Assembly (NCBI GenBank): GCA_023245355.1
Contig: JAHFKN010000004.1
Coordinates: 25,309 to 89,308, forward strand
DNA: 64,000 nt
Source: Candidatus Gottesmanbacteria bacterium
GTDB taxonomy: Bacteria; Patescibacteriota; Microgenomatia; UBA10105; UBA927
Direction of reading: 5' to 3'
The position numbers were made by a program, and so were the translations under genes. Positions 1 through 64,000 of the stretch are shown one piece after another. The notes beneath the pieces are model-generated. The model did no database searches and was not told the origin of the DNA. It saw only the letters and a list, made by a program, of their open reading frames with translations. Positions within the stretch are counted from its first letter, which is position 1; every line of letters starts with the position of its first letter.

Positions 1-326
1 AATACCCTGGCAATCTGAAAAAGCGTATCAGGAAACACTTCTACGTCCCCGTCTAAAAATACGACAAATTCACCCCGGGCCGCATCTACTCCCCTGTTTC
101 GTGCTATTGCCGGACCTTTGTTTGCCCGCAGCCGGACAATCCGTACCGGTTTCTTCAGTGCATCAGGAGGAAGCAGCCGGGCCTCTAAAGCCGGATCGGA
201 ACCGTCATCGACGACAATCACCTCGTACTCAGGCGCGTGCTTACTCTTGCTAAGAGTCAGAAGAAGATTCTCCAGTTTTTCCAACGCATTGAAATACGGA
301 ATAATGACGGACAAATATGGTTTCAT
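1..326 (-). CDS. Glycosyltransferase family 2, N-terminal part (gene continues beyond window start)
   Basis: Reverse-strand translation from ATG at 326 gives MKPYLSVIIPYFNALEKLENLL...EYEVIVVDDGSDP...FVVFLDGDVEVF, which are the GT2 signature motifs (VIIPxFN, DDGS, DxD). Its start lies 9 nt downstream of the DegT gene stop. Confidence 0.6.
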   Translation of the reverse strand, partial: MKPYLSVIIPYFNALEKLENLLLTLSKSKHAPEYEVIVVDDGSDPALEARLLPPDALKKPVRIVRLRANKGPAIARNRGVDAARGEFVVFLDGDVEVFPDTLFQIARV

Positions 327-334
327 CGGTACGG

Positions 335-1474
335 CTACAGGGCCTGCAGCGTTTTTCGGGCAGTTAGGACAACATATTCACGTTCTGTTTTGCTCATTCC
401 CGCGTAAATCGGCATACGCACCAGCGTTGCCGCGACATCTTCTGTTACCGGCAACCTCATCCTTGCTCCTGCCAGCCGCTTTCCCATGGGAGATGCATGA
501 AGCGGCATATAATGCGTAGATACTTCTATGTGTTTTGCCCGCATTGCTTTTACGAATGCTTCCCGCATGCTCACGTTCGCGAATTTGAGCGCGTAAATAT
601 GCCAATTCGGCTGTGTCATCCCCTTCGGTACTATAGGGAGTTGAATTTTTCCGGCAAATGACTGAAATGCTTTAGTATATTCTGATGCAATTTGATTTCT
701 ATCTTTATTTATTCTATCAATTTGATCCAATTGTATATTCACCAACGCAGCGAGTATATCAGAAAGCATAAAACTGCTTCCTTCCCCTACCCAGCTATAC
801 GCAGACACCTTTCCGGCAAGGAACGCCATTCTGTCGGTACCGATAGAGCGGAATATTTCCATGGCATCAGAAAGAGCACGGGAATTTGTCAGGATGCTTC
901 CTCCTTCGCCGGCCGCTACGTTTTTCGTCCCATGAAATGAAAGCGCGCCCGCCACGCCGAACGTCCCCAACGCTTTATGCTTATATTGTGCGCCGATACA
1001 ATGTGCCGCATCTTCAACGACCCAGATTCCTGCTTTTTTGGCCAAAGCCATCAGTTCGTCAAAATACCCTCCGGCAAACCCCGCATAATGCACAGTCATG
1101 ATACCGACCGTCCGTTTGGTTATCCGGCGCATGACGTCTTGTGGATCAAGACTAAAGTGTATGGGGTCAATATCAGCAAATACCGGGGTTGCGCCCCTGA
1201 CCATGGCCGCAGTAGCGGTAGACGCAAGCGTAAAAGAAGGAACAATCACTTCATCACCGGTTTTTGCTCCCAGGCAAGCGACGGCAGCCTCCATAGCGTG
1301 GGTGCAGCTTGTGACCGGAATTGCAAATTTTGCCTTCGTAATCTGCTTTAATTTTTCGCGCATCAACGCGGATTCCGGCCCGTCAGCAGTGCCCACGCCT
1401 GTACGCATGGCGTGGATAACCGCGGCTTCAGCTTTCACTCCCCAAAACGGTTTATGGAGCGGAATTTTCATCAA
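335..1474 (-). CDS. DegT/DnrJ/EryC1/StrS-family PLP-dependent sugar aminotransferase (ArnB/WecE-like)
   Basis: 379-aa ORF. The SFHGTKN motif carries the PLP lysine. Family-typical N-terminus (fold type I aminotransferase) and the general layout of nucleotide-sugar aminotransferases. Confidence 0.85.
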   Translation of the reverse strand: MMKIPLHKPFWGVKAEAAVIHAMRTGVGTADGPESALMREKLKQITKAKFAIPVTSCTHAMEAAVACLGAKTGDEVIVPSFTLASTATAAMVRGATPVFADIDPIHFSLDPQDVMRRITKRTVGIMTVHYAGFAGGYFDELMALAKKAGIWVVEDAAHCIGAQYKHKALGTFGVAGALSFHGTKNVAAGEGGSILTNSRALSDAMEIFRSIGTDRMAFLAGKVSAYSWVGEGSSFMLSDILAALVNIQLDQIDRINKDRNQIASEYTKAFQSFAGKIQLPIVPKGMTQPNWHIYALKFANVSMREAFVKAMRAKHIEVSTHYMPLHASPMGKRLAGARMRLPVTEDVAATLVRMPIYAGMSKTEREYVVLTARKTLQAL

Positions 1475-1540
1475 AACCGATCATACTTGAAGCCATACGG
1501 GTTTGACAAGACCTGCCGCTGGCGGATACAACTAAATTAC

Positions 1541-1996
1541 ATGGGTGAACTGGGAAAAAGGCTGAAACCGAGGGCCACACATCAGCAGGACTATGTCGTG
1601 TATAAACCGGTAGACATTCCCATAACCGTCAGCATGGACACACCAGGTAAAACAGTGCGGGAACTCATGAAATGGCCCAAAAACAAAAAGGTATTGGCAG
1701 TACGGGTACCGAATACGTTTTCAGAATATGAAACGCATTACCTGACAAACAACAAAACGGCAGCAAGCCACGGTCAGGAAGCCAGGAAAGCCACGATAGA
1801 AGCGCTCAGCGCAGAGCATCACAAATCAGCACGGGAAATATTGCGTGACCTGGCAGGAGGCGCGGTATTACCGCTTATCTATTCCACAAACCTGCCGTAT
1901 CTGACCACTCCGCGCGGTCCGCTTCATGAACCGGTATTTATAGATCAGAAACAGGCAAAACTGAAGAAAAAAAGGAAGGCTAAATCCGTTTTATGA
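1541..1996 (+). CDS. Hypothetical protein with a basic C-terminus; function unknown
   Basis: The ORF fills the ~500-nt gap between two minus-strand genes. The internal ATG at 1541 is preferred over 1412 because the longer form would overlap the divergent DegT start. No recognisable motif. Confidence 0.3.
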   Translation: MGELGKRLKPRATHQQDYVVYKPVDIPITVSMDTPGKTVRELMKWPKNKKVLAVRVPNTFSEYETHYLTNNKTAASHGQEARKATIEALSAEHHKSAREILRDLAGGAVLPLIYSTNLPYLTTPRGPLHEPVFIDQKQAKLKKKRKAKSVL

Positions 1997-2513
1997 CTCT
2001 TGCAGGCACGCCTGCCACCATGACGCTGTCTGTCACATGCTTCGTGACAACAGCACCGGCGCCGACTACGCTTCTTTTGCCGATTACAACTCCGGGCAAA
2101 ATGATCGCTCCGGTGCCGATATAGGACCCCCGCTTCAGTACGACCTTGTCTTCATGCGTGGGATATATATTCTGCAGCGGATGATCGTTGTAGCCTACAT
2201 TTATATGCGTAACGATGGTTACTCTGCCGGAAAGCGTTACTTCGTCGGCAAGCTCTATGCCGCCGCGAACGTCCAGACTGACTTCATCACCCAAAAAGCA
2301 TTTGTTACCGATCGTCAGCCTGCTGAACCCATAATGGTGCAAATTGGTAAACCGAATATCCATAATCACCGTATCTTTTCCTACCGTTGCTCCCGCCAGC
2401 CGGAGCAGGAACACCCGCACGGGAGGCAACGACACATGAATGAGCCAGGCATACAGGCCGTACCACACAAACTTTACTGCTTTGGAAAATCCGATCGTCC
2501 GTAATGCATTCAT
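1980..2513 (-). CDS. Hexapeptide-repeat (left-handed beta-helix) acetyltransferase, WbbJ/WcaF-like
   Basis: Repeated [LIV]G-x4 hexapeptides (GTGAIILPGVVIGKRSVVGAGAVV) and an N-terminal hydrophobic helix. Confidence 0.75.
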   Translation of the reverse strand: MNALRTIGFSKAVKFVWYGLYAWLIHVSLPPVRVFLLRLAGATVGKDTVIMDIRFTNLHHYGFSRLTIGNKCFLGDEVSLDVRGGIELADEVTLSGRVTIVTHINVGYNDHPLQNIYPTHEDKVVLKRGSYIGTGAIILPGVVIGKRSVVGAGAVVTKHVTDSVMVAGVPARVIKRI

Positions 2514-2522
2514 ACTGGATAC

Positions 2523-3239
2523 CTAATGCAGCCGTTTCCGTAACGCCCATAACTGCACCATATAGTCTAGCGTATCACGGACGATATTGACGGAGGAAAC
2601 TTTGTCAAAACGCCGGAGAAACAGAACGGGCACCTCCATAATAGTCAGGCCTGCGCGTCCGGCATACACCATAATTTCCGTGTCCCAAAACCACCCGGTA
2701 TGCCGTGTTTTCGAAAACACGGGAAGAATTTTTTTCCGGCGGAAAAACTTATACCCGGTTTCCGTATCCATGCCTCCCGTGCCGATCATTTTATCGGACA
2801 GCCACTGATACCCGCGGCTTAACACTTCGCGGATGATCGCTTTCGGACTGGTCCGGTAATATCTGCGTCCGATAACAACATCTGCCTGTCCTTTCAGGAT
2901 ATGCGAAACAATCGACGGGATATATACGGGAGATACCTCACAATCGATGTCTATGTATCCTGACACCGTTCCGGTCGAAGCACGTACCCCGTCCATGACT
3001 GTCTTGCCGCGACCCTGATTTTTCGTGTGATACAGCGCGCGCATATTAGGATAGGTACCGCAATACGTTTTGATGAGGTTTTGTGTACCGTCGGTACTTG
3101 CATCATCCACAAATATCAGCTCGTATGTCACGTGACTGCCGTCCAGGACATCTTTTATGCGCCTCACGCTGTCGGCAAATAACCCTGCCTCATTAAAACA
3201 CGGTAACACCAGGGAAAGATCCGGGGATTTTTGCTTCAT
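2523..3239 (-). CDS. GT2 polyprenyl-phosphate sugar synthase (DPM1/ArnC/GtrB-like)
   Basis: LSLVLPCFNE...LIFVDDASTDGT...DIDCE motifs typical of Dpm1/ArnC-type GT2 enzymes that load sugars onto polyprenyl phosphate. 238 aa. Confidence 0.8.
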   Translation of the reverse strand: MKQKSPDLSLVLPCFNEAGLFADSVRRIKDVLDGSHVTYELIFVDDASTDGTQNLIKTYCGTYPNMRALYHTKNQGRGKTVMDGVRASTGTVSGYIDIDCEVSPVYIPSIVSHILKGQADVVIGRRYYRTSPKAIIREVLSRGYQWLSDKMIGTGGMDTETGYKFFRRKKILPVFSKTRHTGWFWDTEIMVYAGRAGLTIMEVPVLFLRRFDKVSSVNIVRDTLDYMVQLWALRKRLH

Positions 3240-3288
3240 TGCCGCTTGATCATATCAGGCGCGGTTATTGTGATGCAATAAACGGCCG

Positions 3289-4818
3289 CTATTTGTTCCG
3301 TACGAGAAGACTGCTGTCACCGGAAAGCGGGGAAAAATGCGTGCGGATATATGTTTTATCACGCTCAGAAAGTGTTGCTACTCTCTCCAGCCTCCCCTGA
3401 TACACATACTGAGTACCGGTCGTTTCCAATGCTGAGGCCAGATCCGGCAGTTCGCGGGAAAGGTACGGTTCCCACTGTCCGAACGGCACACAGCAGACAT
3501 AATACGGATCTTTAAAATACAGCGTAGAGCCGACCAAATCCAATACATATGCGTTTTTAGGGATAGTACGCATGGCGCGCTCAAGAATCCCGATATCTTC
3601 ATGGTTCGTGAGAGTAAACTTGGGGGTAGTAACGGACACCGTAATGCTCCACATGCCGTAAATCAACACCAGCAGACCCGCGGCGCCTATTGCACCCCCG
3701 CCCCGCACTCTGCTGAGCATATTCCATGCGATGGAAAGGGCGTCCGCCGCATAAAAAGAAACAAATACGGCGACGGGAATAAGATACTGCGCATGCCGCA
3801 GTGGATATCCGTACATAAATACGGAAACCTGAGCCAGCAATGAACCTGCTATCAGCAATTCCGTAAACACTCCTTTTCTGCCTCCGGGCAAAAACGGAGT
3901 AACGAGCCGCAGACAGCCGGTCATAAGCCCGATAAACCATATGGCATGATTTGCCAACAAACCGGCTGACCACCCGGACTGACCGTAATATGTAGCGTTG
4001 GGATAAAAAAATAAATCCGGCAACATACCGAATACTTCTCCGATACGGTTCACTTCAAACGGAAGTTTCGTGAGCGAATATACAGCCGTCATGACAACGT
4101 CCCGGCTGCCCGATATTGCACCGATCCATAGTGCAAAAATACCGGCGGGGATCAGCATTCCCGCTGCTAATAACCCTAGTGCGCGCGCTTTATATACCCG
4201 TGTACCCTCTCCCCATACTACCCAAAGAACACTTACGAGTCCTGCAACCGCTATCTGAGGCACTGTCTTGGGCAATACCAAAAGCGAGGTACCGTACCAA
4301 AACCCTGCCATCATCCAGCGCGCGTACCCCTTAGTACCCCGCAGGGCTTCAATATGCCAATACAATCCCAATAATGCCAATACTGTGGCGAGCGTGTCCG
4401 GTCGTATTTCCAGTAGTTTGTCAGCCGGCAGGGGAAGAAAAGCAAGCATAATTGCTGCCCATATTGCCATCCCGGAGTGCCGCACCTGCCGGAAAATTAC
4501 AAAAAGGAGTCCCGTCATCGCCGCAAATATACAAAAAGCCAGAACGCGCCCCGCGATAAGGACGGAGGCTCCTTCGAAAAACACGTAGAGCGGCGCCAAT
4601 ACATACAAAAAACCCGGCGGGACATACTGCAAAAAATCCCTATACGGCAACAACCCGGAAAACACATTGTGCGCCCAATGGAGATATGCCATTTCATCGG
4701 CATCAAAATACCGCACCAGAGACAGCTTAAGTCTTACGCTCAACAGAAAAATCAGAAGCCCTGAAACAATAAGACCGGTCACGATGATAAACAACACTCG
4801 AATTTGCTTGAGTTGCAT
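3289..4818 (-). CDS. Polytopic GT-C-fold membrane glycosyltransferase (ArnT/PMT-like)
   Basis: Roughly 12 predicted TM helices with aromatic-rich loops. The track ORF extends to 4884, but the ATG at 4818 (MQLKQIRV) avoids a 40-nt overlap with the divergent gene at 4844. Confidence 0.55.
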   Translation of the reverse strand: MQLKQIRVLFIIVTGLIVSGLLIFLLSVRLKLSLVRYFDADEMAYLHWAHNVFSGLLPYRDFLQYVPPGFLYVLAPLYVFFEGASVLIAGRVLAFCIFAAMTGLLFVIFRQVRHSGMAIWAAIMLAFLPLPADKLLEIRPDTLATVLALLGLYWHIEALRGTKGYARWMMAGFWYGTSLLVLPKTVPQIAVAGLVSVLWVVWGEGTRVYKARALGLLAAGMLIPAGIFALWIGAISGSRDVVMTAVYSLTKLPFEVNRIGEVFGMLPDLFFYPNATYYGQSGWSAGLLANHAIWFIGLMTGCLRLVTPFLPGGRKGVFTELLIAGSLLAQVSVFMYGYPLRHAQYLIPVAVFVSFYAADALSIAWNMLSRVRGGGAIGAAGLLVLIYGMWSITVSVTTPKFTLTNHEDIGILERAMRTIPKNAYVLDLVGSTLYFKDPYYVCCVPFGQWEPYLSRELPDLASALETTGTQYVYQGRLERVATLSERDKTYIRTHFSPLSGDSSLLVRNK

Positions 4819-4843
4819 GGGATAATGACACCATTGTGACACA

Positions 4844-6451
4844 ATGAAAAAAATATCTCGAGAATCGGTTGCGGCAATCATCATCGGAATCGGTGTTATT
4901 ACGGCAAACTCCTATCATGTATTAGCAGAATTGATCACAAACCCCAAAGACCGCGTATTTACCGGCATAGCACACTATTTCGCCGATTATTTTCTGTATG
5001 TTTCCCACATTACGCAGGGGGCACACGGTGCCTGGTTTATGACGAAACATCTCTTTACCAATGAATCCATGTCTCCGACGTGGATTTACTGGATCTATAC
5101 GATTCTCGGCAAGACAAATGCGATCGGCATACACCCGTTTGCCGCATACAACGGAAGCATCATCCTCTTAGGTACTGCACTTCTTATCCTCTGGTGGAAT
5201 ATAATCCGGGATTTGTTCCCGAAACGGCCGCTTACGCAGCTGATAGCATTTCTCTTCATTACCACGGCATCAAATTTCCCCGGATTAGGAGACTTTTGGT
5301 TCTCCCCTACTCCTGCGCTAAACCGCCTCGGCGGCGTTCCGCACCAATTTGTTCAGACTATTCTATTACTTCTTACCATACGTGCATTTTTATCTGCGGC
5401 ACACACCGCAAAACGGCCGTCCGTACTATCAGGCATCACCCGCTATCTGCTGCTTTGTGCGGTTTCTTTTCTTGCCGCCACAGCAAGTCCGATTCAGATG
5501 CTGCTTGTCACGGCCTCAATGGGTATATTCCTCGTAATCTCACTGTGGGGCGGCAACAGATCCTATATAGCATCCTTTGCGGCAGTCGCACTTCCTGCAT
5601 TTTTCGGAGCATATCTTACGAACGCTGAATTTGCCCGGCAGCCGATTCTTGCCGCCGCAAAACTATGGGAAAACAGCCAGCCCGTTTCCGTACCTGTCTG
5701 GCAATTTATCCTCGCGCTCGGACCGATCAGTGTGCTTCTTCCGTTCGGAATACGACAGTATCTTACAAACATCACACCCTTGCGGTCTGTGCTGGGAATC
5801 TTTGCTGCATTGTCACTGGCAGCTTTTTTCAGCGGGGTTCCGCTTCTGTTAGGAACAACTCCCGTCCGCTGGCTCTCTCCTGCCTCAATCGCCGTACTCC
5901 CTCTTATTGCCGCACTGGGATTTATGGAAGTGTCCCGTCTCACGGATCGCATGATTCCGCTTCCCCGTGTGTACATTCGCGCTCTGTTGCTCCTGATATA
6001 TATCGCGTTTACTGTTCCGTCGCTCTATACACAGGTGCAGGCAAGAGTAACACCGCTCCGGTCTGATCCGACCATGCAAACGCTCAATCATGTTCCCGCG
6101 CCCGTAATGGAAGCGCTTACCGCTATAAAATCTACTCCGGGAAACGGTGTCGTCGTCACTGATCCTTCCATCCCCTACGACGTACTTGTCCCCGTCATTT
6201 CAGGAAAACGGTCATTTACCGGACACCCTATCCATACGCTCTACCCCCAGGTAAAAGAAGAACTGCGCCACAAGTTTTTTTCCGGGCTAATGACGGACCC
6301 CGAAGCCAGACAATTTATAAAAGACCACACTATTTTGTATATCCTCGCTTCCCCACAGGCAGTTCGTATACTCGAACGGTATCCGTTTCTTTCCCTTTCG
6401 TTTCAAAACGACACCGTCTCAGTGTATATCGCAACCGGGATAACGCCGTAA
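4844..6451 (+). CDS. Polytopic membrane protein, paralog family A (GT-C-like); motifs HYFADYFLYVSHITQG, FPKRP and RLGGVPHQ
   Basis: 535 aa with many TM helices. Clearly homologous to 14500..16083 (HHPADYFYYLSQFAQG, MPKRP, RFGGVPHQ) and more distantly to 11471..13120. Confidence 0.6.
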   Translation: MKKISRESVAAIIIGIGVITANSYHVLAELITNPKDRVFTGIAHYFADYFLYVSHITQGAHGAWFMTKHLFTNESMSPTWIYWIYTILGKTNAIGIHPFAAYNGSIILLGTALLILWWNIIRDLFPKRPLTQLIAFLFITTASNFPGLGDFWFSPTPALNRLGGVPHQFVQTILLLLTIRAFLSAAHTAKRPSVLSGITRYLLLCAVSFLAATASPIQMLLVTASMGIFLVISLWGGNRSYIASFAAVALPAFFGAYLTNAEFARQPILAAAKLWENSQPVSVPVWQFILALGPISVLLPFGIRQYLTNITPLRSVLGIFAALSLAAFFSGVPLLLGTTPVRWLSPASIAVLPLIAALGFMEVSRLTDRMIPLPRVYIRALLLLIYIAFTVPSLYTQVQARVTPLRSDPTMQTLNHVPAPVMEALTAIKSTPGNGVVVTDPSIPYDVLVPVISGKRSFTGHPIHTLYPQVKEELRHKFFSGLMTDPEARQFIKDHTILYILASPQAVRILERYPFLSLSFQNDTVSVYIATGITP

Positions 6452-6458
6452 AACACGT

Positions 6459-8084
6459 ATGAAACATATAGCAGACTGGATCCAAAAGCACGCAGGAATC
6501 CTTGTTGTCGGTGTATTTTTCATCATCCACATAAGCATCATGAATGCGTACGGTTTTACGTGGGATTTTCACTTCCATTTTTTCGGCGGAGGCAAATTAT
6601 TGGGAATCAGTCCGGACGTGTTGGAGCCGCGCGCGCTTCCGTTTGTCGAACCGGATCCGCGGCTCGCATGGACATTGCCGTACGGCCCGCTCATGAGCAT
6701 TCCTCCCGTCGCATCCTATTTACTGTTATATAAAACCCTCGCATGGCTTCCGGCTGATACGTCATATCATCTGCCGATAGTTTTGTGGGGCATATCCGGT
6801 ATTGCCGTTCTCTATCTGTTTATCAGGGAAGCCATAAACCGGCGGGCCGCACTGCTTGCAGCAATCTTTTTGGGACTTACCCCCCGGTATTTCGGCGATC
6901 TCCACAATAACATGAAGGATGTACCCTCTGCCGTCGCGTTTGCACTCAATATATGGCTCTTATGGCGCCTGATCAGACATAAACGGCTCATAGACCTCTT
7001 CCTTGCCGTCATAGGCTTTGCTGTGGCGTTCAATGTCAAAATTAACAGCATTTTTATCCCGGTCGTGTTTATGGTATGGCTGGTTGTTTTGCGCGTCACA
7101 CGCGCCAAAGTGCGGATATCGGCCTACATATTGGCATACATGCTGACGGCTCCTGTAGCCGCATTTTTGTTGTGGTGGGCATTTTGGCCTGACCCGATAG
7201 GACAACTCCGGCACGCATTTTTTACCTTCGGAGTCGGCACAAACAATATTGAGGTATTACTAAACGGGGCGTGGTATTGTTCCGGCTCTACCGTACCCTG
7301 GTATTACCCGTATTGGTACCTCGCCATTACGACCCCCATTCCTCTCCTTGCCGGTTTCTTTATGGGAATTTTCTCACTACTCGGAAAACCGGGTACGTAT
7401 AAACCGACCATACTGCTGATGTTGTTATGGTTCATACTCCCGCTGACCCGGTATGTGTTCCCCTCAATCGGCGTTATAGACGGCATCCGCCATTTTGAAG
7501 AAGTGGTATTTCCGATCGCGGCTCTATCCGCAATCGGAACGGATTATCTGCTGAATCTGATCGCGAAACGATGGGTACGTGTACTCATACCATTGACTGC
7601 CATAGGGTATCTTATATACACCGTCGTTTCTTTTCATCCCTATCAGATAACCTATTTCAATGAATTTGTCGGAGGGGCGGCGGGAGCAGTCGGTAACTAT
7701 GATCTGGATTACTGGGGCACGAGCCAGAAAGCGGCAGTTGAGTGGGTGAACAATAATGCTCCGCAAAATGCGAAAGTGCATATCGTCATGGCATCGGCAG
7801 TGGCCGGACAATATCTGCGGCCTGACCTGATTGCTAACCTGAACAAATACGGATATGACGAATCGGATTTTGTCATCCTGTTAAACCGCCAGTCGTTTTT
7901 TTACCGCTTCTTTTATGCATATGAATACCTCCTGTATCATCGGCCCGCGCATATCATCACGGTCCGGGGAGCACCGCTTACCTGGATTTATGACAACCGG
8001 ACGGATAACAAAACACCCCGTCAAACTCCCTGGTGGCACGATGAAGATCCCTGCATACGGAAATATTGGAAAGGTGAACGATGA
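6459..8084 (+). CDS. Polytopic GT-C-fold membrane glycosyltransferase (ArnT/PMT-like)
   Basis: 541 aa. N-terminal TM bundle with an aromatic/acidic first loop (WDFHFHFFGGGKL) and a C-terminal soluble region. Confidence 0.6.
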   Translation: MKHIADWIQKHAGILVVGVFFIIHISIMNAYGFTWDFHFHFFGGGKLLGISPDVLEPRALPFVEPDPRLAWTLPYGPLMSIPPVASYLLLYKTLAWLPADTSYHLPIVLWGISGIAVLYLFIREAINRRAALLAAIFLGLTPRYFGDLHNNMKDVPSAVAFALNIWLLWRLIRHKRLIDLFLAVIGFAVAFNVKINSIFIPVVFMVWLVVLRVTRAKVRISAYILAYMLTAPVAAFLLWWAFWPDPIGQLRHAFFTFGVGTNNIEVLLNGAWYCSGSTVPWYYPYWYLAITTPIPLLAGFFMGIFSLLGKPGTYKPTILLMLLWFILPLTRYVFPSIGVIDGIRHFEEVVFPIAALSAIGTDYLLNLIAKRWVRVLIPLTAIGYLIYTVVSFHPYQITYFNEFVGGAAGAVGNYDLDYWGTSQKAAVEWVNNNAPQNAKVHIVMASAVAGQYLRPDLIANLNKYGYDESDFVILLNRQSFFYRFFYAYEYLLYHRPAHIITVRGAPLTWIYDNRTDNKTPRQTPWWHDEDPCIRKYWKGER

Positions 8085-9490
8085 AAACAAACCGTGCTGC
8101 GCGGCTGCTTGTTCCCGCGCTTACGATATTGGGAGCATTGTATCTGCTGTTTCATCTGCTTTTCTTGTGGATGTATACCAATATTGACGGCTATTTTTAC
8201 TGGGCAATCGGCCGGTATTTTACGACAGGCAGCTATCCGTTTATCTCTCCGTTTATCTATGCAAAACCAATCACGGTATCTCCCCCGCTCTACGGCCTGT
8301 TCGTGTCTCTTATCGGAACCGTGCCAAATGGTGACGTCATTCTTCACGCATTCCATATACTTCTCATAACATGCACGACATTGTTACTGTTTAAAATATT
8401 AACCTCGATGATATCCAGAAATCTGGCCGCGCTTATCAGCTTTTTCTTTCTCATATTTCCGTCAAACGTCATATATACGGCCTCCATGATGACGGAATTA
8501 CCCGCGCAAACCGCGATGACGGCGTATCTGTATTTAACCCAAAAATATATGCGGTCTCACAAATCATCCGCATTGGGAATTATGCTCGTTTTATCGGCAA
8601 GCATGACCCTGCTTAAATATCAGTTCATTGTTTTGTTTGTCATTACGTTCCTTTTCCTTCTGTGGAACATCCTTGTGATGCGGACCAAATCGCCGTTTTT
8701 GATCTCCTGTGCTATCTTTGGCGCACTGATTATCGGTATATGGGTCAATATAAACCACACGGTCACCGGCGTATGGGGCCTTTCCGATACGAAAAAAATG
8801 CCCTTCTATACCAATTTTGTCTGGGAAGGAAAATACTACCCTCCGGAAAATCATCCTGCAGTCAAAGCGCTCCGAAAATATGTACCGGTAACTGCCGATA
8901 GGTATGCGGAATACTGGGATCTTCAGGATTATATCCTGCCGTATGTAGACCGCAATTGGTCCGCCGTGGATGAATTATTGGGAAATGTGGGGGTTGCCGC
9001 AATAGCTACCCACCCGTTTGAATATGTACAAAACGGAATCCGAATATTTATTAAGACCCACGGCCACCGCGCCCCCTGGTGGCAGAACATTGAAACGTTC
9101 GGTACGCGTGACCCCGTACAGCCGCTGTATTGTGACGCATTGGGAACCATCAAATTCTGCAGGCCGATCATTAAGACAGCCTATTCATACACGCTCTGGA
9201 ATACATACGTACGAAAGTCCCGCAGCCTTTATAACGCGGTAATCGCCCCCGTCCTTCTGTTTCTTTTCCTTCCGCTTCTTTGTATTGTATTGGTAGCCCG
9301 TCAGTGGAATAAACGTATTTTTGCTCTGGTCTATCTTTCTAACCTCATCCCGATATCATATCTTGCCATGACCGAATCCCGGTATCTTATCCCCTATTAC
9401 CCGCTAATAATTATTATTTCCGTACTGGGTGCGCAGTCAGCCGTTTCATACGTCCGGGCAATGGCCCACAAAATACAAAACAGAGCATAA
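8081..9490 (+). CDS. GT-C-fold glycosyltransferase, PMT/ArnT (GT39/GT83)-like
   Basis: 469 aa. The first loop, NIDGYFYWAIGRYF, resembles the DE/DxY motif of GT39/GT83 enzymes. Multiple TM helices. An ATGA overlap with the upstream gene suggests translational coupling. Confidence 0.65.
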   Translation: MKTNRAARLLVPALTILGALYLLFHLLFLWMYTNIDGYFYWAIGRYFTTGSYPFISPFIYAKPITVSPPLYGLFVSLIGTVPNGDVILHAFHILLITCTTLLLFKILTSMISRNLAALISFFFLIFPSNVIYTASMMTELPAQTAMTAYLYLTQKYMRSHKSSALGIMLVLSASMTLLKYQFIVLFVITFLFLLWNILVMRTKSPFLISCAIFGALIIGIWVNINHTVTGVWGLSDTKKMPFYTNFVWEGKYYPPENHPAVKALRKYVPVTADRYAEYWDLQDYILPYVDRNWSAVDELLGNVGVAAIATHPFEYVQNGIRIFIKTHGHRAPWWQNIETFGTRDPVQPLYCDALGTIKFCRPIIKTAYSYTLWNTYVRKSRSLYNAVIAPVLLFLFLPLLCIVLVARQWNKRIFALVYLSNLIPISYLAMTESRYLIPYYPLIIIISVLGAQSAVSYVRAMAHKIQNRA

Positions 9491-11474
9491 CAAGCACGGT
9501 TCCTATACTTATTCCCGCGCCAATGACAAAAATTTTCGGATTGTACCGGTATATAACCGTATGATTTCCGGGTGAAACAATAAGTGTTCGGAATACATTG
9601 TCTGTCTTGTTGATACTTGTTTTTTTGCCGTCTATATACGCTTCCCACCCCGGATACCATACTTCAGAGCTTTCCAGTGTCGTTGCACAGGAATTGTTAA
9701 CCGACAAATCTATCCTGTTCGGGCGATACGAAACAACACGTACGGTTCCGCAGGCAGAACCGAGGAAAAATCTGGGCAATACGCCGGTATTTTCATAAAG
9801 CCGGTACTCAGATGTTTTTGACTCCATGATTTTCCGGTACCGTGCAACGCCAGCAAACGGATCGTACGCGACGGGCACTTGTATATATTTTATATTCAGC
9901 CTGTCTATACCTGCTGCAGCCTCGGGGGTAAGATACGGAATCTGTATATCATGGGATAGCACTGCCTGCTCACCGGACTCCCCTGCAATATGCGCCACAT
10001 ACTCAAAATACGGCCGCAAAATCGACGGATCGTAGCCGGTCGCTGAATATACCCCGTAGGAAAGGCCGCTGTCAAAATCCATCGCATCCCGCTGCGGGAG
10101 CCATGCGCCGTAATTCTGCAACACGCGGTACGGCTCTGTATCAGCCTGCAGCAATGCAATGAATTCTTTGTCATGCCGCGCTGCCGGCACCGGTTTAAGT
10201 TCTATAAAACCGCGTCCGAACATGACCATCTCACCCGCTACCAATCCTGCCAGGATAAACGGCACCACACGGATTCTGCTGAGCATCCTGATGAAGTATG
10301 CTGCCCCGAATCCGGAAAGCACGGATAATCCGAACACGGCAAGAATAAGATGCCGGGGAGGGATCCGCAGATATTTGTACATGGGAATCCATTTCCACAG
10401 ATAATATTGCAGATCTACTCCCGCATTCGGCCCCAGAGAAATCCAAAATCCCAACACAGTAACACAGATGATGCCGATTCCGACGGCTTGAAGCTGCCGT
10501 TTACCGCTTCGAAACAGACTGAATGCACCTGTCCCGGCCAATATGAGACCGACGACACCGACAAACATGCTGTGCTCGGTAAAATTCGGCGGCGGACCGG
10601 CATAGGTCGTCACATTCCCGAAGATAAACGGATTGAGGAGCTGCCAAAAACTCCGCCACTCGAGCGATCCGTATGCGTGCCATGTATACGGAAATCCGTA
10701 CGTCCTGATACTCATCCTAAAAAACTCCTGCACGGGAAGCACTTGGATAGCGGCAAGCATGATGCCGGTTGTTCCCGCAGCCAAAGCGGAAAATACCGGC
10801 TGCAATCGTTTTTGTTCTATGCACACGGCCGCAATGACTATCCCAACGACGATAACACTCATCATTGCCATCGTCTGATACCCGGCAAACAGCTGGAGGG
10901 AAAGCATGATAGCGGCCAAAGCAAACGATTTTTTATACGCCGGCCCTGTTGCGTATCCTAGCCGGTAAAACGACCACACCACCCATGGAATCCAGGAGGC
11001 CGCGGCAATAACGTCTGCGTGTCCCGCATAGGTTCTCGCCATAAAAAATCCTGACAATCCGAATACTGCCCCGCTTATCCACGCTCCCGTGTTATATGCA
11101 TATTTCGATGTTGTTAGTTGTGCTTTGTTGTCAGGTACCTGTCGGCTAAGCACATACATGCCAATCATTGCCCATACAACATGCAGGTACAGATGCCATC
11201 CGTAGGCCGCGGGGAGCGGCAGCACGGAAAATATCCATGTCGGCACATACCAGATATTGACGATCGGATTTGCGATAAACGGCTCCCCGCCGAACATGTA
11301 CGGATTCCACCAGGGAAATACTCCGTGAGAAACGCTCTGATTAAAAAATTCACGGAAAAAGAAATAACTCCGGTGAATATCATCACCGAAAATCATCTGA
11401 CCTTCCGGAGGAAACAATGCCCTGCCGAATACGGCTACCCCTAACAATACATACCCTAATACAGCGGGAATCAT
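9414..11474 (-). CDS. YfhO-family GT-C membrane protein
   Basis: 686 aa. N-terminal ALFPPEGQMIFGDDIHRSYFFF...FPWWNPYMFGGEPF matches the YfhO signature (FP.WNPY.F.G.P). Multi-TM. Confidence 0.6.
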   Translation of the reverse strand: MIPAVLGYVLLGVAVFGRALFPPEGQMIFGDDIHRSYFFFREFFNQSVSHGVFPWWNPYMFGGEPFIANPIVNIWYVPTWIFSVLPLPAAYGWHLYLHVVWAMIGMYVLSRQVPDNKAQLTTSKYAYNTGAWISGAVFGLSGFFMARTYAGHADVIAAASWIPWVVWSFYRLGYATGPAYKKSFALAAIMLSLQLFAGYQTMAMMSVIVVGIVIAAVCIEQKRLQPVFSALAAGTTGIMLAAIQVLPVQEFFRMSIRTYGFPYTWHAYGSLEWRSFWQLLNPFIFGNVTTYAGPPPNFTEHSMFVGVVGLILAGTGAFSLFRSGKRQLQAVGIGIICVTVLGFWISLGPNAGVDLQYYLWKWIPMYKYLRIPPRHLILAVFGLSVLSGFGAAYFIRMLSRIRVVPFILAGLVAGEMVMFGRGFIELKPVPAARHDKEFIALLQADTEPYRVLQNYGAWLPQRDAMDFDSGLSYGVYSATGYDPSILRPYFEYVAHIAGESGEQAVLSHDIQIPYLTPEAAAGIDRLNIKYIQVPVAYDPFAGVARYRKIMESKTSEYRLYENTGVLPRFFLGSACGTVRVVSYRPNRIDLSVNNSCATTLESSEVWYPGWEAYIDGKKTSINKTDNVFRTLIVSPGNHTVIYRYNPKIFVIGAGISIGTVLVMLCFVFCGPLPGRMKRLTAHPVRK

Positions 11475-13120
11475 GGCGAAAAATAGACAGTTACACGGTT
11501 ATTTTTATATGCCTGCCTAAGAAACGGATACGAGAGAGAAAGGTCATTTACCCTGCCGTCTTCCCGTTCCTGCGGCCCGAAAAATACGTACCGGGCACCC
11601 ATACTCTGTATCCAGCGGTGCGCCTCATCCGCGTTCATTCTCCCGGAAAAAAACTCCCGGACTTTTTCTTTTTTCACTTCAAATGCAACGGTGTTGTCAT
11701 GTCCTGCATACACGGTGTTGCCGCTCACAACCGGAATATAATTTCCGGCTGTAGTCTCCGACAATACTACACCCATGCCCTTTGTCTGCTCCCCGATAAA
11801 CTGCATCGCAGATATAAAATCTTTGAGCGGATACATCACATAGCTTCCGGTAGGAACCAACGGGAGTGTAGCCCGGATTTTATGATCCACGAAATCCCGC
11901 TGCCAGAGATACGAAGAATACATATGGAATACTCCTGTTCCTATGAGAATACACGGAACGAGCATTGCCACAATCCGGAACGGACGGATCCGGTACAGGC
12001 GAAACAGCGCATACATCCCCAGTGCCCCCAGCGGCACGTGCGGAATCATTTCTGAAAACCGGAGCGGACTCTGTTGCGGCACGAATGCGAATATCCCAAG
12101 CAGGGCTGCCCATGCGATAACCCAGGAAACCGCGGGAAACATCAGTGTCTCAAAAGACATGAGTGCTACGACAAGTCCGATAAGCCCGAGCGGAAGCGTA
12201 GGCCCCATCGCCCGGAAATACTCCGCATAATCAAACGGGAGCGGACGGATCATATCGACCTCAGCCAGCCGCTTCCAGGGGTAGATACCGGTCATCAGCA
12301 TGAGATAAAACAGCGAGGCTGCGCTCACCATGCCGATAATAACGTACGGCACGAAAAGCCGGCGGCGATTTCTGCCTGACAGCAGAAAATATACGGCCAT
12401 CACGGTATATACAAACAGCAGGCCCGGAGGAAATATCATGCCCAATACGAGCGCGGACAGCCCGAGCATCATGATGAGTGCCGCGTTGGTAACTACGGAA
12501 ACGGAGGTAACCGCCAGGATGAGAAAAACAATAAGCGCCTGCCCGGCCAAAAGATGCGGAATAAACGTTATCCGCTGCAGGCTGTCCATAACGGACCACC
12601 ATGCCATATAGCCGCCGAAACGCCACACCCCGCCAACTTCTACAAGTTTCGGCCAAGAGCTTGCCGTCACAGCCAGGACGAACGCCGTAAGCCCCGTCAT
12701 GTATGCTGATGCCCGTCCTATACCCGCAAATGATTTCATGGAAAACGCAGCGATGAGCCCGAGCAGTGTGATAGCAAGAACGATTCTGGCCACATGATAC
12801 ACATCCCCTGCCCGATGATACGGAACCCGTGCAAACCTTCCGGCCCGCCCCATGAACAGATACATTTCATGGATAAGCGACCCGGCGTGAGGCTCCGACG
12901 TGTATTTTTCCGTAACTGTTATCCGCCCTTCCAGCCCTTCCCGGATACGGGACAGATAAAAATTGTAATCAGTCGGAAAATTATGCACGAGTTCGAATTG
13001 ACGGTCTGTCTGAAGCATGTCTTTACGCGACAATTCATAGATTGAGGGTGAAAGTGAACTTAAGACGAATCCTGCAATCAGAAGCGGAATAATTACCTTT
13101 TTTATATCCATAATCCCCAT
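11471..13120 (-). CDS. Polytopic membrane protein, paralog family A-related (GT-C-like)
   Basis: 549 aa. The NFPTDYNFYLSRIREG loop motif is shared with 4844 and 14500. 4-nt overlap with the downstream YfhO gene. Confidence 0.55.
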   Translation of the reverse strand: MGIMDIKKVIIPLLIAGFVLSSLSPSIYELSRKDMLQTDRQFELVHNFPTDYNFYLSRIREGLEGRITVTEKYTSEPHAGSLIHEMYLFMGRAGRFARVPYHRAGDVYHVARIVLAITLLGLIAAFSMKSFAGIGRASAYMTGLTAFVLAVTASSWPKLVEVGGVWRFGGYMAWWSVMDSLQRITFIPHLLAGQALIVFLILAVTSVSVVTNAALIMMLGLSALVLGMIFPPGLLFVYTVMAVYFLLSGRNRRRLFVPYVIIGMVSAASLFYLMLMTGIYPWKRLAEVDMIRPLPFDYAEYFRAMGPTLPLGLIGLVVALMSFETLMFPAVSWVIAWAALLGIFAFVPQQSPLRFSEMIPHVPLGALGMYALFRLYRIRPFRIVAMLVPCILIGTGVFHMYSSYLWQRDFVDHKIRATLPLVPTGSYVMYPLKDFISAMQFIGEQTKGMGVVLSETTAGNYIPVVSGNTVYAGHDNTVAFEVKKEKVREFFSGRMNADEAHRWIQSMGARYVFFGPQEREDGRVNDLSLSYPFLRQAYKNNRVTVYFSP

Positions 13121-13137
13121 TCTAACCTAAACCCGGG

Positions 13138-13167
13138 TTGACTTTACACCCACCTACTTGGGATAAT
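13138..13167 (+). promoter_or_regulatory. Sigma70-like promoter candidate: TTGACT, 18-nt spacer, GATAAT
   Basis: Seen in the 54-nt divergent intergenic region. The -10 element ends 7 nt before the ATG at 13175. Confidence 0.3.
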
Positions 13168-13174
13168 CGTACCA

Positions 13175-13729
13175 ATGACGCAGCCACTTTCTGATTCGGC
13201 GATTGACCCACATCTGCGCGACAAAGTCTATGAACAGGACTACTCGCCGAAACCGGCAATTGCCGGGATAAAAATTCTGAAAATAAAAAACTTCGTAGGA
13301 GAAAACGGCGACTTTTCCGAACTGTTACGGATGAATGAATCAGGTGAAGCCGAACAGCTAGTGGGATTCCGTGTACGGCAGATTAACCGGAGCAAGCAAT
13401 ACAACAAAGCGATCAAGGCATGGCATCTTCACTATAACCAGGATGAAGTCTGGTATGTCCCCCCGGATGAACATCTGCTTCTCGGCCTGTGGGATGTCCG
13501 TGAAGGGAGCGAAACGAAAGGGATCACCCAAAAAATCCCGCTTGGCGGCGGAAATTCCATTGCAGTGTATATTCCCAGAGGTGTCGCGCACGGAGCAGCG
13601 AATTTTTCCGGCAAAAAAGCAAATGTATATTACTTTGTGAACAACCAGTTCAACCCGGACAATCCGGATGAACACCGTCTCCCCTGGGACGCTGCCGGAA
13701 AAGAGTTTTGGGAAGCCCCGAAAGAATAA
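13175..13729 (+). CDS. RmlC-like cupin sugar-nucleotide epimerase/isomerase (dTDP-4-dehydrorhamnose 3,5-epimerase family)
   Basis: 184 aa. The AVYIPRGVAHGAANF motif resembles the RmlC/FdtA 'xIPxGxAHGF' strand. Cupin size. Confidence 0.55.
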   Translation: MTQPLSDSAIDPHLRDKVYEQDYSPKPAIAGIKILKIKNFVGENGDFSELLRMNESGEAEQLVGFRVRQINRSKQYNKAIKAWHLHYNQDEVWYVPPDEHLLLGLWDVREGSETKGITQKIPLGGGNSIAVYIPRGVAHGAANFSGKKANVYYFVNNQFNPDNPDEHRLPWDAAGKEFWEAPKE

Positions 13730-13791
13730 TCCGGATATCTTCATAACCGTTTCAGTGGAATATCAGAGAACAATTCTCTATACTCACTCCT

Positions 13792-14454
13792 ATGGACAGT
13801 CCCCCAACCTCCCGCATGCTGATTCCTGCTTTGGTTATCAGCGCCGTATTGTTTGCCGGAGCGTTTATGGCATTTACGTCTTCGCAATCTCAGCCGGGTA
13901 CCATTGTACTGCCCGGAGGCATAACGTATCTCGGACCGACACCGACCACAAAGCCCCCTGCCGCCCTTGTCACCGACGGAAAAATTCCCGTTCCCGCAGA
14001 TGCAAAATGGGCTGAAAGAAATGGTGCGCTGTTTCCCTATTCCTTCTCCTACCCCGAAACGCTTTCCCTGGGAGTATTCCCTGATGATCCGTTTGACGCC
14101 GTCACGGTCTTTTATCCGGGTACGGATTCCAATGCAAACATATTCTTCCGTGTCGACACCCTCACAAAACTCAACAAAAAACAATTTATAGGAAAACCAT
14201 CAGAATACGCCAACGCCTGGTGGAAAGAATATGCGTGGAAAGGAGTAGCCTCGGTCACCGCATTCACCAACAGCCGGGGACTCAGCGGATACCGTGCAAA
14301 ATACAAAAATGAGCAGGGAGTCACCCCCTATGATCATGTATTCTTTGAGGTTCCGGGTTCTCCCGATCTCATTATCTGGCTCAGCGGCAAAATATTTACG
14401 CCGGAAACGTTTGACCGGCTTGTCGATTCTGTCTCCTGGAAGAAGACCAAATAA
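13792..14454 (+). CDS. Membrane-anchored (N-terminal TM) extracytoplasmic hypothetical protein
   Basis: 220 aa. One N-terminal hydrophobic helix (LIPALVISAVLFAGAFMAF). No known motif. Confidence 0.5.
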   Translation: MDSPPTSRMLIPALVISAVLFAGAFMAFTSSQSQPGTIVLPGGITYLGPTPTTKPPAALVTDGKIPVPADAKWAERNGALFPYSFSYPETLSLGVFPDDPFDAVTVFYPGTDSNANIFFRVDTLTKLNKKQFIGKPSEYANAWWKEYAWKGVASVTAFTNSRGLSGYRAKYKNEQGVTPYDHVFFEVPGSPDLIIWLSGKIFTPETFDRLVDSVSWKKTK

Positions 14455-14499
14455 CAGAGCGATGCTTCCTCTTGGTATCTCCTCCCTGCTTCCATTACC

Positions 14500-16083
14500 A
14501 TGGTAGATGTGTACACGGTTATTACCATCGGCATCATTCTGACTGCCACACTTGAAAATATCTGGCCGCTTATCGCCGGATACTCCCAAACGCCCCGGGG
14601 GTTTGTTTTTTTAGGCACTGTCCATCACCCTGCTGATTATTTCTACTATCTTTCCCAGTTTGCTCAGGGGTCATACCGCTTCATAACATCGGTCAATCTG
14701 TTTTCGGGAGAACAGGCGGCTCCGACGTTTGTCGGCTGGAGTAACGTATTGGCAGGCAGGATATTTTATATGGTCGGCTTCTCCCCGTTTATGGCTTACC
14801 ACGTAAGTGTCTTTGTGTTTACCGTACTCCTTTTTATTGCCGGTTATCTCCTGCTTTCCGCCATGATGCCCAAACGTCCGGCAACACTTGCTCTGTTCCT
14901 GTTTGCCCTGTTCCACGCATTTCCGGTTTTAAGGGACGGCCAGCGTTCCTACGGCGACTATTGGAACAATTTTGCCGTTCCCAGAGTCCGGTTCGGAGGC
15001 GTGCCGCATCAGCTCCTGCTTACGACAGCCTCATTCCTCATGGTCTACTTTTTCATTATCTGGATACAACGCAAAAACCACGCATGGCACGTACTCGCGG
15101 GCCTCGGCGTGTCCAGCCTCATTCTGGCAAGTCTGCAACCTGTTTTGTGGGTGCTTGTCACGGGTATCGCCGGACTTTCTGTATGTACCCATATGTTGAT
15201 AACCACAAAACGGATTACTTCCATACTGCGCGTTACCACACCGGTGCGCCTGTGGCTTACGGTATTTATCAGCGGACTGCCGCCTCTTTTTTACCTGAAC
15301 CGGCTGTTTTCTGCACTTCCGTTCTCCCAACTCAGGCTGTGGGAGGCTCATGCGCAAACCGCACTCACTCCAGAACATGTGATCACGGCGACCGGGCCCA
15401 TATTGTTAATCGCGCTCTTTTCGCTGCCTCATTTCATAACCCGCCCGTCATTTGCATCGCTTTTTACGGGTATATTTTCCGTTGTTTCTTTCTTTCTCTT
15501 TCTCTCCCCCATTCCGCAACTGATCGGTATAAGTCACGTCCGCTTCATGTCTGCGCTGACCATTCTGTGTATTTCCGGCATCGCAGCACATGGAATAACT
15601 TCTCTATGGCAATCCCGCACGCGCATAGCGCGCATCAGCGGAATACTCATTTTTGCAGGCACAATCGCCCTCCTGATTCCGAATCATTTTAAGACGCTGG
15701 AGCTGTCGACCCGATTTGATCCCAATAACGCCTATTACTACCTCACCAACACTGACTATGAATTTTTGAAGGCGGCAGGCTCAATAGGAAACCCGGAGGA
15801 CACGTTTCTCGTCGCCTGGCCGTACAACAGCATGTTCCCTGCAATCGCGGGCAGGAGGACGTTTCATGGTCACCCGCTTCTTACGATCAATTCGGCACAA
15901 AAAGACGCGCTTGCATCCCGGGCGCTAGGCGGCTCCATGACACCTTCCGAACTCCGGCAATTCCTCAAAGACAGCCATATCTCATACGTGCTTACGGTCG
16001 CGGATACCCGTGCGTTTTCAACCGTACCGTTTCTCACCCGTGTAGCAGCCTCAAAAAATCTGGTAGTATACCGTGTCCTCTGA
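14500..16083 (+). CDS. Polytopic membrane protein, paralog family A (GT-C-like)
   Basis: 527 aa. HHPADYFYYLSQFAQG, MPKRP and RFGGVPHQ motifs shared with 4844..6451. Confidence 0.6.
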   Translation: MVDVYTVITIGIILTATLENIWPLIAGYSQTPRGFVFLGTVHHPADYFYYLSQFAQGSYRFITSVNLFSGEQAAPTFVGWSNVLAGRIFYMVGFSPFMAYHVSVFVFTVLLFIAGYLLLSAMMPKRPATLALFLFALFHAFPVLRDGQRSYGDYWNNFAVPRVRFGGVPHQLLLTTASFLMVYFFIIWIQRKNHAWHVLAGLGVSSLILASLQPVLWVLVTGIAGLSVCTHMLITTKRITSILRVTTPVRLWLTVFISGLPPLFYLNRLFSALPFSQLRLWEAHAQTALTPEHVITATGPILLIALFSLPHFITRPSFASLFTGIFSVVSFFLFLSPIPQLIGISHVRFMSALTILCISGIAAHGITSLWQSRTRIARISGILIFAGTIALLIPNHFKTLELSTRFDPNNAYYYLTNTDYEFLKAAGSIGNPEDTFLVAWPYNSMFPAIAGRRTFHGHPLLTINSAQKDALASRALGGSMTPSELRQFLKDSHISYVLTVADTRAFSTVPFLTRVAASKNLVVYRVL

Positions 16084-16118
16084 GAGGTATATTTCCTACT
16101 TGATTTGAGTCCTATAGT

Positions 16119-16931
16119 ATGGTACACTTTCGTATTGAAATGACTACTGCCGAGTTCCGACCGGTTGCTGAAATTTTAAATCCCCACGCTCCTAACTTCA
16201 GTGAGCTTCACTACCACGTCAGAATCGATGCGATGACACCTGAGGAAAAACTACACTGGCTCTCTGACCAAATCCTTAAAGAAGAACACCGCCTGCTCCG
16301 GGAACCGTACAACATGGCGCAAATCCGGCCGGAAGCCAAAATCATGTTCTTAACGGGAGGCCCCAAAAGCGACGTTACCGAAGCACGTGATTTTGACGGC
16401 AACCTCATTCATACGCGCCATCTCGATCATCCGCGGCCGATGTTTGCCGAAATTCCGGAAGCACTAAGCTCCATATCCCACTGGTTCGACATGATGATCC
16501 AAAGCAAGGAAAACAACACGCTGCCTCCGTCTCCTGTCGCTGCTCTTTCAGAAGTATCTGACGTCGTATACAACGTGTCACATCTATTAACACTCGATGA
16601 GTATTTCTGGGAAGAATACAACACGTACCTCCAGCGTATTGCAGGCTCGTTAGGGTACAGTCTGGATCAGCTTCTGACCATTGCCGTCTACAAATACAAT
16701 TTCCGGCTTGGCCAGGGAAAATCACAAAAAAATATCGGTATCGAAAATGATCTTATCTCAAAAGTACTGGCCAAGGTCGGCCCTGACGGCAAACCGCTGT
16801 ATCCGACACCCACCGAAACACAATTCCAGAAAACGTTCCATACACTGGCAGAAGTTCAGACGCTTCTTAATACACGCCTGGAGCAACTCCGCCAGGAACA
16901 TGAGTGGAAGAAACACCCCGTATCCGGCTGA
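16119..16931 (+). CDS. Soluble hypothetical protein embedded in the glycosyltransferase locus
   Basis: 270 aa with no TM segment and no recognisable motif. Tightly packed between membrane-protein genes. Confidence 0.5.
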   Translation: MVHFRIEMTTAEFRPVAEILNPHAPNFSELHYHVRIDAMTPEEKLHWLSDQILKEEHRLLREPYNMAQIRPEAKIMFLTGGPKSDVTEARDFDGNLIHTRHLDHPRPMFAEIPEALSSISHWFDMMIQSKENNTLPPSPVAALSEVSDVVYNVSHLLTLDEYFWEEYNTYLQRIAGSLGYSLDQLLTIAVYKYNFRLGQGKSQKNIGIENDLISKVLAKVGPDGKPLYPTPTETQFQKTFHTLAEVQTLLNTRLEQLRQEHEWKKHPVSG

Positions 16932-17000
16932 TATTCCATCCCCCTACCGGACATTTTTTGTACAATTTAACAATGCGGCAAATTCCCGTATGATAAGAAG

Positions 17001-18857
17001 GTGTCAAAAAACTCCGCATTATTCGTATTGATAGCACTCGGGCTGTTCGTGCGGCTTATCCTGATCCCCAACCCCGGATTTGAAGCGGATATTTCATTCT
17101 GGAAATCGTGGGGGCTCGCGTTTGTCGACAAGGGAGCCGTCGAGGGACTCAGGGTGACCAACAATAACTACCCCACTCCGTTTATCTATACGTTAGGAAC
17201 CATGGTGGGGATCTACAAACTGTTTGCCGATCCGCATAATTTTCAGGAATTCTGGAAAAATACCAATCTCCTTTTTCTGACCATCAGTAAACTGCTGCCC
17301 ATTCTCGCGGATTTAGGGATTGCAGCGCTTTTGATCTATATAGGAAAAAACGCCAAAAAACTCGGATTTCCTTCTTTGGGATTTTCACTCTTCGGCCTGT
17401 CGTTTTATGAACTTGCGGCGGGTATCTATCTTTTAAATCCCGTGTCACTTATCGACGGCGCCTGGTGGGGCCAGGTCGACAGTGCCGGCGTATGTATTTT
17501 CTTAGGTGCACTCGTTCTTGCGCTCAAAAAACAACCGTTTGTTGCCGGATTCGTATTTATCCTCGCCATGATGACCAAGCTCCAGAATATGATTTATGGC
17601 CCTCTGTTTTTTCTTTTCCTGTGGCAAACGGGCGGATTCACCGGATTGATGAAAGCCATATTAGGAGCACTGACAGGCTTCGTAGGGCTTAATATAGAAT
17701 TCTTTGCTGCCAAAAACGCCGACCGGGTTCTATCCAGCCTTACCGAAAACTATGATTATTTCCCCTGGATGAGTCTTATGGCGTACAATCTCTGGTGGAT
17801 TGTGACGGGCGCCAAAGGACTTGTCACCTCGGATAAGCTTACGGTTTTAGGGATTCTGAACGCCAAAACCATCGGATTACTGTTATTTTCCTCATTCTAT
17901 TTATTTGCACTGCTCCGCCAGCTTATGATTTCGGTGCGCCGCGAAAGTACAAAAGACGACGGTACGAAACCGGTGATTCAGTCATTCCTCGAAGGTCTTA
18001 TTCTCGTAAACGGAGCGTTTTTTCTTTTTCAAACCCAGTCGCATGACCGGTATGCGTTTCCGCTGTCCGTATTCCTTCTGTTGTGGGCGCCGTTTATCAT
18101 CACTGACGGAAAGAATAAACTGTCAATTGCGCGGTTAAAGATATTTGCGGGATTTTATACCGTATTCAGCCTGTTCTATTTCTATAATCTTCATACGGCT
18201 CTTGCGGTAAATTATCCGCATAACGGCCTGCCGTTTCTATCGGGACTCACCCAGCCGGCATTCACAATATTTACGGCATATATCCTTCTTGCCCTTTTTG
18301 CCGTCTATATTTTTTCACTGCTTCAATTCTCAAAACACACCCGGCGGATCGGACTGGCAGTGCTCGCTATTTTTATTTCCGGAGTGCTGTATCTTAATAA
18401 ACCCCTTTGGCTCCGTCAGCCGGTACGTTTAACCGCATTTACGCCGTACATAAGCGAACAGGCATACGGAACCAGGCAAACGGACAAGGCGGTACAGAGC
18501 TCATTCGGAGGTGCGTACAAATGGACCAGACTGTCCGTACAATATCTCTTCTATGACAACGGCCTGGGAACGCACGCCAATTCCAAACATGTGTTTGATA
18601 TCAATAAAAAATTTAAGAAATTTACCACCGACTACGGCATTGATACCGAAGCAGGCGCCAAAGCGAGCGCGCGGTTTGAAATCTACGGAGATGACCGCCT
18701 GCTGTTCCGCTCGGAATCCATGGGCCGGTACGTGCTTCCTAAACACGCGGAAGTAGATATAACGGGTGTTACCTATCTTTCACTGGTCACAACAGACGCC
18801 GGTGACGGTAATTATGACGACCATACGGATTGGTTGAGTCCTGTACTCTGGCCATAA
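17001..18857 (+). CDS. GT-C-like membrane glycosyltransferase fused to a C-terminal NPCBM-like carbohydrate-binding domain
   Basis: 618 aa. N-terminal multi-TM region with an EADISFWKSWG loop. The C-terminal ~140 aa (nt ~18438..18857) reads GLGTHANSKHVFDI...FEIYGDD...VDITGVTYLSLVTTDAGDGNYDDHTDW, matching the NPCBM/NEW2 consensus (GLGvHA.S...VGvDD...V.v.GA..L.LVV.DaGDG...DHADW). Confidence 0.65.
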   Translation: MSKNSALFVLIALGLFVRLILIPNPGFEADISFWKSWGLAFVDKGAVEGLRVTNNNYPTPFIYTLGTMVGIYKLFADPHNFQEFWKNTNLLFLTISKLLPILADLGIAALLIYIGKNAKKLGFPSLGFSLFGLSFYELAAGIYLLNPVSLIDGAWWGQVDSAGVCIFLGALVLALKKQPFVAGFVFILAMMTKLQNMIYGPLFFLFLWQTGGFTGLMKAILGALTGFVGLNIEFFAAKNADRVLSSLTENYDYFPWMSLMAYNLWWIVTGAKGLVTSDKLTVLGILNAKTIGLLLFSSFYLFALLRQLMISVRRESTKDDGTKPVIQSFLEGLILVNGAFFLFQTQSHDRYAFPLSVFLLLWAPFIITDGKNKLSIARLKIFAGFYTVFSLFYFYNLHTALAVNYPHNGLPFLSGLTQPAFTIFTAYILLALFAVYIFSLLQFSKHTRRIGLAVLAIFISGVLYLNKPLWLRQPVRLTAFTPYISEQAYGTRQTDKAVQSSFGGAYKWTRLSVQYLFYDNGLGTHANSKHVFDINKKFKKFTTDYGIDTEAGAKASARFEIYGDDRLLFRSESMGRYVLPKHAEVDITGVTYLSLVTTDAGDGNYDDHTDWLSPVLWP

Positions 18858-18858
18858 T

Positions 18859-21207
18859 ATGAAACGCATAGAACCATATATCGGGATAGTGTTGCTTCTT
18901 GTTGCTGTCGGATTTAATCTGTGGACGTACCGCAGTGAACCGTCTTCACTGGTGGATCCGAATGACAATACGTTCCAATTTGCTTTGGTCGACAGGACAA
19001 ACCAAATATGGTCTTTTGCACAACAAAAGTGTACCGGCATTTTAAAGCCATTCTGCAGCATTTCCTACGTATCTGACCACTGGGTTCCGAACTGGGCCGA
19101 GGGATATAACCTCCCGTACTACTATTCGCACATTCCGCAGATCCTGATAGTCGCCTCATGGCGGCTTTTGACCCCGATGATTCCTCAGTATTCGCTGTTT
19201 ACCCATTATCATTGGGTTATTTATCTGCTTCTGTGCCTCTTCCCTATTTCGCTGTTTATCGCACTCCGGATTGTCGGCATTACCTGGATTTCGGCCGGCA
19301 TAGGCGCTCTCCTTGCCTCGCAGATATCGACAGACGGCCTCTACGGACTGGATCCTGCATCATTCGTCTGGCGGGGATACGGGTTAAGCAGTCAGCTATT
19401 TTCCACTATTTGGCTTCCGCTTGCGATTGCCTATGCCTGGCGGTATTTCACCAATCGCACATCTTCCCGTTTTCTTTGGCCGGCAATAGCAAGCTTGGCT
19501 GCAACGACAGCCGGTCATCTGGGCATGGGCATTATCGGATTTATGAGTGTGGGAGTCTTAGCTATCAGCCCGTCCGTACAATCTATACTGACACAATCCT
19601 GGGACAAAAAAACCGCAAAGGATCTCATGGATACCTTACTCAAGCTATGTTTTGTCTTCGGCGGTGTCGGACTGTTACTGGGATACTGGATCGTACCGAT
19701 ACTGCGCGACGGAAACTACCACAACATCTCCGTCTGGGACGGGATATGGAAATTTGATTCGTTCGGGTACCGCGAGGTGCTCAAAAATCTGTTTAACGGC
19801 GATCTGTTTGATTTCGGCCGCCTTCCTGTCATGACTATTGCCGTGTGTATCGGTCTGTTTGCGGCATTTTCAGGTACATATTTCGGATTTTCCCTTTTGT
19901 TTATCTTCTGGCTGCTTCTGTATTTCGGCAGAACGACCTGGGGAGGAGTATTCAGTCTCATTCCGGGAATGAGCGAATACCATCTTTCGCGTTTCATAGT
20001 CGGTGTCCATATAACGGGGATATTTTTAATCCCGTTAGGCATAGAAAAAATACGGGAAATACTCCGGCAATACGCGCCGAAATATATACCGACCGTCACG
20101 GGTCCGCTCATAGACCTCATATGTACGACCATCATTATTGCCCTCGGCATTTCGTTGATATATCCCCAGACCATCCGGTATGCCGAACACAATGACGTGT
20201 TGATCGCGCGGGGTATTAATTCATACCGTCAGGAGGTAAAAGACGTTGACGCCTTATTTACAGCTCTCAGATCAAAAATGGCTCAAAAACCCGGCCGGGT
20301 ATTTGCCGGTCGCGGAGGCGGATGGGGCAAAGGCTTCCGGATTGCGGAAACACCGATGTATATGCATCTTTCTACCTACGGCATTCCGGTTATTTTATGG
20401 CTTCCGGAAACATGGTCCCCTAATTCGGATACCGAACAGTATTTTTCGGAAAACAATCCCGACCACTACAACCTCTACAACGTGCGGTATGTGGTGACCC
20501 CGGCAACACTTAATTCCGAACAAATACAGCCGTTCTGGAGCCTTGTAGAGAACGGAGACACATGGAAATTGTATGAAGTGGCAACAGACGGATATATCAC
20601 ATCCGGAGTCCGCCCGGCAACCGTAAGCAGCACGAAAGCGGATTATAGGAATGTCGTGCGCTTCTGGATGCATTCCGGAGCGCCTGATCAGGGGTTATTC
20701 CCCGAACTGACGTTTGATGCCGCATACCCCAAACAAACCGGACGCGCAAACTTCCGGATGAGAAATGAGGTGACGTACGAAACCCCCGACAAAGCACTGC
20801 ATAATCTGTTTGCAGAAGCCCCGCTCTATCTCCCGCCGGCTGCTTCCTCACTGCAGCAGTTTACCGGCATGAAAAAAGAAGACTATGTAAAAAGTGTAGT
20901 TACGTCACAATCGGAAAACGGTGACATGGTCTTTACTGCGCGCGTGACGGTAAAAGAAAACTGCAAAGAGTGCATTGTGATCCTCAAGCAATCATTCCAC
21001 CCCTCCTGGCAGGCGACGGTAGACGGGAAACCCACACAGACATTTGCCGTATTTCCCTTTTATACCGCCGTCAGCCTGGATACGCCGGGAGATCATGATG
21101 TCGTATTTTCATATACGCCGTCGGCGTTCAAACACATATTTCTTGCTGTCGGATTGATTTCCCTTTTGTGCTTTCTTTGGGTTGCCCGTAAAAACCGGAC
21201 ACCCTGA
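18859..21207 (+). CDS. Large polytopic membrane protein with a ~380-aa extracytoplasmic C-terminal domain and a terminal TM helix (GT-C-like?)
   Basis: 782 aa. Many N-terminal TM helices and a final hydrophobic segment (IFLAVGLISLLCFLWV). Starts 1 nt after the upstream gene stop. Confidence 0.5.
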   Translation: MKRIEPYIGIVLLLVAVGFNLWTYRSEPSSLVDPNDNTFQFALVDRTNQIWSFAQQKCTGILKPFCSISYVSDHWVPNWAEGYNLPYYYSHIPQILIVASWRLLTPMIPQYSLFTHYHWVIYLLLCLFPISLFIALRIVGITWISAGIGALLASQISTDGLYGLDPASFVWRGYGLSSQLFSTIWLPLAIAYAWRYFTNRTSSRFLWPAIASLAATTAGHLGMGIIGFMSVGVLAISPSVQSILTQSWDKKTAKDLMDTLLKLCFVFGGVGLLLGYWIVPILRDGNYHNISVWDGIWKFDSFGYREVLKNLFNGDLFDFGRLPVMTIAVCIGLFAAFSGTYFGFSLLFIFWLLLYFGRTTWGGVFSLIPGMSEYHLSRFIVGVHITGIFLIPLGIEKIREILRQYAPKYIPTVTGPLIDLICTTIIIALGISLIYPQTIRYAEHNDVLIARGINSYRQEVKDVDALFTALRSKMAQKPGRVFAGRGGGWGKGFRIAETPMYMHLSTYGIPVILWLPETWSPNSDTEQYFSENNPDHYNLYNVRYVVTPATLNSEQIQPFWSLVENGDTWKLYEVATDGYITSGVRPATVSSTKADYRNVVRFWMHSGAPDQGLFPELTFDAAYPKQTGRANFRMRNEVTYETPDKALHNLFAEAPLYLPPAASSLQQFTGMKKEDYVKSVVTSQSENGDMVFTARVTVKENCKECIVILKQSFHPSWQATVDGKPTQTFAVFPFYTAVSLDTPGDHDVVFSYTPSAFKHIFLAVGLISLLCFLWVARKNRTP

Positions 21208-21232
21208 ACGTAACGCAGAGAATGCCATCGGT

Positions 21233-22039
21233 ATGCCGTACAACACGCGCTATTTCTTATTATTCCTGGGTCTTGCCGTCGTAACACTGATAAGCGTCAA
21301 TTTGCACTTCCCCACTCCGGCCGGAAAAGCAGATATCCTGATTATCTCTCCCCACCCTGATGATGCGGTCCTTTGCTGTACCGGACTTATTCTGCAGGCA
21401 TTGGGACAGAAAAAGCGCGTGCATATCGTAGAAATGACCGACGGGGACGGATATGCAGATGCGGCAGCTCTCCTAGCCAAGAAATCCGCCGGATTACTGA
21501 CATTGATAGACATGCGCAGGCTGGGACGGGTACGGAAACATGAAGAAATCCTAGCTATGCAAACCCTTGGACTCAACCGCAATCACATCACGTTTTTGGG
21601 ATACCCTGACGGCTGGCTGGATGAGGTGTACAACGCAGAAGATACACCGTTCCGCAGTCCCTTTACTGAATTGTCCCGGTCTGCTTCCTCTGACACACTA
21701 TATATCAAATCATCAGTTATAGCCGACCTTACATCAATTATTGCCCGGTACGCACCAACACACGTGTATGTGTCCGGCAATTTTGACAGTGCCTTAGATC
21801 ACCGGGTAACCTATAAATTCGTGACGGATGCCGTGAAAATCTCGGGGTATACCGGCAAACTGTTTATGTATGCAAATCACACAACGGACAGCGGCACGCT
21901 ATTGCCGGAATATGAGCTGACTCTTACACGGGAACAAAAACAGGCAAAAGCTGCTGCTATCACAGCATATACGTCACAATTACCGTTGGACGGTGATTAT
22001 CTGCGTTCGTTTGCCGGAACGAAAGAACTATTTTATTAG
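21233..22039 (+). CDS. PIG-L/LmbE-family N-acetylglucosaminyl deacetylase
   Basis: ISPHPDDAVLCCTG motif (the PIG-L HPDDE signature) followed by HIVEMTDGDG. An N-terminal TM anchor. The ATG at 21233 is preferred over the track start at 21182, which overlaps the upstream gene. Confidence 0.8.
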   Translation: MPYNTRYFLLFLGLAVVTLISVNLHFPTPAGKADILIISPHPDDAVLCCTGLILQALGQKKRVHIVEMTDGDGYADAAALLAKKSAGLLTLIDMRRLGRVRKHEEILAMQTLGLNRNHITFLGYPDGWLDEVYNAEDTPFRSPFTELSRSASSDTLYIKSSVIADLTSIIARYAPTHVYVSGNFDSALDHRVTYKFVTDAVKISGYTGKLFMYANHTTDSGTLLPEYELTLTREQKQAKAAAITAYTSQLPLDGDYLRSFAGTKELFY

Positions 22040-22104
22040 CGTATTACACTCTGATCTTCTCAGCTGTTTATCAGCATCCCTGCCGGCACTATAGAGAAAC
22101 GCGT

Positions 22105-25100
22105 TCACTTTTTTATCTCTAATTCCGTATTTTCTCCGTTTCTCACAAATACGTGAATCGTCACTATTCCCGTCACGGTAATTCGTAGTTCCCCTATCGG
22201 TATCCGGTCGCTCGTCCGGTACATGGGTATCCATGTATCTTTCGGCACAGTGCCGAAGACAGATAACAATTTCTCATCAATATCCTTTTTATTCGGGGTA
22301 AATGACACCGTTCTTTTACGGTTTGCCTGCCCGACATCAATGGCTAATTCATCACTGACGGGACCCACCCACGAAAACCACCCTTCCGCATCCGTTGGCC
22401 CGGCGGGATCCTCTATTTGGTAGGCCAGATACCCGCGGACAATATTTTTCTTTGCTGATTCTGGAACCGGCACGGCGATATCAATAGAATGATCCTCACT
22501 CCCGGCTGCCGCCCCGATATCCAAAAGCACCAACATCCCTTTCTCATCTATGCTGACTTCATACGTAATGGGGTCGTTTAGCACATGCAGACGGTCTCCG
22601 ACAAAAAGCGGCACATCGCCTCCCGACATCACCTGCCCGTTTTTCATAATATCCCTGTTGTCGTAATCCCTGTGCACAATCAGCTGTTCCCCGATAACCT
22701 GTATCCGCATCGGTGTCGCTTGCGTAAGGTACACATCAATACTTGCTGACGGCGTCAATCTGGCTGACGGAGGTTGTAGAGGAGACTCTTTTACCTGTGC
22801 GGCATTCGTATCAATCATCACGTTGGGCGTATAAATCACGGCAAACGAAAGGTCGTCCTCATTCCGCACCCCCCATTGTATAAACGCGCTCATAAGCTGT
22901 GTGCGCGCGGCAGATTCATCAGGCGCATCATTCAGGATTCTGGCTACATCAGCCCGATGCCCCTCAGAAATAATCTTCTGGATACTGTCACTACCCACAA
23001 TCCATCTGCTGCCCGGCGGCATCTCGCGCTCTACGACATTGGCAACACTGCCATCATCCTCAAACATCTGCGGCGTTTCCCCTGTCGTGCCCGTTACTTT
23101 TATCTGGTATGCGGCTTTCCCGGCTTTTGTCGGAATATTAATCCACGCCAGATACGTACGCGCCTGTTCGGGAGTCAGCCTGCTGTTTTGCCGTTTTACA
23201 GCAGCGATCGCCTGCGGCAAATTCGGTACAGTTTTCAACACGCTCCGTAGCACATCGTCGGGCAGTGATCCTGCTTTGTATTGCGCGCGCTCATCGTCTT
23301 GTATACGCGCCCATGCGACTGCCTGCTCCGCCTGAGCAGTACTCAACCGGGTATTCATCAACAACAGATTATTCACATCCTCTTCTACGTTTTTGACTGT
23401 AGACAGAATTCTGTCAACGTCTGCTTTCTCTAACTCGCGCGGTTCATCAACACTGTCCAATTCCTTCGTTTGCTGGTTGTAGACAAACCGGTAATGGTTC
23501 CCGACCCGGTAATCCAGCATGTATTGTTTTCCGTCTTTCCGGTAAAAAAGAATGACGGAAAGTGTCGTACGCACTTTTTCTGAGGCCGTCGCATTGTAAC
23601 TCCGCATTTCCTGCGCATACAAATCCATGATCTGTGCCAACCTGTCGGTACGGGCATCCGTATCCAAAAATACGTTCGGGTCAAACCCGCTTCCAGTCAT
23701 ACGCCGGTATGTTTCTATTGCCCGTTCCCATGCTTCTTTCTGAATATCCGCTGATGCACGTCCCTGACTTGATACGCCATCTATATTTACGATGATGTCA
23801 GGGCCGGTGATGATGACATCCTCCCCTCCGATTGCATACGTTGCCCCCTGCGGAACCTCAGGAACAAATGCGGGCACTAATGACTTTCCTGCTTTTGCAA
23901 GTGCTGCGCCTACTGATTGTTGTGTGTTCGAAAGCGGCGTTCCCATTTTTATGCCGAGCAGCTCCCGCACCCTAGGATCCATAATGCCCAAATTCACGCT
24001 ATACGGACCGGATGTAAGTACATTCCATAATCTTCTCCACCATGGCAACGCATCCTGATATTTTCTGCCCGCCAACTCACCAATTGCGCGCTGCCATCGG
24101 AATGCACGCGTGACATCTTCATCGGATTCGAATTTGTTTTTGGGCGCAATTTGTTCCAATTGATCCTTCTCGCGGTCAGACACGCCTAATTCAGTGAGCC
24201 GGATACCCCCGCGTTTTTCTACCGTCACATCAGGATGCAGATACCGCCGGAGCCAATCCCATTCCCAATAGGGAATACCTTGTTTTGGCAATCTATTCTC
24301 AAAGAAATGAGCAGATATAGTCTGTAACGCGTCTTCATTTGCGCGGGACGCCAAAACACCCAGTGCCTCATCAAAAATCGCTATATTTTCCGTATCGGCA
24401 TCCGACTCACCCCCGGTATTGGCAAATGTCACATCCGTGATACCAAAACTCGGATGGGAATAGTATCTGTGACCGTCAATAGAAAGATCCGATAGCTCGT
24501 GCTGCAGCGCCTCACGGAACGCCTGTATATCTACTTGCGTTCCCTCAGGAAGAAAAATGACAAAATCATTTGCGGATTTATGAAATACGACAATCTGGTG
24601 AACTCCCAGTGATCCGAACACACGTTCAACAATAGGGACAAACTGTTTATGAATCATCTCGTCCCCTGCCAAATCCCCCAGATCCGTATTTACGTGTTTG
24701 AGCGTTCCTGCATAACTCACCTGCAATAGCCGGGCATTTCCGGGATATAATTCATGAGCCGACTTTATAGCACCTTTAGCATTTTTATGCACCAGCACTT
24801 TTGCGTTTGCATCAATCGTCCGGAAATACCGTTCCAAAACGCCTGCCGGCCCCTGTAACAAATCATCTACCAGTAACGTAGTGGTCAGTTGTGTCATGTA
24901 TTGCCTGAACTGCTGATGCACGCTGTTTCCAGTCTGACCCAATAACGAAATATCATGTATCAACAAGTTGATAAGCCCATAACTTCTGCGTAGATTATCC
25001 AGCGCCTCCGTGTATATAGCATCTCCTTCTATAGCAGCAGCAAGGGCATTCTGATCCACACGGGCGACATCTTCCATCGCTAATGATTCATCAGAAAGAT

Positions 25101-28100
25101 GTATGCCAAGCGGCCTGGATGTTATCCGTTTTCCGTCTTCATAAAACATCGTGTGTGTTCCTAATATTTCTCCAAACCGCGATATAAAATCGTCTGCTTC
25201 AGTATCCGTCACTGACTCATCGACGAATATGGCATACTTATCCCCTGCTACGCGGATGAGGCCGAAGCGGTTTGCCGCGTCATTCATGGCAATTCTTGTT
25301 TCGAAAAACACCGCAGCCATGTCTTTCAATAAATAATCTCCCAATAATTTTTGAGTTCTGGAATCGGCGAGGACATGATTTGCCCCGAACAGATTTTCAA
25401 TATCAATAACTTTGACAATCTTACGGTTTACATGCGACAGCAACGGCCAGGATTGGGACGTCCAAACAAGTTGAGGAGCATCTCCGTAACTGTTTACCTC
25501 ATCAATCCAGTCAGTCCGCACCTGGCTCCGGATGCTTAAAGGAAACATTTCACGGCTCAGTGGCCGGAGTTGTTTTTGATGTAATGCATCAAGAAAATAC
25601 TCATTATATAGATCTACCAATTCCGGGGCGCCGATAAGTATCTGATTCATTTGTGAGGCTAACTCTATGTCTCCCATACGGTTGATAAACTGTAAGAACG
25701 CGCGGAAAATCGCTGCCTTTACTATCTCCCGCTGCTGAACCCGCTGGAAGCTGTTCTCCTGTGCACTATACGCTTGCAACACCGGCGTCCTGCTGCGCTG
25801 TTGCAACTCTACAAACACATCACGGAAATCGTTGAGAAGCTGTTGGTGTGTCCAGGTGCCGTTCCCTGACACTGATGCAAACCGTTTGCGCCGGCCGCTC
25901 GGGGTGACCAGATCCATCACCGCAAATACCGTCCCGTCAGGCACTTTCACCGTATCAGCTGAGTATTCCGATATGGAATCGAACTCTGCTTCAGATACGA
26001 GTACAGGAGGGACATACGAAACAAGCGCTGTTCCGTTCATCGCCTGTATCATAGGACCGACATACGGCAGACGCAGTAATCCCAAACGCAAAAAGCGCTG
26101 GAGCCATATCGGAATATACCGGTTATTCGTCACCATAAACACGACACCCAAAAGCGACTCGTCCTGCGATCCGTTGATCGCCCGGACAGCCGTATTGAAT
26201 GCATCCGGCTCAATCCACTGGTTATCAGGAGTGATCATCGGTAATGTTTGCGGCTGGATTCTCCGCAACTCAACCGGGAAATTTTGCGCATCACTGCTTT
26301 CCGGATACGTAGGTACCATCGGCGAGATGATGGAAGAATCGTTTTTGAAATCCATATGAAGCGCTTCCAGTGTTTCCGCATATAAACGCGCAACCCCGCT
26401 GAAACGAAGCGTTCCGTCAACCGGTATCTGTAACACCGGATCCTCAACCTGAGTATTCATACCGGGAACATTCATCGTTCCCTGCTCCAAAATACCGTTG
26501 CTTAACGCAGCAAACATCCGGAATGCCAACACGCCCTCTACCACCAAATGATCGCCTGTTACTATGATGCCGCCGGTACCCGTCCGGGCAACCCGGAGCC
26601 ATGCATTCTGACTCTCCGTATATCTTCCGACATACCGCTCCGGATCAGCCGGCTGCTCGTCAATAACGACCATCGCCTCCCCCGGATCCGCTGCTATTTC
26701 ACCCTGTGCAATCAATCCGGCAATTTCATCCGCCGTAAATTCCCGGTCCAAAGGAACCCTGATACGCCGGAATCGTCCGTCTGCTTGTGCAATCGCAATC
26801 ACCGCTTCATCTTGGATAAGCTCCCTGGGATCATAGGCGGTCCTGTTTTTTGCTTCATTCACCCGTACAAACAGAGGCTGATTGTGTGCTCTGGCAGCAT
26901 CACTTCGGGCAAATTGCAGGAAGTTGACTATCAGTTGCGGCGCAAAGTCATCCTTTACCCGCATGTTTTTATATTCCTTGTGCAGCACGATCGCCCGTTC
27001 CCGCCGGGTCAGACTTCCCACCATATATTTCTCCCACTGCGTCATTTCGGAAACAGCCCGCGAATCGACGGCAAATTGCGGAGAAGAAATCCGCCTGATA
27101 CCCACAAGCAGCCAGTATAATCCGCGTGCCAGAGCCCGACGCATAGAGGAAGCGCGGAGAATCGGCAGATCGTTCATTGCTGCTGTAAGCTGCGTCGGTG
27201 TCGGCAATCCCATGCGCACCAACGACCGGTCATCGGTGCCGATTGCTACCCGTAGGCTTTCGCCGAACGGATACTGCGGCTGCATACGGATAAACAATCC
27301 TCTCACGCCCTCCTGTACTCCGCGCAGCTGATTGAGCATGCCCGCACGCCGGGCGACAGCCGGCCACCGTTCAATCGGCTCATGGGTAAATAATGCTACT
27401 GCTTCTTCACGGGACATAAACCGTCGGACACTAAACACCGCTTCTACCCCTGATGTGACCATGGCGTCGTACTGACGGTATTGCTGCGGGGTTCCCATGT
27501 GAGCCGCCAAAAGCGCATCAATTTCACCCGCATACTCTTCCCCGTATTCACGGATGACTTTTGCACGGATGACCCCCGCTTCAACGGGATAACTGTCATA
27601 TTGTCCCCCGTCTGCCTGACGTTTCGTGAGCGTTCGAATAATAAATGAAGAATCTTTCGCGAACGAATTATCCCGTTGGGCGGCATATGCAAGTATTTCC
27701 GTGCTTACGATATACCGGTATGTGCGGGCATCAAGATACGCAGCTAATCCTTCCCGGCGCTCTTCCTGGGTATTCCATGACCGCAATAATTCCGTTAACC
27801 GGTCGGTTGCCGGAGCAGAACTTCCGTCATTCCTGATGATGTCATACACCGCATGCTGCATCTCATGAATAACCATTTGTCTGCCGTACGCTTCCCCGTA
27901 CCGGCGGTTTATAAATATAACCGAATCGTTAAATGCTGGTATCAATGTTTTCCCAGGATGCAACCCGCTTGCGCCTTCATACGAAACCCCCTGTGCTACG
28001 ATACCGTCGTGCATGAGCTCGTGAGCATTCAACGCCGCTTTGCTAAAATCTGCAGCATCCAGTTCTATGATCACAAACGGGCCGCGGACGACCATGCTGG

Positions 28101-31100
28101 TTTCTGCTCCCACATCCGTACCGAATACTGCTTTTATGAACGTTTGCCCGTCCGGATACGCTGAGGCGGCGCGTCCGATAATCTGTTGCTGCGTGCGGTA
28201 CCGCTCCACAATTCTAACCATTTCATCCCGCACCGGCCGCGTAAATCCGTACGTTATCTGATATTGATCATAGACGGCCCGGATTGCCTCGTCGTCTGCC
28301 TGCGGATTTGCGATAAGAAGCTCGCGGACTTCGGCTTCCAATCTGGCCAATCCGACTCGGTAATAGGCATACTTTTTATCAAACGCCGCCTTGGTCATCC
28401 GGCGTTCCCAGGAATTCGGCGGGGTTTGCCGCATGGTGGTTATCCACTCGCTCACGTCAAACGTTTCGCCCCTTCGTATGGGAACGGCGGATATACTCTC
28501 CCGGAACCTGGTAAATAGATATGGTTTTTGCAGGAATTCAGGAATTAATTGCTGAAAGCCCCATACCGACCGCGTTACCGGTTTCTCCGGATCCATAGAC
28601 TCGAGTATTACTGCTGCCGGCGGCTCCATTCCCTCTTCTATAATCGGTGTCACACTGTCGATTACTCGCCCGACCGGACAATCATTTGCACCCTGAGGAT
28701 CTTGTGCAAATACCAACGGAATCAAACGCAATGCAGACCCTCCGCATGCCTGTTGTCGCACCCGTTTCGCCGCGGCTCTGACAAACTGTTTTGCCGGCCG
28801 GGTCACCGGTGTATATGCATTCCGAAGCGCCCTGCCGCTGCGCACTGCTGCAAGCGCCAGCTGCGGATCAATCCACGGACGGCTTTGCTGACGGAATTGC
28901 GGAGATTGCGGCGCAGGTTCTGAAGCAGGAATCAGTTTCCCTATTCCCTGCGGAATAAGCACCTGCATGGTCTCATCAAACTGCCACAACCCGCGCCACA
29001 TAACACCCAAGGAAGCTGTTACTCTTGTAAACCAACGTTTGTCCGTCTGCTGTCCCTCAAGACGGAGCATGGCGCGCGCGAGCGCAATGTTTGCACGCAA
29101 AGACCGCTGAATCGCACCGGGATTACCGGCTGCAACTTCGGATGATTTGAGCGCACGTCCTGCGAAAATCCGCTGCACGAACCGGAACGGCCGCTGCACG
29201 GCGGTATATGCAACTCCGACAAACACCGAACTCAAACTTAGATTCGTGCCTGGCACAGACCCCTGTTGCCGCGCCGCCGCCAATGCGCCCCCCTCTTCCT
29301 GTGTAAGTAATATGGCGATTTGTGATCGTCCACGGCCCTCTGCAATCGCGCCGTATTTGGCGACAAACTGATCAAACGTAAGCGTTTCACCGCGGATAAT
29401 TCCGTCTCCGGTCACTTTTCCGTTTGCAAATTTATAGTTTGCGTCATATACCGTAAATGTCTGTATTCCTGCTTCATTTGTATCAATATACGCTATGTGT
29501 CCGGGATTTTTTGATCCTTTGTTGTATACGACGAAAAAATGTCCGGGTCCGTATGTTTGCAAATCTTGTTGCGACTGTACGCGTAATACGTAATATTCAC
29601 CCCGAAATACCAATCCGTCGGGATCATTGGATAATTCATCACCGGCCATAGATTTCGCCACTTCACCTCCGATTGCTGAAATCGGAATATTGAAATCAAC
29701 GAGCCCGCTTTCTACGAGAAGATTTGCAAACGCCACACATTGCACCTCCTGATCCGGCCAAACATTGCGCTGCGAGGTGAACAGGTCATCCAGGAAATCG
29801 TATGCATCATAGTCCGCCCGGTCGAGCTCACGTGCAAGCGTCTCAAACCCGCGGTCAACCAATCCTGTTTTTAATGCTTCACTCGGCGTTACTGTATCTC
29901 TGTCAGGGCTACTTTGCCATTCGTTGAGGATATCTGCAAATACGTTGGACATAATAGCCGCCTGCGTTTTGGCAGCCGGGCCCAATATCGTCCGCGCACC
30001 TGCTGCTGGTAGCCGCGGCAAAGCGGTAGGAACCTGTGGCAGCGTTTCAGCAACCGGTGGCTGCGCCTCAATAACAGGCGGCTGTACTTCTTCCGGTTGA
30101 CTCACGGCGGCACTTTGTGCTGGTACCGACAGCGGTTTAGTTCCGGCAGGAGACAACACCTGTACTCCTTTAAACTTAGCAAGGAACGTATCGACCGGCA
30201 TGAGGTACGTGCCCGTCGCCTCATCTTTTTCTATACCGGCATACACACCCCACGTAGACGGATTGATAAATGAAGTCATCAGGCCGTCTGCCAGCCGGAC
30301 GAATACTTCGCCGTCACGCTCAACAAACCCCAGATACACCAAACTGTGTTCGGTAACTTTCGATGAATTAAGGGAAATGATTGTTCCATGGGCAACACCC
30401 TTGTAGGCTGCTTCCTGCTGTCCCATCATGACCCGAAGTAATGACTCCCTCAGATCAGCAGACGGCACATACAGAATAACTTTTCCGTCCTTGATCTCGT
30501 ATTGTATGGACGGGTGCTTGCTCACCATTTCCAGGAATACCGACTGGGTAACTTCGTACCGCGTCTTGGACTGCGAAATGACGGGGATTGTTTCGTCACT
30601 TAACTGATAGCCCATATTCTTAAGAATTGAGGCAAATTCCGTCTTCCCTTTCCCCTCCTGAACCCCGAGATTCAGAAGCGCCAGCGCCTGTTCTGACTTT
30701 GTTCCGCCGCCGTGGTTTAAATATTTCTCCACGATTGCAGGATCCATCGTCAGACTGTCGCGGGACTGAGCTTCGGGAGACAATAATTCCGCATACAACA
30801 ACGGGTCGATAACGACAGGCACGGTTCCCGTAGTTGCAGTCTCTGCATCGATAAGCGATATTGCAGCCGTAAGCGTATGGATATAACAGGTAAATCCGCC
30901 TGCCTGCGGCAGCGCGATAACGTATCCTGAACTCTTGCTTCCCGGCAAGCCGCTTTGGATTTGGGAAAGCGGAATTGCAGCGGTTTGCGCACCGCGTTCT
31001 TCCGTCGTTGCCGACGGGAATACGTCATCATGGAGAAGTGACCCGCTTGGCTGACCGTCGGACGGATATGTCACAACCCGGGCAATCACCGTCCCCTGTT

Positions 31101-34100
31101 CATTCGTGATATCGACAACTTGTGCGCCTGCCAACACAAGCCGCGCGTTGATACCGTTTACATTTCCTTTTCCGAGCGTTGCCTCCAGACTCTCATACAA
31201 CTTACGCACATCATCAACCATTCGGTTTTGTTGTGCCGTACTAGTACCATACGTCCGCTGTGACTTGACATAAGTTACAAGCGCCTGCGTCACATCCGTT
31301 TCATACCCGAGCGAAGACACTGATACGGGGACAGCTGCGGACGGACCACTCCCGCTATTACTCACGGGAGGCAAGACCAGTATCTCACTGGGCTGTTCCT
31401 GTTGATCAGTGATGACATTGCTGCTTTGCTGCCTGCTCGCAAGATAATCCTGAATCCGTTCTGAATACCCCTTCATGGCAGGAACCTGAGACAGAAGGAG
31501 TGCTAGGGCCAACACACCGCTGACCATTTTAATCGTTACCTGCGCGAATACTTTTTCCAGCGATTCAAATACGCGCCAACCGACTGACTGCAATCCGAAC
31601 AATATGGCAAGAACGGCTGCAATCATTCCCGATATCTGCGGCAGCCGCGTCTGCACCAGTGATCCGTACTGGGGAACCATCATGGCAATCGCCGCAAGGA
31701 ACCCAAGTCCTGCCGCTATCTCAACTGCTATCAGTATGTTATTTCTGGTAAATAATCCGCTGATCTGATCACGAAGCGGTGCTATCTGCTTCCGCGGACC
31801 TGCCGGAACAAGGACGGACGGCAATAAATCTCCGCGCTGCCCCCGTGTTACTGCCGGCGTCTGACCGCGGTCTTTTGCTCCGTATATCGAACCAAGCGCG
31901 GTAATCCATTTCCTCGTATTGTTCCTGATATTTCCTTTGTAAAGGGAAGTATCAATCCCTGTTAATACCGCCGTAACGACGTCGTTGATCTCTTGGGTTT
32001 TGACCTTCTCGCCTCTTGCCAGCCGTTCTACTACTGCGCGGGCCTGTGCATTCCCGGCTATGGCGCCGACAATGATATTGGCAGCGCTGTCGCCGGTAAT
32101 GCGCGTAATCAGTCCGAATGTCCGGGCATCTGCTGTCTCCCGGACCATCGAAGTTACCAACGCTGCCCGCACGGATTCAATAAGCGGAGACACCGGGGCT
32201 CCGGAAAGATGCCGCACTACATTCTGCTGGATAAGCGCCAAATCAGAATAATTATGAACACGGATCTGATCTTCTATCGCAGTATCGACTGCAGACTGGA
32301 CGAATGTTACCCATGCTTCATGCTGACCGACGTATTCCAGCAAACGGTCCTGAATATACACGGCAAATAGAGTCTCCCAATGGTCTTGCGAGATTGCCGC
32401 CGGACGGATCGGATATGCAGTACTTACCTCACGCACAACTCTGTCACGGAATTCCGCGTCATTGCGGTCAATGACACGGCCTTCCGCAACCCACGTGCGC
32501 AAAGCTGCGCGTACCTGCGTACGGATTTCCGCTCCGCGGATTCCCATAAGGTCAGCAAACCCCTTTGTCTCTTCCGGCGTTACGCGGAATAATTCATAAG
32601 CAGCGATGAGTCTGCTCCTTAATGCGGCAATGTCTTCTGTTCTCGCCGGAGATCCGGTATCAAGGGTAGGACTGCGTAATAATTCGGTCAGCAATGCATA
32701 CTCTTCTTCATGTCCGTATGTTGCCGTCCTGTTTGCACCCCTGCCTCTGCTGATAGTTCCGATCCTGTTTTCGATAGCAGTACGGAGAACAATCTGTTCC
32801 TTTCTCAGTGCTTCAAGCTGAGAAGCGAAAATCACATTTGATTCCTCAGTCATCTCCGTACTTTGTAATTCTTCAGGAATTATCTGCGGCTCGGGCGTCT
32901 GCCGTTGTGCCGCCTGCCTGATAATTTCAGGATCTACTCCTACGGTTCTGGCCAATATTGCCGTTAACCGGGTCGCGCGCTCATTGCGTTTTGCCCGTGT
33001 GACCAACCGCTTCATTGTGTCTGACTCCATTACACGGATAAGACGCGGGGTGGCAATGGCGATATGAATTTGCTTATCCTGCGATGTGAATTCCTCCTGA
33101 TGCGATTCTATATAGGCAAGCGCTGCTCCTCCCTGAAGCTTCACTCCCTCAATAGTCGTAATTTGCAGCTGCTGGTCAAGCTGGAATCCGAGCGTCCGTA
33201 TAACAAATAACGCCATTGTCGGATTGGTAACACCAAGAATGCGTACCGGCCTGGTATACCACGGCATGCGTTGAATTTTTTCTATCGCACGGACCAAATC
33301 AACAGTTCCTAAATTGACCGACTGGACATCATATATCGCATTTTGGCTTGCGCTAAACGGCACGAAATGCATCCACATGGGTATCAAAGGAATAATCGAT
33401 TGGGAACTTTTGATACGGCGCGGAATGAATGATATGAGTGATTCAATAAACCTTGGTACACGATCATATAACCGTGATATAACGTCACTTACACGGGATC
33501 GCTCGAAAGCCACTGATCCGGTCCAGTCATAATTAGACCCGGTCATACGTGCATGGATATTTGTGTCTGTTTGGAACAACTCTTCTTCCGTTAGCGACGC
33601 TAACGCTTCGCGATATCTATCTTCAGAAAAGTTCTCGTCCGTTATTCCAAACCGCTCAGCCACTCCGGGCGGCAGCGATTCGATCAGGCGGAAATTTACC
33701 ATCTGCGGCGTTTCATAAAAATCACGCTTACTGTTGTATGGGATACCGAACTCATCGAGAATCGAGCGCGCTGCGTCGCGATTGGCTTTCGTATTTTCAA
33801 GACGGATTATATTCAGGTTCAGCCCGGAAGCGATGCCTGCTCGACGGGCTAAATCAGTCTCCGTACGGGACATTTCGAGCCGAAGAATACGTAATAATTC
33901 TTCCACAACCCGGCTCCTGTCATTTCCTGTTGTAAATATCCGCCCATGTTGTTCAATAAAGTACGTAACTTCATTCAGGGTAGAAACGACAGCATTCGTT
34001 GAAAGATTCCAGAGACGGTTCTCCGAAATCAACCGGAGCCCTGTGGTAAGCAGTACAATCGGGTTTATTTTATCGGTATCCACACCTTCTTTTTCTATAA

Positions 34101-37100
34101 GGGATTCAAGCACCTGAGTGTCTATTCCGAATCGCAGGCTAAGCATCGGAATAACATCTTTGGATTGTAATTTGCTTGTCGCGGTAAACCGTGCAACATC
34201 GGACCGGCTACGGGGAACCGACAGTCCGTTGTTTCCTGATCCCCCATCAACGACAACCGGCACTTCATTGACTGCCGCTTCTTCCTCCCGGATAAGGCTT
34301 CTTCCGTCACTCAACAGTAGTTGCTCAGCCGACTGCACCGGGCTCAGCAGTATGGGATATGAAGTCTTCCCCGTTACCTCAAAAATAGTCCTCACATCAG
34401 ATGCCAATTCCAGCATCCGTTCCTGTGCAGCCATGGGATTTTGCAGGTCGGCCACCAACATGGCAACCGCGTCAGGAAGGGTTATTTCTGGGGGTATGGG
34501 TTCTTCTTCCCTTGGGGGAATACCTGGCGCCGGTGCCCCACCCGCAGGCTGCTCATTCTTTCCGCCCGGCTCCCCCGGTTTTAGAAGCCACAAATAATGA
34601 GCAATATCAGTGATCAATTGTGCGAAATTATCCTCGGAAATACCATACGTTTGTGTGATATGAGCAAGCGTTTCATCGGTCGGTTGCCTGTATTGGACAT
34701 CATTGGGGAATAATTGTTGGAGAAGTTCTGTGGTAATTTGCGCGGCATGGAGTCCACGGAATATCTGCTCTGTTTCTTCTGCACTGCGTACCCATCCGCT
34801 GTTTGCTTCCTCAAGAATTTCCAGCGTCAGCTGCTCCTGCCGTACAACAGCAGGAATCTGAGCAGTCGGATTGACTGTCATGGATATCAGTGTCCGCATA
34901 TATATTGTCAAAAGCGCCCTCACTGCGTCGGGGTTTGCCCGCACCTGAGTAAACTGCCGTTGAATTGCCGCTTGCGCCTCATCCCACCGGGGATTTGTGT
35001 CCAGTTCTTCCTGTAGATCAGTAAGACGCGGCAATACCAACTCCCCGGTAGCTCCCGATATATCGGCAAATACCGCATCGAGCATTGCGTTATCTTTCGT
35101 TGCGTCCAGCCCGAACCGCGCCGCCATTTCATCCATAAGATCCCGGATAGTGCTTTGCGGTGCAGGCGCAGGAGCTTCCAAACTTGCATAAATTTCCGAT
35201 ACCCATGACTCAAGTTCTGTGGTGTTGATTCCTGTTTCCATGATTCCGCCGTCAATAAGCAGCATTCTGATCCTGTCACGGAGCATCGTTTCCCTGTGTT
35301 GTCCGCGTGCTTCTGCAACAAGCCGTTCATCAGACGCTACCCGTGATAACAGGTCATAAAATTCATCAAGTGCAGCGCGGTCCGCAATGACATGCCGTAT
35401 ATACCCGGTAAACCGCTCAGCTTCGAAGCCTACTGTCTCTTCGAGTAACGGGCTCAGGGATTCACGCACAACTCCGATTCCCTGTGCCTCTGTCGTCCAT
35501 GATTCCTCACCGAGCGCACGGACTACGGCAGTAATATCAGTAAGGAGTGCTTGTGCCCGGTACGGATTTCGCATAACCGCACGGATAATATGCGGAGTAA
35601 GCGGAGCAAGTTCCCGTGCATCGGCAAATAATCCCAATAATGTCTCCCACGCAACTTGAACGTGCGGGTCACGCCAGGCTTCCAATACACCCACCGGCGG
35701 CATAACACCTACCAGCATGTCTGTCACGATCGGTGCGATAAGCTGCCGCCACCCATCGGGAATACCGCGCGTTATGGCAAATGTAATACTTCTTCGTCTC
35801 TCATTCATGGCACGTGCTCCGCGTGAGCGCTTCTGCTGCTGTGCCCTGGATAAAGCCAACGCTTCCCTACCCGCCCGTTGACGGATGTTTGTCGCGATAA
35901 ACTCTCTGGGAGCTGCCGGAGGTACACCCTCATCAAACGTCATACCCCACTTTGTCAGTTGGTCCAGGAAATCATTGAGCCGCTCCTCGACAGACTGCAG
36001 CACGTCGTACCTGCCCATTTGGGATCCCGTCCTTCTCGAATACCGTCGCTCAGGCGGAGCAGTTCGGTTATACGCATCAATACCGTTTTCCAGCAATTCC
36101 AACGTACTCTGACCGCCCGTCGTTGTCTGATCTACCGCTGCCGTCCTCTGATTCAGCTGCCCTAAATATGCAACCATCGGATCAAACACCTGCCGGAGAA
36201 TCGGCTCGCTTAATCTGGTATACGTCTCACCCGCTTCGGGACCGGTGTTATCTACACCGGCAATCATATGCTCCATAAGCTGATGGATAGTGCCGACTTT
36301 TACGTTTACCTTGCTGTTCCATGCAGCCAAAAACTTATCCGGACTGATATGAAAGGTGGTAAACCGGTTTAATATAATACCCGTCACGGCATCGGCAAGT
36401 ACCGGTGTACTATCTTCATTGATCCACGTTGTTCTTGCTTCTGCAATCGTCCGCAGTATAAAGTTTTGCAGATCCTGAATTTCACGGCGTAGCTGCCCCG
36501 CCTCCTCAAGGTTCTTATATGTCTCGGTCTCTTCAATTAAACGGATAAATATATCCTCGGGTACAAATATCGGCAATCCCGGATTACGCAATTCCGCTTC
36601 ATACGCCGCGCGCAATATGTCTGCTGCCCTATCCGCTGGGCTCGCTATGATGGCTCTTCGTGCCGATACAAGGGCCCGTAATTGATCCCTGATTTCTTCT
36701 GACTTCGCCTTCGGGAACTCAGTTAACAGCCATGCATCATAGGCCGCACGGGTTTCCTGAACTTTTTGACGAACCTCAGCGGTAACAGTACGGAGTTCGG
36801 AAACATTCTGATTATCTACAGCGTCATACCACTGTTGCGGTACGTCCTGCAGCGTCTTGTGCATATACGATTCCTGGTCGCGTATGATACGAATTGACGC
36901 CTCAATATATTGAATCCGCAATTTACGCTCGAATGATCCAGCCGCCCTCTTCCGTTGTTCTTCCGGCAATATGGTGATTTTCTGTACATCTGCATCAAAC
37001 GCGCTGATAAGCTTTTCTGTCTCATCAATGTTATCTTCTGCGCCAAGCGACAATCCCTGATATCGGCTCCGCAATTTAGAGAGAATCTTATTCCCTGCCT

Positions 37101-40100
37101 GAGTAACTTTTTCCTGCAACTCCGCCCCGTAATGCCCATACTCGCCGCGGGCGATTGCGTCGGCAATCTGCTGCAACCGTGCAGTATCACGGCTCAGCCG
37201 GGCATATACTTCCATATCTGCCACAGTGGACAACTCGTCAAAAAACGCCGTTGCCGCTTCAAATTTTTCCATTGACGATGTATCTGCCCCGGGAACGAGC
37301 GCCTTGAGATCAAACACCGGCTGATCCAACACACTGAAATCTCCGTTCCCGATATTTTCCATAAGACGCTGAGTAATCTGTATGTTCCCCTGCATGTCTG
37401 CTTGTGCAGCATCTGTCAGTGTTTCCGCTTCTGACCGCATGAACTCATCCAATGCTATCAGTGCGTTATACCGGTCCAATCTCCTTTTATAAATCGCGTA
37501 GTCATTTCCTTTACCCATGCCGCTAAACCACGCTTCCGAAAATACCGTTTCTCCCCCAAGCGCAACTCCTGCCGGCTTCTCATCAAATACGCGTTTTGCC
37601 GTCTGTATATACAACGCGTGATACCCCGAGATAGCTGCATGGTCCCGCGGGGAATATTCTTCCGGAGAATAAAACCAGGCGTCCGCATTCTGGTAATATC
37701 CTGAAACTTCCTCAGACATCCACGCTTTAAATGCACCTTGCCCGAATTGACTGTCAAATAGGGTACCGAATGGCGGCACCATTGAGGATCCACCCCGTAG
37801 CAAATAGGTGTACCCTGTGTCTGCTGTAGTTGCCAGACTGTCCAAAATCGCCCGCTCCTCAACACCTGCCTTACGAAGCAAATTAACGGCCTCTAACACA
37901 CGGGCAACACCTGTTCCGTATGCTATGAATTGAGCATCCGGTACGACCAGCTGAGCCAAACCCGACGTAAATGCTTCAATGTACGTTTGTTCCTGCGATT
38001 TATTAATGCTCAGATTTTGCACCTGACGTTCATGAATCATTTCATGAGCCAATGTGTTTACAAGCATTTCAGTGTTATTAAATTGACTTGTCAGCACGAA
38101 ATGACCGCTCAGTTGCTTTGATTGGAAGCCAACCACGTCAGCGGCATCAGCGGTGTCGTATACGATCCCAAGCTTTGCGTCGAGCACGGTAAACGGCACT
38201 GCATACCGTCCGGACCCGAATGCGAACCGGTGCCCCGTCTTGTCTTCAACGGTCTGATTAAGATAATTATGCACGGCAATATTGAGATCAAAATAATTGC
38301 TGAGCGTACCGAACGAAGAAAGGATATCCTGATAACTCAGGCGCATACTTGCAGCCGCAAGATATAATTCATCATCCGTTACTTCCGTAAGCGCTCTGTC
38401 GTCGCGATATACTCCCCCGTTTACCCGTGATTCTATTGACTGCAACAGGGCTGCCTGTAAATTCGTCAGATTAGACAAATCCAAATGACCGCCATCACGG
38501 GTGTTTTTCAGCCGTTGCTTGGCAATACTCGTTTTGTACAGGGTAACAAGACCCTCAACGGTGCGCTTGTTTTCGGCTGCATCCCCGTACATACGGGATA
38601 TATACTCATCAGCAACTTCCCTGAGATTAATTGTCACGCCTAACAGGTGCGCGACTTTAGTCTCCATGTCTTTCTGTATCAGACCGGCACTCCCTATCTC
38701 GGTATTCAGGGTGGTAAATTGGGAAATTTCCGTTTCGGTAAAATCAAATCCGAGCCTGTCATATTCACTCTTCAAACTGCGTAACGCCGTCGCAGTAAGC
38801 ACGCTGTTTTTGTCATACCCGTTCGCACGGATAAAATCAGAAATATGATTGGTAAATTGTGCGTATCGTCCGATAAACCGCCGCACCTCATAATAATCAG
38901 TAGCCGCCTTCCCGAGTTTCACAGACGCCACACTCTTCTCTAACGTGGTGTTCTGGCGTGAGCTTCTGCCCGCTGTTATCCTGTCTATCACGGACTGTAT
39001 TGCCGGGGGAAACTGTTTCTTTTCCGTCGTATCCCCCGCCGGAGCCACAGCTGGTGCTGCCTTTTTAAGTTCTTCTATCTTCTTTTCTGCCTCTAAAATC
39101 TCTTGCTCATACTCCTTGAGCGGGTCATTACCGAGAATTGCATCTGCCGCCAGATTCCACAGATTACGAAGCACGCTTGAGGATTGTCCGGTAATTTCCG
39201 CTTTTATCGCCGTGAGTGTCCGCTCGGCAGATGCAGCATCGGTCATCGTACGTATCAGGGACAAATCCGCTTTGCGCTGCGCGCGGATGAACGCGAACAC
39301 TTCATTTGCCTGCTTTGCGCTCTTACCTGCTAATTCTGCACGCACCGCGTTCATAGCTAACGCCCGTGCAGTCCGCGCATTTTGCCTCGCTCTGTCTGCA
39401 AGAGCTACTTCATCAGGAGCGTCAAAAATGTCAGCTTCTTTGGTATGCACAAGATATCGGACTATATTAAACAGAATCGTATTTACGGGCTTCCCTGCAT
39501 CCTCATGGCCGGATCCCGGCCTATGATTATCTTCATGCTGCTGTATAGCTGACATAATGTCATTGAGATACCCGATAGCAGAATCTGTTTGCCCCACACT
39601 CCTGGCCTGATGGGCCTTTGCAAATAGCGGCATGATGACGTTTTCCACAAAATCAGAACAGTCAGAACAAAGCAGCGGATTGATTTGTGCACTGCTGAGC
39701 ATCTGAGCTTCGACATTTGCACCGAATAAATTCGCGACGAGAGCACCGACATCGGCGCCACCCGAAACTCCGGCCGGTGCTGCCGTATATACCGTAGTGT
39801 AGATAAATTGCGATTCCGACACGGTAACCGGCGTTTTTACCCCCTCAAGATCAATATTCCACGTTGACCTGTTTATACCGTTTCCTCTGACACGTCCTTT
39901 TATCTCAAGCACCGTGCCGTTTGCATTCGTATATTGAGCGATAACGTCAATACCAAGTCCCTGCGCGACACCTGCCGGCAATACTACGCCTGTCAGGGTA
40001 TATCCCGTGAGATCAACTTCAGGCGTTGTTGTCACCGGTGCAGAAGGAACGGGGACCTGGACAATAAGTGTTCCTGCTTCAAATGCTAACCGCTGCTCTT

Positions 40101-43100
40101 CCGTCGCAATCGCCTGCGTCACGCTGTCCAGTAGAGTCGTTGCGGAAATGACGTCGCGGACAAATCCTGCACCCGGCACGACACCTGCCACAAGCGCTTT
40201 TTCAAGCGCTTGTAAGGCGGTAAGATGTTGCTGTTCACGGGCAACAACAGAAGATACAAGATTATTGAAAGCCTGAACAATTGCAGACGTATTTCCCCAC
40301 AGCGCCCTAAGGTCCAGCCGGCCGATAGCCACCCCCTGCCCGCGGATTGTTTCCAAAAACTCATTCATCTGTTTTTGTGCTGCTACCAACTGTGATGCTG
40401 CGTCTGCTTTCTGCTTTCCGGATATATACGCATCTTGTGCTCGGCTCACCATTGCCTCAGCTGCTTTAATATCTTTTTCAATTTCACGGAGCTTTGCTTC
40501 ATAATCAATGACTGCGCCTGACTCTGCATTCGCTTTTGCATTCACGACTGCCTGCAGCGCTGCCTGAGCCGCACTTCTTGCGGTCTGCAACGCTTCGGAT
40601 TGTTTGCGGACGAATTCATTTGCTGCAGCAAGTCTGGCCTGAAGATTTTGTAATTGTTCCTGCTGCTGCGCCGTCAATTGTCGTGACGGTATCGGTTGAG
40701 CACCCTGAGGTCGCCTCCAAAAAGCACTGATCTGATCAAAAACTGAGACAGTAAATGGTGCAAACGTATACGTTTCTGGAGTAAACGTATTTACGACCGG
40801 GGTATCATACCGATAGGAATAAACAGTAGTGTTTATTTCCTCCGTGACCCGTTGTACACCTTGACTGCCAAACGGACTTGTTGCATCCAAAAATACAAAA
40901 TCGCTTCCCTTATACGCCCGGCTTAATTTATCGTCCAGACCCAGCACAGTGCCGTTATTGTATGATTTTGGTGCAGCCGGATTATGACCATGAAGTATAC
41001 GCGGTGCTATCGCATGTGTATTAACATCCGTAACAAAAAGAGACCGATAGTAATCGGACAGCATTTGACTCCCTTGTAGTTGCCCGTGGTGTGTGAGGCT
41101 TCGGAAAAGATTCTCAAGTTGAGTTGTATTCCCCCTCGCTATGATAGCGCTGATATTGGCATTGATCCGCTTTACTACGTCATCAGCGCTCAACCCTAGT
41201 GCCTGTATACGCTCCCTGACGCGCCGCAAATCATTTATATCTACCTCTTCGGAATCACGCAGATCTGCAAACGCAGGTTCCATAAAAATATATTTTGCAT
41301 AGATCGCGCTATCACTATGCTGCATGATGTCACCGCCGCTCCGTAGCGATATCCAATCAAGTGAAGCAAGTAGTTTCCGTAACGACGTGACGTTCTCCCT
41401 AGCCTGACGAACCTCTTCGGGATCTACTCCATTTCGGGCAAATAACCCGCCACCTTCAAACGACGGAGAGTTAGGATCTGATAAAGCTGCCCAGAGAAAT
41501 TGAACTTCATGATTTCCGCCCATGAGCAGCATGTCACCGCCCATACGCCGCGCTTCATCACGAAGGGTTGTGAGACGCCGTAACAACTCTAATCCCGGTT
41601 GGCGTGCATACTGCGCGAAGTATCCGGACTTCAGATATGGCCGTACAGTGAGCCGTCCGTCAATAAACTTAATACCCCGGTCAAAATAATCACCAAGAAA
41701 TGTCATCAAAATACGCGGATCTTTTACGTGCCATTCATGCTGTGCATCTACGGTAATTGCCCCACGTGACAATAACACCTGTTCAACTTGTTCCGGGTCA
41801 GCGTGAACATCTGCTAATATCAACCTATACAAGGCCGCATCTATCTCACTGATAACGACATGTTCTGCTATCGTCTTTTCGTCCCATTTAATCCCTGATA
41901 GTATGGTTGCCGTGACTTTTCCAAGAGACGGAATGATGATATTTCTGCCGAATTCATCGTACACCTGATTAGCTTCCTGATCAGACAAGCCGAGCCGCAC
42001 TAATTGCTCAATCTGATAGCTTCTGAATACCGGAGAGCCGAATCCTTTCGCGAATATTTCCTCCCGAACCCTGCCCTCAAAATCACTCATGAGACTCACC
42101 GGATCTATTTCAGATTGTGCGCGGGCGAATTGCTGCATCTGCACACCGATATTATGAACTGCCAAAGTAAGTTTGGATTGGTATGCTTCACGGAGCTGAG
42201 TATATGCACGTGCGTTTTTCTGCTGAAGTATCGTAGCTTCCTCCTCCTGTGTCGGGGCAGTTACGACCGGACTAACAGGTACCGGCTGTACCGACTCGAT
42301 CTCCAGCGCTATAGCAGCCACCTGCGCATTCGCTGATTCCAGTGCCGCCTGAGCACTCATAACTGCTTCATCAGCTTGTTGTTGTGTTGTAAGCGCCTGC
42401 TGATATGCTTCTTCGGCAACACGTCTCCGTTCTTCAGGATTATCCTCATTCTTTAACGTATTTATTGCATCGAAATCCGCATGTAACGCGGCGAGTTGTT
42501 TTTCTGCATCCAGTACCTCTTTCTGCCGTGAAGCCGCCGTATCTAATAACGTTTGTAATTCACCTTCTAATTGAATTAATTGCTGTTCTTCAGGCATTAT
42601 CGGAGATGTACCTTTTGCGGAAAATGCCGGCCGTGGCGTTACTTGTGCCAGATGATGTGCCCATAATCCCACACGGAGTGTGTCGTAGCCGATGATAAAC
42701 GGCACAAAAAGCGTCACGAGAAATGCAGGAATTATCCCTGCGATACCGATCGCTCCGAACGCCATACCAAGGACTGCTACGATCATCGGGAGCAAAATAA
42801 CACGCGAGACTGCATACCATACGATTCCTCCGAATCCTTTGGTGATACTCGCGTTCAGGAATGAATACAAACCACCCGATTTCGCAAACAGATTTTCAAC
42901 CCCGGTAAGCGCTCTGGGTGAGCTGGCAACGAGTGTTGCGACAAGCCGGGACAGGTCAAATCCGAATACTGCAAGCGCACGCGCTCCCCAGAACGGCCCT
43001 GGGAAAAGAGCGATACCGCGCGATATCCAGAATATCGCCTTATCTGTTCTTGGTGAGGCAGTAATCACGCGGGAGACAAACTGACGGATCGTCGTAGGTT

Positions 43101-46100
43101 GTGTGGTTTGTACCGGTGCAATGAGAGAACCCTGTGTCCATTCGCTTCTCGGAATCCACCAGACGGTCTTTCCGTTCGGAGCAGCCCAAAACTTCTTCCA
43201 TCCGGCTAACCCGTCATCTGCTAACCGCTGCAAGTCATACGCCCAAAGCGGACCCGAAATCGCATGAAGCGGCGGGAAAAATATACCGGCTATAGACAGT
43301 AACGGCCGGGAGATGAGCCATACACGCGCATTATTTCGCGGGGTTGCATTGGTCCACGCTTTCGGAAGTATGAAAAATTCAAACCCTTTCATGTCCCAGT
43401 TGTCCACGCTCTGAATATAGGAGGTGAGGGTAAGTGCGGGCTGATTTCTGTTGGATATTGCCCGCCCGATCCTGTACGTATCCCATGCCAGCCTGATCGG
43501 TGCCGCGGTCACGAGTGACGTCGTCCACTGCACGGTCTGAAGGATTGCCCGGAGCGGATTCCACTGCGGATCACCGATAGCAAACGGCGTTGCATTTACC
43601 ATACTCTCCAGTGTTCCCGTGCGGCTTCCTGCATTGATATTTTTGAGCGTCTGACTGAACTTCGGTGAATTCATGAGCGGCAACGTCCAGTCACCGTGGA
43701 AGAAATTCTGTATGGTCGGCACTGTTAACGCCACATTTGCAGCTCTCACGGCCGCGGCTATCATCCGCGTCGGCGGCTGTAACAGTATGTCGTTAGCCAA
43801 AAACGCAATTCCTATCCATGGCTGACCGATGAAAAACGGCCCGATCCTAGTCGCGCCCCAGACAGCCGCTGCTCCCAATTGCTGCGGCGTGGCCCACTCG
43901 CCTTTTCCGGTAATCAGTCTCGTAAACACCTGACCGAGCAATCCGAACGGATGTGCCCCGAAACTCATATCATATGCCGTACCGATATCCTGCCATTGTG
44001 TCGTTACCGACTGCGGTTGTTGCAAAGACTGAGCGTTCGGAGCAGTCCGTGTTTGGGAATATTGAGGCGCCACTCTTCTGAACGCTAATTGGAATGCCGT
44101 CGGCATACTTACCAATGCCCGGCCGACAGATGTAACACCCGCCCACCTGGCAGCAACCCATTTTGCGCGGCTGGTTGCCGCGATAACACCATTTACGTTC
44201 CGGCGCTGACGCGCAATCCCGTCACGGACAAACCTGCCGGATAAGCCGTCAATTACCTGACTGATAATTCCGTCTGTCCGCTGTCTGTACGAAGTGACAA
44301 GTACGTTCTTATGGGAATCCGTCTGGATATGAACTTTCTCTGCCTGATCAGATACGGCGATATCGCTCCCTACAGCAGCACCTCTGACGACTGCCAAATC
44401 GGTAAATGCCTGTTTTACAGCTGCGTTTGTTATTGCCGGCGTATGCATAACAAACAGAGATTCCATCGCAGCACGCAAATTTTCCCTCGCGGAATCAGCA
44501 AGCGAAAGTACTGTCTGCTGCGGATTACCCGCAAGCGATTCTGAAGACAGGCTGCTTGCTGCCCGGGCTATCGCTTGTTCGTACGCTACAAACGCGGCAA
44601 CTGCCCTGGCATACGCTGAACCCCGCAGTATATCCTCTGTGACCTGAATGCCTGATTTATTGAGCTGTTCGGCAACTTTTTTCTCGGCATCTTTCTTTAA
44701 CGCTTCAGCAATTTGCGGAGATGTCGCCTTACCTAATCGGTCCATTTGGGCCGCAACTTGAGCAAGTTTTGAGTTCAGATTATACAATGGACCAAATTCC
44801 GGCGCGCTAATTGTTTGAACAGTCTGCAATGCGGCAGGACCCGAAGACACATCGATAACGGTTTCTATATTTCCGGTAACGAGCTTCACACTCTTTACGC
44901 CTGCCGGCAACGTAAAGACAGACGTATCATCAATGGTCTGGCTCTGTTCGGATCCGTCAGCGGCATTCCAGACAACACGCGTACCGTTTTCTATCGTATG
45001 TGCGCCGGTTAATGCGCTTTGATCTGTTCCCACGAGGATATCGCCTTTACGGATCGTACCTAAGGTATCCACGGTTTGCGTACGTATCGGTAAGCGTGCT
45101 TTGGCTGCCTCCAATTCAATTTTCGCCCGGGCAAGCTGGGCCGCTGCGACATTTGCCAGCGAGAGAGAAAACGCATCGGAACCGCTGAGTGATCTGCCGC
45201 GGCTTATCTGATCGACCAACGTCTCTGCTCTCCCCAACGAATCCAGAGCAACCTGTTGCCCTACCGGATCAGCAAACGGTGACGCTGCCCTGGTAATTGC
45301 TTCCACACGTTCCTGCGTCGTCACGGCAGCCGTATCCCGGCCCTGACGCGATACGCTGGTTGCTATATCGGATACACGGATATTTTCGTTAATGAGCGCT
45401 GTCCGCTGGTCAACACGGAGGACATTTTGTAAACTCGCACGTGTTTCGGGGGCCGCTGTGTCCGTTATCGCTATGGCGACCCGTTCACCGGAGTTGTACA
45501 TGGTATCGAAATAATACTGCCGCGCCTCCAGACTCAATTGCTTAAATTCCGGCAACTCCTTGATGTGGTTGATAAAATCCCTGGCCCTGCGAGCAGCCTG
45601 ATCGATGGCTTCCGAACCCAGCTGGCTCGATTGCGACAAACTGTCATTGATACCGGCTACTTTGTCATATTCCAACTTCAGCGCCTCGGAAAGAGACATA
45701 GTCTTTCCTTCACGTGTCACCATAAGCGGTGCCCCACCGTTCGTGCGCGCACTGATATCGTTTAGCAGATCAATGCTGTTTTTTACCAAATCATCATACC
45801 CCTGGCGCAAGGCATTCGTCAGTGCGTTTTGTTTGGCGGACAACTCATTGCCCTCAAAAATATCAAGCGCAAACTCTTTGTTTATACGGGCATCGGTATC
45901 GCTTAAAAGATATACGGTGCCGTCTTTTGCTATTTCGCGTGCCCGGCCGATATCCTGCACGACATCGGTCGTAGTTCCGGTGCGTTCACTGGTAAACACA
46001 TACTCCGGATCACCAGATCCTTTCAGAAGTGTTTTCCCGTCAGGACTCATCTGATGCGGTTCAAATACGCCTTTTATGTCCGTGCCTCTCCCGCTCCCCT

Positions 46101-49100
46101 GGTCGTATACGACGATAAACCGTTTGTTTCCGCGGTTTTTCAGCGCATATTCAGCGGTAAATTTTTCTATCGAGGTCCCGCTGGAATCGCCCTCAATAGA
46201 ACGCACATAGACTCCGTCTTTGTATACCTGCACTTTCCGGGTTTCGGCCACATTGTTATCGTTATTGACGACAATCACCTCGACGTCAGGCCCCATGCGT
46301 CGCGCTTCGGATAATACCTGACCAAGGGCAATCTCACGCCCGACTTCCTTAAGATCCAAAATGACGCGTGCGGCCTGTCCCTCTGCTAAATCTCCGATGA
46401 TCATGTTGGCAAGCGCACTCACTTTTTTCCATGCAAACTGACGCACCGCATTATCGCCGAAGATAAGATTGCGGCTCGTAAAGTCAGGGTTCGGAACTTT
46501 AAGCGTCATCCCGAGAGATAATTTTGCATCCAATACCACGCTGTCGGGAGTACCGGTAAATCCGTACAGGCGGGGTGAATAGTGACCGCTCGAGAGTATC
46601 TGTTTCCATGTCGAGGATTCTCCCTGATTCGACACGGTCACGGTATCAATCCGTAATGCTACGTCACTATGGTCCACATTGTTCCCCCGCATCGCTTCCT
46701 GTATGCGGTATCCCACTGTTTCGAGCGCCAATGCGGCGAGCGCTTCCTGCGGCCTGGTGTTCTGCAGCCTCCCACCGCCATCGCCGTATACCAATTGATT
46801 GTTCGCATCAAATCCGTACCCGTTGGTAGAGCGGGACGCGTGCTCAATAATCGCGTTCATCGCCCCTACCCGTTCCCCGAATTCGGACTTGAATGCAGAC
46901 GGTGTATCGCCGGATTTGTAATACCGGTCGAATGCGGCTACGACATCCCGGGGGTTCGTCCTGGGGTTTCCTGCATCATCCACACTAATCCTATTTTCCG
47001 ATAGAAATTGATCAAACGAACGGGTGTCTCCCTGTGCTTTACTGGCATCAAATGCCTGGCGGGCTGCCTCTGTCACCATGTCGCGGTACATTCCCTGAGC
47101 CGTATCGTTATCTGCTAACACATTGTGTTCGCCGGAACGGGTAAACAGCTCGACTGATGACTTCCGGGTTTGTACGGCAACTGCCATATCTTCAAATGAG
47201 CGCACGGCATTTGCCTCGTACATACTACGGTATTTCTGTACCAAACCAGGGCTCTTCTGACTCACCAACTCCTGCATCTGTCCGCCGGATGAAAATCGGG
47301 TACCGGCTGCTATCACATCAAATTCGTCAACCAACAACATGGCATCTTTGGTCGTTTTCAAAAATGCCTGGGTTAACGGATCGTCGGCACGTGATGCATG
47401 GAATTCATACGGCGTTTCGACGGTCGCGGAATACACAACGTCAGCGTCTGCCATGGCGCGCACAGCACGGGCATCTTTTCCGTCCAGTGTTACTACCGTG
47501 TTACTGGCGGCGTCAAAAAACGTTACTTCTCTGCCCTGCATGTTGTAATAGACTGCTTTCACGCCGTTTCTGGAATGCACTTGCGGGCCGTATTCACGGA
47601 TCATCCCCTGCACATCTGCCCAGGTCGTCGCCAGCACGTGTACCTTCGTGCCCGTCAGTACTACTTTAGAATCTGCAATTGCATTCAGGAGAAATGACGA
47701 CTTCCCCAATCCCGTTGCCCCGTCATATAACACACCCATGACTCCGGCGCTTCCGTCTATCTGCGTATCAAAAATGGCGTCATAGAAAATACCGGATTGA
47801 TCCAGTCTGCCGTCAGGATTGTTGGGGCCGGACATGCGAAGATCCGTCCCTTTCCCGTTGATTGCGCTCCAGTTTGTCTCCAGCGTATCTAAGAATTTCG
47901 ACACATCCGCGAGCCGCTGCGAGGCTGCTCTACTTGGTTTTCTGCCTTTACCCGTAGTGTCTTCTAGCATGAGCGTGTTATCTTCACCTCTCACGACACG
48001 GAACCCGTCGTTTCGTATCGCTTCCGCAGTAACCCGGAGTTTGCCCACCGTATCAACCGTGCGAAGCTGAATATCTGCTACACGCGCTCCGCCGAATATT
48101 TTGCTTATACGCACAAAAAGTGAACGGTTGGCTCTCGCCTGCACAGATTCAAACGCAGCAAGCGCATCGGCAGATTTAATCTCTAAATCTTTGATGGATT
48201 GTTCGAGTTCTGCCGGCACCGGCTTCCCTTCGGCTTCCAGAGTACGTTTGAGGCTTTCCGCTTCCGCACGACGCTCTTCAGCCACGATGTAGTTATACCG
48301 GGCATCAAGGCTTTGTTCCTGTATCGCTCTTCCGCTTAACACGTCGGCTATCCCCCTGCCGGTATTTGGCGTTTTGGTAATGTTGGAAACAAATTCGGAA
48401 AACTTCCCGCGGAGCGTCCCTGCGTAGGCTACCGATGCACGGAGCGATTCTGCTTTTGCCGCGACGACTTTGGCCTGCTGCTGCAACGGGGCTAATTCCT
48501 GCGTTTCGATTTGAGCGGCTATTGTCCTGCGTTCAGCAACGTTCGGATGCAGGTCGCGCTCAGTTGCTACCGCATTTACCCTGTCCAATGCTTCCTGCGC
48601 ACGGCTGACTGAACGCTCTGCTATGGCTATCGCTTCATCTGATGCATTGCGGGCTCTAAGATCCGTCAGTGCCCGATTGGCATCATCGACCTGTTTTGTA
48701 CGCAGTGCGATATCTTCTGATATATCCGGCTTATCAAACAGCTGTATGCGGTCCTCAGCTGCAATGATTTGTTCGTCTAACCCTACCAATGTTTCCTTGG
48801 TAGTTTTAAGCTGGTCGGCATATGTTTTCTGTGCGGCCGTATAGGTGTATGTTGTTGCTGTTTCCTCTGCAGACTGAACATGGCTGAGTGCTTCGGAATA
48901 CACCGGTGAAGACGGATCCGTCGTCTTTGCAATTTCTTCAAACGCGTCTATAGCCGCACGGTAATCACGGACCTCCGTAGGTTCCCGCCCCAACACCTGA
49001 TCACGAACGCGTTCCGCAAACGAACGCGGATCATGAAGTGTTGTTGCTGCCTGTTCGGTCGCTACTACCCGCTGTGACATTTCAACTGACCGGCGGGCAG

Positions 49101-52100
49101 CTTCGATCATGCCGCCTGTCACTACCTGCTCTACCGGCAACCCTGCAGCATCATAGGTACCGGTCGGTACGGAAGATTTAACGGTGCCGTCCGGATTTAC
49201 ATACTTTTGCCAGATATCAACGGCGTCAGCAAGCGCACGCTCAGCGGGTGTCATTTGCGCAGGATCTTTTGTTAATGTTTTGTCTTTTGTCGCCTGGGTG
49301 ATAATCGAATTTGTCTGCGAAACAGCTTGTGCTGCCGCCCCGATCGCTGAACCAAGACGCGTCTGTACGTCAAGCTGGAGCGCTGCCCGGTTCGTTCCGT
49401 CTACATGCACGGTTTGACCGTTAAACGTAATGTCGCTCGGAAAGATAAGTGACGCGTTGCCTAACTCTACCGCGTCTGCCAGAGCCTGTGCGCGAGCAAC
49501 AAACGGGTCATCGATCCGTACAAGATCTGCCTGAGATTGGTGCAGGGCAGACTCACCGACAGACAAACCGGCCATCATGACGTTCGTGGCACAGCTTTCA
49601 AACGGAACCGTCCCGAGTGCTGCTGCCGTACACGCGACACCCGCTTGGGCAGTGTTTACGATTTGATCGGCGCGCATCAGCGTCCGTGCAGTTGCTGACT
49701 GCGGAGCGCTGGCTACAATCGGCGCCGTAACTAAACGGCCGGCAGAAACCATGGTCATGCCGGCAGACACCAGACAATCAGCGCTTAACCCAGTCTCCGC
49801 ACAGGTCTGAATTGTTTGGCTTCCGAAAACCGCTGTCCCCAACGCATTCCGTCCCATCTGCACGGCAAGCGGCTCACTTGATCCGCTGAATACCGTCCGT
49901 GCGAGATTTTGCGTAACGGCATTGGTTTGCTGAAGTAATACTTCCTGCGTTACGGCAACACGTCCTGCTTGCCGTGCTAACACGGCCAAATCAGCTACGG
50001 CAGCGTCTGCAGGCGAAATGAGCCGCGCAACCCCCGATAGTTTACTCCCGGTCGTTAATGCAATATCAGCGCTGTCCAGCAACGTCAGCGTACCCTGCTG
50101 AATCCGTTCGATACGGGCAACCCGCGCCATGGCGTTAAGTCCCCGGGATGCCGGCAAAATGGATGATGCGGCAAACAATGTCATACCCGCTGACTGCAGA
50201 CAGGCGCTCGTGTTCATATCCGCATGCATTGTGCACACCTGTGCCGTATCCTGAGCACTGGAACCGGTCATATAAATACTCATGGACTCCCCTGCAATCG
50301 CGAGCGCTGACTGCGCAGTCAGTGCCGCAGCCCCGAGCTGCGCAATCCGAAGCGGCGGCACAACAATTGCCACGGCAGTCATAACCGGCTTTGCCGTCAT
50401 CATGACCGGTGCCCGGATATTACGGTCATACCATGATGCATTCGGATCATCCCGTATCAGCTGTCCTTCAAGTAATGCACCGTTTTCAAATTTATTAAGT
50501 CCGATTGCTACGACAGCCAGCGGATCCGTCGCAACTATATGTTCGTATGCCCGCTGACCGGCTGCGATATCTACTGTTCCGTTAAGCACTCCCTCCAATG
50601 TCACGTCCACATTGCCGGAGGATAATAAAAATCTTGCATCCTCAGACTGTATATACGCGGAAACCTGCTCATGCTGATACTTCTGGATGGCGGATATATC
50701 GGTCGTTCCGAGTTTTTGCCCTACCTGTTGCTGCAATGACTCCTGTGCCGCAGGGTTCAGATTGACTATGTATGCACTGGCCAACGCATTTGCCTGGGCA
50801 ACTTGAATCTCTTTTTTCGCCTTATCAAACGCACTCTGCTCCTCAGGGGTGATAACCCCGACGACGGACGCCTGATGCATCGCCTGTTGTGCTTTCTTAT
50901 ATTCTGCGTTTGCCGTATCCAGACTCGTTTTTAACGCGTCCATGCTGTTGTTGCCGGAAAGAGCCGCGTTCACGACCCACTGGGGATCAATCGCCATCAG
51001 ATCTTTTGCCCCCTCAATCTTATAAACGCCGGTATTGATATTGTCCGTAATCGCATACCCGACCGCTACACGGTGGGTAAGAAAATCTTCCGTCGTCTGT
51101 TTTTTGGGATCGGCCGTCTTTTTCCATGTGTCATATTCGAGTTTGAGTTCCGGATCCGTTTTAAGTTGTATTTCAAAATTCTTGATAAGATCAGGATTGG
51201 TCGTTACGGCATAATCAACAACGACGACCGCTGATTGTTGTTGCTGAAGAGTAGCAAGCTCAGGGTTTAACCTCGTGGTAAATGCGCCGTTACTGACCGA
51301 ATTTGCGACACTGACAAGCGGCATGAGCGTCTGTTTCCAGGGTTCGATTGACGCCATCGCCCTATCCACACTGCGCTCACCTGATAATACCTGATTAAGA
51401 TACGCTGCTTCGCTGACAGGATCATCCGCACGTACCAAACCTAATTGCACCAACTTCGGTTTATTTTCATAATATTGCTGCATCTGATGCTCAAGATAAT
51501 CTTCAGTTGTAGTCCCCGGATTTGCTTTCAGCCATGCCTGTGCTTCGGGATTAGCGTTTTGTGCTGCTATATAGGTTTTTTTGTTGTCCTCAGGAAGCAG
51601 CGCGACATATCCCTGCGCCTGTGTCGTTGCGTCTTTTTCACTCATCCCGAACAGGTTGTTAAATGACGTTTTGGTTTTCGTAATAACCGTGTTTAACCAT
51701 GTTTCACCGACACGGGTTGTAGTTGTGGTGGCAGGCCCATACCCGGGAGGACGGCTTGCCATAACAGGATGTAATTCGTCATAGAGCGCCGTGGGCACAA
51801 CCTTCCCGGACTGCACGTCAGCTAAAAATGACAGATATTTGCCGTCAGCTTCCAGTTCCGGCCGGAGTTTTTCAATTGCGTCCATTTGCGCCTGATCAAA
51901 TGACGCCTGCCATATCGCTTCCGTTTTCCCGGCAGTGCTTCTTCCCTGTTGTAATTGCTCTTTTTTCCACTCTTCGTAGGCACTGGAATATTCACTGTCA
52001 GGATTCATAGCAACCAGCGATTGCGGAGCTGCCTGCTGCTGTTGTTGTTGCTGCTGCTTAACCGCATCGACAATCTGCGGCGCCACCTGTTTTTCCAGTG

Positions 52101-54639
52101 CTGTCCTGATAGCCCCCGCATTTGCCGAAACACCCGCAAACATAGAATCGTTTTTGTGGGCGTTGTAATATGCAAGCACATCGGAATCCGATCCGATATA
52201 TGCTTTTGTAAGATCAATTTGTGCAAACCCGTCATTGATAGCCCCAAGTGCGGCAGACGGCATGGCGGACCGGATCGTCGCCCGGGCAGTTGCGATGTCA
52301 CCGCATTTTGACGCAGCTGACGTAGTCGTAGCCAATTGTTTACAAAGCTCCGTTTCTATGCCGGGAACGCCGTTTTGCAGGTTATATACCACATTGTCCG
52401 CCCAATTCTGCGTGATGGCACCCGCATCGGCAGCGCTCAATCCCAACGCTGCTATCTGCGCTTGTTTTTTCTTCATCGGATCACATTTCGGATCGCTTCC
52501 GCACACTGCACTGTTCGGTTTATTGAGTATGTCTGATGCTGTTTGAAAGTCTTTGAACCGTTCTACCATCGCCAGAGTATCTTCTTTGGTCACTCCGGGG
52601 TAATTAAGTGCTGCCTGTACGTTTTTCTGATATCCGGAACAGACTGAGGTATTACCGGTATTCTGATCGAGACAGTTCTGATATGCGCTTTGCGCCGTAA
52701 GATATAGATTGGATACTTTTGATACGACATAATTGTGATAACTCGCATCGAGCGATTCCGTTTGCGTCGGGTCGATACCCGCCGAAGTCAGCGCATTATT
52801 GGCCTGCTGCAAATATCCCGCACAATTCGCGTCATTTGACTGCTGCTGGGTACACAATTCATATTTTTCCCGTGCGGCAAAGTATTTATCCTGCCCTTCA
52901 TACAGTTTGACCGTTGATGTAACCTGTGTTTTTGCCAACTCCTGAAATGCCTGAGATTCGACCGTAATGCCGTATTTGGCAAAGGCTTGGGATTCACAGG
53001 AACTTTGTGTACCGCCGTTTGCTTTACATGCATAAATATCCTGTGCAGCCTGGTTAACAGTGTTTTGGAACTTCGCCGATTCTTCTGTATATTCTTTTGC
53101 CAACCCTAAACTTTTAGGAATCACGGTTAACGGACAACCGGGACACTGCGCCCACATTCCTTCGGACGGATTCTTCGGATTCCGCACACATTGCCACCGC
53201 TGGTTATCATTCATGTCAGTCGCCGGACCATACTGCTCGCCGGTGGCAACATTTCCTTCCATTATGGCCGTTCCCCCGGCGCCGCCGCATGATACGGACG
53301 CCTTCGGTTTCACCGTCGGCGACGGAGTTGTTCCGGGATTGATTGCGACCACTGTAACGATCGGAGTGATTGTGGGTCTGACAGACGGCACCGTCGTCGG
53401 CACGGTCGGAACCTTTGTCGGAATCTTTGTCGGGGGTGACGTGACTGCTGCCGGCGGCTGAGTCGGCTTGGGGGTTGCTGGGGTCGTGGGAGCCGGCTTA
53501 CACGTACCTCCCCAAACGGTATACCCATACGGGCAATTATCCGAGCAATTTTTGTTACCCCCGCCTATCAGGACGCAGTCAGACCCCGGAGGCAATGTCG
53601 GTTTGGGGGTAACCGGCGGGGTTACGGATCCCTTTGTTGTCGCGACGATGGGTGCAGTCGTAGGTTTCGGGTTACATGATCCCCACGATGATCCGTACTG
53701 ACAATCACCACACAACAAGCCGCACCACTGGTCAGGCGCATGGGTAGGTTTCGGAGTTACTTTGGGCGTCGTCGTAACGGTCGGCTTGGGCGTAGTTTTA
53801 CAGCCGACACCGAAACCTAACCAGCAAAACGGGGCAACGGTCGGCGCTCCTCCGATTCCTGCCGTCAATATCGTCGGAAACGGCTCGCATTGATTTGTGG
53901 CGACATTGTATTTGGCTTTTCCTCCGCATTGATCTTTATTCAGTGCCGTCTGAGTAAGTAACGGCGGAGGCGTAACCGTTGTGTTGACTTTCTGAGACGG
54001 AGTCGGGGTTTTGCTCGCTGAGGCCATAGCAAGACAGCTGGTACGGGCAGCCGCTGTTCTCATACGTAAACATGCGGACCTGTCAAATGCAGGCGTGGCG
54101 GTAAGACGGGGCGTTATGGTGGTACGCGGTGTTACGGTCGTGCGCGGTGTTGAAGACGCCGCAATTCCGCACTGAGTGATACACGAATACGACCCCATAC
54201 ATCGCGCCAGACAGGTGTTATACGACGTTTGTGACGTCGTTGGCGTACGCGACGGAGTCGGCGTTTTTGTGGGTGTTTTTGACGGAGTCGGCGTTTTTGT
54301 GGGTGTTTTCGTGGGTGTTTTAGTCGGTATCTTTGTCGGTGATGAATATGCGGCGAATTGCCGTAACTCTCCCGTGCGGTCACGCTGGATCCGTACAATG
54401 GCTATAAATGTCGTTGCCGCAAACAGCATGAGAAGAATAAGCGGAAGAATCCGGATAAATCCCCTGCTCTTTTGTGGGGATCCGGAAAACAAACGTCTAT
54501 AACAATCTATAAAGAAGTGGAACACCGATGAGGCTGAGGATACTTCCGGCGCATGAGCAGACGAATGTAAGTCAAATCGATTATTGAAATCTTTAGATAA
54601 ATGCTCCAAAATGAACGTCAGATCACCCGGTGTCACCAA
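22105..54639 (-). CDS. Giant mosaic membrane-anchored protein, 10,844 aa. N-terminal TM anchor, PT-repeat and Cys-rich stalk, SF2-helicase-like ATPase, internal membrane region, PPP-type metallophosphoesterase, HExxH motifs, papain-fold modules and tandem degenerate GGDEF-fold domains
   Basis: A single open frame of 32,535 nt with no stop. Residue positions were mapped by counting and cross-checked against nucleotide anchors (K861 at 52057-59, K2313 at 47701-03, H4377 at 41509-11, H5532 at 38044-46, H8925 at 27865-67). The apparent start is a non-ATG codon (TTG 54639 or GTG 54636), preceded by an AGGGG SD-like element. Confidence 0.85.
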   Translation of the reverse strand: MVTPGDLTFILEHLSKDFNNRFDLHSSAHAPEVSSASSVFHFFIDCYRRLFSGSPQKSRGFIRILPLILLMLFAATTFIAIVRIQRDRTGELRQFAAYSSPTKIPTKTPTKTPTKTPTPSKTPTKTPTPSRTPTTSQTSYNTCLARCMGSYSCITQCGIAASSTPRTTVTPRTTITPRLTATPAFDRSACLRMRTAAARTSCLAMASASKTPTPSQKVNTTVTPPPLLTQTALNKDQCGGKAKYNVATNQCEPFPTILTAGIGGAPTVAPFCWLGFGVGCKTTPKPTVTTTPKVTPKPTHAPDQWCGLLCGDCQYGSSWGSCNPKPTTAPIVATTKGSVTPPVTPKPTLPPGSDCVLIGGGNKNCSDNCPYGYTVWGGTCKPAPTTPATPKPTQPPAAVTSPPTKIPTKVPTVPTTVPSVRPTITPIVTVVAINPGTTPSPTVKPKASVSCGGAGGTAIMEGNVATGEQYGPATDMNDNQRWQCVRNPKNPSEGMWAQCPGCPLTVIPKSLGLAKEYTEESAKFQNTVNQAAQDIYACKANGGTQSSCESQAFAKYGITVESQAFQELAKTQVTSTVKLYEGQDKYFAAREKYELCTQQQSNDANCAGYLQQANNALTSAGIDPTQTESLDASYHNYVVSKVSNLYLTAQSAYQNCLDQNTGNTSVCSGYQKNVQAALNYPGVTKEDTLAMVERFKDFQTASDILNKPNSAVCGSDPKCDPMKKKQAQIAALGLSAADAGAITQNWADNVVYNLQNGVPGIETELCKQLATTTSAASKCGDIATARATIRSAMPSAALGAINDGFAQIDLTKAYIGSDSDVLAYYNAHKNDSMFAGVSANAGAIRTALEKQVAPQIVDAVKQQQQQQQQAAPQSLVAMNPDSEYSSAYEEWKKEQLQQGRSTAGKTEAIWQASFDQAQMDAIEKLRPELEADGKYLSFLADVQSGKVVPTALYDELHPVMASRPPGYGPATTTTTRVGETWLNTVITKTKTSFNNLFGMSEKDATTQAQGYVALLPEDNKKTYIAAQNANPEAQAWLKANPGTTTEDYLEHQMQQYYENKPKLVQLGLVRADDPVSEAAYLNQVLSGERSVDRAMASIEPWKQTLMPLVSVANSVSNGAFTTRLNPELATLQQQQSAVVVVDYAVTTNPDLIKNFEIQLKTDPELKLEYDTWKKTADPKKQTTEDFLTHRVAVGYAITDNINTGVYKIEGAKDLMAIDPQWVVNAALSGNNSMDALKTSLDTANAEYKKAQQAMHQASVVGVITPEEQSAFDKAKKEIQVAQANALASAYIVNLNPAAQESLQQQVGQKLGTTDISAIQKYQHEQVSAYIQSEDARFLLSSGNVDVTLEGVLNGTVDIAAGQRAYEHIVATDPLAVVAIGLNKFENGALLEGQLIRDDPNASWYDRNIRAPVMMTAKPVMTAVAIVVPPLRIAQLGAAALTAQSALAIAGESMSIYMTGSSAQDTAQVCTMHADMNTSACLQSAGMTLFAASSILPASRGLNAMARVARIERIQQGTLTLLDSADIALTTGSKLSGVARLISPADAAVADLAVLARQAGRVAVTQEVLLQQTNAVTQNLARTVFSGSSEPLAVQMGRNALGTAVFGSQTIQTCAETGLSADCLVSAGMTMVSAGRLVTAPIVASAPQSATARTLMRADQIVNTAQAGVACTAAALGTVPFESCATNVMMAGLSVGESALHQSQADLVRIDDPFVARAQALADAVELGNASLIFPSDITFNGQTVHVDGTNRAALQLDVQTRLGSAIGAAAQAVSQTNSIITQATKDKTLTKDPAQMTPAERALADAVDIWQKYVNPDGTVKSSVPTGTYDAAGLPVEQVVTGGMIEAARRSVEMSQRVVATEQAATTLHDPRSFAERVRDQVLGREPTEVRDYRAAIDAFEEIAKTTDPSSPVYSEALSHVQSAEETATTYTYTAAQKTYADQLKTTKETLVGLDEQIIAAEDRIQLFDKPDISEDIALRTKQVDDANRALTDLRARNASDEAIAIAERSVSRAQEALDRVNAVATERDLHPNVAERRTIAAQIETQELAPLQQQAKVVAAKAESLRASVAYAGTLRGKFSEFVSNITKTPNTGRGIADVLSGRAIQEQSLDARYNYIVAEERRAEAESLKRTLEAEGKPVPAELEQSIKDLEIKSADALAAFESVQARANRSLFVRISKIFGGARVADIQLRTVDTVGKLRVTAEAIRNDGFRVVRGEDNTLMLEDTTGKGRKPSRAASQRLADVSKFLDTLETNWSAINGKGTDLRMSGPNNPDGRLDQSGIFYDAIFDTQIDGSAGVMGVLYDGATGLGKSSFLLNAIADSKVVLTGTKVHVLATTWADVQGMIREYGPQVHSRNGVKAVYYNMQGREVTFFDAASNTVVTLDGKDARAVRAMADADVVYSATVETPYEFHASRADDPLTQAFLKTTKDAMLLVDEFDVIAAGTRFSSGGQMQELVSQKSPGLVQKYRSMYEANAVRSFEDMAVAVQTRKSSVELFTRSGEHNVLADNDTAQGMYRDMVTEAARQAFDASKAQGDTRSFDQFLSENRISVDDAGNPRTNPRDVVAAFDRYYKSGDTPSAFKSEFGERVGAMNAIIEHASRSTNGYGFDANNQLVYGDGGGRLQNTRPQEALAALALETVGYRIQEAMRGNNVDHSDVALRIDTVTVSNQGESSTWKQILSSGHYSPRLYGFTGTPDSVVLDAKLSLGMTLKVPNPDFTSRNLIFGDNAVRQFAWKKVSALANMIIGDLAEGQAARVILDLKEVGREIALGQVLSEARRMGPDVEVIVVNNDNNVAETRKVQVYKDGVYVRSIEGDSSGTSIEKFTAEYALKNRGNKRFIVVYDQGSGRGTDIKGVFEPHQMSPDGKTLLKGSGDPEYVFTSERTGTTTDVVQDIGRAREIAKDGTVYLLSDTDARINKEFALDIFEGNELSAKQNALTNALRQGYDDLVKNSIDLLNDISARTNGGAPLMVTREGKTMSLSEALKLEYDKVAGINDSLSQSSQLGSEAIDQAARRARDFINHIKELPEFKQLSLEARQYYFDTMYNSGERVAIAITDTAAPETRASLQNVLRVDQRTALINENIRVSDIATSVSRQGRDTAAVTTQERVEAITRAASPFADPVGQQVALDSLGRAETLVDQISRGRSLSGSDAFSLSLANVAAAQLARAKIELEAAKARLPIRTQTVDTLGTIRKGDILVGTDQSALTGAHTIENGTRVVWNAADGSEQSQTIDDTSVFTLPAGVKSVKLVTGNIETVIDVSSGPAALQTVQTISAPEFGPLYNLNSKLAQVAAQMDRLGKATSPQIAEALKKDAEKKVAEQLNKSGIQVTEDILRGSAYARAVAAFVAYEQAIARAASSLSSESLAGNPQQTVLSLADSARENLRAAMESLFVMHTPAITNAAVKQAFTDLAVVRGAAVGSDIAVSDQAEKVHIQTDSHKNVLVTSYRQRTDGIISQVIDGLSGRFVRDGIARQRRNVNGVIAATSRAKWVAARWAGVTSVGRALVSMPTAFQLAFRRVAPQYSQTRTAPNAQSLQQPQSVTTQWQDIGTAYDMSFGAHPFGLLGQVFTRLITGKGEWATPQQLGAAAVWGATRIGPFFIGQPWIGIAFLANDILLQPPTRMIAAAVRAANVALTVPTIQNFFHGDWTLPLMNSPKFSQTLKNINAGSRTGTLESMVNATPFAIGDPQWNPLRAILQTVQWTTSLVTAAPIRLAWDTYRIGRAISNRNQPALTLTSYIQSVDNWDMKGFEFFILPKAWTNATPRNNARVWLISRPLLSIAGIFFPPLHAISGPLWAYDLQRLADDGLAGWKKFWAAPNGKTVWWIPRSEWTQGSLIAPVQTTQPTTIRQFVSRVITASPRTDKAIFWISRGIALFPGPFWGARALAVFGFDLSRLVATLVASSPRALTGVENLFAKSGGLYSFLNASITKGFGGIVWYAVSRVILLPMIVAVLGMAFGAIGIAGIIPAFLVTLFVPFIIGYDTLRVGLWAHHLAQVTPRPAFSAKGTSPIMPEEQQLIQLEGELQTLLDTAASRQKEVLDAEKQLAALHADFDAINTLKNEDNPEERRRVAEEAYQQALTTQQQADEAVMSAQAALESANAQVAAIALEIESVQPVPVSPVVTAPTQEEEATILQQKNARAYTQLREAYQSKLTLAVHNIGVQMQQFARAQSEIDPVSLMSDFEGRVREEIFAKGFGSPVFRSYQIEQLVRLGLSDQEANQVYDEFGRNIIIPSLGKVTATILSGIKWDEKTIAEHVVISEIDAALYRLILADVHADPEQVEQVLLSRGAITVDAQHEWHVKDPRILMTFLGDYFDRGIKFIDGRLTVRPYLKSGYFAQYARQPGLELLRRLTTLRDEARRMGGDMLLMGGNHEVQFLWAALSDPNSPSFEGGGLFARNGVDPEEVRQARENVTSLRKLLASLDWISLRSGGDIMQHSDSAIYAKYIFMEPAFADLRDSEEVDINDLRRVRERIQALGLSADDVVKRINANISAIIARGNTTQLENLFRSLTHHGQLQGSQMLSDYYRSLFVTDVNTHAIAPRILHGHNPAAPKSYNNGTVLGLDDKLSRAYKGSDFVFLDATSPFGSQGVQRVTEEINTTVYSYRYDTPVVNTFTPETYTFAPFTVSVFDQISAFWRRPQGAQPIPSRQLTAQQQEQLQNLQARLAAANEFVRKQSEALQTARSAAQAALQAVVNAKANAESGAVIDYEAKLREIEKDIKAAEAMVSRAQDAYISGKQKADAASQLVAAQKQMNEFLETIRGQGVAIGRLDLRALWGNTSAIVQAFNNLVSSVVAREQQHLTALQALEKALVAGVVPGAGFVRDVISATTLLDSVTQAIATEEQRLAFEAGTLIVQVPVPSAPVTTTPEVDLTGYTLTGVVLPAGVAQGLGIDVIAQYTNANGTVLEIKGRVRGNGINRSTWNIDLEGVKTPVTVSESQFIYTTVYTAAPAGVSGGADVGALVANLFGANVEAQMLSSAQINPLLCSDCSDFVENVIMPLFAKAHQARSVGQTDSAIGYLNDIMSAIQQHEDNHRPGSGHEDAGKPVNTILFNIVRYLVHTKEADIFDAPDEVALADRARQNARTARALAMNAVRAELAGKSAKQANEVFAFIRAQRKADLSLIRTMTDAASAERTLTAIKAEITGQSSSVLRNLWNLAADAILGNDPLKEYEQEILEAEKKIEELKKAAPAVAPAGDTTEKKQFPPAIQSVIDRITAGRSSRQNTTLEKSVASVKLGKAATDYYEVRRFIGRYAQFTNHISDFIRANGYDKNSVLTATALRSLKSEYDRLGFDFTETEISQFTTLNTEIGSAGLIQKDMETKVAHLLGVTINLREVADEYISRMYGDAAENKRTVEGLVTLYKTSIAKQRLKNTRDGGHLDLSNLTNLQAALLQSIESRVNGGVYRDDRALTEVTDDELYLAAASMRLSYQDILSSFGTLSNYFDLNIAVHNYLNQTVEDKTGHRFAFGSGRYAVPFTVLDAKLGIVYDTADAADVVGFQSKQLSGHFVLTSQFNNTEMLVNTLAHEMIHERQVQNLSINKSQEQTYIEAFTSGLAQLVVPDAQFIAYGTGVARVLEAVNLLRKAGVEERAILDSLATTADTGYTYLLRGGSSMVPPFGTLFDSQFGQGAFKAWMSEEVSGYYQNADAWFYSPEEYSPRDHAAISGYHALYIQTAKRVFDEKPAGVALGGETVFSEAWFSGMGKGNDYAIYKRRLDRYNALIALDEFMRSEAETLTDAAQADMQGNIQITQRLMENIGNGDFSVLDQPVFDLKALVPGADTSSMEKFEAATAFFDELSTVADMEVYARLSRDTARLQQIADAIARGEYGHYGAELQEKVTQAGNKILSKLRSRYQGLSLGAEDNIDETEKLISAFDADVQKITILPEEQRKRAAGSFERKLRIQYIEASIRIIRDQESYMHKTLQDVPQQWYDAVDNQNVSELRTVTAEVRQKVQETRAAYDAWLLTEFPKAKSEEIRDQLRALVSARRAIIASPADRAADILRAAYEAELRNPGLPIFVPEDIFIRLIEETETYKNLEEAGQLRREIQDLQNFILRTIAEARTTWINEDSTPVLADAVTGIILNRFTTFHISPDKFLAAWNSKVNVKVGTIHQLMEHMIAGVDNTGPEAGETYTRLSEPILRQVFDPMVAYLGQLNQRTAAVDQTTTGGQSTLELLENGIDAYNRTAPPERRYSRRTGSQMGRYDVLQSVEERLNDFLDQLTKWGMTFDEGVPPAAPREFIATNIRQRAGREALALSRAQQQKRSRGARAMNERRRSITFAITRGIPDGWRQLIAPIVTDMLVGVMPPVGVLEAWRDPHVQVAWETLLGLFADARELAPLTPHIIRAVMRNPYRAQALLTDITAVVRALGEESWTTEAQGIGVVRESLSPLLEETVGFEAERFTGYIRHVIADRAALDEFYDLLSRVASDERLVAEARGQHRETMLRDRIRMLLIDGGIMETGINTTELESWVSEIYASLEAPAPAPQSTIRDLMDEMAARFGLDATKDNAMLDAVFADISGATGELVLPRLTDLQEELDTNPRWDEAQAAIQRQFTQVRANPDAVRALLTIYMRTLISMTVNPTAQIPAVVRQEQLTLEILEEANSGWVRSAEETEQIFRGLHAAQITTELLQQLFPNDVQYRQPTDETLAHITQTYGISEDNFAQLITDIAHYLWLLKPGEPGGKNEQPAGGAPAPGIPPREEEPIPPEITLPDAVAMLVADLQNPMAAQERMLELASDVRTIFEVTGKTSYPILLSPVQSAEQLLLSDGRSLIREEEAAVNEVPVVVDGGSGNNGLSVPRSRSDVARFTATSKLQSKDVIPMLSLRFGIDTQVLESLIEKEGVDTDKINPIVLLTTGLRLISENRLWNLSTNAVVSTLNEVTYFIEQHGRIFTTGNDRSRVVEELLRILRLEMSRTETDLARRAGIASGLNLNIIRLENTKANRDAARSILDEFGIPYNSKRDFYETPQMVNFRLIESLPPGVAERFGITDENFSEDRYREALASLTEEELFQTDTNIHARMTGSNYDWTGSVAFERSRVSDVISRLYDRVPRFIESLISFIPRRIKSSQSIIPLIPMWMHFVPFSASQNAIYDVQSVNLGTVDLVRAIEKIQRMPWYTRPVRILGVTNPTMALFVIRTLGFQLDQQLQITTIEGVKLQGGAALAYIESHQEEFTSQDKQIHIAIATPRLIRVMESDTMKRLVTRAKRNERATRLTAILARTVGVDPEIIRQAAQRQTPEPQIIPEELQSTEMTEESNVIFASQLEALRKEQIVLRTAIENRIGTISRGRGANRTATYGHEEEYALLTELLRSPTLDTGSPARTEDIAALRSRLIAAYELFRVTPEETKGFADLMGIRGAEIRTQVRAALRTWVAEGRVIDRNDAEFRDRVVREVSTAYPIRPAAISQDHWETLFAVYIQDRLLEYVGQHEAWVTFVQSAVDTAIEDQIRVHNYSDLALIQQNVVRHLSGAPVSPLIESVRAALVTSMVRETADARTFGLITRITGDSAANIIVGAIAGNAQARAVVERLARGEKVKTQEINDVVTAVLTGIDTSLYKGNIRNNTRKWITALGSIYGAKDRGQTPAVTRGQRGDLLPSVLVPAGPRKQIAPLRDQISGLFTRNNILIAVEIAAGLGFLAAIAMMVPQYGSLVQTRLPQISGMIAAVLAILFGLQSVGWRVFESLEKVFAQVTIKMVSGVLALALLLSQVPAMKGYSERIQDYLASRQQSSNVITDQQEQPSEILVLPPVSNSGSGPSAAVPVSVSSLGYETDVTQALVTYVKSQRTYGTSTAQQNRMVDDVRKLYESLEATLGKGNVNGINARLVLAGAQVVDITNEQGTVIARVVTYPSDGQPSGSLLHDDVFPSATTEERGAQTAAIPLSQIQSGLPGSKSSGYVIALPQAGGFTCYIHTLTAAISLIDAETATTGTVPVVIDPLLYAELLSPEAQSRDSLTMDPAIVEKYLNHGGGTKSEQALALLNLGVQEGKGKTEFASILKNMGYQLSDETIPVISQSKTRYEVTQSVFLEMVSKHPSIQYEIKDGKVILYVPSADLRESLLRVMMGQQEAAYKGVAHGTIISLNSSKVTEHSLVYLGFVERDGEVFVRLADGLMTSFINPSTWGVYAGIEKDEATGTYLMPVDTFLAKFKGVQVLSPAGTKPLSVPAQSAAVSQPEEVQPPVIEAQPPVAETLPQVPTALPRLPAAGARTILGPAAKTQAAIMSNVFADILNEWQSSPDRDTVTPSEALKTGLVDRGFETLARELDRADYDAYDFLDDLFTSQRNVWPDQEVQCVAFANLLVESGLVDFNIPISAIGGEVAKSMAGDELSNDPDGLVFRGEYYVLRVQSQQDLQTYGPGHFFVVYNKGSKNPGHIAYIDTNEAGIQTFTVYDANYKFANGKVTGDGIIRGETLTFDQFVAKYGAIAEGRGRSQIAILLTQEEGGALAAARQQGSVPGTNLSLSSVFVGVAYTAVQRPFRFVQRIFAGRALKSSEVAAGNPGAIQRSLRANIALARAMLRLEGQQTDKRWFTRVTASLGVMWRGLWQFDETMQVLIPQGIGKLIPASEPAPQSPQFRQQSRPWIDPQLALAAVRSGRALRNAYTPVTRPAKQFVRAAAKRVRQQACGGSALRLIPLVFAQDPQGANDCPVGRVIDSVTPIIEEGMEPPAAVILESMDPEKPVTRSVWGFQQLIPEFLQKPYLFTRFRESISAVPIRRGETFDVSEWITTMRQTPPNSWERRMTKAAFDKKYAYYRVGLARLEAEVRELLIANPQADDEAIRAVYDQYQITYGFTRPVRDEMVRIVERYRTQQQIIGRAASAYPDGQTFIKAVFGTDVGAETSMVVRGPFVIIELDAADFSKAALNAHELMHDGIVAQGVSYEGASGLHPGKTLIPAFNDSVIFINRRYGEAYGRQMVIHEMQHAVYDIIRNDGSSAPATDRLTELLRSWNTQEERREGLAAYLDARTYRYIVSTEILAYAAQRDNSFAKDSSFIIRTLTKRQADGGQYDSYPVEAGVIRAKVIREYGEEYAGEIDALLAAHMGTPQQYRQYDAMVTSGVEAVFSVRRFMSREEAVALFTHEPIERWPAVARRAGMLNQLRGVQEGVRGLFIRMQPQYPFGESLRVAIGTDDRSLVRMGLPTPTQLTAAMNDLPILRASSMRRALARGLYWLLVGIRRISSPQFAVDSRAVSEMTQWEKYMVGSLTRRERAIVLHKEYKNMRVKDDFAPQLIVNFLQFARSDAARAHNQPLFVRVNEAKNRTAYDPRELIQDEAVIAIAQADGRFRRIRVPLDREFTADEIAGLIAQGEIAADPGEAMVVIDEQPADPERYVGRYTESQNAWLRVARTGTGGIIVTGDHLVVEGVLAFRMFAALSNGILEQGTMNVPGMNTQVEDPVLQIPVDGTLRFSGVARLYAETLEALHMDFKNDSSIISPMVPTYPESSDAQNFPVELRRIQPQTLPMITPDNQWIEPDAFNTAVRAINGSQDESLLGVVFMVTNNRYIPIWLQRFLRLGLLRLPYVGPMIQAMNGTALVSYVPPVLVSEAEFDSISEYSADTVKVPDGTVFAVMDLVTPSGRRKRFASVSGNGTWTHQQLLNDFRDVFVELQQRSRTPVLQAYSAQENSFQRVQQREIVKAAIFRAFLQFINRMGDIELASQMNQILIGAPELVDLYNEYFLDALHQKQLRPLSREMFPLSIRSQVRTDWIDEVNSYGDAPQLVWTSQSWPLLSHVNRKIVKVIDIENLFGANHVLADSRTQKLLGDYLLKDMAAVFFETRIAMNDAANRFGLIRVAGDKYAIFVDESVTDTEADDFISRFGEILGTHTMFYEDGKRITSRPLGIHLSDESLAMEDVARVDQNALAAAIEGDAIYTEALDNLRRSYGLINLLIHDISLLGQTGNSVHQQFRQYMTQLTTTLLVDDLLQGPAGVLERYFRTIDANAKVLVHKNAKGAIKSAHELYPGNARLLQVSYAGTLKHVNTDLGDLAGDEMIHKQFVPIVERVFGSLGVHQIVVFHKSANDFVIFLPEGTQVDIQAFREALQHELSDLSIDGHRYYSHPSFGITDVTFANTGGESDADTENIAIFDEALGVLASRANEDALQTISAHFFENRLPKQGIPYWEWDWLRRYLHPDVTVEKRGGIRLTELGVSDREKDQLEQIAPKNKFESDEDVTRAFRWQRAIGELAGRKYQDALPWWRRLWNVLTSGPYSVNLGIMDPRVRELLGIKMGTPLSNTQQSVGAALAKAGKSLVPAFVPEVPQGATYAIGGEDVIITGPDIIVNIDGVSSQGRASADIQKEAWERAIETYRRMTGSGFDPNVFLDTDARTDRLAQIMDLYAQEMRSYNATASEKVRTTLSVILFYRKDGKQYMLDYRVGNHYRFVYNQQTKELDSVDEPRELEKADVDRILSTVKNVEEDVNNLLLMNTRLSTAQAEQAVAWARIQDDERAQYKAGSLPDDVLRSVLKTVPNLPQAIAAVKRQNSRLTPEQARTYLAWINIPTKAGKAAYQIKVTGTTGETPQMFEDDGSVANVVEREMPPGSRWIVGSDSIQKIISEGHRADVARILNDAPDESAARTQLMSAFIQWGVRNEDDLSFAVIYTPNVMIDTNAAQVKESPLQPPSARLTPSASIDVYLTQATPMRIQVIGEQLIVHRDYDNRDIMKNGQVMSGGDVPLFVGDRLHVLNDPITYEVSIDEKGMLVLLDIGAAAGSEDHSIDIAVPVPESAKKNIVRGYLAYQIEDPAGPTDAEGWFSWVGPVSDELAIDVGQANRKRTVSFTPNKKDIDEKLLSVFGTVPKDTWIPMYRTSDRIPIGELRITVTGIVTIHVFVRNGENTELEIKK
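24340..25422 (-). other. Giant protein: tandem degenerate GGDEF-fold (nucleotide-cyclase palm) domains (aa ~9740-10100)
   Basis: Domain 2 reads VSYAGTLKHVNTDLGDLAGDEMIHKQFVPIVERVF...VVFHKSANDFVIFLPEGTQVDIQAFREALQHEL, aligning with GGDEF consensus blocks (DIDhFKxINDtyGHxaGDevL ... RyGGDEFaillP.t..e.a...ae.iR). Domain 1 reads IDIENLFGANHVLAD...LIRVAGDKYAIFVDE. The GGDEF signature is replaced by SANDF and AGDKY. Confidence 0.55.
27853..28023 (-). other. Giant protein: paired HExxH motifs 52 aa apart (NAHELMHDG aa 8873-8877; VIHEMQHAVYD aa 8925-8929)
   Basis: Two HExxH motifs in 'AHExxH' contexts. About 0.3 HExxH are expected by chance in 10.8 kaa, and three are observed. Confidence 0.4.
29410..29772 (-). 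other. Giant protein: putative papain-fold Cys/His module 2 (aa ~8290-8410; QCVAFANLL ... GHFFVVYNKG...GHIAYID...VYDANY)
   Basis: The Cys8301 to His8367 spacing (~66 aa) and an HFFVVY beta strand followed by D/N resemble C39/transglutaminase-like papain-fold peptidases. Confidence 0.4.
30295..30927 (-). other. Giant protein: putative papain-fold Cys/His module 1 (aa ~7905-8115; GGFTCYIHTL ... HSLVYLGFVERDGEVFVRLADG)
   Basis: Cys in a GxxC context followed by a His-hydrophobic beta strand resembling the C39-like 'HwvVl..........DP' pattern. Weak. Confidence 0.3.
31465..31743 (-). other. Giant protein: second TM cluster (aa 7633-7725), three hydrophobic helices
   Basis: ILIAVEIAAGLGFLAAIAMMVP, ISGMIAAVLAILFGLQSVGW and FAQVTIKMVSGVLALALLLSQV. 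Confidence 0.5.
38032..38046 (-). other. Giant protein: HExxH motif 1 (LAHEMIHERQ, aa 5532-5536), zincin-like candidate
   Basis: A HEMIH pentapeptide with a Q three residues after the second His. Confidence 0.35.
40960..41832 (-). other. Giant protein: calcineurin-like/PPP-family metallophosphoesterase domain (aa ~4270-4560)
   Basis: Motifs in canonical order and spacing: DVHAD (4277-4281), GDYFDRG (4316-4322), GNHE (4375-4378), LHGHN (4549-4553). Confidence 0.7.
42685..43960 (-). other. Giant protein: internal membrane-embedded region (aa ~3560-3985) with Trp-rich hydrophobic segments and a clear TM hairpin
   Basis: GIVWYAVSRVILLPMIVAVLGMAFGAIGIAGIIPAFLVTLFVPFIIG (aa 3938-3984), preceded by WxxW-rich hydrophobic stretches (FFIGQPWIGIAFL, IFWISRGIALFPGPFWG). 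Confidence 0.55.
46060..47742 (-). other. Giant protein: SF2 helicase-like ATPase module (aa ~2300-2860), ResIII/HsdR-like motif set
   Basis: Walker A GATGLGKSS (aa 2307-2315), Walker B/DExD LLVDEFD (2436-2441), motif III-like GFTGTP (2693-2698) and motif VI-like QGSGRGTD (2846-2853). Confidence 0.5.
52041..52064. repeat. Trinucleotide run (CTG)3(TTG)3(CTG)2 encoding poly-Q8 (aa 862-869)
   Basis: ctgctgctgttgttgttgctgctg on the plus strand, equal to (CAG/CAA)8 on the coding strand. Confidence 0.8.
53110..54357 (-). other. Giant protein: mucin-like stalk (aa 95-510) of PTKTPT repeats and P/T-rich linkers separating small Cys-rich modules
   Basis: PTKIPTKTPTKTPTKTPTPSKTPTKTPTPS, followed by modules such as CLARCMGSYSCITQCG, CGGKAKYNVATNQCEP, WCGLLCGDCQYGSSWGSCNP and CVLIGGGNKNCSDNCPYGYTVWGGTC. 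Confidence 0.7.
54251..54310. repeat. Perfect 30-nt tandem direct repeat (x2, 1 mismatch) encoding KTPTKTPTPS
   Basis: The unit gacggagtcggcgtttttgtgggtgttttt occurs at 54251-54280 and again at 54281-54310. Confidence 0.8.
54394..54459 (-). other. Giant protein: N-terminal signal-anchor TM helix (aa 61-82, FIRILPLILLMLFAATTFIAIV)
   Basis: A 22-residue hydrophobic stretch preceded by basic residues (KSRG), which fits an N-in orientation. Confidence 0.6.
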
Positions 54640-54758
54640 ACCCCTACAACATCAGGTGGTCTCTTATTACTATGATGAAGTTACGTGCGTAGTGTCAATA
54701 GTCCACTTTCGGGTATTGACAAATATAAAATTTCTCTCCAAACTAAAACGTAGAGAGT

Positions 54759-54974
54759 ATGAAGAAAAAACACATCTCCCACCGCAAACATCATGTCGTA
54801 CGCGCATCGTCACATGCTCCCAAAGAAGGATATTTGGTTGTTGTACGAAGCTGGATGTTACTGGTTATGTTTGCTCTTATGCTGGGACTCGGAGCGGTCG
54901 TCGGAACGTATCTCAATACCCAATCAGCGGCCAATACTCCGGCGGTAGCAGGGGTCCAGGCAGAAGCGAAATAA
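54759..54974 (+). CDS. Small single-TM protein (71 aa), divergent from the giant gene
   Basis: A -35-like TTGACA at 54714-54719 lies upstream. A His/Lys-rich N-terminus is followed by one TM helix (WMLLVMFALMLGLGAVVGTYL). An intrinsic terminator follows immediately. The tRNA terminator would explain the hairpin on its own, so confidence is modest. Confidence 0.35.
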   Translation: MKKKHISHRKHHVVRASSHAPKEGYLVVVRSWMLLVMFALMLGLGAVVGTYLNTQSAANTPAVAGVQAEAK

Positions 54975-54997
54975 TCGTTACGAGTGGTTTTTACCAA

Positions 54998-55023
54998 AAA
55001 GAAGCCCGGAGGCTTCTTTTTTT
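54998..55023. terminator. Bidirectional rho-independent terminator (stem aaaGAAGCC / GGCTTCttt, loop cgga, flanked by A-run and T-run)
   Basis: Perfect 9-bp stem with T7 on the plus strand and A/T-run symmetry. It sits 2 nt past the 3' end of the tRNA pair (minus strand) and 24 nt after the small plus-strand ORF. Confidence 0.65.
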
Positions 55024-55024
55024 G

Positions 55025-55095
55025 TGGACCCGAGGGGAATCGAACCCCTTTTTGAACTATGCCATAGTTCCGTACTACCGGTATACGACGGGCCC
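55025..55095 (-). tRNA. tRNA-Ala (anticodon GGC)
   Basis: Hand-folded. Acceptor GGGCCCG/CGGGTCC with the G3:U70 Ala identity pair, anticodon stem GAACT/AGTTC, loop ATGGCAT, T-arm AGGGG-TTCGATT-CCCCT. No encoded CCA. Confidence 0.8.
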
Positions 55096-55102
55096 TGACA
55101 AG

Positions 55103-55175
55103 TGGACCTGACCGGAGTCGAACCGGTGATCTCCGCAATGCGAATGCGGCGCTCTACCAACTAAGCTACAGGCCC
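55103..55175 (-). tRNA. tRNA-Ala (anticodon CGC)
   Basis: Hand-folded. GGGCCTG acceptor with G3:U70, D-arm GCTTAGTTGGTAGAGC, anticodon stem CCGCA/TGCGG, loop TTCGCAT, T-arm CCGGTTCGACTCCGG. 7 nt from the neighbouring tRNA. Confidence 0.85.
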
Positions 55176-55229
55176 CCGTACACTTCTGAAATTATACCAA
55201 TCCGCACGCGGAAATACTATCCGCACGGA

Positions 55230-56315
55230 CTATTTCAAAAACGAAGTTGGATTGACAGGGGTGCCGTTTTTCCGGACTTCGAAATGCAGATGCGTGCCGG
55301 TTGACCGGCCGGTCGAACCCATTTTGCCGATTACCTGGCCCCGGCTCACCGTGTCCCCCGCCTTCACATACACTTCTGTCATATGAGCGTAGAGCGTTGA
55401 CAATCCGCCGCCGTTATCGATGATTGCGTGCCTGCCATAGCCGTAATTTAAATACTGAACCGATATCACTGTTCCGTCCCCGGCAGCTGTAACCGGCGGC
55501 TGACTGGGATTGGCGATATCAAATGCCATGTGATACCACACGGGATATTGCGTGATGACGCCCACAGTCGGCCAGGAAAACTGCCCGCTTCCTCCTGCCG
55601 AAAGCGGCGCTGCTGCAAACTGCCGCGGAGCGATAGGGGCTGCTTCCGGCATAACGCCGTCAGGCACGACGAGTGTCTGTCCGACGGACAGAGCAAACGT
55701 ATCGAGATCCGCAAAATCATTAAACGGAAAGTTTACGATTTTTTGCGCTTCCGTTTTATACTTCTTGGCGATCGAATACACAGTCTCCCCTTCCCGGACT
55801 TTATGCACCATACCGGTAACAGGAGGAATCTTCAGACTTTGCCCTATAGTCAAACTATCTCTTTTAAGATCATTTGCCCACTTAATACTATCAACTGATA
55901 CGCCGAATTTTTGCGCGACGGTTGATAAGGTATCACCGTTTTGTATCTGGTATGTTATGATTTGATCACGTGGTTTTTCTGACACCTGCGTCTGCACGCC
56001 GTATTCAGATAAATCCAGACTCGTGACAACTGCTGACGGCGGTGTAAAGTCAGCAAGCGCCTGATTCTGCGCCCCGGGATACGCGGTTGCCAAAATGGGC
56101 GCCGCAATAATTGCAGCAAGCACCAATACACTTACGGAAAAATGCAGGAACGGACGCTGATACCCCCCTCTTCTTGCCATGAGGATATCAACCAGCACGT
56201 CTTTATTGGTTTCAAACCAGGTGCCGAACCGCCGGAGTTTACGGGAAAGGTAATGATACCAACCCTTCTGCCACAAGCGGAGATCATCCCTGAGTAATTG
56301 CATTCGTTTTCTCAT
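55230..56315 (-). CDS. LysM-domain M23-family metallopeptidase (peptidoglycan endopeptidase), membrane anchored
   Basis: 361 aa. N-terminal TM helix, two LysM-like segments (GDTLSTVAQKFGVSVDSI; GETVYSIAKKYKTEAQKI), and the M23 catalytic signature HMAFD...GSTGRSTGTHLHFEV. Confidence 0.8.
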   Translation of the reverse strand: MRKRMQLLRDDLRLWQKGWYHYLSRKLRRFGTWFETNKDVLVDILMARRGGYQRPFLHFSVSVLVLAAIIAAPILATAYPGAQNQALADFTPPSAVVTSLDLSEYGVQTQVSEKPRDQIITYQIQNGDTLSTVAQKFGVSVDSIKWANDLKRDSLTIGQSLKIPPVTGMVHKVREGETVYSIAKKYKTEAQKIVNFPFNDFADLDTFALSVGQTLVVPDGVMPEAAPIAPRQFAAAPLSAGGSGQFSWPTVGVITQYPVWYHMAFDIANPSQPPVTAAGDGTVISVQYLNYGYGRHAIIDNGGGLSTLYAHMTEVYVKAGDTVSRGQVIGKMGSTGRSTGTHLHFEVRKNGTPVNPTSFLK

Positions 56316-56571
56316 GTTCTAGGAAGCTAGAGTAACACAAAAATACCCCTCAAACAAATACACTCAAACAAGGCGCGGTGAGGACGCGTTTAACCTCCGC
56401 ATTGAAGTATTTTTTGTTATTTTGCTTACCGAGTATTGAGCGTGCGGATGCCCAACCTTCAGTGTTGGGAGGTTCCGCCGCACCAATCGAGGTTAGCAAA
56501 ATCGAAAAAACTTCACGGCGGGGCTTTTCTTTGATTCTTTCTTTGAGCAGACAAAGAAAGAATGAGGTAAA

Positions 56572-58314
56572 TTATCCCTGCGCCAGACTCTGAAGAAATT
56601 CGGCGTTATCTTTCGTTTTGCCCAGCCTGTCGATAAGCATCTGTGTGCGTTCCTCATCAGAAAGCATGCTCAGCATGTGCCGCAACGTCGTCACTTTTTT
56701 CATGGTGTCTTCCCCTAAAAGCAGCTCATCATGCCGGGTTCCGGATTTGCCGACATCAATAGCCGGGAAAATCCTGCGCTCCTGCAGGGAACGTGACAAG
56801 TGCAGCTCCATGTTGCCGGTGCCTTTAAATTCTTCATAAATCAAATCATCCATGCGGCTGCCGGTTTCGACCAGTGCAGTTCCGATAATCGTAAGCGACC
56901 CTCCGTCCGTAATCCGTTTCAACACCGGCTGTTCGCCTTGAGCTTTTTTCACTTCTTCCTCGGGGGTAACAAATGGCTCATTGCACCGTGCCGCTCCCAG
57001 GAATTTCTTTGCAGGATACAGTGCTGCGGGATCAAATCCTCCGGTAAGCGTGCGTCCTGACGGGTTTACCACCAGGTTATATGCGCGGGCAAGCCGGGTA
57101 ATGGAATCGAGCAGAATGACAACGTCATGCCCCATTTCAATCAACCGTTTAGCCCGGTCCAACGCTACTTCAGCTACACGCGTCTGATGTTCCGGTGATT
57201 CGTCGAAATTAGAAGCATACACTTCGCCTTTCACTGACCGGGAAATGTCCGTGACCTCTTCCGGACGTTCTCCTATTAGCACAGCCATAAGATGTACTTC
57301 CGGATAGTTTGCGGAAATGCCGGCTGCCAATTCCTTGAGAATCGTTGTTTTTCCGGCTTTCGGAGGACTCACGACTAATCCCCGTTGACCGAATCCGATC
57401 GGAGAAAGTAAATCGAGTATACGTGTAGACAACGGTGCTACTCCTGTTTCCAGCCGCAATAACTTGTTAGGATATATCGGCACCAGGTCTTCAAACCGCG
57501 GCCGTTTTTCCATTTGCTCAGCCAACAGATCGTTTACTTTTTCTACTTTAAGTAACCCCCAATACCGCTCGTTATCTTTCGGCTGCCTTGCCTGGCCTTC
57601 TACCATATCGCCGTTCCGCAGTAAAAATCTGCGGATTTGGGATTGGGAGATATATACATCGCGTTCACTGGGCGTATATTTCGGCCGCAAAAATCCATGC
57701 CCGTCGGGCATGGTGTCCAAAACGCCGCGCACTGTTTCTGTCGGAACATCGACATCCGGCGTAAACGCAGTACTGCCTGTATTTTCATTGAAATCCCGTC
57801 TCGGAGCCCGGTCAAACCCGGTATCCCGGGCATACCCCTCGTCGCGTCGGTATCCGCTGCCACCGGAAAACCCGCCTGATCCGCGATGAAAGTCCCGTCC
57901 GCCAAACCGGCTATCGCCTCCGCGGTTGAATCCGCCGCGGTTACCCCGGTCAAATCTGCCTCTGCCGCCGCTTCGGAAATCACGGCGTCCGCCGCGGTCA
58001 TTTCCTTGCGCTGGCTGATACCCACGGTCATTTCCCATAGAGGGAGCACGCACGAAAGCCGGCTGATCTGCATTCACGGCCGGTTCAGCAGCAGGTACGG
58101 TTGTACGTGCGCCTTGCGGTGCCCCGACCAAATCTTCAAGACTCAAGCTGGGCGCTGGCTCTTCGGCGGGTTTTACGGCCTCAGGAGCTTCTACAAATTT
58201 CTCCACGGCTGCTTTCGGCTCCGGCATCGGAGCTTCCGCTTTCGGCGTTTTCTCTTCTGTCGCCTTCGTGGATTTTTTTACTGTAGATGGTTTGCGTGTT
58301 GCTTTAAAAGCCAT
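56572..58314 (-). CDS. rho: Transcription termination factor Rho with an N-terminal RGG-rich insertion
   Basis: 580 aa. RecA-like core motifs ([33 protein letters not shown]). OB-fold region. Residues ~93-175 are an R/G/D/F-rich low-complexity insertion. Confidence 0.9.
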
Positions 58315-58497
58315 AGATATATGCGGGGCTCCCGATATTAGTTGGTTGGTTCAATACGTAAGAAAAACATTAAAAATATAAGAAAGATGCCTGGTACAGA
58401 TTCTTGGCTTAGACATTCATGGGAAAAATCTGAAACTACTACTGAGGAGTCGTAATCTTGCCCTATTAAACCAGAAACAGCCTCCCGTTGTCAAGCG

Positions 58498-60708
58498 TTA
58501 ATTTATCCGTTCGTAAATAACCGTCTCGTTCTGCTGATAGGCTACGCGCGAAAATTGTTCAAATTTCCATTCAGCCAGAGAGGTAAACTTCTGCCGCTCA
58601 ATCGAACCCACGACAATAAAGCGTACATGATACACATCAAGAATACGCTTTGTTTCATCGATATCTTCGGATTCGTAAATTTTGCGCACATCTTCACGGC
58701 GCGGAGACACGACATCATAGGAACCCCTCCATAACCATTCATGGACCGCCCATCCTACGACGGTGGGTACCCCGGTAAACACGGAAAACCGTTCATAATC
58801 CGTATAACTGTCTCCGTCTGCTTCCGCTATGACCGATCTATCATGAGGATCATGCTGCTTGAGCCACATGATTGCACTATAGTCATCAGGATATTCCCTC
58901 ATAAGCCAGGTCAGCCCGTATAATCCGTCATAATTCTTAAGCTCCCCGAAATAACTGCGCACGGAAAACGTCGGATAAATAGCGGTCAGAAAGAACTGAA
59001 ATATGACGAGCACCATACACAGTATCCGCACCCATGACCGTTTCATGATGCCGGCTCCCGGCCGCCGCCCGAAAAACAAATGCATGATCGCGTACGCCGA
59101 AACGATGCTCCACATGATAAATGCCTGATATCCGAGCTTAAACATCGTATTTGAGCGGAAATGCTGGGGATATATGTCTTTAAAATAAAAAAATTCAGGG
59201 AATATGATGAGCGCGAAACAAAATACGTAGAACACTACCAGGATTCTTTCGATATGAGTAAATTTAGTATTCCATACTGTCTTTATGTCATACAGGTGTT
59301 TCATTTTATCTATTTTGCTAATCAGCAGTATGCCGCCGCAGAACCAAAAAAATCCCCAGAGAAGCCACATCATCCATAACGGCGACTGCTGGCACTTCTC
59401 CACTCCTTCAAAAAGAATCGGCCCTACCTTGGTATTGGCAAGAAGCGGCAACGGGCAGTTTACCGCAACCCCGTTGACAAACGATTTAAATTGCAGAAGA
59501 AACGGGAGGCTGACTCCCAGTGCCGCTGCCAGGACAACACCTGTCTCTGTCCCCCACTCCTTCCATGAGCCTTTCAGAAACGGGATATGCGTCATGGTGA
59601 GAAGTATCAGGAACAATCCCAAATAAATCGGCCCGTCCAGTGCATTTGTCATAAGCAGCACGCCGACGAGGAACCCGTATACGCCTAGTGCAAACAGGTC
59701 ATGTTTCTTTTTCCGGATATCAACGCGTCCGAATACCGCAATAAGCAGTCCGATGGCAAGCAGCACGAACGGAATGGATAATACGTGACCGTGAATATCG
59801 GAAACGACGAACGAATAACTGGGAAACTCATGAATGGTAAACGGGATAAAGCGCGTTGCGTTAGCGTACCAGTACCGCGCCATCCCCTCGGGAAGTTTCT
59901 CCCAAAATTCGCCCCAACTCCATGCCAGCTTCCAGAACGGCGCGACATCTTCCCCGGTATACCCGCGGGTAAATGCGTAAATTGTCTGCATATTGCCGGC
60001 CAACGTCACCATGAATGCGGTAAGTATGCCGCCGATTACGGAAAACACACGTTTCCCACGGGCAAAAAACGGGGAGGTATACACGAGCTGGTACCCGATG
60101 GAAAAGCTCATGGTAAGACATAAGGCAAAAATAGTGGAAAGCATGAGGTTGAACGTCACGGCCAGATCGAGCCCGGATAATTTCGTAAGGACCGCCGTGA
60201 CCAGATGCCCGAAATAATAGTAATTTACCGGCAATGGCGGATACCACATGTCCGCGGGAGGAAAATACGTGCTGCGTAATGCCGACTGCATGAAGCCATA
60301 ATCCATAAATTTCTCCAAGCCCCGGATGCTCGGTTCATGCGCTTTCACCCATGACCAAAACAGCAGCGCGATAAAAAATACCGCTTCTTCTATGCCGATT
60401 GTTACAAGCGAGCGCCTCCACTCCCCCTTTTCTTTCTCCTCCGGTGCGGCCTGGTGCAGAATAATACCGATACCAAAAACGGCAATAATCGATCCGATGA
60501 CGACAATCTCGGTAAACGGTGCAATATGCGCCGTACCCAGCACGTAGACGATCCAGGTTACGGCTGCCATGCCGACTGCCTTTGCGAAAAAATATCCGGC
60601 GTCATGCCAACGGGAAAATAACCGCTTCGTAAGCGGATATGCAGCGGCGCCCACAAAAAAAAGCGTCCCCCACCATCGTAAAACCATGAAAAAATCAGTG
60701 AGCGGCAT
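58498..60708 (-). CDS. DUF2298 / 'Chlor_Arch_YYY'-family polytopic membrane protein
   Basis: 736 aa with more than 15 TM helices. Conserved loop FPPADMWYPPLPVNYYYFGH containing the family-name YYY motif. Confidence 0.55.
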   Translation of the reverse strand: MPLTDFFMVLRWWGTLFFVGAAAYPLTKRLFSRWHDAGYFFAKAVGMAAVTWIVYVLGTAHIAPFTEIVVIGSIIAVFGIGIILHQAAPEEKEKGEWRRSLVTIGIEEAVFFIALLFWSWVKAHEPSIRGLEKFMDYGFMQSALRSTYFPPADMWYPPLPVNYYYFGHLVTAVLTKLSGLDLAVTFNLMLSTIFALCLTMSFSIGYQLVYTSPFFARGKRVFSVIGGILTAFMVTLAGNMQTIYAFTRGYTGEDVAPFWKLAWSWGEFWEKLPEGMARYWYANATRFIPFTIHEFPSYSFVVSDIHGHVLSIPFVLLAIGLLIAVFGRVDIRKKKHDLFALGVYGFLVGVLLMTNALDGPIYLGLFLILLTMTHIPFLKGSWKEWGTETGVVLAAALGVSLPFLLQFKSFVNGVAVNCPLPLLANTKVGPILFEGVEKCQQSPLWMMWLLWGFFWFCGGILLISKIDKMKHLYDIKTVWNTKFTHIERILVVFYVFCFALIIFPEFFYFKDIYPQHFRSNTMFKLGYQAFIMWSIVSAYAIMHLFFGRRPGAGIMKRSWVRILCMVLVIFQFFLTAIYPTFSVRSYFGELKNYDGLYGLTWLMREYPDDYSAIMWLKQHDPHDRSVIAEADGDSYTDYERFSVFTGVPTVVGWAVHEWLWRGSYDVVSPRREDVRKIYESEDIDETKRILDVYHVRFIVVGSIERQKFTSLAEWKFEQFSRVAYQQNETVIYERIN

Positions 60709-60728
60709 ATATGCGCGGAATTATACCA

Positions 60729-61340
60729 TCAGGCTTTCCCCCGTCCCACAAAAACCTGTTGTGTTTGCTGTTTATGCTCTTGTTTCAGCATGATGGCGTC
60801 AACGGTCAGGGCAACCCTTCGCGCCAGCGGAATACCGATTCGGTGAGCTAGATGCGTAACCGGCCGGAGACCGGTAAATATTCCTCCCATAACTGCACCT
60901 CCTAGCCCGCGTTGTATGTTCGGTCGGATATCTTTCTTGAGTTCCGATACCGCTGTGAGCTGATTTGCACTGTCAACCAATGACGCCCCTTTTTCTGCAC
61001 GCCGTTTTTCGATAAGCCCTCCGACTAACCCTTCTGCCGCGACAACAGTCCCTGCCACTCCCAGCACCATATCACTCATCCCTGCCCACATTTCGGCATT
61101 TTTACTCCAGTCGGCAATATAAGGACGGATGCGATCCATTGCTGCCTGACCTTTTTTTGACGTGATGAGTTTGGAGACCTGCTCGAATGCACCGACGGCA
61201 TCCTCAGTTATGGGAGCAGATTTCATGTACCGGTCATGGAATGAAACTATCCTGTCACGAACCGTCTTCACGACAGGAGGGGGCAATTGCTGTTCATGAC
61301 GAGCGGATTCCATAATATAGTTTGAGTATACGCCACCCAC
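60729..61340 (-). CDS. Hypothetical protein (203 aa), co-directional with and 20 nt upstream of the DUF2298 gene
   Basis: An ORF of operon-compatible geometry. Gly/Ala-rich amphipathic middle. No known motif. Confidence 0.4.
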   Translation of the reverse strand: MGGVYSNYIMESARHEQQLPPPVVKTVRDRIVSFHDRYMKSAPITEDAVGAFEQVSKLITSKKGQAAMDRIRPYIADWSKNAEMWAGMSDMVLGVAGTVVAAEGLVGGLIEKRRAEKGASLVDSANQLTAVSELKKDIRPNIQRGLGGAVMGGIFTGLRPVTHLAHRIGIPLARRVALTVDAIMLKQEHKQQTQQVFVGRGKA

Positions 61341-61386
61341 CCACCGTTACGGAAGATACACGCTCAGGCGTGATACAATTACCCGC

Positions 61387-62670
61387 ATGAATATCGCAAT
61401 TATCGGAGGCGGGTTTACCGGTCTTACGGCTGCATACACGCTTTCCAAACAGGGTCATGCTGTCACCATATTTGAAAAAGAGCCGTATCTGGGAGGACTT
61501 GCATACGGGTTTACCAGACCGGATTGGCAATGGCATATCGAGGCGGCATACCACCATTTATTTACCAATGACCGGGATATTATCTCGCTCATACATGAAT
61601 TGGGGATTTCTGACAGCCTGATTATCAAACGTCCCGTCACGTCTACACTCTGGCAGGATGCCATGTACCAGCTGGATTCTCCCAAACACCTGCTTCTTTT
61701 CCCCGGATTATCGTTTACCGACAAAATACGGACGGCGGCACTGTTAGGATTTTTTAAACTCTTTCCTGTTTGGCGCCTGCTCGAACGCACGACTGCGGAA
61801 CGTATCCTTATATCCGTCGGCGGACGAAGGGCATGGAGTGTTGTATGGGAACCCCTACTCTACGGGAAATTCAGCACGTATGCGCCGAAGGTTTCTGCTT
61901 CGTGGTTTTGGGCCCGCATAGTGAAACGCACACCGTCACTTTGTTATATACGGGGCGGATTTCATACCGCGGTATCAGCTCTGGAGCAGGCAATTATTAC
62001 ACAGCGCGGAGTGATACACACGGCAACTCCCGTCGATGCCATGAAACGGACCGGACATGACAAATACGCCGTACGATGGGGCAAAAATCAGCAGACGTTC
62101 AACGCTGTATTACTGACAGTCCCCACGCCGTTTGCTGCCAACATCGCTCCGATGATTCCTGCTTCCTATATCCGTCCGCTTATGCGTATTCCGCATGTAT
62201 CCGCACAAACGCTTATCGTAGAAACGGACCGGCCGATACTGAAAAACGTGTATTGGCTCAACGTGACGGACCGGTCGTTTCCGTTCCTTGCCGCTGTCGC
62301 CCATACCAATTTTATGGATCCGAAATATTACGGAGGACACCACCTTACCTATTTCGGCAACTATCTTCCCGACGGCCATCCGCTGCTTTCGATGAACAAA
62401 AGCCAAGTACTCAAAACGTTCTTACCGCATATCAAACGGCTTGCTCCAAACGCCCGATACACCATCCGTCATACATATCTTTTTACCGGTCCTTTTGCCC
62501 AGCCGGTACACGAAGTCCGCTATTCCGAAAACATACCGCCTATTGCCACTCCACTCCCCAATCTGTTTATGGCCAATATGGATTATGTCGTCCCGTGGGA
62601 CCGGGGTACCAACTACGCAGTGGAACTTGGGGCTAGAGCAGCAGCGTGTATACTAAAAGAAACAACATAA
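61387..62670 (+). CDS. FAD-dependent oxidoreductase, UDP-galactopyranose mutase (Glf)-like / amine-oxidase fold
   Basis: 427 aa. N-terminal Rossmann IAIIGGGFTGLTAA...IFEKEPYLGGLAYGF. WHIEAAYHHLFTND resembles the Glf 'GpHiFHTn' motif. Confidence 0.5.
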   Translation: MNIAIIGGGFTGLTAAYTLSKQGHAVTIFEKEPYLGGLAYGFTRPDWQWHIEAAYHHLFTNDRDIISLIHELGISDSLIIKRPVTSTLWQDAMYQLDSPKHLLLFPGLSFTDKIRTAALLGFFKLFPVWRLLERTTAERILISVGGRRAWSVVWEPLLYGKFSTYAPKVSASWFWARIVKRTPSLCYIRGGFHTAVSALEQAIITQRGVIHTATPVDAMKRTGHDKYAVRWGKNQQTFNAVLLTVPTPFAANIAPMIPASYIRPLMRIPHVSAQTLIVETDRPILKNVYWLNVTDRSFPFLAAVAHTNFMDPKYYGGHHLTYFGNYLPDGHPLLSMNKSQVLKTFLPHIKRLAPNARYTIRHTYLFTGPFAQPVHEVRYSENIPPIATPLPNLFMANMDYVVPWDRGTNYAVELGARAAACILKETT

Positions 62671-62678
62671 CCTTACGT

Positions 62679-64000
62679 ATGCACCGGGCTTCTTTACTCA
62701 TCAGCGCCATCGGAATCCTCCTGTTTTCATTCTTCCTTATGATGTATACGTTTTCCTATGACGCCAATACGCATGACATCCGTATTGCGACCAAACTCTG
62801 GAGTGATTTCGGCGCCCACATCCCTCTCATACGGTCATTTTCGTACGGCGAAAACTTAAACCGGCTCATGCATGCCCGCCCGATTGAATCCCCGCTGTTT
62901 CCGGGAGAACCGATCCGTTATCATTTCGGTTTTTACGCACTTGCCGGCATTCTGGAACATCTGGGGCTGCGCATTGACTGGGCGGTAAATATCCCGAGTG
63001 CGGCCGGATTTTTTCTTCTTATTGTTTGTATCTTTTATCTTTCGTACCTCCTCTACAAACAAGAGGGTATTTCATGGCTTTCTGTTGTATTTTTTCTCTT
63101 CAACGGATCGTTATCCTTTCTGCGGTTTTTACGCGAGCATCCGCTTTCCAAACATACGATAACCGACATTATGACCAACGCGCAATTTCCGGCGTTCGGA
63201 CCGTGGGACGGCGGGGATATTTCCGCGTTCTGGACGCTCAATATTTATACGAATCAGCGTCACCTCGGATTATCGTACGCCCTGCTCCTTGCCCTCATTA
63301 TTCTGCTGTATAAACCGCTCAAACACGCCCGCTACACTCCGCTTATAATCGGCGGCGTTACCTCGCTTTTGTTATTTGTAAACTTCGCTGCTGCCGGAAT
63401 TGCTGCGCTGTTTTTCGGCTGGGTGTTTCTGATACAAAAAAAATCCCGCATGCTGCTCCTCCAGAGTGCCGTAATTATTCTCCCTGCGTTTTTTCTGCTC
63501 CGGCATATGAGTAACTTGAGCTCGTCGGTTGCCTGGCAGCCGGGATATCTTATGCGCACGCCGAATCCCGGAATATGGTCGTTTGCATCGTTTTGGTTTG
63601 CAAATCTAGGCCTTCACAGCATTCTCATCCCTGTAGGACTCATTCTGTCGCCGAAAGCAGTGCGCCGATTTCTTATCGGTCCTCTCGTTATCCTTTTTAT
63701 TCTCCCGAACCTGTACCGGTTTTCTCCCGACATGATCAATAACCATAAGTTTTTCAACTTTTTTCTCATTATCGGAAACATCGTGTCCGCGTATGCAGTC
63801 ATGACTCTCATAAAAAAAGCAGGCCAAATACAACATCGCGTGTGGAAACGCGCACTCCAGCTCACGGTGGGGACCATACTCATCGTTCCGCTGATCATAT
63901 CCGGTGTTATTGATTTCTTTCCGCTGATAAATGACACCAAGGGCTCCGTACCGGATACACGCGCAAACGCTGATGCTGAATTTATCCGTTCCAACACGAA
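62679..64000 (+). CDS. Polytopic membrane protein (GT-C-like), 5' part; continues beyond the window
   Basis: Open frame from the ATG at 62679 to the window end with no stop (not in the supplied track). Many TM helices. The loop HDIRIATKLWSDFGAHIP...ESPLFPGEPIRYHFGFYALAG is similar in style to the other paralogs. Confidence 0.5.
   Translation, partial: MHRASLLISAIGILLFSFFLMMYTFSYDANTHDIRIATKLWSDFGAHIPLIRSFSYGENLNRLMHARPIESPLFPGEPIRYHFGFYALAGILEHLGLRIDWAVNIPSAAGFFLLIVCIFYLSYLLYKQEGISWLSVVFFLFNGSLSFLRFLREHPLSKHTITDIMTNAQFPAFGPWDGGDISAFWTLNIYTNQRHLGLSYALLLALIILLYKPLKHARYTPLIIGGVTSLLLFVNFAAAGIAALFFGWVFLIQKKSRMLLLQSAVIILPAFFLLRHMSNLSSSVAWQPGYLMRTPNPGIWSFASFWFANLGLHSILIPVGLILSPKAVRRFLIGPLVILFILPNLYRFSPDMINNHKFFNFFLIIGNIVSAYAVMTLIKKAGQIQHRVWKRALQLTVGTILIVPLIISGVIDFFPLINDTKGSVPDTRANADAEFIRSNT

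Follow-up and report, generated by a model that had tools for sequence, protein, structure and literature searches.

Giant proteins of the 'Archaeovorin' type, found in Omnitrophota, exceed 10,000 amino acids (aa) in length. They combine several transmembrane (TM) clusters and peptidase-like modules with domains that score far below HMM cutoffs, and they have been proposed to be linked to the attack of ultra-small bacteria on cell walls (West-Roberts et al. 2023, bioRxiv 10.1101/2023.11.21.568195). According to the same study, C39 domains occur in giant multi-TM proteins, and self-cleavage has been suggested. The protein described here resembles the Archaeovorin-type giants in its length, TM clusters, sub-threshold domains and peptidase-like modules, a likeness of features. 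However, its host belongs to the Patescibacteria (Gottesmanbacteria-like) and not to the Omnitrophota: the Rho gene places the window in the Patescibacteria close to Gottesmanbacteria, and an origin in Omnitrophota was rejected on this ground.

The giant ORF and its neighbourhood

The window, a stretch of 64,000 nucleotides, contains an uninterrupted ORF of 10,844 aa with a TTG start (22105..54639, minus strand), as defined by the ORF listing and its translation. The original prediction placed two candidate papain-fold modules at aa 7900-8420 of this protein, after a second TM cluster. All of the peptides quoted for the two modules were located at aa 7905-8410 of this minus-strand ORF, and the numbering matches the TTG start. 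The second TM cluster was also confirmed: it consists of three strongly hydrophobic helices (aa 7635-7721; 31477..31737, minus strand) with Kyte-Doolittle peaks of 2.0-2.4. Two 5,000-aa Pfam scans covering aa 1-10000 detected no family at E<=0.1, and separate scans of segments yielded sub-threshold matches only (Metallophos, 0.0045; GGDEF, 0.013).

A relative with approximately 84% identity (L001) is encoded on the metagenome contig Ga0172375_10000139, with a dN/dS of 0.17 over 2,437 codons. In addition, a 7,844-aa protein (P0002) was identified as the positional ortholog of the giant ORF. The two loci have the gene order DUF2298-Rho-LysM/M23-tRNA-Ala-tRNA-Ala-giant gene in common, and outside module 2, the downstream one of the two candidate modules, the two giant proteins are almost unalignable. 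The syntenic ortholog carries a SecA_DEAD domain (PF07517). The window protein has TM clusters; Pfam, sequence and profile scans detected no SecA_DEAD domain in it, and a profile-profile comparison of its P-loop region (aa 2230-2960) with the SecA_DEAD region of P0002 revealed no similarity. By hydropathy, P0002 has no strong TM cluster before its module 2, which counts against the topology proposed below.

The M23 peptidase gene that was noted near the giant ORF is real. It is located at 55230..56315 (minus strand) and encodes two LysM domains (Pfam 3e-22) followed by Peptidase_M23 (3e-32); its position relative to the giant gene is identical in the P0002 locus, and a search of the contig index returned no record of the window M23 protein. 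However, the gap between this gene and the giant ORF contains two tRNA-Ala genes (GGC and CGC; 55024..55175, minus strand), identified with ARAGORN and Rfam. The tRNA-Ala pair is present at the equivalent place in locus L094. Because these genes intervene, the two protein genes do not form a tight operon; we therefore dropped the idea of an M23-giant operon, and the argument from such an operon is weakened, although the neighbourhood itself is conserved.

Module 2 and its resemblance to CHAP domains

Module 2 (aa 8225-8465; 29245..29967, minus strand) comprises an N-terminal helical part and a proposed CHAP/NlpC-P60-like papain-fold core. Its candidate catalytic residues are C8301 (nt 29737-29739, minus strand) in the QCVAF motif, preceded by the putative oxyanion residue Q8300; H8381 (nt 29497-29499, minus strand) in GHIAYID; and D8399 (nt 29443-29445, minus strand) and N8401 (nt 29437-29439, minus strand) in YDANY. 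Q8300-C8301, G-H8381 and D8399-x-N8401 are invariant in the module of the syntenic P0002, which is 36% identical, and this module is the top segment (120 bits) in the BLAST comparison of the two giant proteins. The Q-C, NKGSxNPGH and DANY motifs are shared by the window protein, L001, P0002 and a close relative, P0009, although D8399-A-N8401 reads D-S-N in P0009. The original prediction listed GHFFVVYNKG as the first His-containing segment. This His does not hold as a catalytic residue: H8367, in the GHFFVV motif that begins exactly 66 aa past Q8300, was rejected since Asp takes its place in the distant homolog P0002. In NlpC/P60/CHAP domains, the equivalent of GHFFVV is the 'G-D-hydrophobic' strand ahead of the catalytic His.

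An AF2 model of module 2, of mixed alpha+beta type, was obtained with a pLDDT of 68.5 and a pTM of 0.65. DSSP analysis of the model assigned a helix to residues 72-86, carrying C77 (= C8301), and strands to residues 144-149, 155-163 (with H157 = H8381) and 169-176 (with D175 = D8399). The Foldseek comparison of this model with the PDB, which had been suggested as a check, gave no match below E=0.2.

When module 2 was compared with 13 phage CHAP domains using hhalign, a score of 30.7 was obtained (P=2.9e-4), with a probability of 40% against a usual standard of 90%; the best of 80 column shuffles scored 19.2 and the reversed query 13.8. The alignment pairs H8381, D8399 and N8401 with H117, E134 and N136 of the phage K endolysin LysK (the 'EQN' motif) and, at low mact, QC with QC, and single-sequence hhalign runs each matched the same CHAP region. 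The alignment of module 2 with C39 scored 11.8, which is no match; scores were only 12-24 when either module or the CHAP set was compared with C39.

Module 2 has several features in common with CHAP domains (PF05257; LysK C54-H117-E134-N136): its nucleophile motif, 'QC', lies in a helix, the 'G-H-hydrophobic' strand is preceded by a hydrophobic strand of the form 'G-x-hhhh', and an acidic-x-Asn motif stands 18-20 residues past the His. There are also differences. The Cys-His spacing is 80 aa in module 2 versus 63 in LysK, the D-x-D-G calcium-site motif of phage CHAP domains is absent from module 2, and module 2 has a helical N-terminal extension of approximately 65 aa. Furthermore, the setting of module 2 is a loop within a polytopic protein of 10,844 aa and not an endolysin or a secreted hydrolase. 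The nucleophile motif of NlpC/P60 domains is of the 'DCSG' type, whereas module 2 has 'QC'; the third residue pattern of module 2 is D-x-N and not His, and no sequence-family match to NlpC/P60 (Escherichia coli MepS) was obtained.

No database search assigned module 2 to a family. At E<=10, Pfam gave no CHAP match for module 2 of the window protein and only noise for the two modules (KH_DTX3L and an EF-hand), while one ortholog in the module 2 alignment matched CHAP at E=0.029 (15 bits versus a cutoff of 26 bits). NCBIfam and PHROGs yielded nothing relevant for module 2, sequence (phmmer) and profile searches of the PDB were empty or returned noise, and neither a scan of GTDB genomes with the modules nor a tblastn search of phages with module 2 found a match. 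In a word-indexed search of 5.8 billion proteins, the single-sequence query matched nothing and the profile query retrieved one close relative, P0009; an exhaustive phmmer search of 1.84 billion representatives gave eight matches, seven of which are fragments. Public data contain about ten sequences of the module family, which makes it nearly an orphan. The papain-fold claim of the original prediction for QCVAFANLL...VYDANY is partly supported: the residues are invariant at 36% identity and align in register with LysK, but all family thresholds lie beyond the scores obtained.

Module 1 and the surrounding loop

Module 1 (aa 7780-8165; 30145..31302, minus strand) is the weaker upstream instance of the original prediction and contains the candidate residues Q7912, C7918 (nt 30886-30888, minus strand; in GGFTCYIHTL, which starts at aa 7914), H8098 (nt 30346-30348, minus strand; in EHSLVYLGF) and D8118 (in RLADG). 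Its C/H/D residues are kept in fragments with 49-61% identity. Family searches yielded no significant match, the structure model is unreliable, and hhalign comparisons with CHAP, with the VanW-like region of P0002 and with module 2 found nothing. Module 1 is missing from P0002, where a VanW-like domain takes its place. In module 1, as in C39 domains (ComA, CvaB; PF03412), the Cys follows a Gln by six residues, a strand opens with the His, an Asp lies approximately 20 residues beyond the His, and the C-terminal part has a 'G..l...F...(W/F).GV.vl' motif, but the Cys-His spacing of module 1 is 180 aa versus approximately 80 in C39. The hhalign score against 12 C39 domains was 23.9 (P=0.009), with a shuffle maximum of 24.4 and one of 60 shuffles as high; in a permissive alignment the His and the C-terminal motif align and the Cys does not, and Pfam detected no C39 match in module 1. 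Module 1 is probably a second single-cysteine enzyme module; as a papain-fold module it is a candidate only.

The two modules are joined by a Pro-rich linker (aa 8166-8224; 29968..30144, minus strand) that is 58% identical to that of L001, with a dN/dS of 0.15. In L001, this linker holds an inserted extra domain of approximately 190 aa with its own Cys and His. Its Pfam E-values for CHAP and Amidase_6 are 0.026 and 0.036, respectively; hhalign comparisons of the insert with CHAP and module 2 found nothing, and the word-indexed search of 5.8 billion proteins gave no match to it.

The N-terminal flank of the second TM cluster contains four K/R versus one D/E, which, by the positive-inside pattern, suggests a cytoplasmic N-terminal side and a following loop that lies outside. 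On the other side of the modules, a weakly hydrophobic segment (aa 8466-8481, NLSLSSVFVGVAYTAV; 29197..29244, minus strand; hydropathy 1.28) is kept in L001 and P0009 and is followed by an Arg-rich stretch (5 K/R per 30 aa); it is possibly the return TM helix. The intervening loop (aa 7722-8465, approximately 745 aa) is acidic and Arg-poor (3.6% Arg). In this it is close to the N-terminal ectodomain, which is rich in Cys and has 2.5% Arg, whereas the flanking segments have 7-8% Arg. Bracketed by the three-helix cluster and the weak return helix, the loop most likely faces outward, as judged from hydropathy, positive-inside counts and Arg content.

A loose C...H...D/N layout, defined as a Cys, a His with a hydrophobic strand 50-200 aa later and a D/N 15-22 aa after that, occurred in 33% of composition-preserving shuffles of the 744-aa loop and is therefore meaningless on its own. 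A stricter form requiring G-H plus D-x-N occurred in 0.04% of shuffles, but this criterion was chosen post hoc. Significance comes instead from the conserved residues, the rarity of cysteine, purifying selection, the profile-profile alignment and the model of module 2. C7918 and C8301 are the only cysteines from aa 4995 to aa 8631 (approximately 3,600 residues), and past aa 876, P0002 has just two, one in module 2 and one in the VanW-like domain approximately 280 aa upstream. The dN/dS values of module 2 (0.045) and module 1 (0.03-0.04) are the lowest in the region (flanks, 0.10-0.22). For module 2, this evidence beyond layout is good. For module 1 it is no more than partial: conservation and selection speak in favour of the original prediction, while a family match and a reliable model are missing.

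Possible functions of the two modules

With moderate confidence, we interpret module 2 as a catalytically competent cysteine hydrolase with a papain fold, a very divergent member of the CHAP/NlpC-P60 type that would lie in an outward loop and cut peptidoglycan. C8301, in the helix behind the oxyanion residue Gln8300, would be the nucleophile; H8381, in the 'NPGH-IAYI' strand, would act as the general base; and D8399 and N8401, which end the next strand, would orient H8381, an arrangement like that of C54/H117/E134/N136 in LysK. Modules 1 and 2 would share the outward-facing loop of a giant membrane-anchored protein of this Gottesmanbacteria-like CPR bacterium, and module 2 would cleave peptide or amide bonds in peptidoglycan, either of its own wall or of the wall of a host, and the neighbouring LysM-M23 endopeptidase may act together with it. 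We infer the cell-wall role from the CHAP-like chemistry, the likely outside location of the loop and the conserved LysM-M23 neighbour.

One or both modules may instead be processing proteases whose substrate is a partner protein or the giant protein itself, from which fragments would be released. A polypeptide of 10,844 aa plausibly requires such processing. In the giant proteins of Omnitrophota, C39 and S8 domains have been proposed to play this role, and the C39 domains of bacteriocin exporters do so as well. The Q-x5-C and H...D spacings of module 1 recall C39, and the permissive alignment sets H8098 and the C-terminal 'GTYLMPVDTFLAKFKGVQVLS' against the C39 His and 'G..ls.eeF...WtGv.l'. 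We nevertheless consider this explanation unlikely, since the score of module 1 against C39 falls within the shuffle range with the Cys unaligned, module 2 matches CHAP and not C39, a Pfam C39 match is absent, and no cleavage-site motif was identified. It is less probable still that one or both modules are non-catalytic binding or structural domains with a coincidental or vestigial Cys/His/Asp layout. Such an explanation would apply above all to module 1, given the frequency of the loose layout in shuffles, the lack of a family match or reliable model and the replacement by a VanW-like domain in P0002, and HlyB provides a non-catalytic C39-like precedent. However, the candidate nucleophiles coincide with the sole two cysteines in approximately 3,600 residues, the proposed catalytic residues of module 2 all survive at 36% identity, and both modules show the lowest dN/dS of the region.

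For module 2, a papain fold with another chemistry appears about equally improbable. Examples are deamidases like Cif, transglutaminases, and acyl- or amidotransferases, with a protein or a small molecule as substrate (for example, a target on the surface or in the cytoplasm of a host cell). The transglutaminase-like proteins VASH1 and LapG score 4.7, and N8401 lies 20 residues past the His, which is the spacing of the Gln in Cif triads. However, the difference in Z (6.8 versus 4.6-4.9) is a small gap for a medium-confidence model, and sequence-level signals favour CHAP over these families. The Cif/CHBP/MvcA deamidases, effectors of eukaryote-associated bacteria with a Cys-His-Gln triad, are 8-10% identical to module 2 with no sequence-level signal, which places module 2 outside the Cif family; their third residue is Gln, whereas module 2 has a CHAP-like D-x-N. 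Moreover, the targets of Cif are NEDD8/ubiquitin of eukaryotes, which have no relevance for a CPR bacterium of the groundwater type.

Beyond the CHAP-like hydrolase reading, the contents of the loop allow a broader and distinctly tentative proposal. The loop contains modules 1 and 2 in the window protein, module 1, an extra CHAP/Amidase_6-like module and module 2 in the 84%-identical relative, and a VanW-like module and module 2 in the distant ortholog. It may thus act as a 'bay' in which single-cysteine enzyme modules are exchanged, carried by a giant membrane protein of Microgenomates that evolves fast but keeps its position. Module 2 would then represent a CHAP-like family not described before, and module 1 a Cys-enzyme with a new fold. 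Such a set might serve episymbionts as a tool to breach the envelope of the host or their own wall, perhaps exported with the aid of the ATPase modules of the protein itself.

CPR/Patescibacteria are thought to be attached to hosts, and their interface proteins are mostly unannotated. The 32.5-kb gene described here, which has no recognised domain, corresponds to approximately 3% of a typical 1-Mb CPR genome. If our interpretation is correct, the most conserved piece between two syntenic, otherwise unalignable giants would be an enzyme module, and module 2 would add a near-orphan branch to the CHAP/NlpC-P60 enzymes that is missed by present HMM libraries and Foldseek. C8301 and H8381 would then provide a concrete, mutable handle on the function of a giant protein.

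The giant gene and its chromosomal setting

The flagged interval (29410-30927) is minus-strand coding sequence and lies within ORF 22105..54639, which ORF listing and translation define as a single uninterrupted frame of 10,844 codons on that strand. Every peptide quoted in the original prediction was located in the translation (numbered from the TTG start), namely GGFTCYIHTL (C7918), EHSLVYLGF (H8098) and RLADG (D8118) in module 1 (aa 7780-8165), and QCVAF (Q8300 and C8301), GHFFVV (H8367, 66 residues past Q8300), GHIAYID (H8381) and YDANY (D8399 and N8401) in module 2 (aa 8225-8465). Three strongly hydrophobic helices (aa 7635-7721) directly precede the region, in agreement with its placement after a second TM cluster, and the M23 peptidase gene noted nearby is a LysM-LysM-M23 gene on the same strand (55230-56315, Pfam 3e-32); the initial observation is thus confirmed. 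A loose Cys, His with hydrophobic strand and Asp/Asn layout also arose in 33% of shuffles of this 744-residue stretch. The bare layout is therefore not beyond chance, and the case must stand on other evidence.

Pfam scans of aa 1-10000 (two 5,000-residue scans) detected zero families at E<=0.1, and segment scans yielded sub-threshold matches only, to Metallophos (0.0045; a candidate metallophosphatase with GDYFDRG..GGNHE) and GGDEF (0.013; a GGDEF-like region). Two HExxH-type motifs came up with the segment scans; inspection by eye identified three (aa ~5532, 8873 and 8925) and a candidate Walker A/B ATPase at aa ~2311/2448. Despite this near-absence of family matches, the ORF is a real gene under constraint: a relative encoded on metagenome locus L001 (Ga0172375_10000139) shares ~84% identity with it, with an overall dN/dS of 0.17.

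The flanking genes are those of a bacterial chromosome segment: beside Rho and DUF2298 there is an extended series of large polytopic membrane proteins, glycosyltransferase-like in character. Because Rho is 84% identical to its counterpart in a Patescibacteria MAG and 60-78% identical to those in many Candidatus Gottesmanbacteria MAGs, the host is a Microgenomates-group CPR bacterium. This Rho (56572-58314, minus strand) carries a low-complexity, Arg/Gly/Asp-rich N-terminal extension of ~190 aa, and its relatives align mostly from residue ~170-190 on. Both strands of 3289-21207 encode large polytopic membrane proteins, eight or more in number and 470-780 aa long, that resemble glycosyltransferases of the GT-C/ArnT/YfhO type, and a GT2-like gene and an aminotransferase lie at 335-3239; by resemblance, 335-21207 looks like an unusually dense envelope-glycosylation neighbourhood. 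GC skew across 1-64000 is negative in all 2-kb bins except 54001-56000 (+0.013), averaging about -0.1 whichever strand the genes are on; strand composition disparity is reported for a complete Microgenomates genome (PMC7143001).

The LysM/M23 gene is separated from the giant gene by two tRNA-Ala genes (GGC and CGC; 55024-55175, minus strand). The order DUF2298-Rho-LysM/M23-tRNA-Ala x2-giant is common to the window and the locus (L094; GCA_040960765.1) of P0002, a 7,844-residue giant protein, where two tRNA-Ala genes (CGC and GGC) occupy the equivalent site (L094 5525-5673). P0002 is a positional ortholog of the window protein. The gene order has been kept although the two giant proteins are almost unalignable, having just four short BLAST segments in common, the strongest of which is module 2 (120 bits). 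SecA similarity is undetectable in the window protein, though P0002 has SecA_DEAD. The M23 gene had been taken, together with the motifs, to suggest cell-wall or protein-processing activity; since two tRNA genes intervene, this argument is limited to the conserved neighbourhood, which both loci share.

Module 2 and the CHAP family

Module homologs are extremely rare in public protein data. None turned up when 5.8 billion proteins were searched by word index, and exhaustive phmmer against 1.84 billion cluster representatives returned eight, of which seven are short fragments (49-91% identity); a profile search added P0009 (80% identity). The informative phmmer match was P0002, residues 6831-7059 of which align with module 2 at 36% identity (E=5e-25). 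The Q-C, NKGSxNPG-H and D-A/S-N-Y motifs are invariant in module 2 of the window, L001, P0009 and P0002. The Cys and Asp/Asn singled out in the original prediction hold up (C8301, D8399 and N8401 are invariant down to P0002). Its choice of GHFFVV as the important His strand does not, as H8367 is Asp in P0002 (GDLGVI). On these grounds, the pattern is the classic NlpC/P60-CHAP one (Cys in a helix, a G-(D/H)-hydrophobic strand, a G-H-hydrophobic strand and acidic-x-Asn), and the predicted catalytic His is assigned to the G-H-hydrophobic strand (H8381). The dN/dS of module 2 against L001 is 0.045, an approximate ratio because dS is near saturation; the flanks give 0.10-0.22 and the linker 0.15. 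Cysteine use is sparing: C7918 and C8301 are the sole cysteines between residues 4995 and 8631, and P0002 past residue 876 likewise has just two, one in its module 2 (C6905) and the other in a VanW-like domain immediately upstream (C6625).

An AlphaFold2 model of module 2 from a five-sequence alignment (mean pLDDT 68.5, pTM 0.65) is alpha+beta, with N-terminal helices, a helix at 72-86 holding C77, strands at 144-149, 155-163 (H157) and 169-176 (D175), and more strands beyond. Other structure matches of the model were helical bundles covering the N-terminal part alone. In hhalign against 13 phage endolysin CHAP sequences, including the phage K endolysin LysK (verified as 100% identical in a phage collection), the module 2 alignment scored 30.7 (P=2.9e-4, probability 40%), whereas 80 column shuffles reached at most 19.2, the reversed query 13.8 and unrelated comparisons 11-24. 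H8381, D8399 and N8401 are registered with LysK H117, E134 and N136, and single module 2 sequences each match the same segment; Q8300-C8301 aligns with LysK Q53-C54 at a permissive threshold. One sequence of the module 2 alignment matched Pfam CHAP at E=0.029, but module 2 falls short of the threshold of that family (PF05257). We conclude that module 2 is probably a divergent CHAP/NlpC-P60-like papain-fold domain with its predicted catalytic set intact.

Module 1 and a possibly exchangeable loop

C7918, H8098 and D8118 of module 1 are kept in the fragments P0003, P0001 and P0004 (49-61% identity), and its dN/dS (0.03-0.04) is the lowest of the region. A Gln lies six residues ahead of C7918, as it does ahead of the nucleophile Cys in papain and C39, the bacteriocin-exporter peptidase family. 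Pfam, NCBIfam and PHROGs yielded nothing for module 1, and P0002 has no counterpart. Against 12 C39 sequences from plasmid-borne exporters, hhalign scored 23.9 (P=0.009), with one of 60 shuffles reaching 24.4; the His and C-terminal motif were aligned and the Cys was not. Module 1 is a conserved domain with a single cysteine, and a papain-like fold is hypothetical for it.

Both modules lie in an acidic, Arg-poor loop of ~745 residues (aa 7722-8465; 3.6% Arg), akin in composition to the Cys-rich, Pro/Thr-rich N-terminal region (2.5%) and unlike the flanking 7-8% Arg segments. Positive charge marks both the flank ahead of the TM cluster and the stretch past a weak hydrophobic segment (aa 8466-8481). 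This charge and Arg distribution fits a loop facing outside. Arg content alternates in step with the TM clusters (2.5% at aa 83-1400, 7.1% at 1700-3550, 7.5% at 4000-7600, 3.6% at 7722-8465 and 8.0% at 8482-10844), and aa 83-1400 hold 32 of the 45 cysteines among Pro/Thr-rich repeats; both features suggest that outside and inside segments alternate along the protein.

In L001 an extra domain of ~190 residues is inserted in the Pro-rich linker that joins modules 1 and 2 (L001 3991-4560, residues 1331-1520 of the frame-0 translation), with its own Cys (NVLCGPLT) and His (FTHWMIITRID), weak Pfam matches to CHAP (0.026) and Amidase_6 (0.036) and no homolog in 5.8 billion proteins. In P0002, the VanW-like domain (residues ~6560-6760, L094 ~25680-26280; Pfam E=2e-4; C6625 in GGGLCATETAF) sits directly ahead of module 2, an arrangement that parallels the two single-Cys modules of the window. 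Since its contents differ in L001 and P0002, the loop looks like a bay of exchangeable, wall-related single-cysteine modules in which module 2 is constant.

Possible activities

As a proposed mechanism for module 2, C8301, aided by H8381, D8399 and N8401, would hydrolyse an amide or peptide bond, with Q8300 as the oxyanion residue. The substrate would most likely be peptidoglycan stem peptides at the outer face of the membrane, where module 2 may act alongside the conserved LysM-M23 neighbour. Alternatively, the modules may be processing or self-cleaving proteases, a role suggested for C39 domains in giant Omnitrophota proteins (bioRxiv 10.1101/2023.11.21.568195), or module 2 may carry Cif-like or transglutaminase-like chemistry. 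One or both modules may also be non-catalytic, a concern chiefly for module 1. The original proposal of two papain-fold modules is thus partly supported: the CHAP-type reading of module 2 is supported by the invariant motifs and the register with LysK, and module 1 is unproven. Module 2 would be a near-orphan variant of a well-known enzyme superfamily, carried by an unusual host protein, a 10,844-residue CPR membrane protein.

Follow-up and report, generated by a model that had tools for sequence, protein, structure and literature searches.

The window analysed here, a stretch of 64,000 nucleotides of contig JAHFKN010000004.1, carries a real, vertically conserved giant gene on the chromosome of a member of Candidatus Gottesmanbacteria (Patescibacteria/CPR). 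The gene is a single open frame on the minus strand (22105..54639) and encodes a protein of 10,844 amino acids, which very probably enters the membrane at several sites far apart along the chain. Six strongly hydrophobic helices at aa 64-82, aa 3947-3985 and aa 7633-7719 are conserved in its homologues, and the several separated transmembrane (TM) clusters proposed in the first-pass annotation are thus borne out. We consider the chances about even that the protein is a polytopic giant, in which a signal-anchor exports a Cys-rich stalk, two clusters further downstream (D and E) return to the membrane, and a divergent SecA-type motor in the cytoplasm aids the export of the protein itself, with a role in host contact. 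The giant must matter to the organism, since it takes up 32.5 kb of a genome that we take to be about 1 Mb in size. Nearly all of its sequence is outside the reach of current domain libraries.

Amino acids are numbered from the TTG at 54639, as in the first-pass annotation. The likely start is either this codon or the GTG at 54636, directly preceded by a Shine-Dalgarno-like site, GTAGGGG (54641-54647), and an in-frame TGA is located at 54652-54654. The public gene call begins at an ATG at aa 148, and the first TM helix, TM1, is thereby lost; a lesson is that a truncated N-terminus in public gene calls can remove a signal-anchor. Homologues were found at 89% (L082 and L083), 65% (L014), 35% (L003) and 33% (L002) identity, and also in L084 and L087, and the same frame is kept from codon 1 in L082 and L014. 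In the homologue loci, the giant gene is always located downstream of rho and a gene for an M23/LysM peptidase, and the phylogenetic neighbourhood of Rho is that of Gottesmanbacteria/Patescibacteria. The neighbouring genes that were scanned encode glycosyltransferases, an M23 peptidase, Rho and PIG-L, and no type II secretion, pilus or secretion-system genes were recognised among them. All three hydrophobic clusters are kept in homologues at syntenic positions in further metagenomes of Gottesmanbacteria.

It is highly improbable that the gene is an artefact of fusion, misassembly or decay and does not yield a single functional polypeptide. The homologue in L082/L083 contains an in-frame TAA, and frameshifts break the homologues in L084 and L085, but the coverage of L085 is 1.2x and its breaks are therefore probably sequencing errors. 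Furthermore, the frame in the window, a single intact ORF of more than 10,000 codons, is unbroken across 32.5 kb, the homologue in L087 is open through all 7,034 codons present with an identical module order, and the same junctions and module order are found again in independent metagenomes. A phage tape-measure or polyvalent mobile-element protein was also considered and was dropped in view of the chromosomal syntenic setting beside rho, the lack of a PHROG match and the implausible length.

Searches with the whole protein in pieces against Pfam (E<=0.01 and E<=1), NCBIfam and PHROGs gave no significant match, and no match was obtained in the PDB with phmmer (three pieces) or in a PDB profile search. 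No internal repeats were identified by self-BLAST of the giant protein. The palm domains suggested in the first-pass annotation were not recovered, as there was no such match in Pfam, NCBIfam, PHROGs or the PDB and no GDD-type motif ([YFS]GDD). A search for homologous proteins with a 700-aa query around hairpin D gave no match and two others gave fragments only; the protein database searched appears to be without contig-end fragments of giant genes.

Segments were scored as TM-grade if a 19-residue window had a Kyte-Doolittle (KD) value of at least 1.9 and an additive Hessa sum of at most 5. These thresholds select exactly six segments in the giant protein, which fall into three clusters, namely TM1, hairpin D and the three-helix cluster E. 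All six are non-amphipathic, with Eisenberg <H> values of 0.49-0.88 and muH values of 0.05-0.22. Among the controls encoded in the same window, the Rho, DegT, GT2 and RmlC-like proteins have no TM-grade segment, the known polytopic proteins have 7-14, and an FAD oxidase has one, which falls on the Rossmann motif at its N-terminus. The Wimley-White octanol scale and a GES/TopPred-style scan flagged dozens of segments, T/G/V-rich ones included, and were left out of the counting because both over-call.

The false positive in a soluble FAD enzyme and the over-calling of T/G/V-rich segments by the GES-based scan would both agree with a protein that has TM1 as its sole membrane anchor and in which the internal hydrophobic segments form helices buried within soluble domains. 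The same can be said of simple shuffles, which yield more hydrophobic 19-mers (12 matches on average) than the real protein. However, we find this explanation very unlikely. A simple shuffle counted by 19-mers makes a poor null because the shuffled copies score more matches, and on cluster-level measures, clusters D and E surpass every shuffle. At aa 3939-3983, the 45-aa mean KD reaches 2.22, compared to a shuffle maximum of 2.01 (500 shuffles), the 89-aa mean KD is 1.36 at aa 3896-3984 and 1.26 at aa 7634-7722, compared to a maximum of 1.18, and the polar-free run at aa 3947-3985 extends over 39 residues, compared to a maximum of 36. The low muH values, the hydrophobicity that is kept at 52% identity, and the loops of 3-12 residues between the helices, as in membrane bundles, also argue against burial in soluble domains.

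TM1 (aa 64-82, ILPLILLMLFAATTFIAIV; 54394..54450, minus strand) is a helix of the N-terminal signal-anchor type, with a KD value of 2.69, a Hessa sum of -2.6, an <H> of 0.75 and a muH of 0.18. By composition alone, it is within chance, as judged by shuffles. The hydrophobic helix is conserved in five homologues, in which it sits directly behind an FFIDC motif and is followed by a conserved ERTGE[IL]RQFA. In the window protein, the motif reads FHFFIDCY and is located just upstream of TM1 (aa 40-47; 54499..54522, minus strand); FFIDC is invariant in the window, L082, L014, L002 and L003, and the corresponding residues in L084 are YFFIDCY. Consistent with a type II signal-anchor, the 15 residues before the helix contain four K/R, as compared to three in the flank after it, so that charge leaves the orientation undecided.

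The region from aa ~99 to 800 (52240..54345, minus strand) contains PT-repeat linkers and is rich in Cys pairs, with a P+T content of up to 32% and a Cys content of 3-6% per 200 aa. The pairs are spaced by about 4-13 residues, and the homologues are comparably Cys-rich. As many as 38 of the 45 Cys residues are located, in conserved pairs, within aa 143-1683, where they make up 2.3% of the residues versus 0.07% in the remainder. Together with the PT linkers, this agrees with the exported-type module that had been assigned here. The alignment of five homologues shows that aa 1400-1720 (49480..50442, minus strand) is conserved and contains three Cys pairs, each placed beside a small-residue-rich S-x-GM[TA] stretch. 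This part of the protein also contains a group of marginal, Ala/Gly/Ser-rich hydrophobic segments that was previously overlooked (aa 1410-1452, 1478-1498, 1622-1642 and 1663-1683), with Hessa sums of 5-7, KD values of 1.1-1.7, <H> values of 0.37-0.53 and values of 1.0-1.5 in the GES/TopPred-style scan. No TM-grade helix separates the Cys/PT module from the ATPase region described below, and there is no hydrophobic segment of any grade at aa 1690-3500.

A conserved P-loop NTPase region, SecA-like by its motifs, was recognised at aa 2285-2920 (45880..47787, minus strand) from motif order and conservation. It contains GATGLGKS (aa 2307-2314), LTGTKVHVLA, VVYSATVETPYEFHASR, MLLVDEFD (aa ~2432-2439), LYGFTGTP (aa ~2690-2697) and SGRGTDI (aa 2849-2855). 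The region is 95% identical to its counterpart in L082 and 52% identical to that in L003, as compared to about 35% elsewhere in the latter. The SF2-type motifs of SecA, TGxGKT, VHVVT, TYGTNNEFGFDYLRD, DEVD, GMTGTA and GRGTDI are matched in a colinear order by GATGLGKS, VHVLA, VYSATVETPYEFHASR, DEFD, GFTGTP and GRGTDI in the window protein, and these residues are kept in the homologues. A Smith-Waterman alignment to SecA is colinear through the motifs and has a z of 3.9, a score reached by none of 300 shuffles, and hhalign aligned the region to residues 78-215 of SecA from E. coli (P 0.037) and, independently, to residues 386-399 (P 0.077). A BLASTP search with E. coli SecA against the giant was not significant, and one weak BLAST match falls on a colinear SecA motif position. 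An insertion of about 250 residues separates motifs II and III.

The isolated region has no Pfam match to SecA_DEAD (PF07517) even at E<=10, the window protein has no match to the helical scaffold/wing domains (PF07516), and the NTPase region was not detected with Pfam, NCBIfam or PDB HMMs. Nor did a family HMM place E. coli SecA above 2,000 shuffles. The AF2 model inferred from an alignment of four sequences has a pLDDT of 36, which makes the Foldseek search, without a match at E<0.6, meaningless. By its motifs, the region most probably represents a SecA-type motor that has diverged strongly, a likeness that is suggestive and not significant by HMM. The helicase of the first-pass annotation thus stands as a conserved Walker A/B P-loop region with motifs that align to those of SecA, but it reaches significance in no HMM library.

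Hydrophobic helices had also been proposed in the region aa ~3560-3985. Upstream of the hairpin, this region contains no TM-grade helix, but three moderately hydrophobic, proline-kinked copies of a motif, with KD values of 1.0-1.5 and Hessa sums of 6-7. Copy A (aa 3598-3625; 43765..43848, minus strand) lies within W-GAT-R-IGPFFIGQPWIGIAFLAN-DILL and is kept in the distant homologue L084 (LAVWTTLRVAVPFGIGLVNPLAAGYYVTATWGWDIARF). Copy B (aa 3774-3806; 43222..43320, minus strand), WLISR-PLLSIAGIFFPPLHAISGPLWAY-DLQRL, is kept in L084 (VWALTRVGLFLTPFPLSTISHSLWAYDVHRF), L082 and L087, while copy C (aa 3871-3901; 42937..43029, minus strand), WISR-GIALFPGPFWGARALAVFGF-DLSRLVA, is kept in L082 and L087 and was not seen in L084. 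Hairpin D (aa 3947-3985; 42685..42801, minus strand) represents a longer, fourth copy of this W..SR...D.xR motif. It consists of two TM-grade helices (aa 3947-3965 and 3966-3985) with a turn of about three residues, a KD value of 2.47 and Hessa sums of -1.3 and +1.0, which confirms the hairpin placed earlier at nt 42685-42831. Hairpin D is 92% identical in L082 and 88% identical in L087, and is absent from the more distant L084. In an AF2 single-sequence model of aa 3530-4010, with an overall pLDDT of 39, the hairpin appears as a pair of long helices joined by a turn of 3 residues and is the sole part at a pLDDT of 52-67. Directly downstream of it, the homologue alignment identified a hypervariable coiled-coil-like segment (aa 3992-4659; 40663..42666, minus strand), of which aa 3992-4114 are only 28-36% identical in L082 and L087, compared to 85-95% elsewhere, and aa 4115-4659 have no aligned counterpart. 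The hypervariability is restricted to the segment between D and E.

Cluster E contains the three helices expected at aa 7633-7725, recovered as the 19-mers 7635-7653, 7669-7687 and 7698-7716. Helix E1 (aa 7633-7657; 31669..31743, minus strand) has a KD value of 2.36, a Hessa sum of 0.04, an <H> of 0.82 and a muH of 0.05, and both its hydrophobicity and an internal Glu are kept in L085 (52% identity) and L087 (85% identity). Helix E2 (aa 7666-7688; 31576..31644, minus strand; KD 1.95, Hessa sum 2.1) is hydrophobic in both of these. Helix E3 (aa 7697-7719; 31483..31551, minus strand; KD 1.94-1.96, Hessa sum 2.8, <H> 0.49) is the weakest of the six and is also kept in L085 and L087, including an internal Lys. 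The substitutions in cluster E are hydrophobic-for-hydrophobic in L085. Since the number of helices is odd, the flanks of the cluster would be on opposite sides of the membrane if all three span it; however, E3 is weak and has a Lys within it, and the cluster may therefore combine a hairpin with an interfacial helix.

Previously, the modules were suggested to sit on opposite sides of the membrane. Exported-type and cytoplasm-type modules do share one chain, but none of the clusters named separates the PT/Cys stalk from the NTPase, and an in/out partition does not follow from them. Hairpin D alone, with its two helices, returns the chain to the same side. The positive-inside rule, applied as K/R counts around all six helices, did not discriminate at any cluster. 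Segments 1721-3539, 3992-7632 and 7722-10844 are almost identical in composition and thus give no sign of different compartments. Any inside/outside placement of the parts from the sequence is tentative.

The near-identical, cytoplasm-like composition of the three long segments past aa 1720, and the requirement of the ATPase for the cytoplasm, would suit a mostly cytoplasmic giant, with only the N-terminal ~1,600 residues outside and aa ~1700-10844 held against the cytoplasmic face of the membrane by hairpins. D would then be a two-helix hairpin, in line with its uncharged turn of about three residues, E would pair a hairpin with an interfacial helix, in line with the weak, Lys-containing E3, and copies A-C, as proline-kinked stretches of 18-23 residues that are too polar for clear TM helices, would be re-entrant or peripheral. 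We regard this arrangement as a real contender, if a somewhat unlikely one. A crossing at aa 1410-1690 would still be needed and is not explained, all three E helices are kept hydrophobic with loops of 10-12 residues typical of a spanning bundle, and hypervariability such as that seen past D is more often a trait of exposed surfaces.

The lack of a TM-grade helix to separate the Cys/PT module from the ATPase has a parallel in MCL4200211.1 (P0003), a Patescibacteria protein of 7,694 aa that is annotated as a 'GNAT family N-acetyltransferase'. This lack, the lineage-specific hairpin D, the near absence of Cys from 9,000 residues, and the life of CPR bacteria as episymbionts with giant surface proteins (PMC8080830) could point to an exported effector or adhesin. 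The chain would in that case be wholly outside the producer after TM1, D and E would insert into the host-cell membrane like the hairpins of translocator proteins or pore-forming toxins, and the ATPase would work in the host cytoplasm or be vestigial. This is unlikely, because segments as hydrophobic as D and E act as stop-transfer signals in Sec translocation and would be expected to lodge in the producer's own membrane. The strongly conserved ATPase motifs also argue for use where the cell controls ATP, and the scanned neighbours offer no recognised secretion system.

In the polytopic model that we prefer, the signal-anchor at aa 64-82 would export the PT-linked stalk with its disulfide-type Cys-rich composition, and the chain would be tied to the membrane again thousands of residues downstream, by the hairpin at aa 3947-3985 and the three helices at aa 7633-7719. 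The P-loop ATPase, located between the stalk and hairpin D, would have to face the cytoplasm because it requires access to ATP. The envelope-spanning machine of the first-pass annotation is hypothetical, and CPR bacteria are monoderm. A speculative working topology would place aa 85 to ~1400 outside, let the marginal Ala/Gly/Ser-rich segments at aa 1410-1690 cross the membrane, and place aa ~1700-3597, the motor included, inside. Motif copies A-C and hairpin D would then provide an odd number of crossings, aa 3992-7632 would be outside, opening with the hypervariable coiled-coil stalk, and the three helices of cluster E would cross back to leave aa 7720-10844 inside. Since no TM-grade helix separates the Cys/PT module from the ATPase, the model needs segments with Hessa sums of 5-7 to cross, and one of the conserved Cys pairs of these segments would then face the cytoplasm. 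The built-in motor may help to push the very long external segments of its own chain through the Sec channel, as proposed for the giants of Omnitrophota, and the exposed parts may mediate contact with the host cell. A bolder and rather doubtful extension is that giant envelope proteins which export themselves form a hitherto undescribed class specific to CPR bacteria, in which a cytoplasmic, extremely divergent SecA-type motor feeds thousands of residues of its own polypeptide outward and some crossings are made by unconventional, weakly hydrophobic segments. Crossings by the Cys-paired segments at aa 1410-1690 and the W..SR repeats at aa 3598-3901 would explain why there is no classical TM helix between the modules, here and in MCL4200211.1.

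The window protein and MCL4200211.1 share two homologous modules, one 31% identical across 442 columns of the alignment (E 6e-49) and the other 24% identical across 637 (E 2e-29). MCL4200211.1 likewise contains a tight TM hairpin, a Cys-rich exported-type module and a SecA-type motor, and the latter two are not separated by a TM helix. It differs in that the common modules are in reverse order, in that the Cys-rich module is C-terminal, and in that no N-terminal TM is present in the recorded sequence, which is possibly truncated. Unlike the window protein, it has a SecA_DEAD domain that is significant in Pfam (E 1.6e-10), and the ATPase of the window protein matches this domain of MCL4200211.1 only weakly (BLASTP E >1; hhalign P 0.009 at Walker A). 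That such a giant carries an acetyltransferase annotation is a second lesson. Both proteins present the same paradox of an exported-type module and an ATPase on one chain without a TM helix between them, and raise the question of how a chain of such length is passed across a membrane.

The likeness to SecA itself (PF07517, PF01043, PF21090, PF07516) consists of the colinear motifs Q, I, Ia, Ib, II, III and V, a VI-like stretch seen by eye, and the insertion between motifs II and III, located where SecA has its preprotein-binding domain. The region differs from SecA in that neither HMMs nor structure prediction supported the assignment, in that a scaffold, a wing and a C-terminal linker could not be recognised, and in that it is embedded in a chain of 10.8 kaa, whereas SecA is a free protein of 900 aa. 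The giant surface proteins of predatory and epibiotic CPR bacteria, Vampirococcus lugosii being an example, of 1.4-4.2 kaa and with WD40, PKD, integrin and fibronectin adhesion domains (PMC8080830), also belong to a CPR lineage, are very large and membrane-localised, and have a presumed role in host recognition or attachment (PMC8080830). The window protein is 2.5 to 8 times longer, lacks adhesion domains and contains internal TM clusters and an ATPase.

The closest precedent is found in the giant multi-TM, SecA-domain proteins of Omnitrophota, a likeness of architecture. These giants, the 'Archaeovorins' and their relatives, contain numerous TM regions and divergent SecA DEAD domains (bioRxiv 10.1101/2023.11.21.568195; 10.64898/2026.06.07.730766). 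West-Roberts et al. 2023 proposed that the motor helps the export of the giant itself, and noted that the SecA scaffold and wing domains are absent from the Omnitrophota giants as well (bioRxiv 10.1101/2023.11.21.568195). The window protein differs in that it comes from another phylum, the Patescibacteria, has no Pfam SecA_DEAD match and no dockerin/TSP3, C39 or S8 domains, contains six clear TM helices rather than the dozens of the largest Omnitrophota examples (10.64898/2026.06.07.730766), and has no type II secretion or pilus genes among its scanned neighbours. Both exceed 10,000 aa and come from an ultra-small bacterium that probably depends on a host. In both, long stretches separate several TM regions, the chain includes a divergent ATPase that is SecA-like, in the window protein by its motifs, and the sequence is mostly without recognisable domains and has predicted localisations that look contradictory. 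Until now, descriptions of giants that combine many TM regions with a SecA-like domain have come essentially from Omnitrophota. A like design in Gottesmanbacteria, if true, would point to convergence or else to an old solution, shared by ultra-small bacteria that depend on a host, for how to build and export surface structures of enormous size.

The minus strand of positions 22105..54639 holds a single uninterrupted open frame of 10,844 codons, in which the residue numbering of the first-pass annotation starts at TTG 54639. The same contig is recorded as ENA ERZ27279977 k141_6951596 (118 kb), where the gene call begins at the ATG of codon 148. This public call is too short, because a TGA is located in frame at 54652-54654, ahead of the start, a ribosome-binding-like GTAGGGG immediately precedes TTG 54639 / GTG 54636, a promoter-like TTGACA...CATAGT is present at 54698-54669, and residues 1-100 are conserved from codon 1 among the relatives. 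The call (L001 14117) omits positions 54197-54639 (aa 1-147), which encode the conserved FHFFIDCY motif, the first transmembrane (TM) segment, TM1, and the first PT repeats, and in their place has spurious short ORFs on the other strand.

The adjacent Rho protein has its relatives among Patescibacteria of the Microgenomates group, in most cases Candidatus Gottesmanbacteria. Several of these contain a homologous giant gene downstream of rho and an M23/LysM peptidase gene, which indicates that the giant gene is real, chromosomal and vertically inherited. The homologs L082 and L083 (ENA ERZ27237541, GCA_027341155.1) are 89% identical to the window protein over aa 1-4114. Other homologs are L014 (65%, aa 1-1964) and L003 (35%, aa 872-2763) on genome contigs and L002 in JBMOPU010000012.1 (33%, aa 26-2101), and L084 in ENA ERZ1300416 shows about 30-42% identity. 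The C-terminal part is represented by L087, a JGI contig on which all 7,034 codons covered are open (aa 3779-10842, 58-86%), and by the low-coverage contig L085 (aa 7403-7772, 52%). The giant gene is divided into 2-4 called genes in L082, L083 and L084, with an in-frame TAA at L082 12680-12682 and at the same position in L083 (two records of one lineage), and with frameshifts and stops at 4105-4188, ~8460-8530 and 10869-10871 in L084. These interruptions could represent assembly errors, decay or programmed read-through.

To identify TM-grade segments, we used the Kyte-Doolittle scale over 19 residues (at least 1.9) and the additive Hessa scale (sum of at most 5). Both scales selected the same six segments, at aa 64-82 (TM1), 3947-3965 and 3966-3985 (the hairpin), and 7635-7653, 7669-7687 and 7698-7716 (E1-E3), with a mean Eisenberg hydrophobicity of 0.49-0.88. 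Their hydrophobic moments of 0.05-0.22 show that they are not amphipathic; amphipathic helices buried in soluble domains were the alternative raised by the first-pass annotation itself. The Hessa criterion behaved sensibly on proteins from the same window: Rho, an aminotransferase, a GT2 and an epimerase had no segments, an FAD oxidase had one false positive, at its N-terminal Rossmann motif, and the membrane proteins PMT_2, YfhO and DUF2298 had 7-14. Shuffled versions of the giant contained a mean of 12 hydrophobic 19-mers, more than the real protein, and the 19-mer shuffle is therefore unsuitable as a null model. At the level of clusters the hydrophobic signal is clear: the polar-free run at aa 3947-3985 spans 39 residues (shuffle maximum 36), mean hydropathy over 45 residues reaches 2.22 at aa 3939-3983 (maximum 2.01), and the 89-residue means are 1.26 at aa 7634-7722 and 1.36 at aa 3896-3984 (maximum 1.18).

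The clusters are also conserved. TM1 is preceded by an invariant FFIDC motif and followed by a conserved ERTGE[IL]RQFA in five homologs, and L082 and L087 share 88-92% identity with the window protein over the hairpin at aa 3947-3985. The hydrophobicity of E1-E3 is maintained throughout in L085 by hydrophobic-for-hydrophobic substitutions, and L085 retains the single Glu of E1 and the Lys of E3. AlphaFold, run on the single sequence of aa 3530-4010, gave a model that was poor overall (pLDDT 39); its only part with pLDDT 52-67 coincides exactly with the hairpin and has two long helices with a turn of three residues between them.

The hairpin, whose nucleotide coordinates had been placed correctly, is the fourth copy, with a core of 39 residues, of a repeated motif consisting of W-x(1-3)-[ST]R, 18-23 hydrophobic residues with a central Pro/Gly, and D-[IL]-x-[RL]. 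The other copies are located at aa 3598-3625 (A), 3774-3806 (B) and 3871-3901 (C). The region aa 3560-3985 is not an ordinary TM set but contains these three motif copies and the hairpin. This region as a whole is ~91% identical in L082, and copies A and B are kept in the distant homolog L084, in which a TM-grade hairpin was not found over the 3,324 residues covered. Right after the hairpin, identity falls to 28-36% over aa 3992-4114 in relatives whose identity is 85-95% elsewhere, and beyond aa 4114 no alignment to the relatives was obtained up to about aa 4660. The stretch adjoining the hairpin (40663-42666, aa 3992-4659) is hypervariable and coiled-coil-like, and a second zone of poor alignment covers aa ~6238-7247. 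The pattern points to diversifying selection or the replacement of cassettes.

The N-terminal part (1,700 residues) resembles an exported module, with PT repeats and 38 of the 45 cysteines, which are paired; its cysteine content is 2.3% as compared to 0.07% in the other 9,100 residues. This Cys-richness recurs among the homologs. A three-fold unit at 49480-50442 (aa 1400-1720), composed of a Cys pair spaced 9-13 residues apart, S-x-GM[TA] and a run of small hydrophobic residues, is kept in five homologs down to about 30% identity, and its three Cys pairs align across all five. A lone CxxC at 39658-39669 (aa 4991-4994), in an otherwise Cys-free stretch of 9,000 residues, adjoins T/G/V-rich beta-like segments (aa 4853-4963) and is kept in L087 (Cys 1026/1029).

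The surroundings (3289-16083, 17001-21207 and 58498-60708) encode many proteins in which the criterion used above gives 7-14 TM-grade segments, including PMT_2 twice, a YfhO-like protein, DUF2298 and several without a Pfam match, along with an NPCBM-domain protein whose N-terminal part has 11 TM helices, a PIG-L deacetylase and sugar-nucleotide enzymes. The proteins of this neighbourhood could add sugars to the PT-rich stalk of the giant at the outer membrane face. A tandem tRNA-Ala pair (55024-55175, minus strand; anticodons GGC and CGC) separates the M23/LysM peptidase gene from the giant gene and is followed at ~54995-55020 by a hairpin and T-run that is terminator-like by eye but was not called by the terminator scan. 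Of the 32 consecutive 2-kb windows of the whole stretch, 31 have a negative GC skew irrespective of the coding strand, and the cumulative skew falls near-steadily to -3.09.

No significant family match was found anywhere in the giant in Pfam, NCBIfam, PHROGs or PDB, which leaves the proposed palm domains without support. The region at aa 2285-2920 is 52% identical to L003, against a background of 35%, and 95% identical to L082, and contains a Walker A motif, GATGLGKS, and a DExD-type Walker B, LLVDEFD. Other motifs that can be read as SecA motifs are LTGTKVHVLA, VVYSATVETPYEFHASR, LYGFTGTP and SGRGTDI. Using hhalign, the first half aligned with residues 78-215 of E. coli SecA (31% identity over 132 columns, P 0.037) and the second half, independently, with SecA 386-399, which includes the GMTGTA motif (P 0.077). 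The sole exact-motif match in BLAST against SecA was GRGTDI at SecA 507-513, while a gap-tolerant Smith-Waterman alignment was colinear through all SecA-like motifs, with a score of 118 versus 72 +/- 12 (maximum 106) for 300 shuffles. The region was not detected by any HMM library, its family profile did not recover SecA, a PDB profile search found nothing, and the AlphaFold model was unusable. Weighing the motifs and alignments against these failures, we regard the region as a conserved P-loop ATPase whose likeness to SecA is probable rather than demonstrated.

The stalk and the ATP-dependent module are probably located on opposite sides of the membrane, as the first-pass annotation proposed; the TM clusters that it listed do not explain the split, since none lies between the two. 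No hydrophobic segment of any grade is present in aa 1690-3500. The only candidates for a crossing from stalk to ATPase are Ala/Gly/Ser-rich segments of marginal hydrophobicity at aa 1410-1690 (Hessa sums 5-7, <H> 0.37-0.53), which are conserved along with the three Cys pairs. The hairpin alone brings the chain back to the same side. Positive-inside counts were uninformative at every cluster, and the three long segments, almost identical in composition, gave no help on the topology. If E1-E3 all span, aa 3992-7632 and aa 7720-10844 would be on opposite sides. A hypothetical but self-consistent topology would place the N-terminal part outside, followed by a marginal crossing, an inside part with the motor, five crossings, a hypervariable stalk outside, and three crossings, with the chain ending inside. 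The main rival explanation is a largely cytoplasmic giant fixed to the membrane by hairpins. The observation of separated TM clusters was largely confirmed, and its interpretation found support in part.

An exhaustive HMMER search identified a 7,694-aa protein from a Patescibacteria MAG, MCL4200211.1, annotated as “GNAT family N-acetyltransferase”, which has two modules in common with the window protein, although in swapped order (E 6e-49 and 2e-29). Its C-terminus is rich in Cys, aa 1387-1426 form a tight TM hairpin, and Pfam detects a significant SecA_DEAD domain at aa ~2695-3410 (E 1.6e-10; 41 bits, cut-off 24.6) as well as weaker matches to P-loop_SecA and SecA_SW. As in the window protein, the SecA domain and the Cys-rich exported-type module are not separated by any TM-grade helix.

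West-Roberts et al. (bioRxiv 10.1101/2023.11.21.568195) reported that in Omnitrophota the full-length giant genes code for many TM regions and for SecA DEAD domains that are mostly divergent, proposed that these domains may aid the secretion of the giant itself, and described predictions of TM segments and localisation as unreliable. In a 2026 survey (bioRxiv 10.64898/2026.06.07.730766), 94% of 916 long Omnitrophota proteins had TM helices or signal peptides, and one cluster of architectures was defined by SecA DEAD. The text of neither study mentions Patescibacteria, and the CPR giants described so far are shorter and adhesin-like (PMC8080830). The window protein is the product of a real, conserved gene of a CPR bacterium, is very probably a giant polytopic membrane protein and probably contains a SecA-like motor. 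Its architecture has a precedent, and its occurrence in the CPR, its in/out paradox and the near-total absence of recognisable domains make it worth topology and structure analysis. It resembles the Omnitrophota type in its working but differs from it in the HMM-based SecA_DEAD assignment, taxonomy and gene context, and is therefore a variant of that type rather than a member.

Follow-up and report, generated by a model that had tools for sequence, protein, structure and literature searches.

A divergent SF2 ATPase module, with two tandem RecA-like domains and a large insert between motifs II and III, occupies residues ~2200-3100 of a 10,844-residue protein encoded in the window, by which we mean the whole 64-kb stretch of DNA analysed here. 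We consider, with a little better than even confidence, that this module is a 'DEAD-like' two-RecA ATPase that is predicted to be catalytically intact, carries its insert where SecA does, and serves as an ATP-driven mover or remodeller of a polymer at the membrane, probably acting on polypeptide. The features on which this reading is based are as follows.

22105..54639, minus strand: giant open reading frame of 10,844 aa that includes the module
45340..48042, minus strand: conserved ATPase block, aa ~2200-3100, the chief conservation peak in the first 4200 aa
47761..47772, minus strand: Q-motif-like FDTQ upstream of the P-loop, aa 2290-2293, aligned weakly with SecA FDVQ by BLASTP and hhalign
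47695..47721, minus strand: motif I (Walker A) GATGLGKSS, aa 2307-2315, aligned with the P-loops of DEAD-box proteins, HsdR and SecA
47602..47634, minus strand: motif Ia-like element (a strand and a helix) LATTWADVQGM, aa 2336-2346, aligned by hhalign with DEAD-box PTRELA and SecA TVNDYLA
47317..47340, minus strand: motif II (Walker B) MLLVDEFD, aa 2434-2441, aligned with DEAD-box LDEAD and SecA VDEVD
46600..47316, minus strand: insert of ~240 aa, aa 2442-2680, its N-terminal part helical
46546..46806, minus strand: SecA-like segment, comprising the end of the insert and motif III, aa 2612-2698
46546..46563, minus strand: motif III GFTGTP, aa 2693-2698, with TGT at aa 2695-2697
45895..46407, minus strand: RecA2-like domain, aa ~2745-2915, matching the DEAD-box profile across 130 columns in hhalign
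46075..46107, minus strand: motif V YDQGSGRGTDI, aa 2845-2855, with GRGTD at aa 2850-2854, aligned with SecA TNMAGRGTDI and DEAD-box TDVAARGIDI
45931..45957, minus strand: motif VI QDIGRAREI, aa 2895-2903, aligned with DEAD-box HRIGRTGR and DDX17 HRIGRTAR
45340..45894, minus strand: conserved stretch that extends the module at its C-terminal end, aa 2916-3100, 44-48% identical to the distant homologs

Walker A and a DExx-type Walker B lie in the first RecA-like domain (RecA1), and motifs III, V and VI (QxxGRxxR) follow in the order seen in SF2 proteins. The ordered chain I-II-III-V-VI, sought as Walker A .. hh.DE .. [ST]G[ST] .. G...D .. Q..GR.R, occurs once in the giant protein, at aa 2310-2901, and in none of 2000 shuffles of it; Walker-A-like strings by themselves are weaker evidence, with three observed against 0.62 expected. 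A preliminary description of this DNA had reported the giant reading frame and four of the motif strings, all of which are present with small coordinate offsets. GFTGTP stands exactly where it was placed, as motif III; Walker A was given the right residues but nucleotides 47701-47727, which are 6 nt off; Walker B begins two residues before the aa 2436-2441 assigned to it, the nucleotides given (47321-47330) falling inside its true span; and QGSGRGTD, put at aa 2846-2853, lies at aa 2847-2854 (nt 46078-46101). This last string had been taken for motif VI, but the SecA and DEAD-box alignments identify it as motif V, and the span then proposed for the module (46060-47742, aa ~2300-2860) is too short and leaves out the true motif VI.

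The giant gene is neither a chance reading frame nor an artefact, as at least six uninterrupted homologous reading frames and low pN rule this out. Homologous frames at five loci (L003-L007) are uninterrupted, exceed 6000 aa and reach past the ends of the loci. Comparison with L003 gave pN of 0.06-0.30 with pS saturated at ~0.75; no usable dN/dS value can be given for the gene because the synonymous sites are saturated. Within the ATPase block pN is ~0.10-0.13 against saturated pS, and the block is under purifying selection. It is 40-62% identical to the distant homologs L004-L007 (~50% within the module), while most flanking 100-aa bins reach 10-30%, and the bins that bear motifs are the most conserved of all (58-62%). 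The motifs are conserved in five GTDB genomes, four metagenome contigs and two distant giant proteins. Eleven of 12 family members keep the lysine of Walker A, the DE pair of Walker B, motif III, and the glutamine and arginines of motif VI, and catalytic residues are retained across two subfamilies only about 20-25% identical. Walker A, as TG.GK[ST], is kept in every member but L033, where GK has become HK, and Q..GR.R of motif VI is invariant family-wide (Q646, G649, R650 and R652 of alignment A4). The motif Ia-like element is likewise conserved within the family, the aspartate of the FD pair in the Q-motif-like element (D42) is invariant within the close clade, and motif II of the distant clade reads LLADEAQ. 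The family is tiny, with about a dozen loci over all collections searched, and no deep alignment is possible because a word-indexed search of 5.8 billion proteins returned fragments of close relatives only.

Curated databases are nearly silent on this protein. Neither Pfam, searched with the full-length giant protein and with nine short segments of it, nor NCBIfam gave a significant match, no other Pfam domain was found anywhere along its length, and phmmer and hmmsearch against PDB sequences returned nothing significant, SecA not being among the matches and the top hmmsearch match being RecA2 of DDX17 (E 0.11). In distant relatives, Pfam ResIII and DEAD match RecA1 below threshold, which favours the SF2 reading. 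Comparisons with small reference profiles built here (7-10 sequences each) were more informative, and both RecA-like domains, the tandem fold that the preliminary description had proposed looking for, were recovered by them. RecA1 matched the DEAD-box profile at P 1.5e-6, HsdR at 1.6e-6 to 3.9e-5 and SecA at 2e-4; RecA2 matched DEAD-box at P 5.4e-5 and 1.5e-4 and SecA at 5e-3, and failed with HsdR (0.12-0.17). Column-shuffle nulls put the profile matches at z of about 10-13, and at lower stringency a collinear alignment to SecA 84-528 extends over 406 columns. The best E values on family members were 4.3e-5 for the SecA HMM, 1e-3 for the DEAD-box HMM and 0.018 for the HsdR HMM; E. coli SecA as a single sequence was not significant by BLASTP or hhalign. 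AlphaFold2 models reached pLDDT 40 from a two-sequence and 50 from an 11-sequence alignment, and Foldseek against the PDB, another check proposed earlier, gave no match at E <= 0.001 (TM ~0.12), being informative only by the type of match, i.e. SF2 helicases with insertion domains.

The insert had been suspected earlier from the ~250-aa spacing between motifs II and III, and this holds family-wide, as the insert is present and alignable in 12 of 12 members. From the alignments, it appears to occupy the position of the SecA preprotein-binding (cross-linking) domain in RecA1, and its last ~80 residues together with motif III resemble SecA specifically at the level of sequence. This SecA-like segment (LVYGDGGGRLQNTRPQ..ALALETVG..VTVS..TWKQIL..LYGFTGTP) was aligned by hhalign to E. 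coli SecA 329-396; taken alone, it matches SecA at P 3.8e-4, HsdR at 0.056 and DEAD-box at 0.19, scoring 33.2 against a shuffle null of 13.5+/-1.9; over the motif III region the P values are 0.02-0.056 for HsdR and 0.19-0.22 for DEAD-box. Collinear similarity to SecA covers 176 columns (P 1.3e-4), starting at the end of the preprotein domain, taking in motif III and reaching motif V. The first ~160 aa of the insert, in which AlphaFold2 predicts helices at aa ~2520-2600 (pLDDT ~80), match none of the SecA, HsdR and DEAD-box profiles (P 0.36-0.56), nor do the N-terminal flank and the C-terminal extension of the module, and aa 2905-3130 show no scaffold or wing similarity to full-length SecA by hhalign (P 0.27).

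Several of these results count against a SecA-like motor. Pfam SecA_DEAD (PF07517) and SecA_PP_bind (PF01043) found no match in the window protein, its segments or the relatives P0009, P0011 and P0006 at E limits from 0.01 to 10, the limit of 10 included for short segments; the RecA cores fit DEAD-box proteins better than SecA; and neither the N-terminal ~160 residues of the insert nor the C-terminal extension has a SecA match. One alternative is a membrane-tethered, DEAD-box-like ATPase dependent on RNA or another nucleic acid, which would act as an RNA clamp or remodeller rather than a protein motor. Each RecA half finds its best profile match in DEAD-box RNA helicases of the RhlE/DDX type, where motifs I, Ia, II, V and VI all align. 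We find this alternative unlikely. Pfam DEAD and Helicase_C stay below threshold on the window protein; motif III is TGT(P) rather than SAT and motif II DEFD or DEAQ; the motif III region is left unaligned by the DEAD-box profile and aligned by that of SecA; and the big RecA1 insert has no DEAD-box counterpart, motifs II and III being about 30 aa apart in those helicases. The protein also sits in a membrane, and its genomic context is without RNA-related genes except for rho, an adjoining gene unrelated to the module.

A DNA translocase of the HsdR/ResIII type, tracking or pumping double-stranded DNA, e.g. to take up DNA or to attack a host cell, is still less probable. The preliminary description saw an SF2 helicase-like ATPase with a restriction-enzyme flavour; the former designation stands, and the latter is not specifically supported, as the HsdR profile fits only the generic RecA1. 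The TGTP-type motif III, that RecA1 fit and the sub-threshold ResIII matches, the top Pfam matches on RecA1 of the distant relatives P0009 and P0011 (22.3 and 20.8 bits against a cut-off of 22.5; E 1.3e-4 and 3.9e-4), all speak for such a translocase, but the region matched by ResIII is a part of the domain common to all SF2 proteins, and ResIII has no match on the window protein itself. On RecA2 both SecA and DEAD-box outdo HsdR, and the motif III segment fits HsdR less well than SecA (0.056 versus 3.8e-4). The best match of the HsdR HMM to the full giant protein is noise outside the module, the 250-aa insert is missing from the HsdR profile alignment, and neither a nuclease domain in the giant protein nor hsdM, hsdS or mod (methylase/specificity) genes were found by Pfam or NCBIfam, the genes being sought among 18 of the 39 reading frames of at least 150 aa in the 64-kb window, a scan that included all large neighbours that do not overlap the giant gene. 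Least probable of all is a degenerate pseudo-ATPase retained purely as a structural scaffold, to which the extreme divergence from every curated family and the altered Walker A of L033 might point, but which is at odds with catalytic residues kept in 11 of 12 members at ~20% identity and with conservation being highest in the motif-bearing bins.

Returning to the polypeptide motor, the protein around it offers some clues as to how it might work. Residues 1-780 form a disulfide-rich, Thr/Pro-rich N-terminal region with 33 cysteines, several TM segments and a conserved hydrophobic block at aa 1400-1700 are present, and the gene has envelope genes as neighbours, one for a LysM-M23 peptidase and others for glycosylation. 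A phage or plasmid element is ruled out by the neighbouring rho, tRNA-Ala, peptidase and glycosylation genes. The module would be cytoplasmic, because ATP is available only there, and a cytoplasmic module requires the chain to cross the membrane an odd number of times from the N-terminal region to aa 2200, most likely within the hydrophobic block, a topology based on hydropathy only. ATP would then power the movement or remodelling of a polymer at the membrane, and the likeliest substrate is polypeptide, either the protein's own extracytoplasmic segments or a partner protein, for export or assembly; nucleic acid is the alternative substrate.

A more specific scenario can be offered tentatively, and we think it rather doubtful: a small clade of giant envelope proteins, possibly of Patescibacteria-type episymbionts, may have a built-in polypeptide motor descended from SecA, with a new helical substrate-handling domain on the remnant of the preprotein domain, which threads the protein's own disulfide-rich, probably glycosylated stalk of >1000 aa, or host-bound cargo, through the membrane without canonical SecA. 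If true, this would be a cis-acting secretion engine. Proteins of at least 10,000 residues in which inside and outside segments alternate pose the question of how bacteria insert and export them, to which a built-in conserved motor is an obvious candidate answer, already proposed for the giants of Omnitrophota. The present locus extends that pattern to a different lineage, with a motor family whose divergence puts it beyond the reach of Pfam, NCBIfam and PDB sequence searches and an insert unlike the canonical preprotein-binding domain along most of its length. Annotation pipelines probably under-count such motors, and aa ~2200-3100 provide a compact target for the question of polypeptide versus nucleic acid.

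Compared with canonical SecA and SecA2 (NBD1-PPXD-NBD2), the module has the same motif order, a large II-III insertion and local resemblance that includes VIIVDE.TGR..GRR.S, IY.L.V..IP and NMAGRGTDI. It differs in being only ~19% identical over aligned columns, with no Pfam or PDB sequence match, in the unrelated helical domain that makes up the N-terminal ~160 aa of its insert, and in having no helical scaffold, wing or C-terminal linker; SecA is a soluble protein of ~900 aa, whereas the module belongs to a membrane protein of 10,844 aa. The closest parallel is provided by West-Roberts et al. (2023, bioRxiv 10.1101/2023.11.21.568195), who described giants rich in TM helices that contain divergent SecA DEAD and preprotein-binding domains, without scaffold or wing, and proposed self-export; a PF07517 cluster has also been reported among long Omnitrophota proteins (10.64898/2026.06.07.730766). 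These reports weaken the earlier remark that a motor in such a protein is unexpected. The giants of Omnitrophota and Actinobacteriota share with the window protein a length of >10,000 aa, several TM segments, one internal SF2 motor, an insert at the SecA preprotein-domain position, the lack of scaffold and wing, and an envelope-gene context. Their motors match Pfam SecA_DEAD and SecA_PP_bind, whereas the window protein does not at any threshold tried, and none of its relatives found is labelled as belonging to either phylum. We would class the module with these 'divergent SecA DEAD' motors; it is an unusual new variant of an already reported motor type, rather than a new system.

The 10,844-residue protein is encoded by a single ORF in the window (22105-54639, minus strand), and its ATPase block at about residues 2200-3100 is an SF2 module with two RecA-like halves, RecA1 and RecA2. 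The four motif strings quoted in the preliminary description are all present, with coordinates displaced by no more than 6 nt or one to two residues; QGSGRGTD, which had been taken for motif VI, is motif V, and the true motif VI is QDIGRAREI. The elements of the module, all on the minus strand, are as follows.

Elements of the ATPase module, in order along the protein
FDTQ, Q-like element: ahead of motif I
GATGLGKSS, motif I: residues 2307-2315, nt 47695-47721
Motif Ia-like element: between motifs I and II
MLLVDEFD, motif II: residues 2434-2441, nt 47317-47340
Insert of about 250 residues: between motifs II and III, alignable in both subfamilies
GFTGTP, motif III: residues 2693-2698, nt 46546-46563
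QGSGRGTD, motif V: residues 2847-2854, nt 46078-46101, within RecA2
QDIGRAREI, motif VI: residues 2895-2903, nt 45931-45957, within RecA2
Conserved C-terminal extension of about 190 residues: after RecA2, without detectable relatives

The span originally assigned to the module is real but too small, as the conserved unit is larger and takes in the missed motif VI. Walker-A-like strings by themselves are weak evidence (three observed against 0.62 expected). The ordered chain of motifs I, II, III, V and VI occurs once, at residues 2310-2901, and in none of 2000 shuffles of the giant protein. Motif II reads DEFD in the window's clade and DEAQ in the distant clade.

The module is most likely a divergent SecA-like SF2 motor, which we infer to act on polypeptide at the membrane. 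The family alignment (12 members, both subfamilies) was compared by hhalign with small reference profiles of SecA and SecA2 (n=10), HsdR (n=7) and DEAD-box proteins (n=7), drawn from E. coli K-12 and PLSDB records.

P-values from hhalign for segments of the module
RecA1: DEAD-box 1.5e-6, HsdR 3.9e-5, SecA 2e-4
Insert, helical part: no match to DEAD-box (P >= 0.46), HsdR or SecA
Insert end with motif III: DEAD-box 0.19, HsdR 0.056, SecA 3.8e-4
RecA2: DEAD-box 1.5e-4 (132 columns, motifs V and VI), HsdR 0.17, SecA 5e-3 (motif V)

Column-shuffled controls, observed value against null
Whole module, SecA: 45.9 against 17.8 +/- 2.7
Whole module, DEAD-box: 53.2 against 16.3 +/- 2.9
Whole module, HsdR: 33.1 against 16.3 +/- 2.5
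Motif III segment, SecA: 33.2 against 13.5 +/- 1.9
Motif III segment, DEAD-box: 15.2 against 12.5 +/- 2.3

When the module is taken whole, its alignment to SecA forms a single collinear run of 176 columns (P 1.3e-4). In E. coli SecA this run opens at residue 329 with [22 protein letters not shown], continues across [20 protein letters not shown] and IY.L.V..IP, and closes at NMAGRGTDI. Relaxing the stringency gives 406 collinear columns against SecA 84-528, which take in both Walker motifs and the pairing of SecA FDVQ with FDTQ. When plain HMMs of the three references are run on family members, SecA comes first (best E 4.3e-5), ahead of DEAD-box (1e-3) and HsdR (0.018). In SecA the preprotein cross-linking domain sits between motifs II and III. 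The insert of the module occupies this same position, and its resemblance to SecA is limited to the last 80 or so residues, the remainder being a helical domain of another kind; as it can be aligned in both subfamilies, the insert is ancestral to the family.

A DEAD-box-like nucleic-acid ATPase is a possible alternative, as the RecA cores score best against DEAD-box proteins, but this would leave both the insert and the SecA-like motif III segment unexplained. The restriction-type (ResIII/HsdR) DNA translocase proposed in the preliminary description has the least support of the three SF2 readings: nothing speaks for it beyond matches in the generic RecA1 half and the TGTP string, while HsdR reaches P values of 0.17 in RecA2 and 0.056 in the motif III segment, and no restriction-modification genes are found among the neighbours of the giant gene. 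Conservation of the catalytic residues makes a dead scaffold lacking ATPase activity unlikely; the sole exception is the GK to HK change in the metagenome locus L033.

Curated libraries do not recognise the family. Along the whole protein no Pfam-A family matches at E < 0.01, which includes the roughly 90% of its 10,844 residues that lie beyond the ATPase block, and NCBIfam and PDB sequence searches gave no match for the module. On P0009 and P0011, two distant giant-protein relatives, Pfam ResIII falls below its cut-off of 22.5 bits (22.3 and 20.8 bits; E 1.3e-4 and 3.9e-4) and covers RecA1 only; Pfam DEAD is likewise sub-threshold on RecA1 of these relatives (E 1e-3). In a PDB search with a nine-member family profile the top match is DDX17, a DEAD-box helicase; the match is not significant (E 0.11), but it pairs the motifs correctly (V, SGRGTDI with ASRGLDV; VI, QDIGRAR with HRIGRTA). 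AlphaFold2 gave pLDDT 40 with two usable sequences and 50 with 11, reaching about 80 only in a helical stretch inside the insert. Foldseek of this model against the PDB returned nothing at E <= 0.001; the top of the list is taken by SF2 helicases that carry insertion domains (RIG-I, MDA5, LGP2, Hef, XPD), and B. subtilis SecA ranks 48th. ABC and AAA+ proteins, whose type of fold the preliminary description named as evidence against a helicase, are both absent from that list, which, because the model is poor, may be taken as supporting evidence only.

Relatives of the module are very rare. Word-indexed searches of 5.8 billion proteins found three fragments only, and phmmer run exhaustively over 1.84 billion cluster representatives gave 11 matches, two of them P0009 (7512 residues) and P0011 (3899 residues). 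Five loci were found among 185,579 GTDB species genomes (module identity 82% for L003, about 50% for L004-L007), and the JGI metagenome scan added four (L032 at 95%, L033-L035 at 23-24%). L004 is titled 'Patescibacteria group bacterium', and the label of four other records, 'uncultured Gammaproteobacteria', was assigned automatically. The homologous ORF of L003-L007 stays open for more than 6000 residues, reaching the locus end. A 100-residue sliding comparison across the first 4200 residues finds conservation highest at about residues 2200-3100 (40-62% identity to L004-L007, against 10-30% in most other bins), with a second peak at residues 1400-1700. In the comparison with L003, synonymous positions have reached saturation (pS ~0.75), and pN is 0.10-0.13 across the module and 0.17-0.30 across most of the flanking sequence. 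The P-loop of L033 (residues ~1006-1014, frame 1, nt ~3016-3042) reads ATGSHKTT, which may mean that the copy is inactive or that an error arose in sequencing. The ENA metagenome copy L001 has in-frame stops from a short double frameshift inside RecA2 (10860-10930), probably an assembly error rather than a pseudogene since contig coverage is only 5.5x.

Beyond the module, the giant protein has several further features, and its neighbours are envelope genes.

Features of the giant protein (residues)
1-780: Thr/Pro-rich region with 33 of the protein's 45 cysteines
58-86: strong N-terminal TM segment
1400-1700 (window 49540-50442, minus): moderately hydrophobic block, rich in Ala and Gly and containing conserved cysteines
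3936-3990 and 7633-7721: TM hairpins

Envelope genes neighbouring the giant gene (window)
55230-56315, minus: LysM and M23 peptidase, 361 residues, directly upstream
21182-22039, plus: PIG-L deacetylase, downstream, as are all below
17001-18857, plus: NPCBM-domain protein
9414-11474, minus: YfhO-like protein
6459-8084 and 8081-9490, plus: two PMT_2/ArnT-like transferases
2523-3239, minus: GT2
335-1474, minus: DegT aminotransferase

The membrane crossings that would give the ATPase its cytoplasmic position probably lie in the block at residues 1400-1700. P0009 and P0011 show a similar block and have their parts in the same order as the window's protein (Cys-rich region, hydrophobic cluster, coiled-coil-like stretch, ATPase). 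P0009 (L036:232-22770) has a precomputed match to LytR_cpsA_psr, a cell-wall glycopolymer ligase, and an HExxH string, HEFFHAW, in its Cys-rich C-terminal region; two sulfatase genes adjoin it. The LysM-M23 peptidase is syntenic, with the same ORF length, in L001 (1616-2701), L003 (1561-2646) and L004 (2309-3394), which suggests a functional link of the giant gene to cell-wall remodelling, and the surface-glycosylation-type genes at 335-22039 might glycosylate the Thr/Pro-rich stalk. Also upstream are two tandem tRNA-Ala genes (GGC, CGC; 55024-55175, minus), about 385 bp from the first possible start of the giant ORF, and a Rho terminator gene (56572-58314, minus) encoding an N-terminal extension of about 190 residues ahead of the RNA-binding domain. 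On the most economical reading, the envelope protein has its own SF2 motor, cytoplasmic and tethered to the membrane.

Such an element is of a known kind, so the module is not categorically new. West-Roberts et al. found that every full-length giant gene they studied encodes numerous TM regions, and propose that divergent SecA DEAD and preprotein-binding domains, present there without scaffold and wing domains, serve to export the very protein that carries them (bioRxiv 10.1101/2023.11.21.568195); among long proteins of Omnitrophota, a 2026 preprint describes a cluster with PF07517 architecture (10.64898/2026.06.07.730766). PLSDB matches H31-H37 and H39 (L016, L017) are plasmid proteins of about 600-650 residues consisting of a SecA motor only, annotated 'DEAD/DEAH box helicase' or lying beneath 'prepilin peptidase' annotations, and a Rickettsia-endosymbiont plasmid encodes a hypothetical protein of 1475 residues, part of which shares 26% identity with SecA 64-588. 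These plasmid proteins are more cases of a SecA motor outside canonical SecA. What is new in the present family is that it fails every curated model, that it seems to come from another, poorly labelled lineage and is extremely rare, and that its insert is mostly unlike the canonical preprotein-binding domain.

Follow-up and report, generated by a model that had tools for sequence, protein, structure and literature searches.

The rho locus

The window analysed here is a 64,000-nucleotide stretch of a Candidatus Gottesmanbacteria genome, and the gene under study encodes a protein of 580 aa on its minus strand. This protein had been named transcription termination factor Rho in an initial annotation, and the name is borne out by Pfam, by NCBIfam equivalogs and by matches to solved structures. 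The gene and the features of its conserved part are as follows.

56572..58314 (stop codon included), minus strand: rho, 580 aa, recognised from the open reading frame, Pfam, NCBIfam and PDB matches and functional residues
58329..58333, minus strand: candidate Shine-Dalgarno sequence GGGAG, 14 nt upstream of the ATG (a long spacing, weak evidence)
57526..57729, minus strand: OB-fold primary RNA-binding domain, aa 196-263, from Pfam PF07497
56743..57423, minus strand: RecA-type ATPase domain, aa 298-524, from Pfam PF00006

Screening of the whole protein with Pfam gave Rho_RNA_bind (PF07497) at aa 196-263 with an E-value of 1e-27 and ATP-synt_ab (PF00006) at aa 298-524. The cut-offs of two NCBIfam equivalogs are exceeded (NF006886, 539.1 bits against 315; TIGR00767, 523.9 bits against 509.45), and the top matches among solved structures are Rho throughout, down to an E-value of 1e-121. 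Walker A and B, the catalytic Glu, the Arg valve and the Arg finger are all kept with respect to E. coli Rho, and the sole changes among the ATPase-domain functional residues checked are K283 to R in the Q-loop and K326 to R in the R-loop. The PBS equivalents of E. coli F64, R66, D78, Y80, E108, R109 and Y110 are retained as well, and the position of E. coli F62 is occupied by His206, which is invariant in 108 homologues. By its family scores and these residues, the product is a genuine Rho with its catalytic, PBS and SBS residues intact. As a Rho, it would be expected to form a hexameric ring whose ATPase depends on RNA and which acts as a helicase and terminator.

The protein starts with the basic peptide MAFKATRK. 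M1, A2, F3 and A5 are at least 90% conserved in the 108 homologues, and starts of the M-[AP]-[FY]-[KR] type were found across Microgenomates loci. The conservation of this peptide therefore supports this ATG as the true start.

An N-terminal extension without a detectable helix bundle

A total of 195 residues precede the OB fold in the Gottesmanbacteria Rho, versus about 50 in E. coli. Two modules and three short conserved elements are found in this extension.

58291..58314, minus strand: basic N-terminal peptide MAFKATRK, aa 1-8, conserved in homologues
58039..58314, minus strand: IDR module 1, aa 1-92, K/E/P/A/V/T-rich with net charge 0, from composition and pLDDT of 35-51
58117..58146, minus strand: short linear motif, aa 57-66, consensus S-V-[ED]-[ED]-L-V-G-x-P, from conservation
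57790..58038, minus strand: IDR module 2, the R/G/D and aromatic tract, aa 93-175, from composition, aromatic spacing, dN/dS and pLDDT
57730..57765, minus strand: nearly invariant linker into the first OB-fold strand, aa 184-195, from conservation and a rise in pLDDT

The tract indeed lies where it had been placed, with a Lys/Glu/Pro-rich N-terminal part on one side and the conserved core on the other (57790-58038, which is aa 93-175). The Rho_N domain (PF07498) was not found in the whole protein, and aa 1-200 matched no Pfam family at E<=10. Neither was Rho_N found in the 120 closest homologues, nor in the N-termini of 21 diverse Microgenomates Rho proteins at E<=1. The match to the NCBIfam Rho profile begins only at profile position 50, the global alignment to E. 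coli Rho scatters the bundle across gaps, and no helices were predicted in aa 1-190 by AlphaFold2 (AF2). The Pfam, NCBIfam and AF2 results, together with those from the Microgenomates N-termini, speak against a cryptic helix bundle, and this possibility was rejected.

In Rho with a classical NID (D'Heygere 2013, Boudvillain group), an inserted segment separates the helix bundle from the OB fold, whereas Type 2d Rho has no detectable N-terminal domain and carries over 25 additional aa ahead of the RNA-binding domain (Moreira et al. 2024). Rho_N is present in typical Rho and is not required, as Type 4 and Type 2d Rho are without it. The Gottesmanbacteria protein shares with the classical NID a large extra hydrophilic segment directly ahead of the OB fold, but no helix bundle is recognisable N-terminal of this segment, where conservation is confined to the basic peptide and the SVEDLVGxP motif. 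The tract thus belongs to an N-terminal extension of Type 2d, a class assigned here with Pfam and NCBIfam profiles in place of the HMMs of Moreira et al., and not to a NID between two folded domains; the term insertion, under which it was first described, has to be given up in that sense.

Disorder was judged from AF2 pLDDT, from hydropathy and charge, and from composition. In the AF2 model, built with a 108-sequence MSA, pLDDT is below 50 at aa 1-3, 9-11, 14-42, 44-59, 62-173 and 175-181, DSSP assigns no element to these stretches, and the single secondary-structure element in aa 1-190 comprises three residues (59-61) within the SVEDLVGxP motif. The tract itself shows no fold, with pLDDT of 35-41, and its mean hydropathy of 0.313 is far under the Uversky boundary of 0.448. 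None of I, L, V, C or W occurs in its 83 residues; therefore its composition is incompatible with a hydrophobic core. The tract is predicted to be intrinsically disordered, in agreement with the first description of an R/G-rich disordered segment, and the folded domain that would have spoken against that description did not appear in the model.

Module 1 differs from the tract in composition (K 9.7%, R 2.9%, P 14%, A 13% and V 10% over 110 homologues). In its SVEDLVGxP motif, G64 is invariant and D61 at least 90% conserved among 108 homologues, and both G64 and P66 reach at least 90% in the 21 diverse Microgenomates Rho proteins. A regular expression for the motif matched 59 of 73 loci, with variants visible in several others. 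In the linker, D187, V190, T192, E193 and T194 are invariant in the 108 homologues and pLDDT climbs from 64 to 88; its position corresponds to that of the EDIF linker of E. coli and of the EDDV motif of Actinomycetota.

Composition and pattern of the tract

The tract consists of G (23), R (19), D (10), F (8), S (5), N (4), Y (3) and a few other residues, and K is absent from it. R and G account for 42 of the 83 residues, where 12% would be expected from the remaining window proteins (binomial tail 1.1e-17). Up to 35 R+G fall within 60 aa of Rho, while no other protein of the window exceeds 18, a 10,844-aa ORF included. Shannon entropy is 3.06 bits in the tract versus 4.05 in the Rho core. The net charge is +8, with 36% of the residues charged.

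The tract had been described as rich in RGG and FG repeats. Motif counts are RGG 3, GGR 3, RG 7, GR 4, RDF 3, GF 3 and FG 1, so the FG part of this description does not hold; the aromatic signal is F or Y at regular spacing. RGG and RG boxes are classified by definitions that reportedly go back to Thandapani et al. 2013, with tri-RGG, di-RGG, tri-RG and di-RG classes and spacers of 0-4 residues. By these definitions the tract has a single di-RGG, RGGFNRGG at aa 126, and a single tri-RG at aa 118, and a tri-RGG was not found in it. The RGG part of the description is correct for this protein and fails for the clade, as the strict motifs are poorly conserved (di-RGG in 30 of 116 homologues, tri-RG in 12 of 116).

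The tract can be read as 11 degenerate units of 5-9 residues each (one of 14), every one closed by F or Y. The spacing of F/Y is about seven residues, with a CV of 0.31 versus 0.80 in shuffled sequences (p<0.001), and it is non-random (p<0.05) in 68% of 110 homologues although the sequences drift. Over the same 110 homologues, the tract contains 19.2% R versus 0.1% K, 7.7% D versus 1.9% E, 6.6% N and 4.6% Q. Short islands, RRDF, GGYRR and RRD, are conserved within it. What is conserved in the clade is the R/G/D composition, the use of Arg and not Lys, and an F or Y every seven residues or so, rather than an RGG box.

Relatives and selection

The identical Rho protein was found on three contigs, and the same tract is kept in proteins of 97%, 93% and 82-85% identity from independent samples. 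More than 100 full-length homologues, some of only 60% identity, keep the reading frame of the extension open. Because of this retention and the identical protein on three contigs, the tract is not an assembly insertion, a possibility raised with its first description, but a genuine part of the gene. Tandem Repeats Finder detected no DNA-level tandem repeat in 57500-58400. Recent slippage or an assembly artefact was rejected, as the periodicity exists at the protein level alone.

The tract gave dN/dS values of 0.053, 0.088 and 0.126 in comparison with the close relatives L081, L083 and L013. Module 1 is looser than the tract, with 0.21-0.30 against close relatives, and values are below 1 everywhere. 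The tract is under purifying selection. Its sequence identity decays fast at larger distances (dN of 0.5-0.8 at 60-78% overall identity), and selection acts on its pattern rather than on the exact sequence.

A phmmer search with aa 1-195 against 1.84 billion representatives returned a single irrelevant match, an Ala/Lys repeat protein, and the same query against PDB sequences returned one meaningless match (E 3.5). The extension has no sequence family detectable by these searches beyond close relatives.

The linker before the OB fold ranges from 44 to 240 aa across Microgenomates. Extensions of sister Microgenomates are poor in R and G and often net negative; the RG tract is therefore not required for Rho function in Microgenomates. 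R and G contents of the extension correlate with the GC content of the locus (Spearman 0.55 and 0.51), so that the composition is partly due to mutational bias. Two members of lower GC, L002 with 43% and L012 with 39%, still have 8-11% R and 11% G in their extensions. A pure GC-content explanation was accepted in part; it leaves the exclusion of K, the aromatic spacing and the low dN/dS unaccounted for.

Comparison with known disordered regions

Eukaryotic RGG/RG and FG/RG domains (FUS, hnRNP, Ddx4, LAF-1) are R/G-rich and disordered, prefer Arg over Lys, carry evenly placed aromatics and adjoin a core that is an RNA helicase or binds RNA. The tract resembles them in all these respects and is joined to an RNA helicase core. 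It differs in having no homology to them, in its high Asp content and in the poor conservation of di-RGG and tri-RG in its clade, and an arginine methylation system is not implied for it.

That additions to Rho of similar composition alter RNA binding in other bacteria, as the initial annotation had pointed out, or drive phase separation there is documented (PMC13650167, PMC11347177, PMC13269538, bioRxiv 10.1101/2025.08.28.672908). In M. tuberculosis Rho, NMR and cryo-EM have shown the R/G-rich NID to be an IDR; it contacts nucleic acid and is required for the use of 1759 versus 47 Rut sites (PMC13650167), and R-rich insertions in the Rho of M. luteus and M. tuberculosis raise RNA affinity (PMC11347177). 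These NIDs are, like the tract, hydrophilic Arg/Gly/Asp-rich disordered segments immediately N-terminal of the OB fold, with an acidic motif right before it (EDDV there, DVDVPTE in Gottesmanbacteria). The phmmer alignment to the M. tuberculosis Rho chain 7oqh runs from the core into the tract, from query aa 91 and chain residue 153 onward. However, the NIDs of these two species follow a recognisable helix bundle (Type 2b/2c, against Type 2d here), their genomes are of 65-70% GC and the present one of about 50%, and the regular aromatic spacing of the tract is not described for actinobacterial NIDs in the literature consulted. Homology to actinobacterial NIDs beyond composition was not found by phmmer among the 1.84 billion representatives.

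Type 2d Rho, as defined by Moreira et al. and represented in Microbacterium oleivorans, many PVC and Spirochaetota, is similar in lacking Rho_N and in having more than 25 extra residues that are predicted to be disordered. The motifs of these authors (APA, QN, RxR, EDDV) fit loosely, module 1 being APA-like and module 2 RxR-like. Their survey covers 2730 genomes, and Patescibacteria/CPR are absent from its main text. The IDR of B. thetaiotaomicron Rho (BtRho) is composed of a KE-rich subdomain, a conserved element and a Q/N-rich subdomain, and phase-separates on starvation. It shares with the Gottesmanbacteria extension a K/E-rich first module, short charged motifs and a low-complexity second module N-terminal of the OB fold; it differs in its size of about 300 aa, in its location between helix bundle and OB fold, and in its second module, which is Q/N-rich (prion-like) and not R/G/aromatic. 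Repeats in Lachnospiraceae Rho, YQSRGD in Clostridium symbiosum and RNYQD in Blautia obeum, also combine an aromatic residue with R, D and G/N/Q in units that occur about 5-14 times. They are clear tandem duplications, whereas the Gottesmanbacteria units are degenerate and without a DNA repeat; the likeness looks like convergence on units of R, D and an aromatic residue.

A literature search for termination factor Rho in Patescibacteria found no paper. The Gottesmanbacteria arm is a new lineage case of the disordered RNA-binding regions of Rho known from mycobacteria and Bacteroides. There is growing evidence that disordered segments added to Rho tune termination across the genome in a lineage-specific way, through the choice of Rut sites in M. 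tuberculosis and through stress condensation in Bacteroides and mycobacteria. The present case adds the candidate phyla radiation, a group with very small genomes that was not discussed in published surveys. Genome reduction was previously tied to loss of Rho. Sister lineages with short or R/G-poor extensions and one R/G/aromatic subclade form a compact natural series in which features for RNA capture and for condensation could be tested.

Proposed role of the tract and alternative explanations

We propose that the tract probably serves as a flexible, multivalent auxiliary RNA-binding arm, the second module of the 195-residue extension of a functional Rho. Composition and analogy are what suggest RNA binding and condensation by the tract. 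The extension occupies the place of the canonical N-terminal helix bundle and, as it is attached just upstream of the OB fold, its six copies would decorate the crown of the hexamer that bears the primary RNA-binding site. Arg side chains could touch the backbone and bases of RNA, with Gly giving flexibility. The arm may improve the capture of nascent RNA and widen the choice of Rut sites open to Rho, effects that experiments have demonstrated for the disordered NID of M. tuberculosis Rho. In E. coli Rho the basic N-terminal domain helps to bind RNA, and a '2d region' might take over its function; the arm would in this way make up for the loss of the basic helix bundle. The use of Arg and not Lys together with evenly spaced aromatics would constitute a sticker-and-spacer architecture, and RNA-dependent self-association or condensation is a plausible, less certain, second function.

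The poor conservation of strict RGG/RG motifs in the clade counts against an RNA arm. The ten Asp residues and a net charge of only +8 count against a pure polycation. The rationale of GC-rich, structured RNA offered for actinobacterial NIDs suits a genome of about 50% GC less well.

Condensation may also be the main job of the tract, a reading that we regard as possible though doubtful. Arg-aromatic stickers on six arms per hexamer would then form RNA-dependent condensates under some stress, which would raise Rho concentration locally and boost termination at weak sites, and RNA capture by the single hexamer would be secondary. A sticker-spacer grammar in eukaryotic RNA-binding proteins is said to have been laid out by Wang et al. 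2018 in Cell and Martin et al. 2020 in Science. The tract follows that pattern, with even F/Y, Arg over Lys and Gly/Ser/Asn and other polar spacers conserved as a pattern. IDRs of mycobacterial and Bacteroides Rho drive RNA-modulated LLPS, shown for B. thetaiotaomicron and four mycobacteria, and droplet formation has been predicted for 2d regions (Moreira et al.). However, the tract is short in comparison with typical condensate drivers (83 aa with 11 aromatics), the interspersed Asp may cut its valence, and the very small size of CPR cells makes the physiological sense of condensates uncertain.

It is unlikely that the extension acts mainly in protein docking, with RNA polymerase, NusG/NusA, a ribosomal protein or a CPR-specific partner, through the SVEDLVGxP motif and the basic N-terminus as short linear motifs, and that the RG tract is a spacer or secondary contact. 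The SVEDLVGxP motif and the basic N-terminus are conserved in Gottesman-, Levy-, Woese- and Daviesbacteria, even where the extension is only 45-70 aa, such conserved islands in IDRs are typical of docking motifs, and short conserved charged motifs govern the condensation of BtRho. Docking would explain these motifs but not the RG tract, which is specific to the subclade, and the window neighbours, a DUF2298 membrane protein and a LysM/M23 peptidase, suggest no partner for the extension.

The view of the tract as tolerated, near-neutral low-complexity filler, shaped by slippage and GC-biased mutation in a variable linker, is improbable. It draws on the length range of this linker, on a composition that follows GC, on the fast decay of identity and on the failure of phmmer to find homologues of the extension. 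Against it, dN/dS of the tract among close relatives (0.05-0.13) lies under that of the neighbouring module, and K is nearly excluded from the tract (0.1% versus 19% R), yet makes up 9.7% of module 1 in the same proteins. The aromatic spacing is non-random and conserved along with the islands, there is no DNA tandem repeat that points to recent slippage, and low-GC L002 and L012 keep their R and G.

A prion-like amyloid switch, as in the C. botulinum Rho insertion, had been brought up with the first description and is suggested by that precedent and by the low complexity, predicted disorder and Gly/Tyr/Asn content of the tract; with Q+N at 6 of 83 residues (7%), N and Q likewise low over the 110 homologues, 36% charged residues and R/D alternating throughout, we consider it very improbable and dropped it. 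Scarcely tenable is initiation within the ORF, at Met93 or close ahead of the OB fold, with the upstream part as a 5' leader: the Shine-Dalgarno candidate stands 14 nt from the ATG, and some NCBI records of related genomes give a Rho of 402-472 aa whose first residue lies shortly ahead of the tract or within it (P0064, P0081, P0120), but Met93 is not conserved and was rejected, a frame of 180-210 codons upstream of the OB fold is open in essentially all relatives with frame-preserving indels, MAFKATRK is conserved, and dN/dS is well under 1 in both modules. Public annotations of this sort hide the extension of these rho genes.

An insertion in the ATPase domain

A further lineage-specific feature was found downstream of the arm.

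56914..56982, minus strand: 23-aa lineage-specific insertion, aa 445-467, from an alignment gap against solved Rho structures and E. coli Rho

The insertion sits between GAAR and GGSLT and is equivalent to E. coli 306-309. E. coli and 57 Microgenomates loci have four residues in the loop between these two motifs, versus 12-50 in the RG-rich subclade (L001-L018) and 9-41, with a mode of 27, in the 120 closest homologues. A short helix at aa 451-458 is predicted inside it by AF2 (pLDDT about 70-84), and the topology suggests a position on the outer rim of the hexamer. Charge pairing between the acidic insertion and the basic tract was considered and dropped, as neither sequence nor charge of the insertion is conserved in the subclade. 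The RG-rich subclade possesses both the RG tract and the variable ATPase-loop insertion. It is conceivable, though speculative and rather unlikely, that this Gottesmanbacteria subclade rebuilt the RNA-loading face of Rho, with the helix bundle replaced by the two-module IDR, whose second module would be a eukaryote-like Arg/aromatic sticker-spacer domain under purifying selection, and that, together with the loop insertion, this lets RNA-dependent condensation or association between hexamers control termination. If so, this Rho would provide a minimal natural model of RGG-type phase separation in bacteria, in an ultra-small, host-dependent cell.

Identification of rho and its conserved core

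The region at 57790-58038 lies in a single long ORF that makes biological sense (56572-58314, minus strand) and corresponds exactly to residues 93-175 (83 aa) of the encoded 580-aa Rho. The Pfam domains Rho_RNA_bind (residues 196-263) and the nucleotide-binding domain ATP-synt_ab (298-524) are present, both NCBIfam Rho equivalogs score above their curated cut-offs (539 vs 315 bits and 524 vs 509 bits), and the best matches among solved structures are all Rho hexamers, from Thermus, Thermotoga, M. tuberculosis and E. coli. In an alignment to the 419-aa E. coli protein, whose sequence agrees with the PDB alignments, the Walker A and B motifs, catalytic Glu, Arg valve, Arg finger and primary-binding-site residues are kept. 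Only three core substitutions are notable: F62 to His206, K283 to Arg in the Q-loop and K326 to Arg in the R-loop. Judged by these sequence features, the protein is a functional-looking Rho. His206 is invariant in all 108 aligned homologues and in 21 diverse Microgenomates Rho proteins.

57697-57699, minus strand: His206, equivalent of the primary-binding-site Phe62 of E. coli (GHGFLR vs GFGFLR in E. coli)

Composition and aromatic spacing of the RG tract

The tract contains 23 Gly, 19 Arg, 10 Asp, 8 Phe, 5 Ser, 4 Asn and 3 Tyr residues, and is devoid of Ile, Leu, Val, Cys, Trp and Lys. Arg and Gly make up 42 of its 83 residues, against a share of 12% in the window's remaining proteins (binomial tail 1e-17). 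In Rho up to 35 of them fall within one 60-residue stretch, and at most 18 do so elsewhere in the window, even in an ORF of 10,844 aa. No tandem repeat was found in the DNA of the tract. The compositional bias is real, and the Arg/Gly-rich low-complexity segment reported in the initial annotation is confirmed. Its description as RGG/FG repeats holds only in part: one di-RGG and one tri-RG are present under the usual motif definitions, but FG occurs once only. Most homologues lack such strict motifs: di-RGG occurs in 30/116 and tri-RG in 12/116. The tract (module 2) and the preceding residues 1-92 (module 1) are sharply unlike in composition.

Mean composition of modules 1 and 2 in 110 homologues
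Residue: module 1; module 2
K: 9.7%; 0.1%
R: 2.9%; 19.2%
G: 2.8%; 26.6%
E: 9.1%; 1.9%
D: 4.8%; 7.7%
F+Y: 2.7%; 12.1%
I+L+V: 15.8%; 1.3%

When module 2 is cut after every aromatic residue, 11 degenerate units appear: PSMGNDRGY, a second unit of 14 residues, RSGGRGRF, DRGNRGGF, NRGGDSRF, GGRDF, HRGSGGF, SGGSGY, RRDEGY, ARDTGF and DRAPRRDF. The aromatic spacing is far evener than chance (CV 0.31 vs 0.80 in 1000 shuffles, p<0.001), and even spacing at p<0.05 is shared by 68% of the 110 homologues despite their differing sequences. This pattern was missed in the initial annotation. It resembles the sticker-and-spacer organization of eukaryotic RNA-binding low-complexity domains, in which even aromatics are combined with Arg over Lys and with Gly/Ser/Asn spacers; Rho module 2 has all three. 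This grammar was reportedly set out by Wang et al. (2018, Cell), Martin et al. (2020, Science) and Nott et al. (2015, Mol Cell).

Disorder and anatomy of the N-terminal extension

AlphaFold2, run with a 108-sequence alignment, assigned nearly the whole of residues 1-181 a pLDDT below 50 and placed no secondary structure there; the OB fold and ATPase domain reached pLDDT 80-92. The mean hydropathy of the RG tract is far under the charge-hydropathy boundary. With low pLDDT, low hydropathy and no aliphatics, the tract is predicted to be disordered, as had been proposed, and no folded domain was recognized in it. The Rho_N helix bundle was not matched by the whole protein or by residues 1-200 (E<=10), among the domains precomputed for 120 homologues, or in 21 diverse Microgenomates N-termini (E<=1); positions before 50 of the NCBIfam Rho profile stay unaligned, and AlphaFold2 predicted no helices in the extension. 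The earlier label of insertion cannot be kept under the strict definition of an N-terminal insertion domain (NID), which calls for a flanking helix bundle that is absent here. Five elements were distinguished in residues 1-195.

Elements of the N-terminal extension (all minus strand)
aa 1-8: conserved basic peptide MAFKATRK
aa 1-92: module 1, rich in K/E/P/A/V/T
aa 57-66 (58117-58146): consensus motif S-V-[ED]-[ED]-L-V-G-x-P, inside module 1
aa 93-175: module 2, the R/G/D/aromatic tract
aa 184-195: nearly invariant linker leading into the first OB strand

At least 59 of 73 Microgenomates loci have the S-V-[ED]-[ED]-L-V-G-x-P motif, including loci with an extension as short as 45-70 aa, and it is conserved together with the preceding basic peptide in Gottesman-, Levy-, Woese- and Daviesbacteria (L001-L078, the compared rho loci). 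It may be a remnant of the helix bundle, or else serve in docking. Taken together, sequence comparison and the predicted model describe a disordered Arg/Gly/aromatic arm that is under constraint and joins the OB fold directly on its upstream side, with no helix bundle.

Translation and selection

An assembly insertion, which would have explained the tract away, is contradicted by identical Rho proteins on three contigs, by proteins of 97%, 93% and 82-85% identity from other samples that also carry the tract, and by more than 100 homologues of 500-600 aa in which the long frame is open upstream of the OB fold. At the N-terminus MAFKATRK, M1, A2, F3 and A5 are more than 90% conserved. Nei-Gojobori dN/dS against three close relatives was 0.053, 0.088 and 0.126 for the RG tract, 0.30, 0.26 and 0.21 for residues 1-92, and at most 0.03 for the folded core; against one relative (L081) the tract shows 20 synonymous and 4 non-synonymous differences. 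On this evidence the tract is translated and under constraint. Between more distant homologues its composition persists and its sequence is replaced (dN 0.5-0.8). A possible Shine-Dalgarno sequence, GGGAG, precedes the ATG by 14 nt on the minus strand and is weak evidence alone.

Three Gottesmanbacteria Rho records in NCBI (P0064, P0081, P0120) are 402-472 aa long and lack the disordered extension, as each begins at an internal Met that lies within the low-complexity tract or shortly ahead of it. Such gene calls are probably mis-annotations, on the evidence of frame, N-terminus and dN/dS in other homologues.

Phylogenetic distribution

Among relatives that carry a name, the nearer ones are Candidatus Gottesmanbacteria and the more distant ones Levy-, Woese- and Daviesbacteria; all are Microgenomates within Patescibacteria/CPR. 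Many loci, including L002, L003 and L005, come from records titled 'uncultured Gammaproteobacteria bacterium' (binchicken, co-assembly TPA; GTDB-representative MAGs) and encode a Microgenomates-type Rho; the titles are probably a taxonomic mislabel at submission level.

Every compared Rho has an N-terminal extension, of 44-240 aa. R/G-rich extensions are confined to the MA[FY][KR]A[ST]... subclade (L001-L018), with a similar tract in L056; the remaining extensions are rich in S/T/P/A/D/E and often net negative. The R and G contents of the extension correlate with locus GC (Spearman 0.55 and 0.51; window GC ~50%), and therefore mutational bias contributes to the composition. Subclade members of lower GC keep the tract (L002, 43%; L012, 39%), and GC accounts neither for the exclusion of Lys nor for the aromatic patterning.

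Insertion in the ATPase domain

Alignments of Rho to solved structures break between residues 444 and 467.

56914-56982, minus strand: lineage-specific loop insertion between GAAR and GGSLT, aa 445-467

This loop has 27 residues vs 4 in E. coli (NVEE, residues 306-309). It has the canonical 4 residues in 57 Microgenomates loci, 12-50 in all members of the RG-rich subclade (those of L011 and L016-L018 read from the sequences), and 9-41 with mode 27 in the 120 closest homologues. AlphaFold2 places a short helix at 451-458 with moderate confidence, and dN/dS of the loop is low among close relatives. The loop would lie on the outer rim of the ring, because a helix leaves the pore-facing Q-loop and a strand returns to the pore-facing R-loop. 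The insertion is larger than the ATPase-domain insertions of Moreira et al. 2024, which are only 5-18 aa in 30 sequences. It co-occurs with the RG tract, which may have a functional reason or reflect shared ancestry alone.

Relation to known Rho additions and possible role

About 30-40% of Rho factors have large taxon-specific N-terminal additions, enriched in R/G/D/N and predicted to be disordered and droplet-forming. The present Rho fits Type 2d of Moreira et al. 2024 (7.8% of sequences), which has an additional region and no detectable N-terminal domain. A literature search turned up no study connecting Rho with Patescibacteria, and the main text of Moreira et al. 2024 mentions neither CPR nor aromatic patterning. 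Disordered Rho additions are known, and the protein holds nothing surprising to a Rho specialist in that respect; the lineage is new, and its particulars are sticker spacing, Arg-only usage and loss of the bundle.

The N-terminal domains of Rho form the crown that carries the primary RNA-binding site, which six arms would therefore surround. The basic helix bundle of E. coli Rho binds RNA backbone non-specifically, and removal of its first 27 residues abolishes RNA binding. NMR and cryo-EM show the R/G-rich NID of M. tuberculosis Rho to be disordered; it binds nucleic acid while staying unfolded, and is required for almost all in vitro-selected Rut sites (1759 vs 47) and for structured sites (PMC13650167). 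By analogy, we lean towards the RG tract being a fuzzy multivalent auxiliary RNA-binding arm that would compensate for the missing bundle and widen substrate capture. A docking region is plausible for the conserved SVEDLVGxP motif and does not fit the RG tract itself. RNA-dependent condensation through Arg-aromatic stickers would be a second, more doubtful layer on the auxiliary arm; it has been demonstrated for mycobacterial Rho and for the differently composed disordered region of Bacteroides thetaiotaomicron Rho. Neutral filler is disfavoured by dN/dS, Lys exclusion and patterning. The prion-like behaviour raised in the initial annotation is not supported, as Q+N is only 7%, and an untranslated leader conflicts with the frame, the N-terminus and dN/dS.

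Gene neighbourhood

Relatives whose Rho is 82-93% identical share the order DUF2298-rho-LysM/M23, and no functional tie of the flanking genes to Rho is evident.

Genes around rho
58498-60708, minus strand: DUF2298 membrane protein, 736 aa, upstream
55230-56315, minus strand: LysM + Peptidase_M23 protein, 361 aa, downstream
55024-55175, minus strand: two adjacent tRNA-Ala genes (anticodons GGC and CGC), between the LysM/M23 gene and the giant ORF
22105-54639, minus strand: giant ORF, 10,844 aa, two genes downstream

No Pfam family was matched at E<=1e-5 in the first 10,000 residues of the giant ORF, and relatives have gene calls of 9,797, 12,670 and at least 4,426 aa at the syntenic position.
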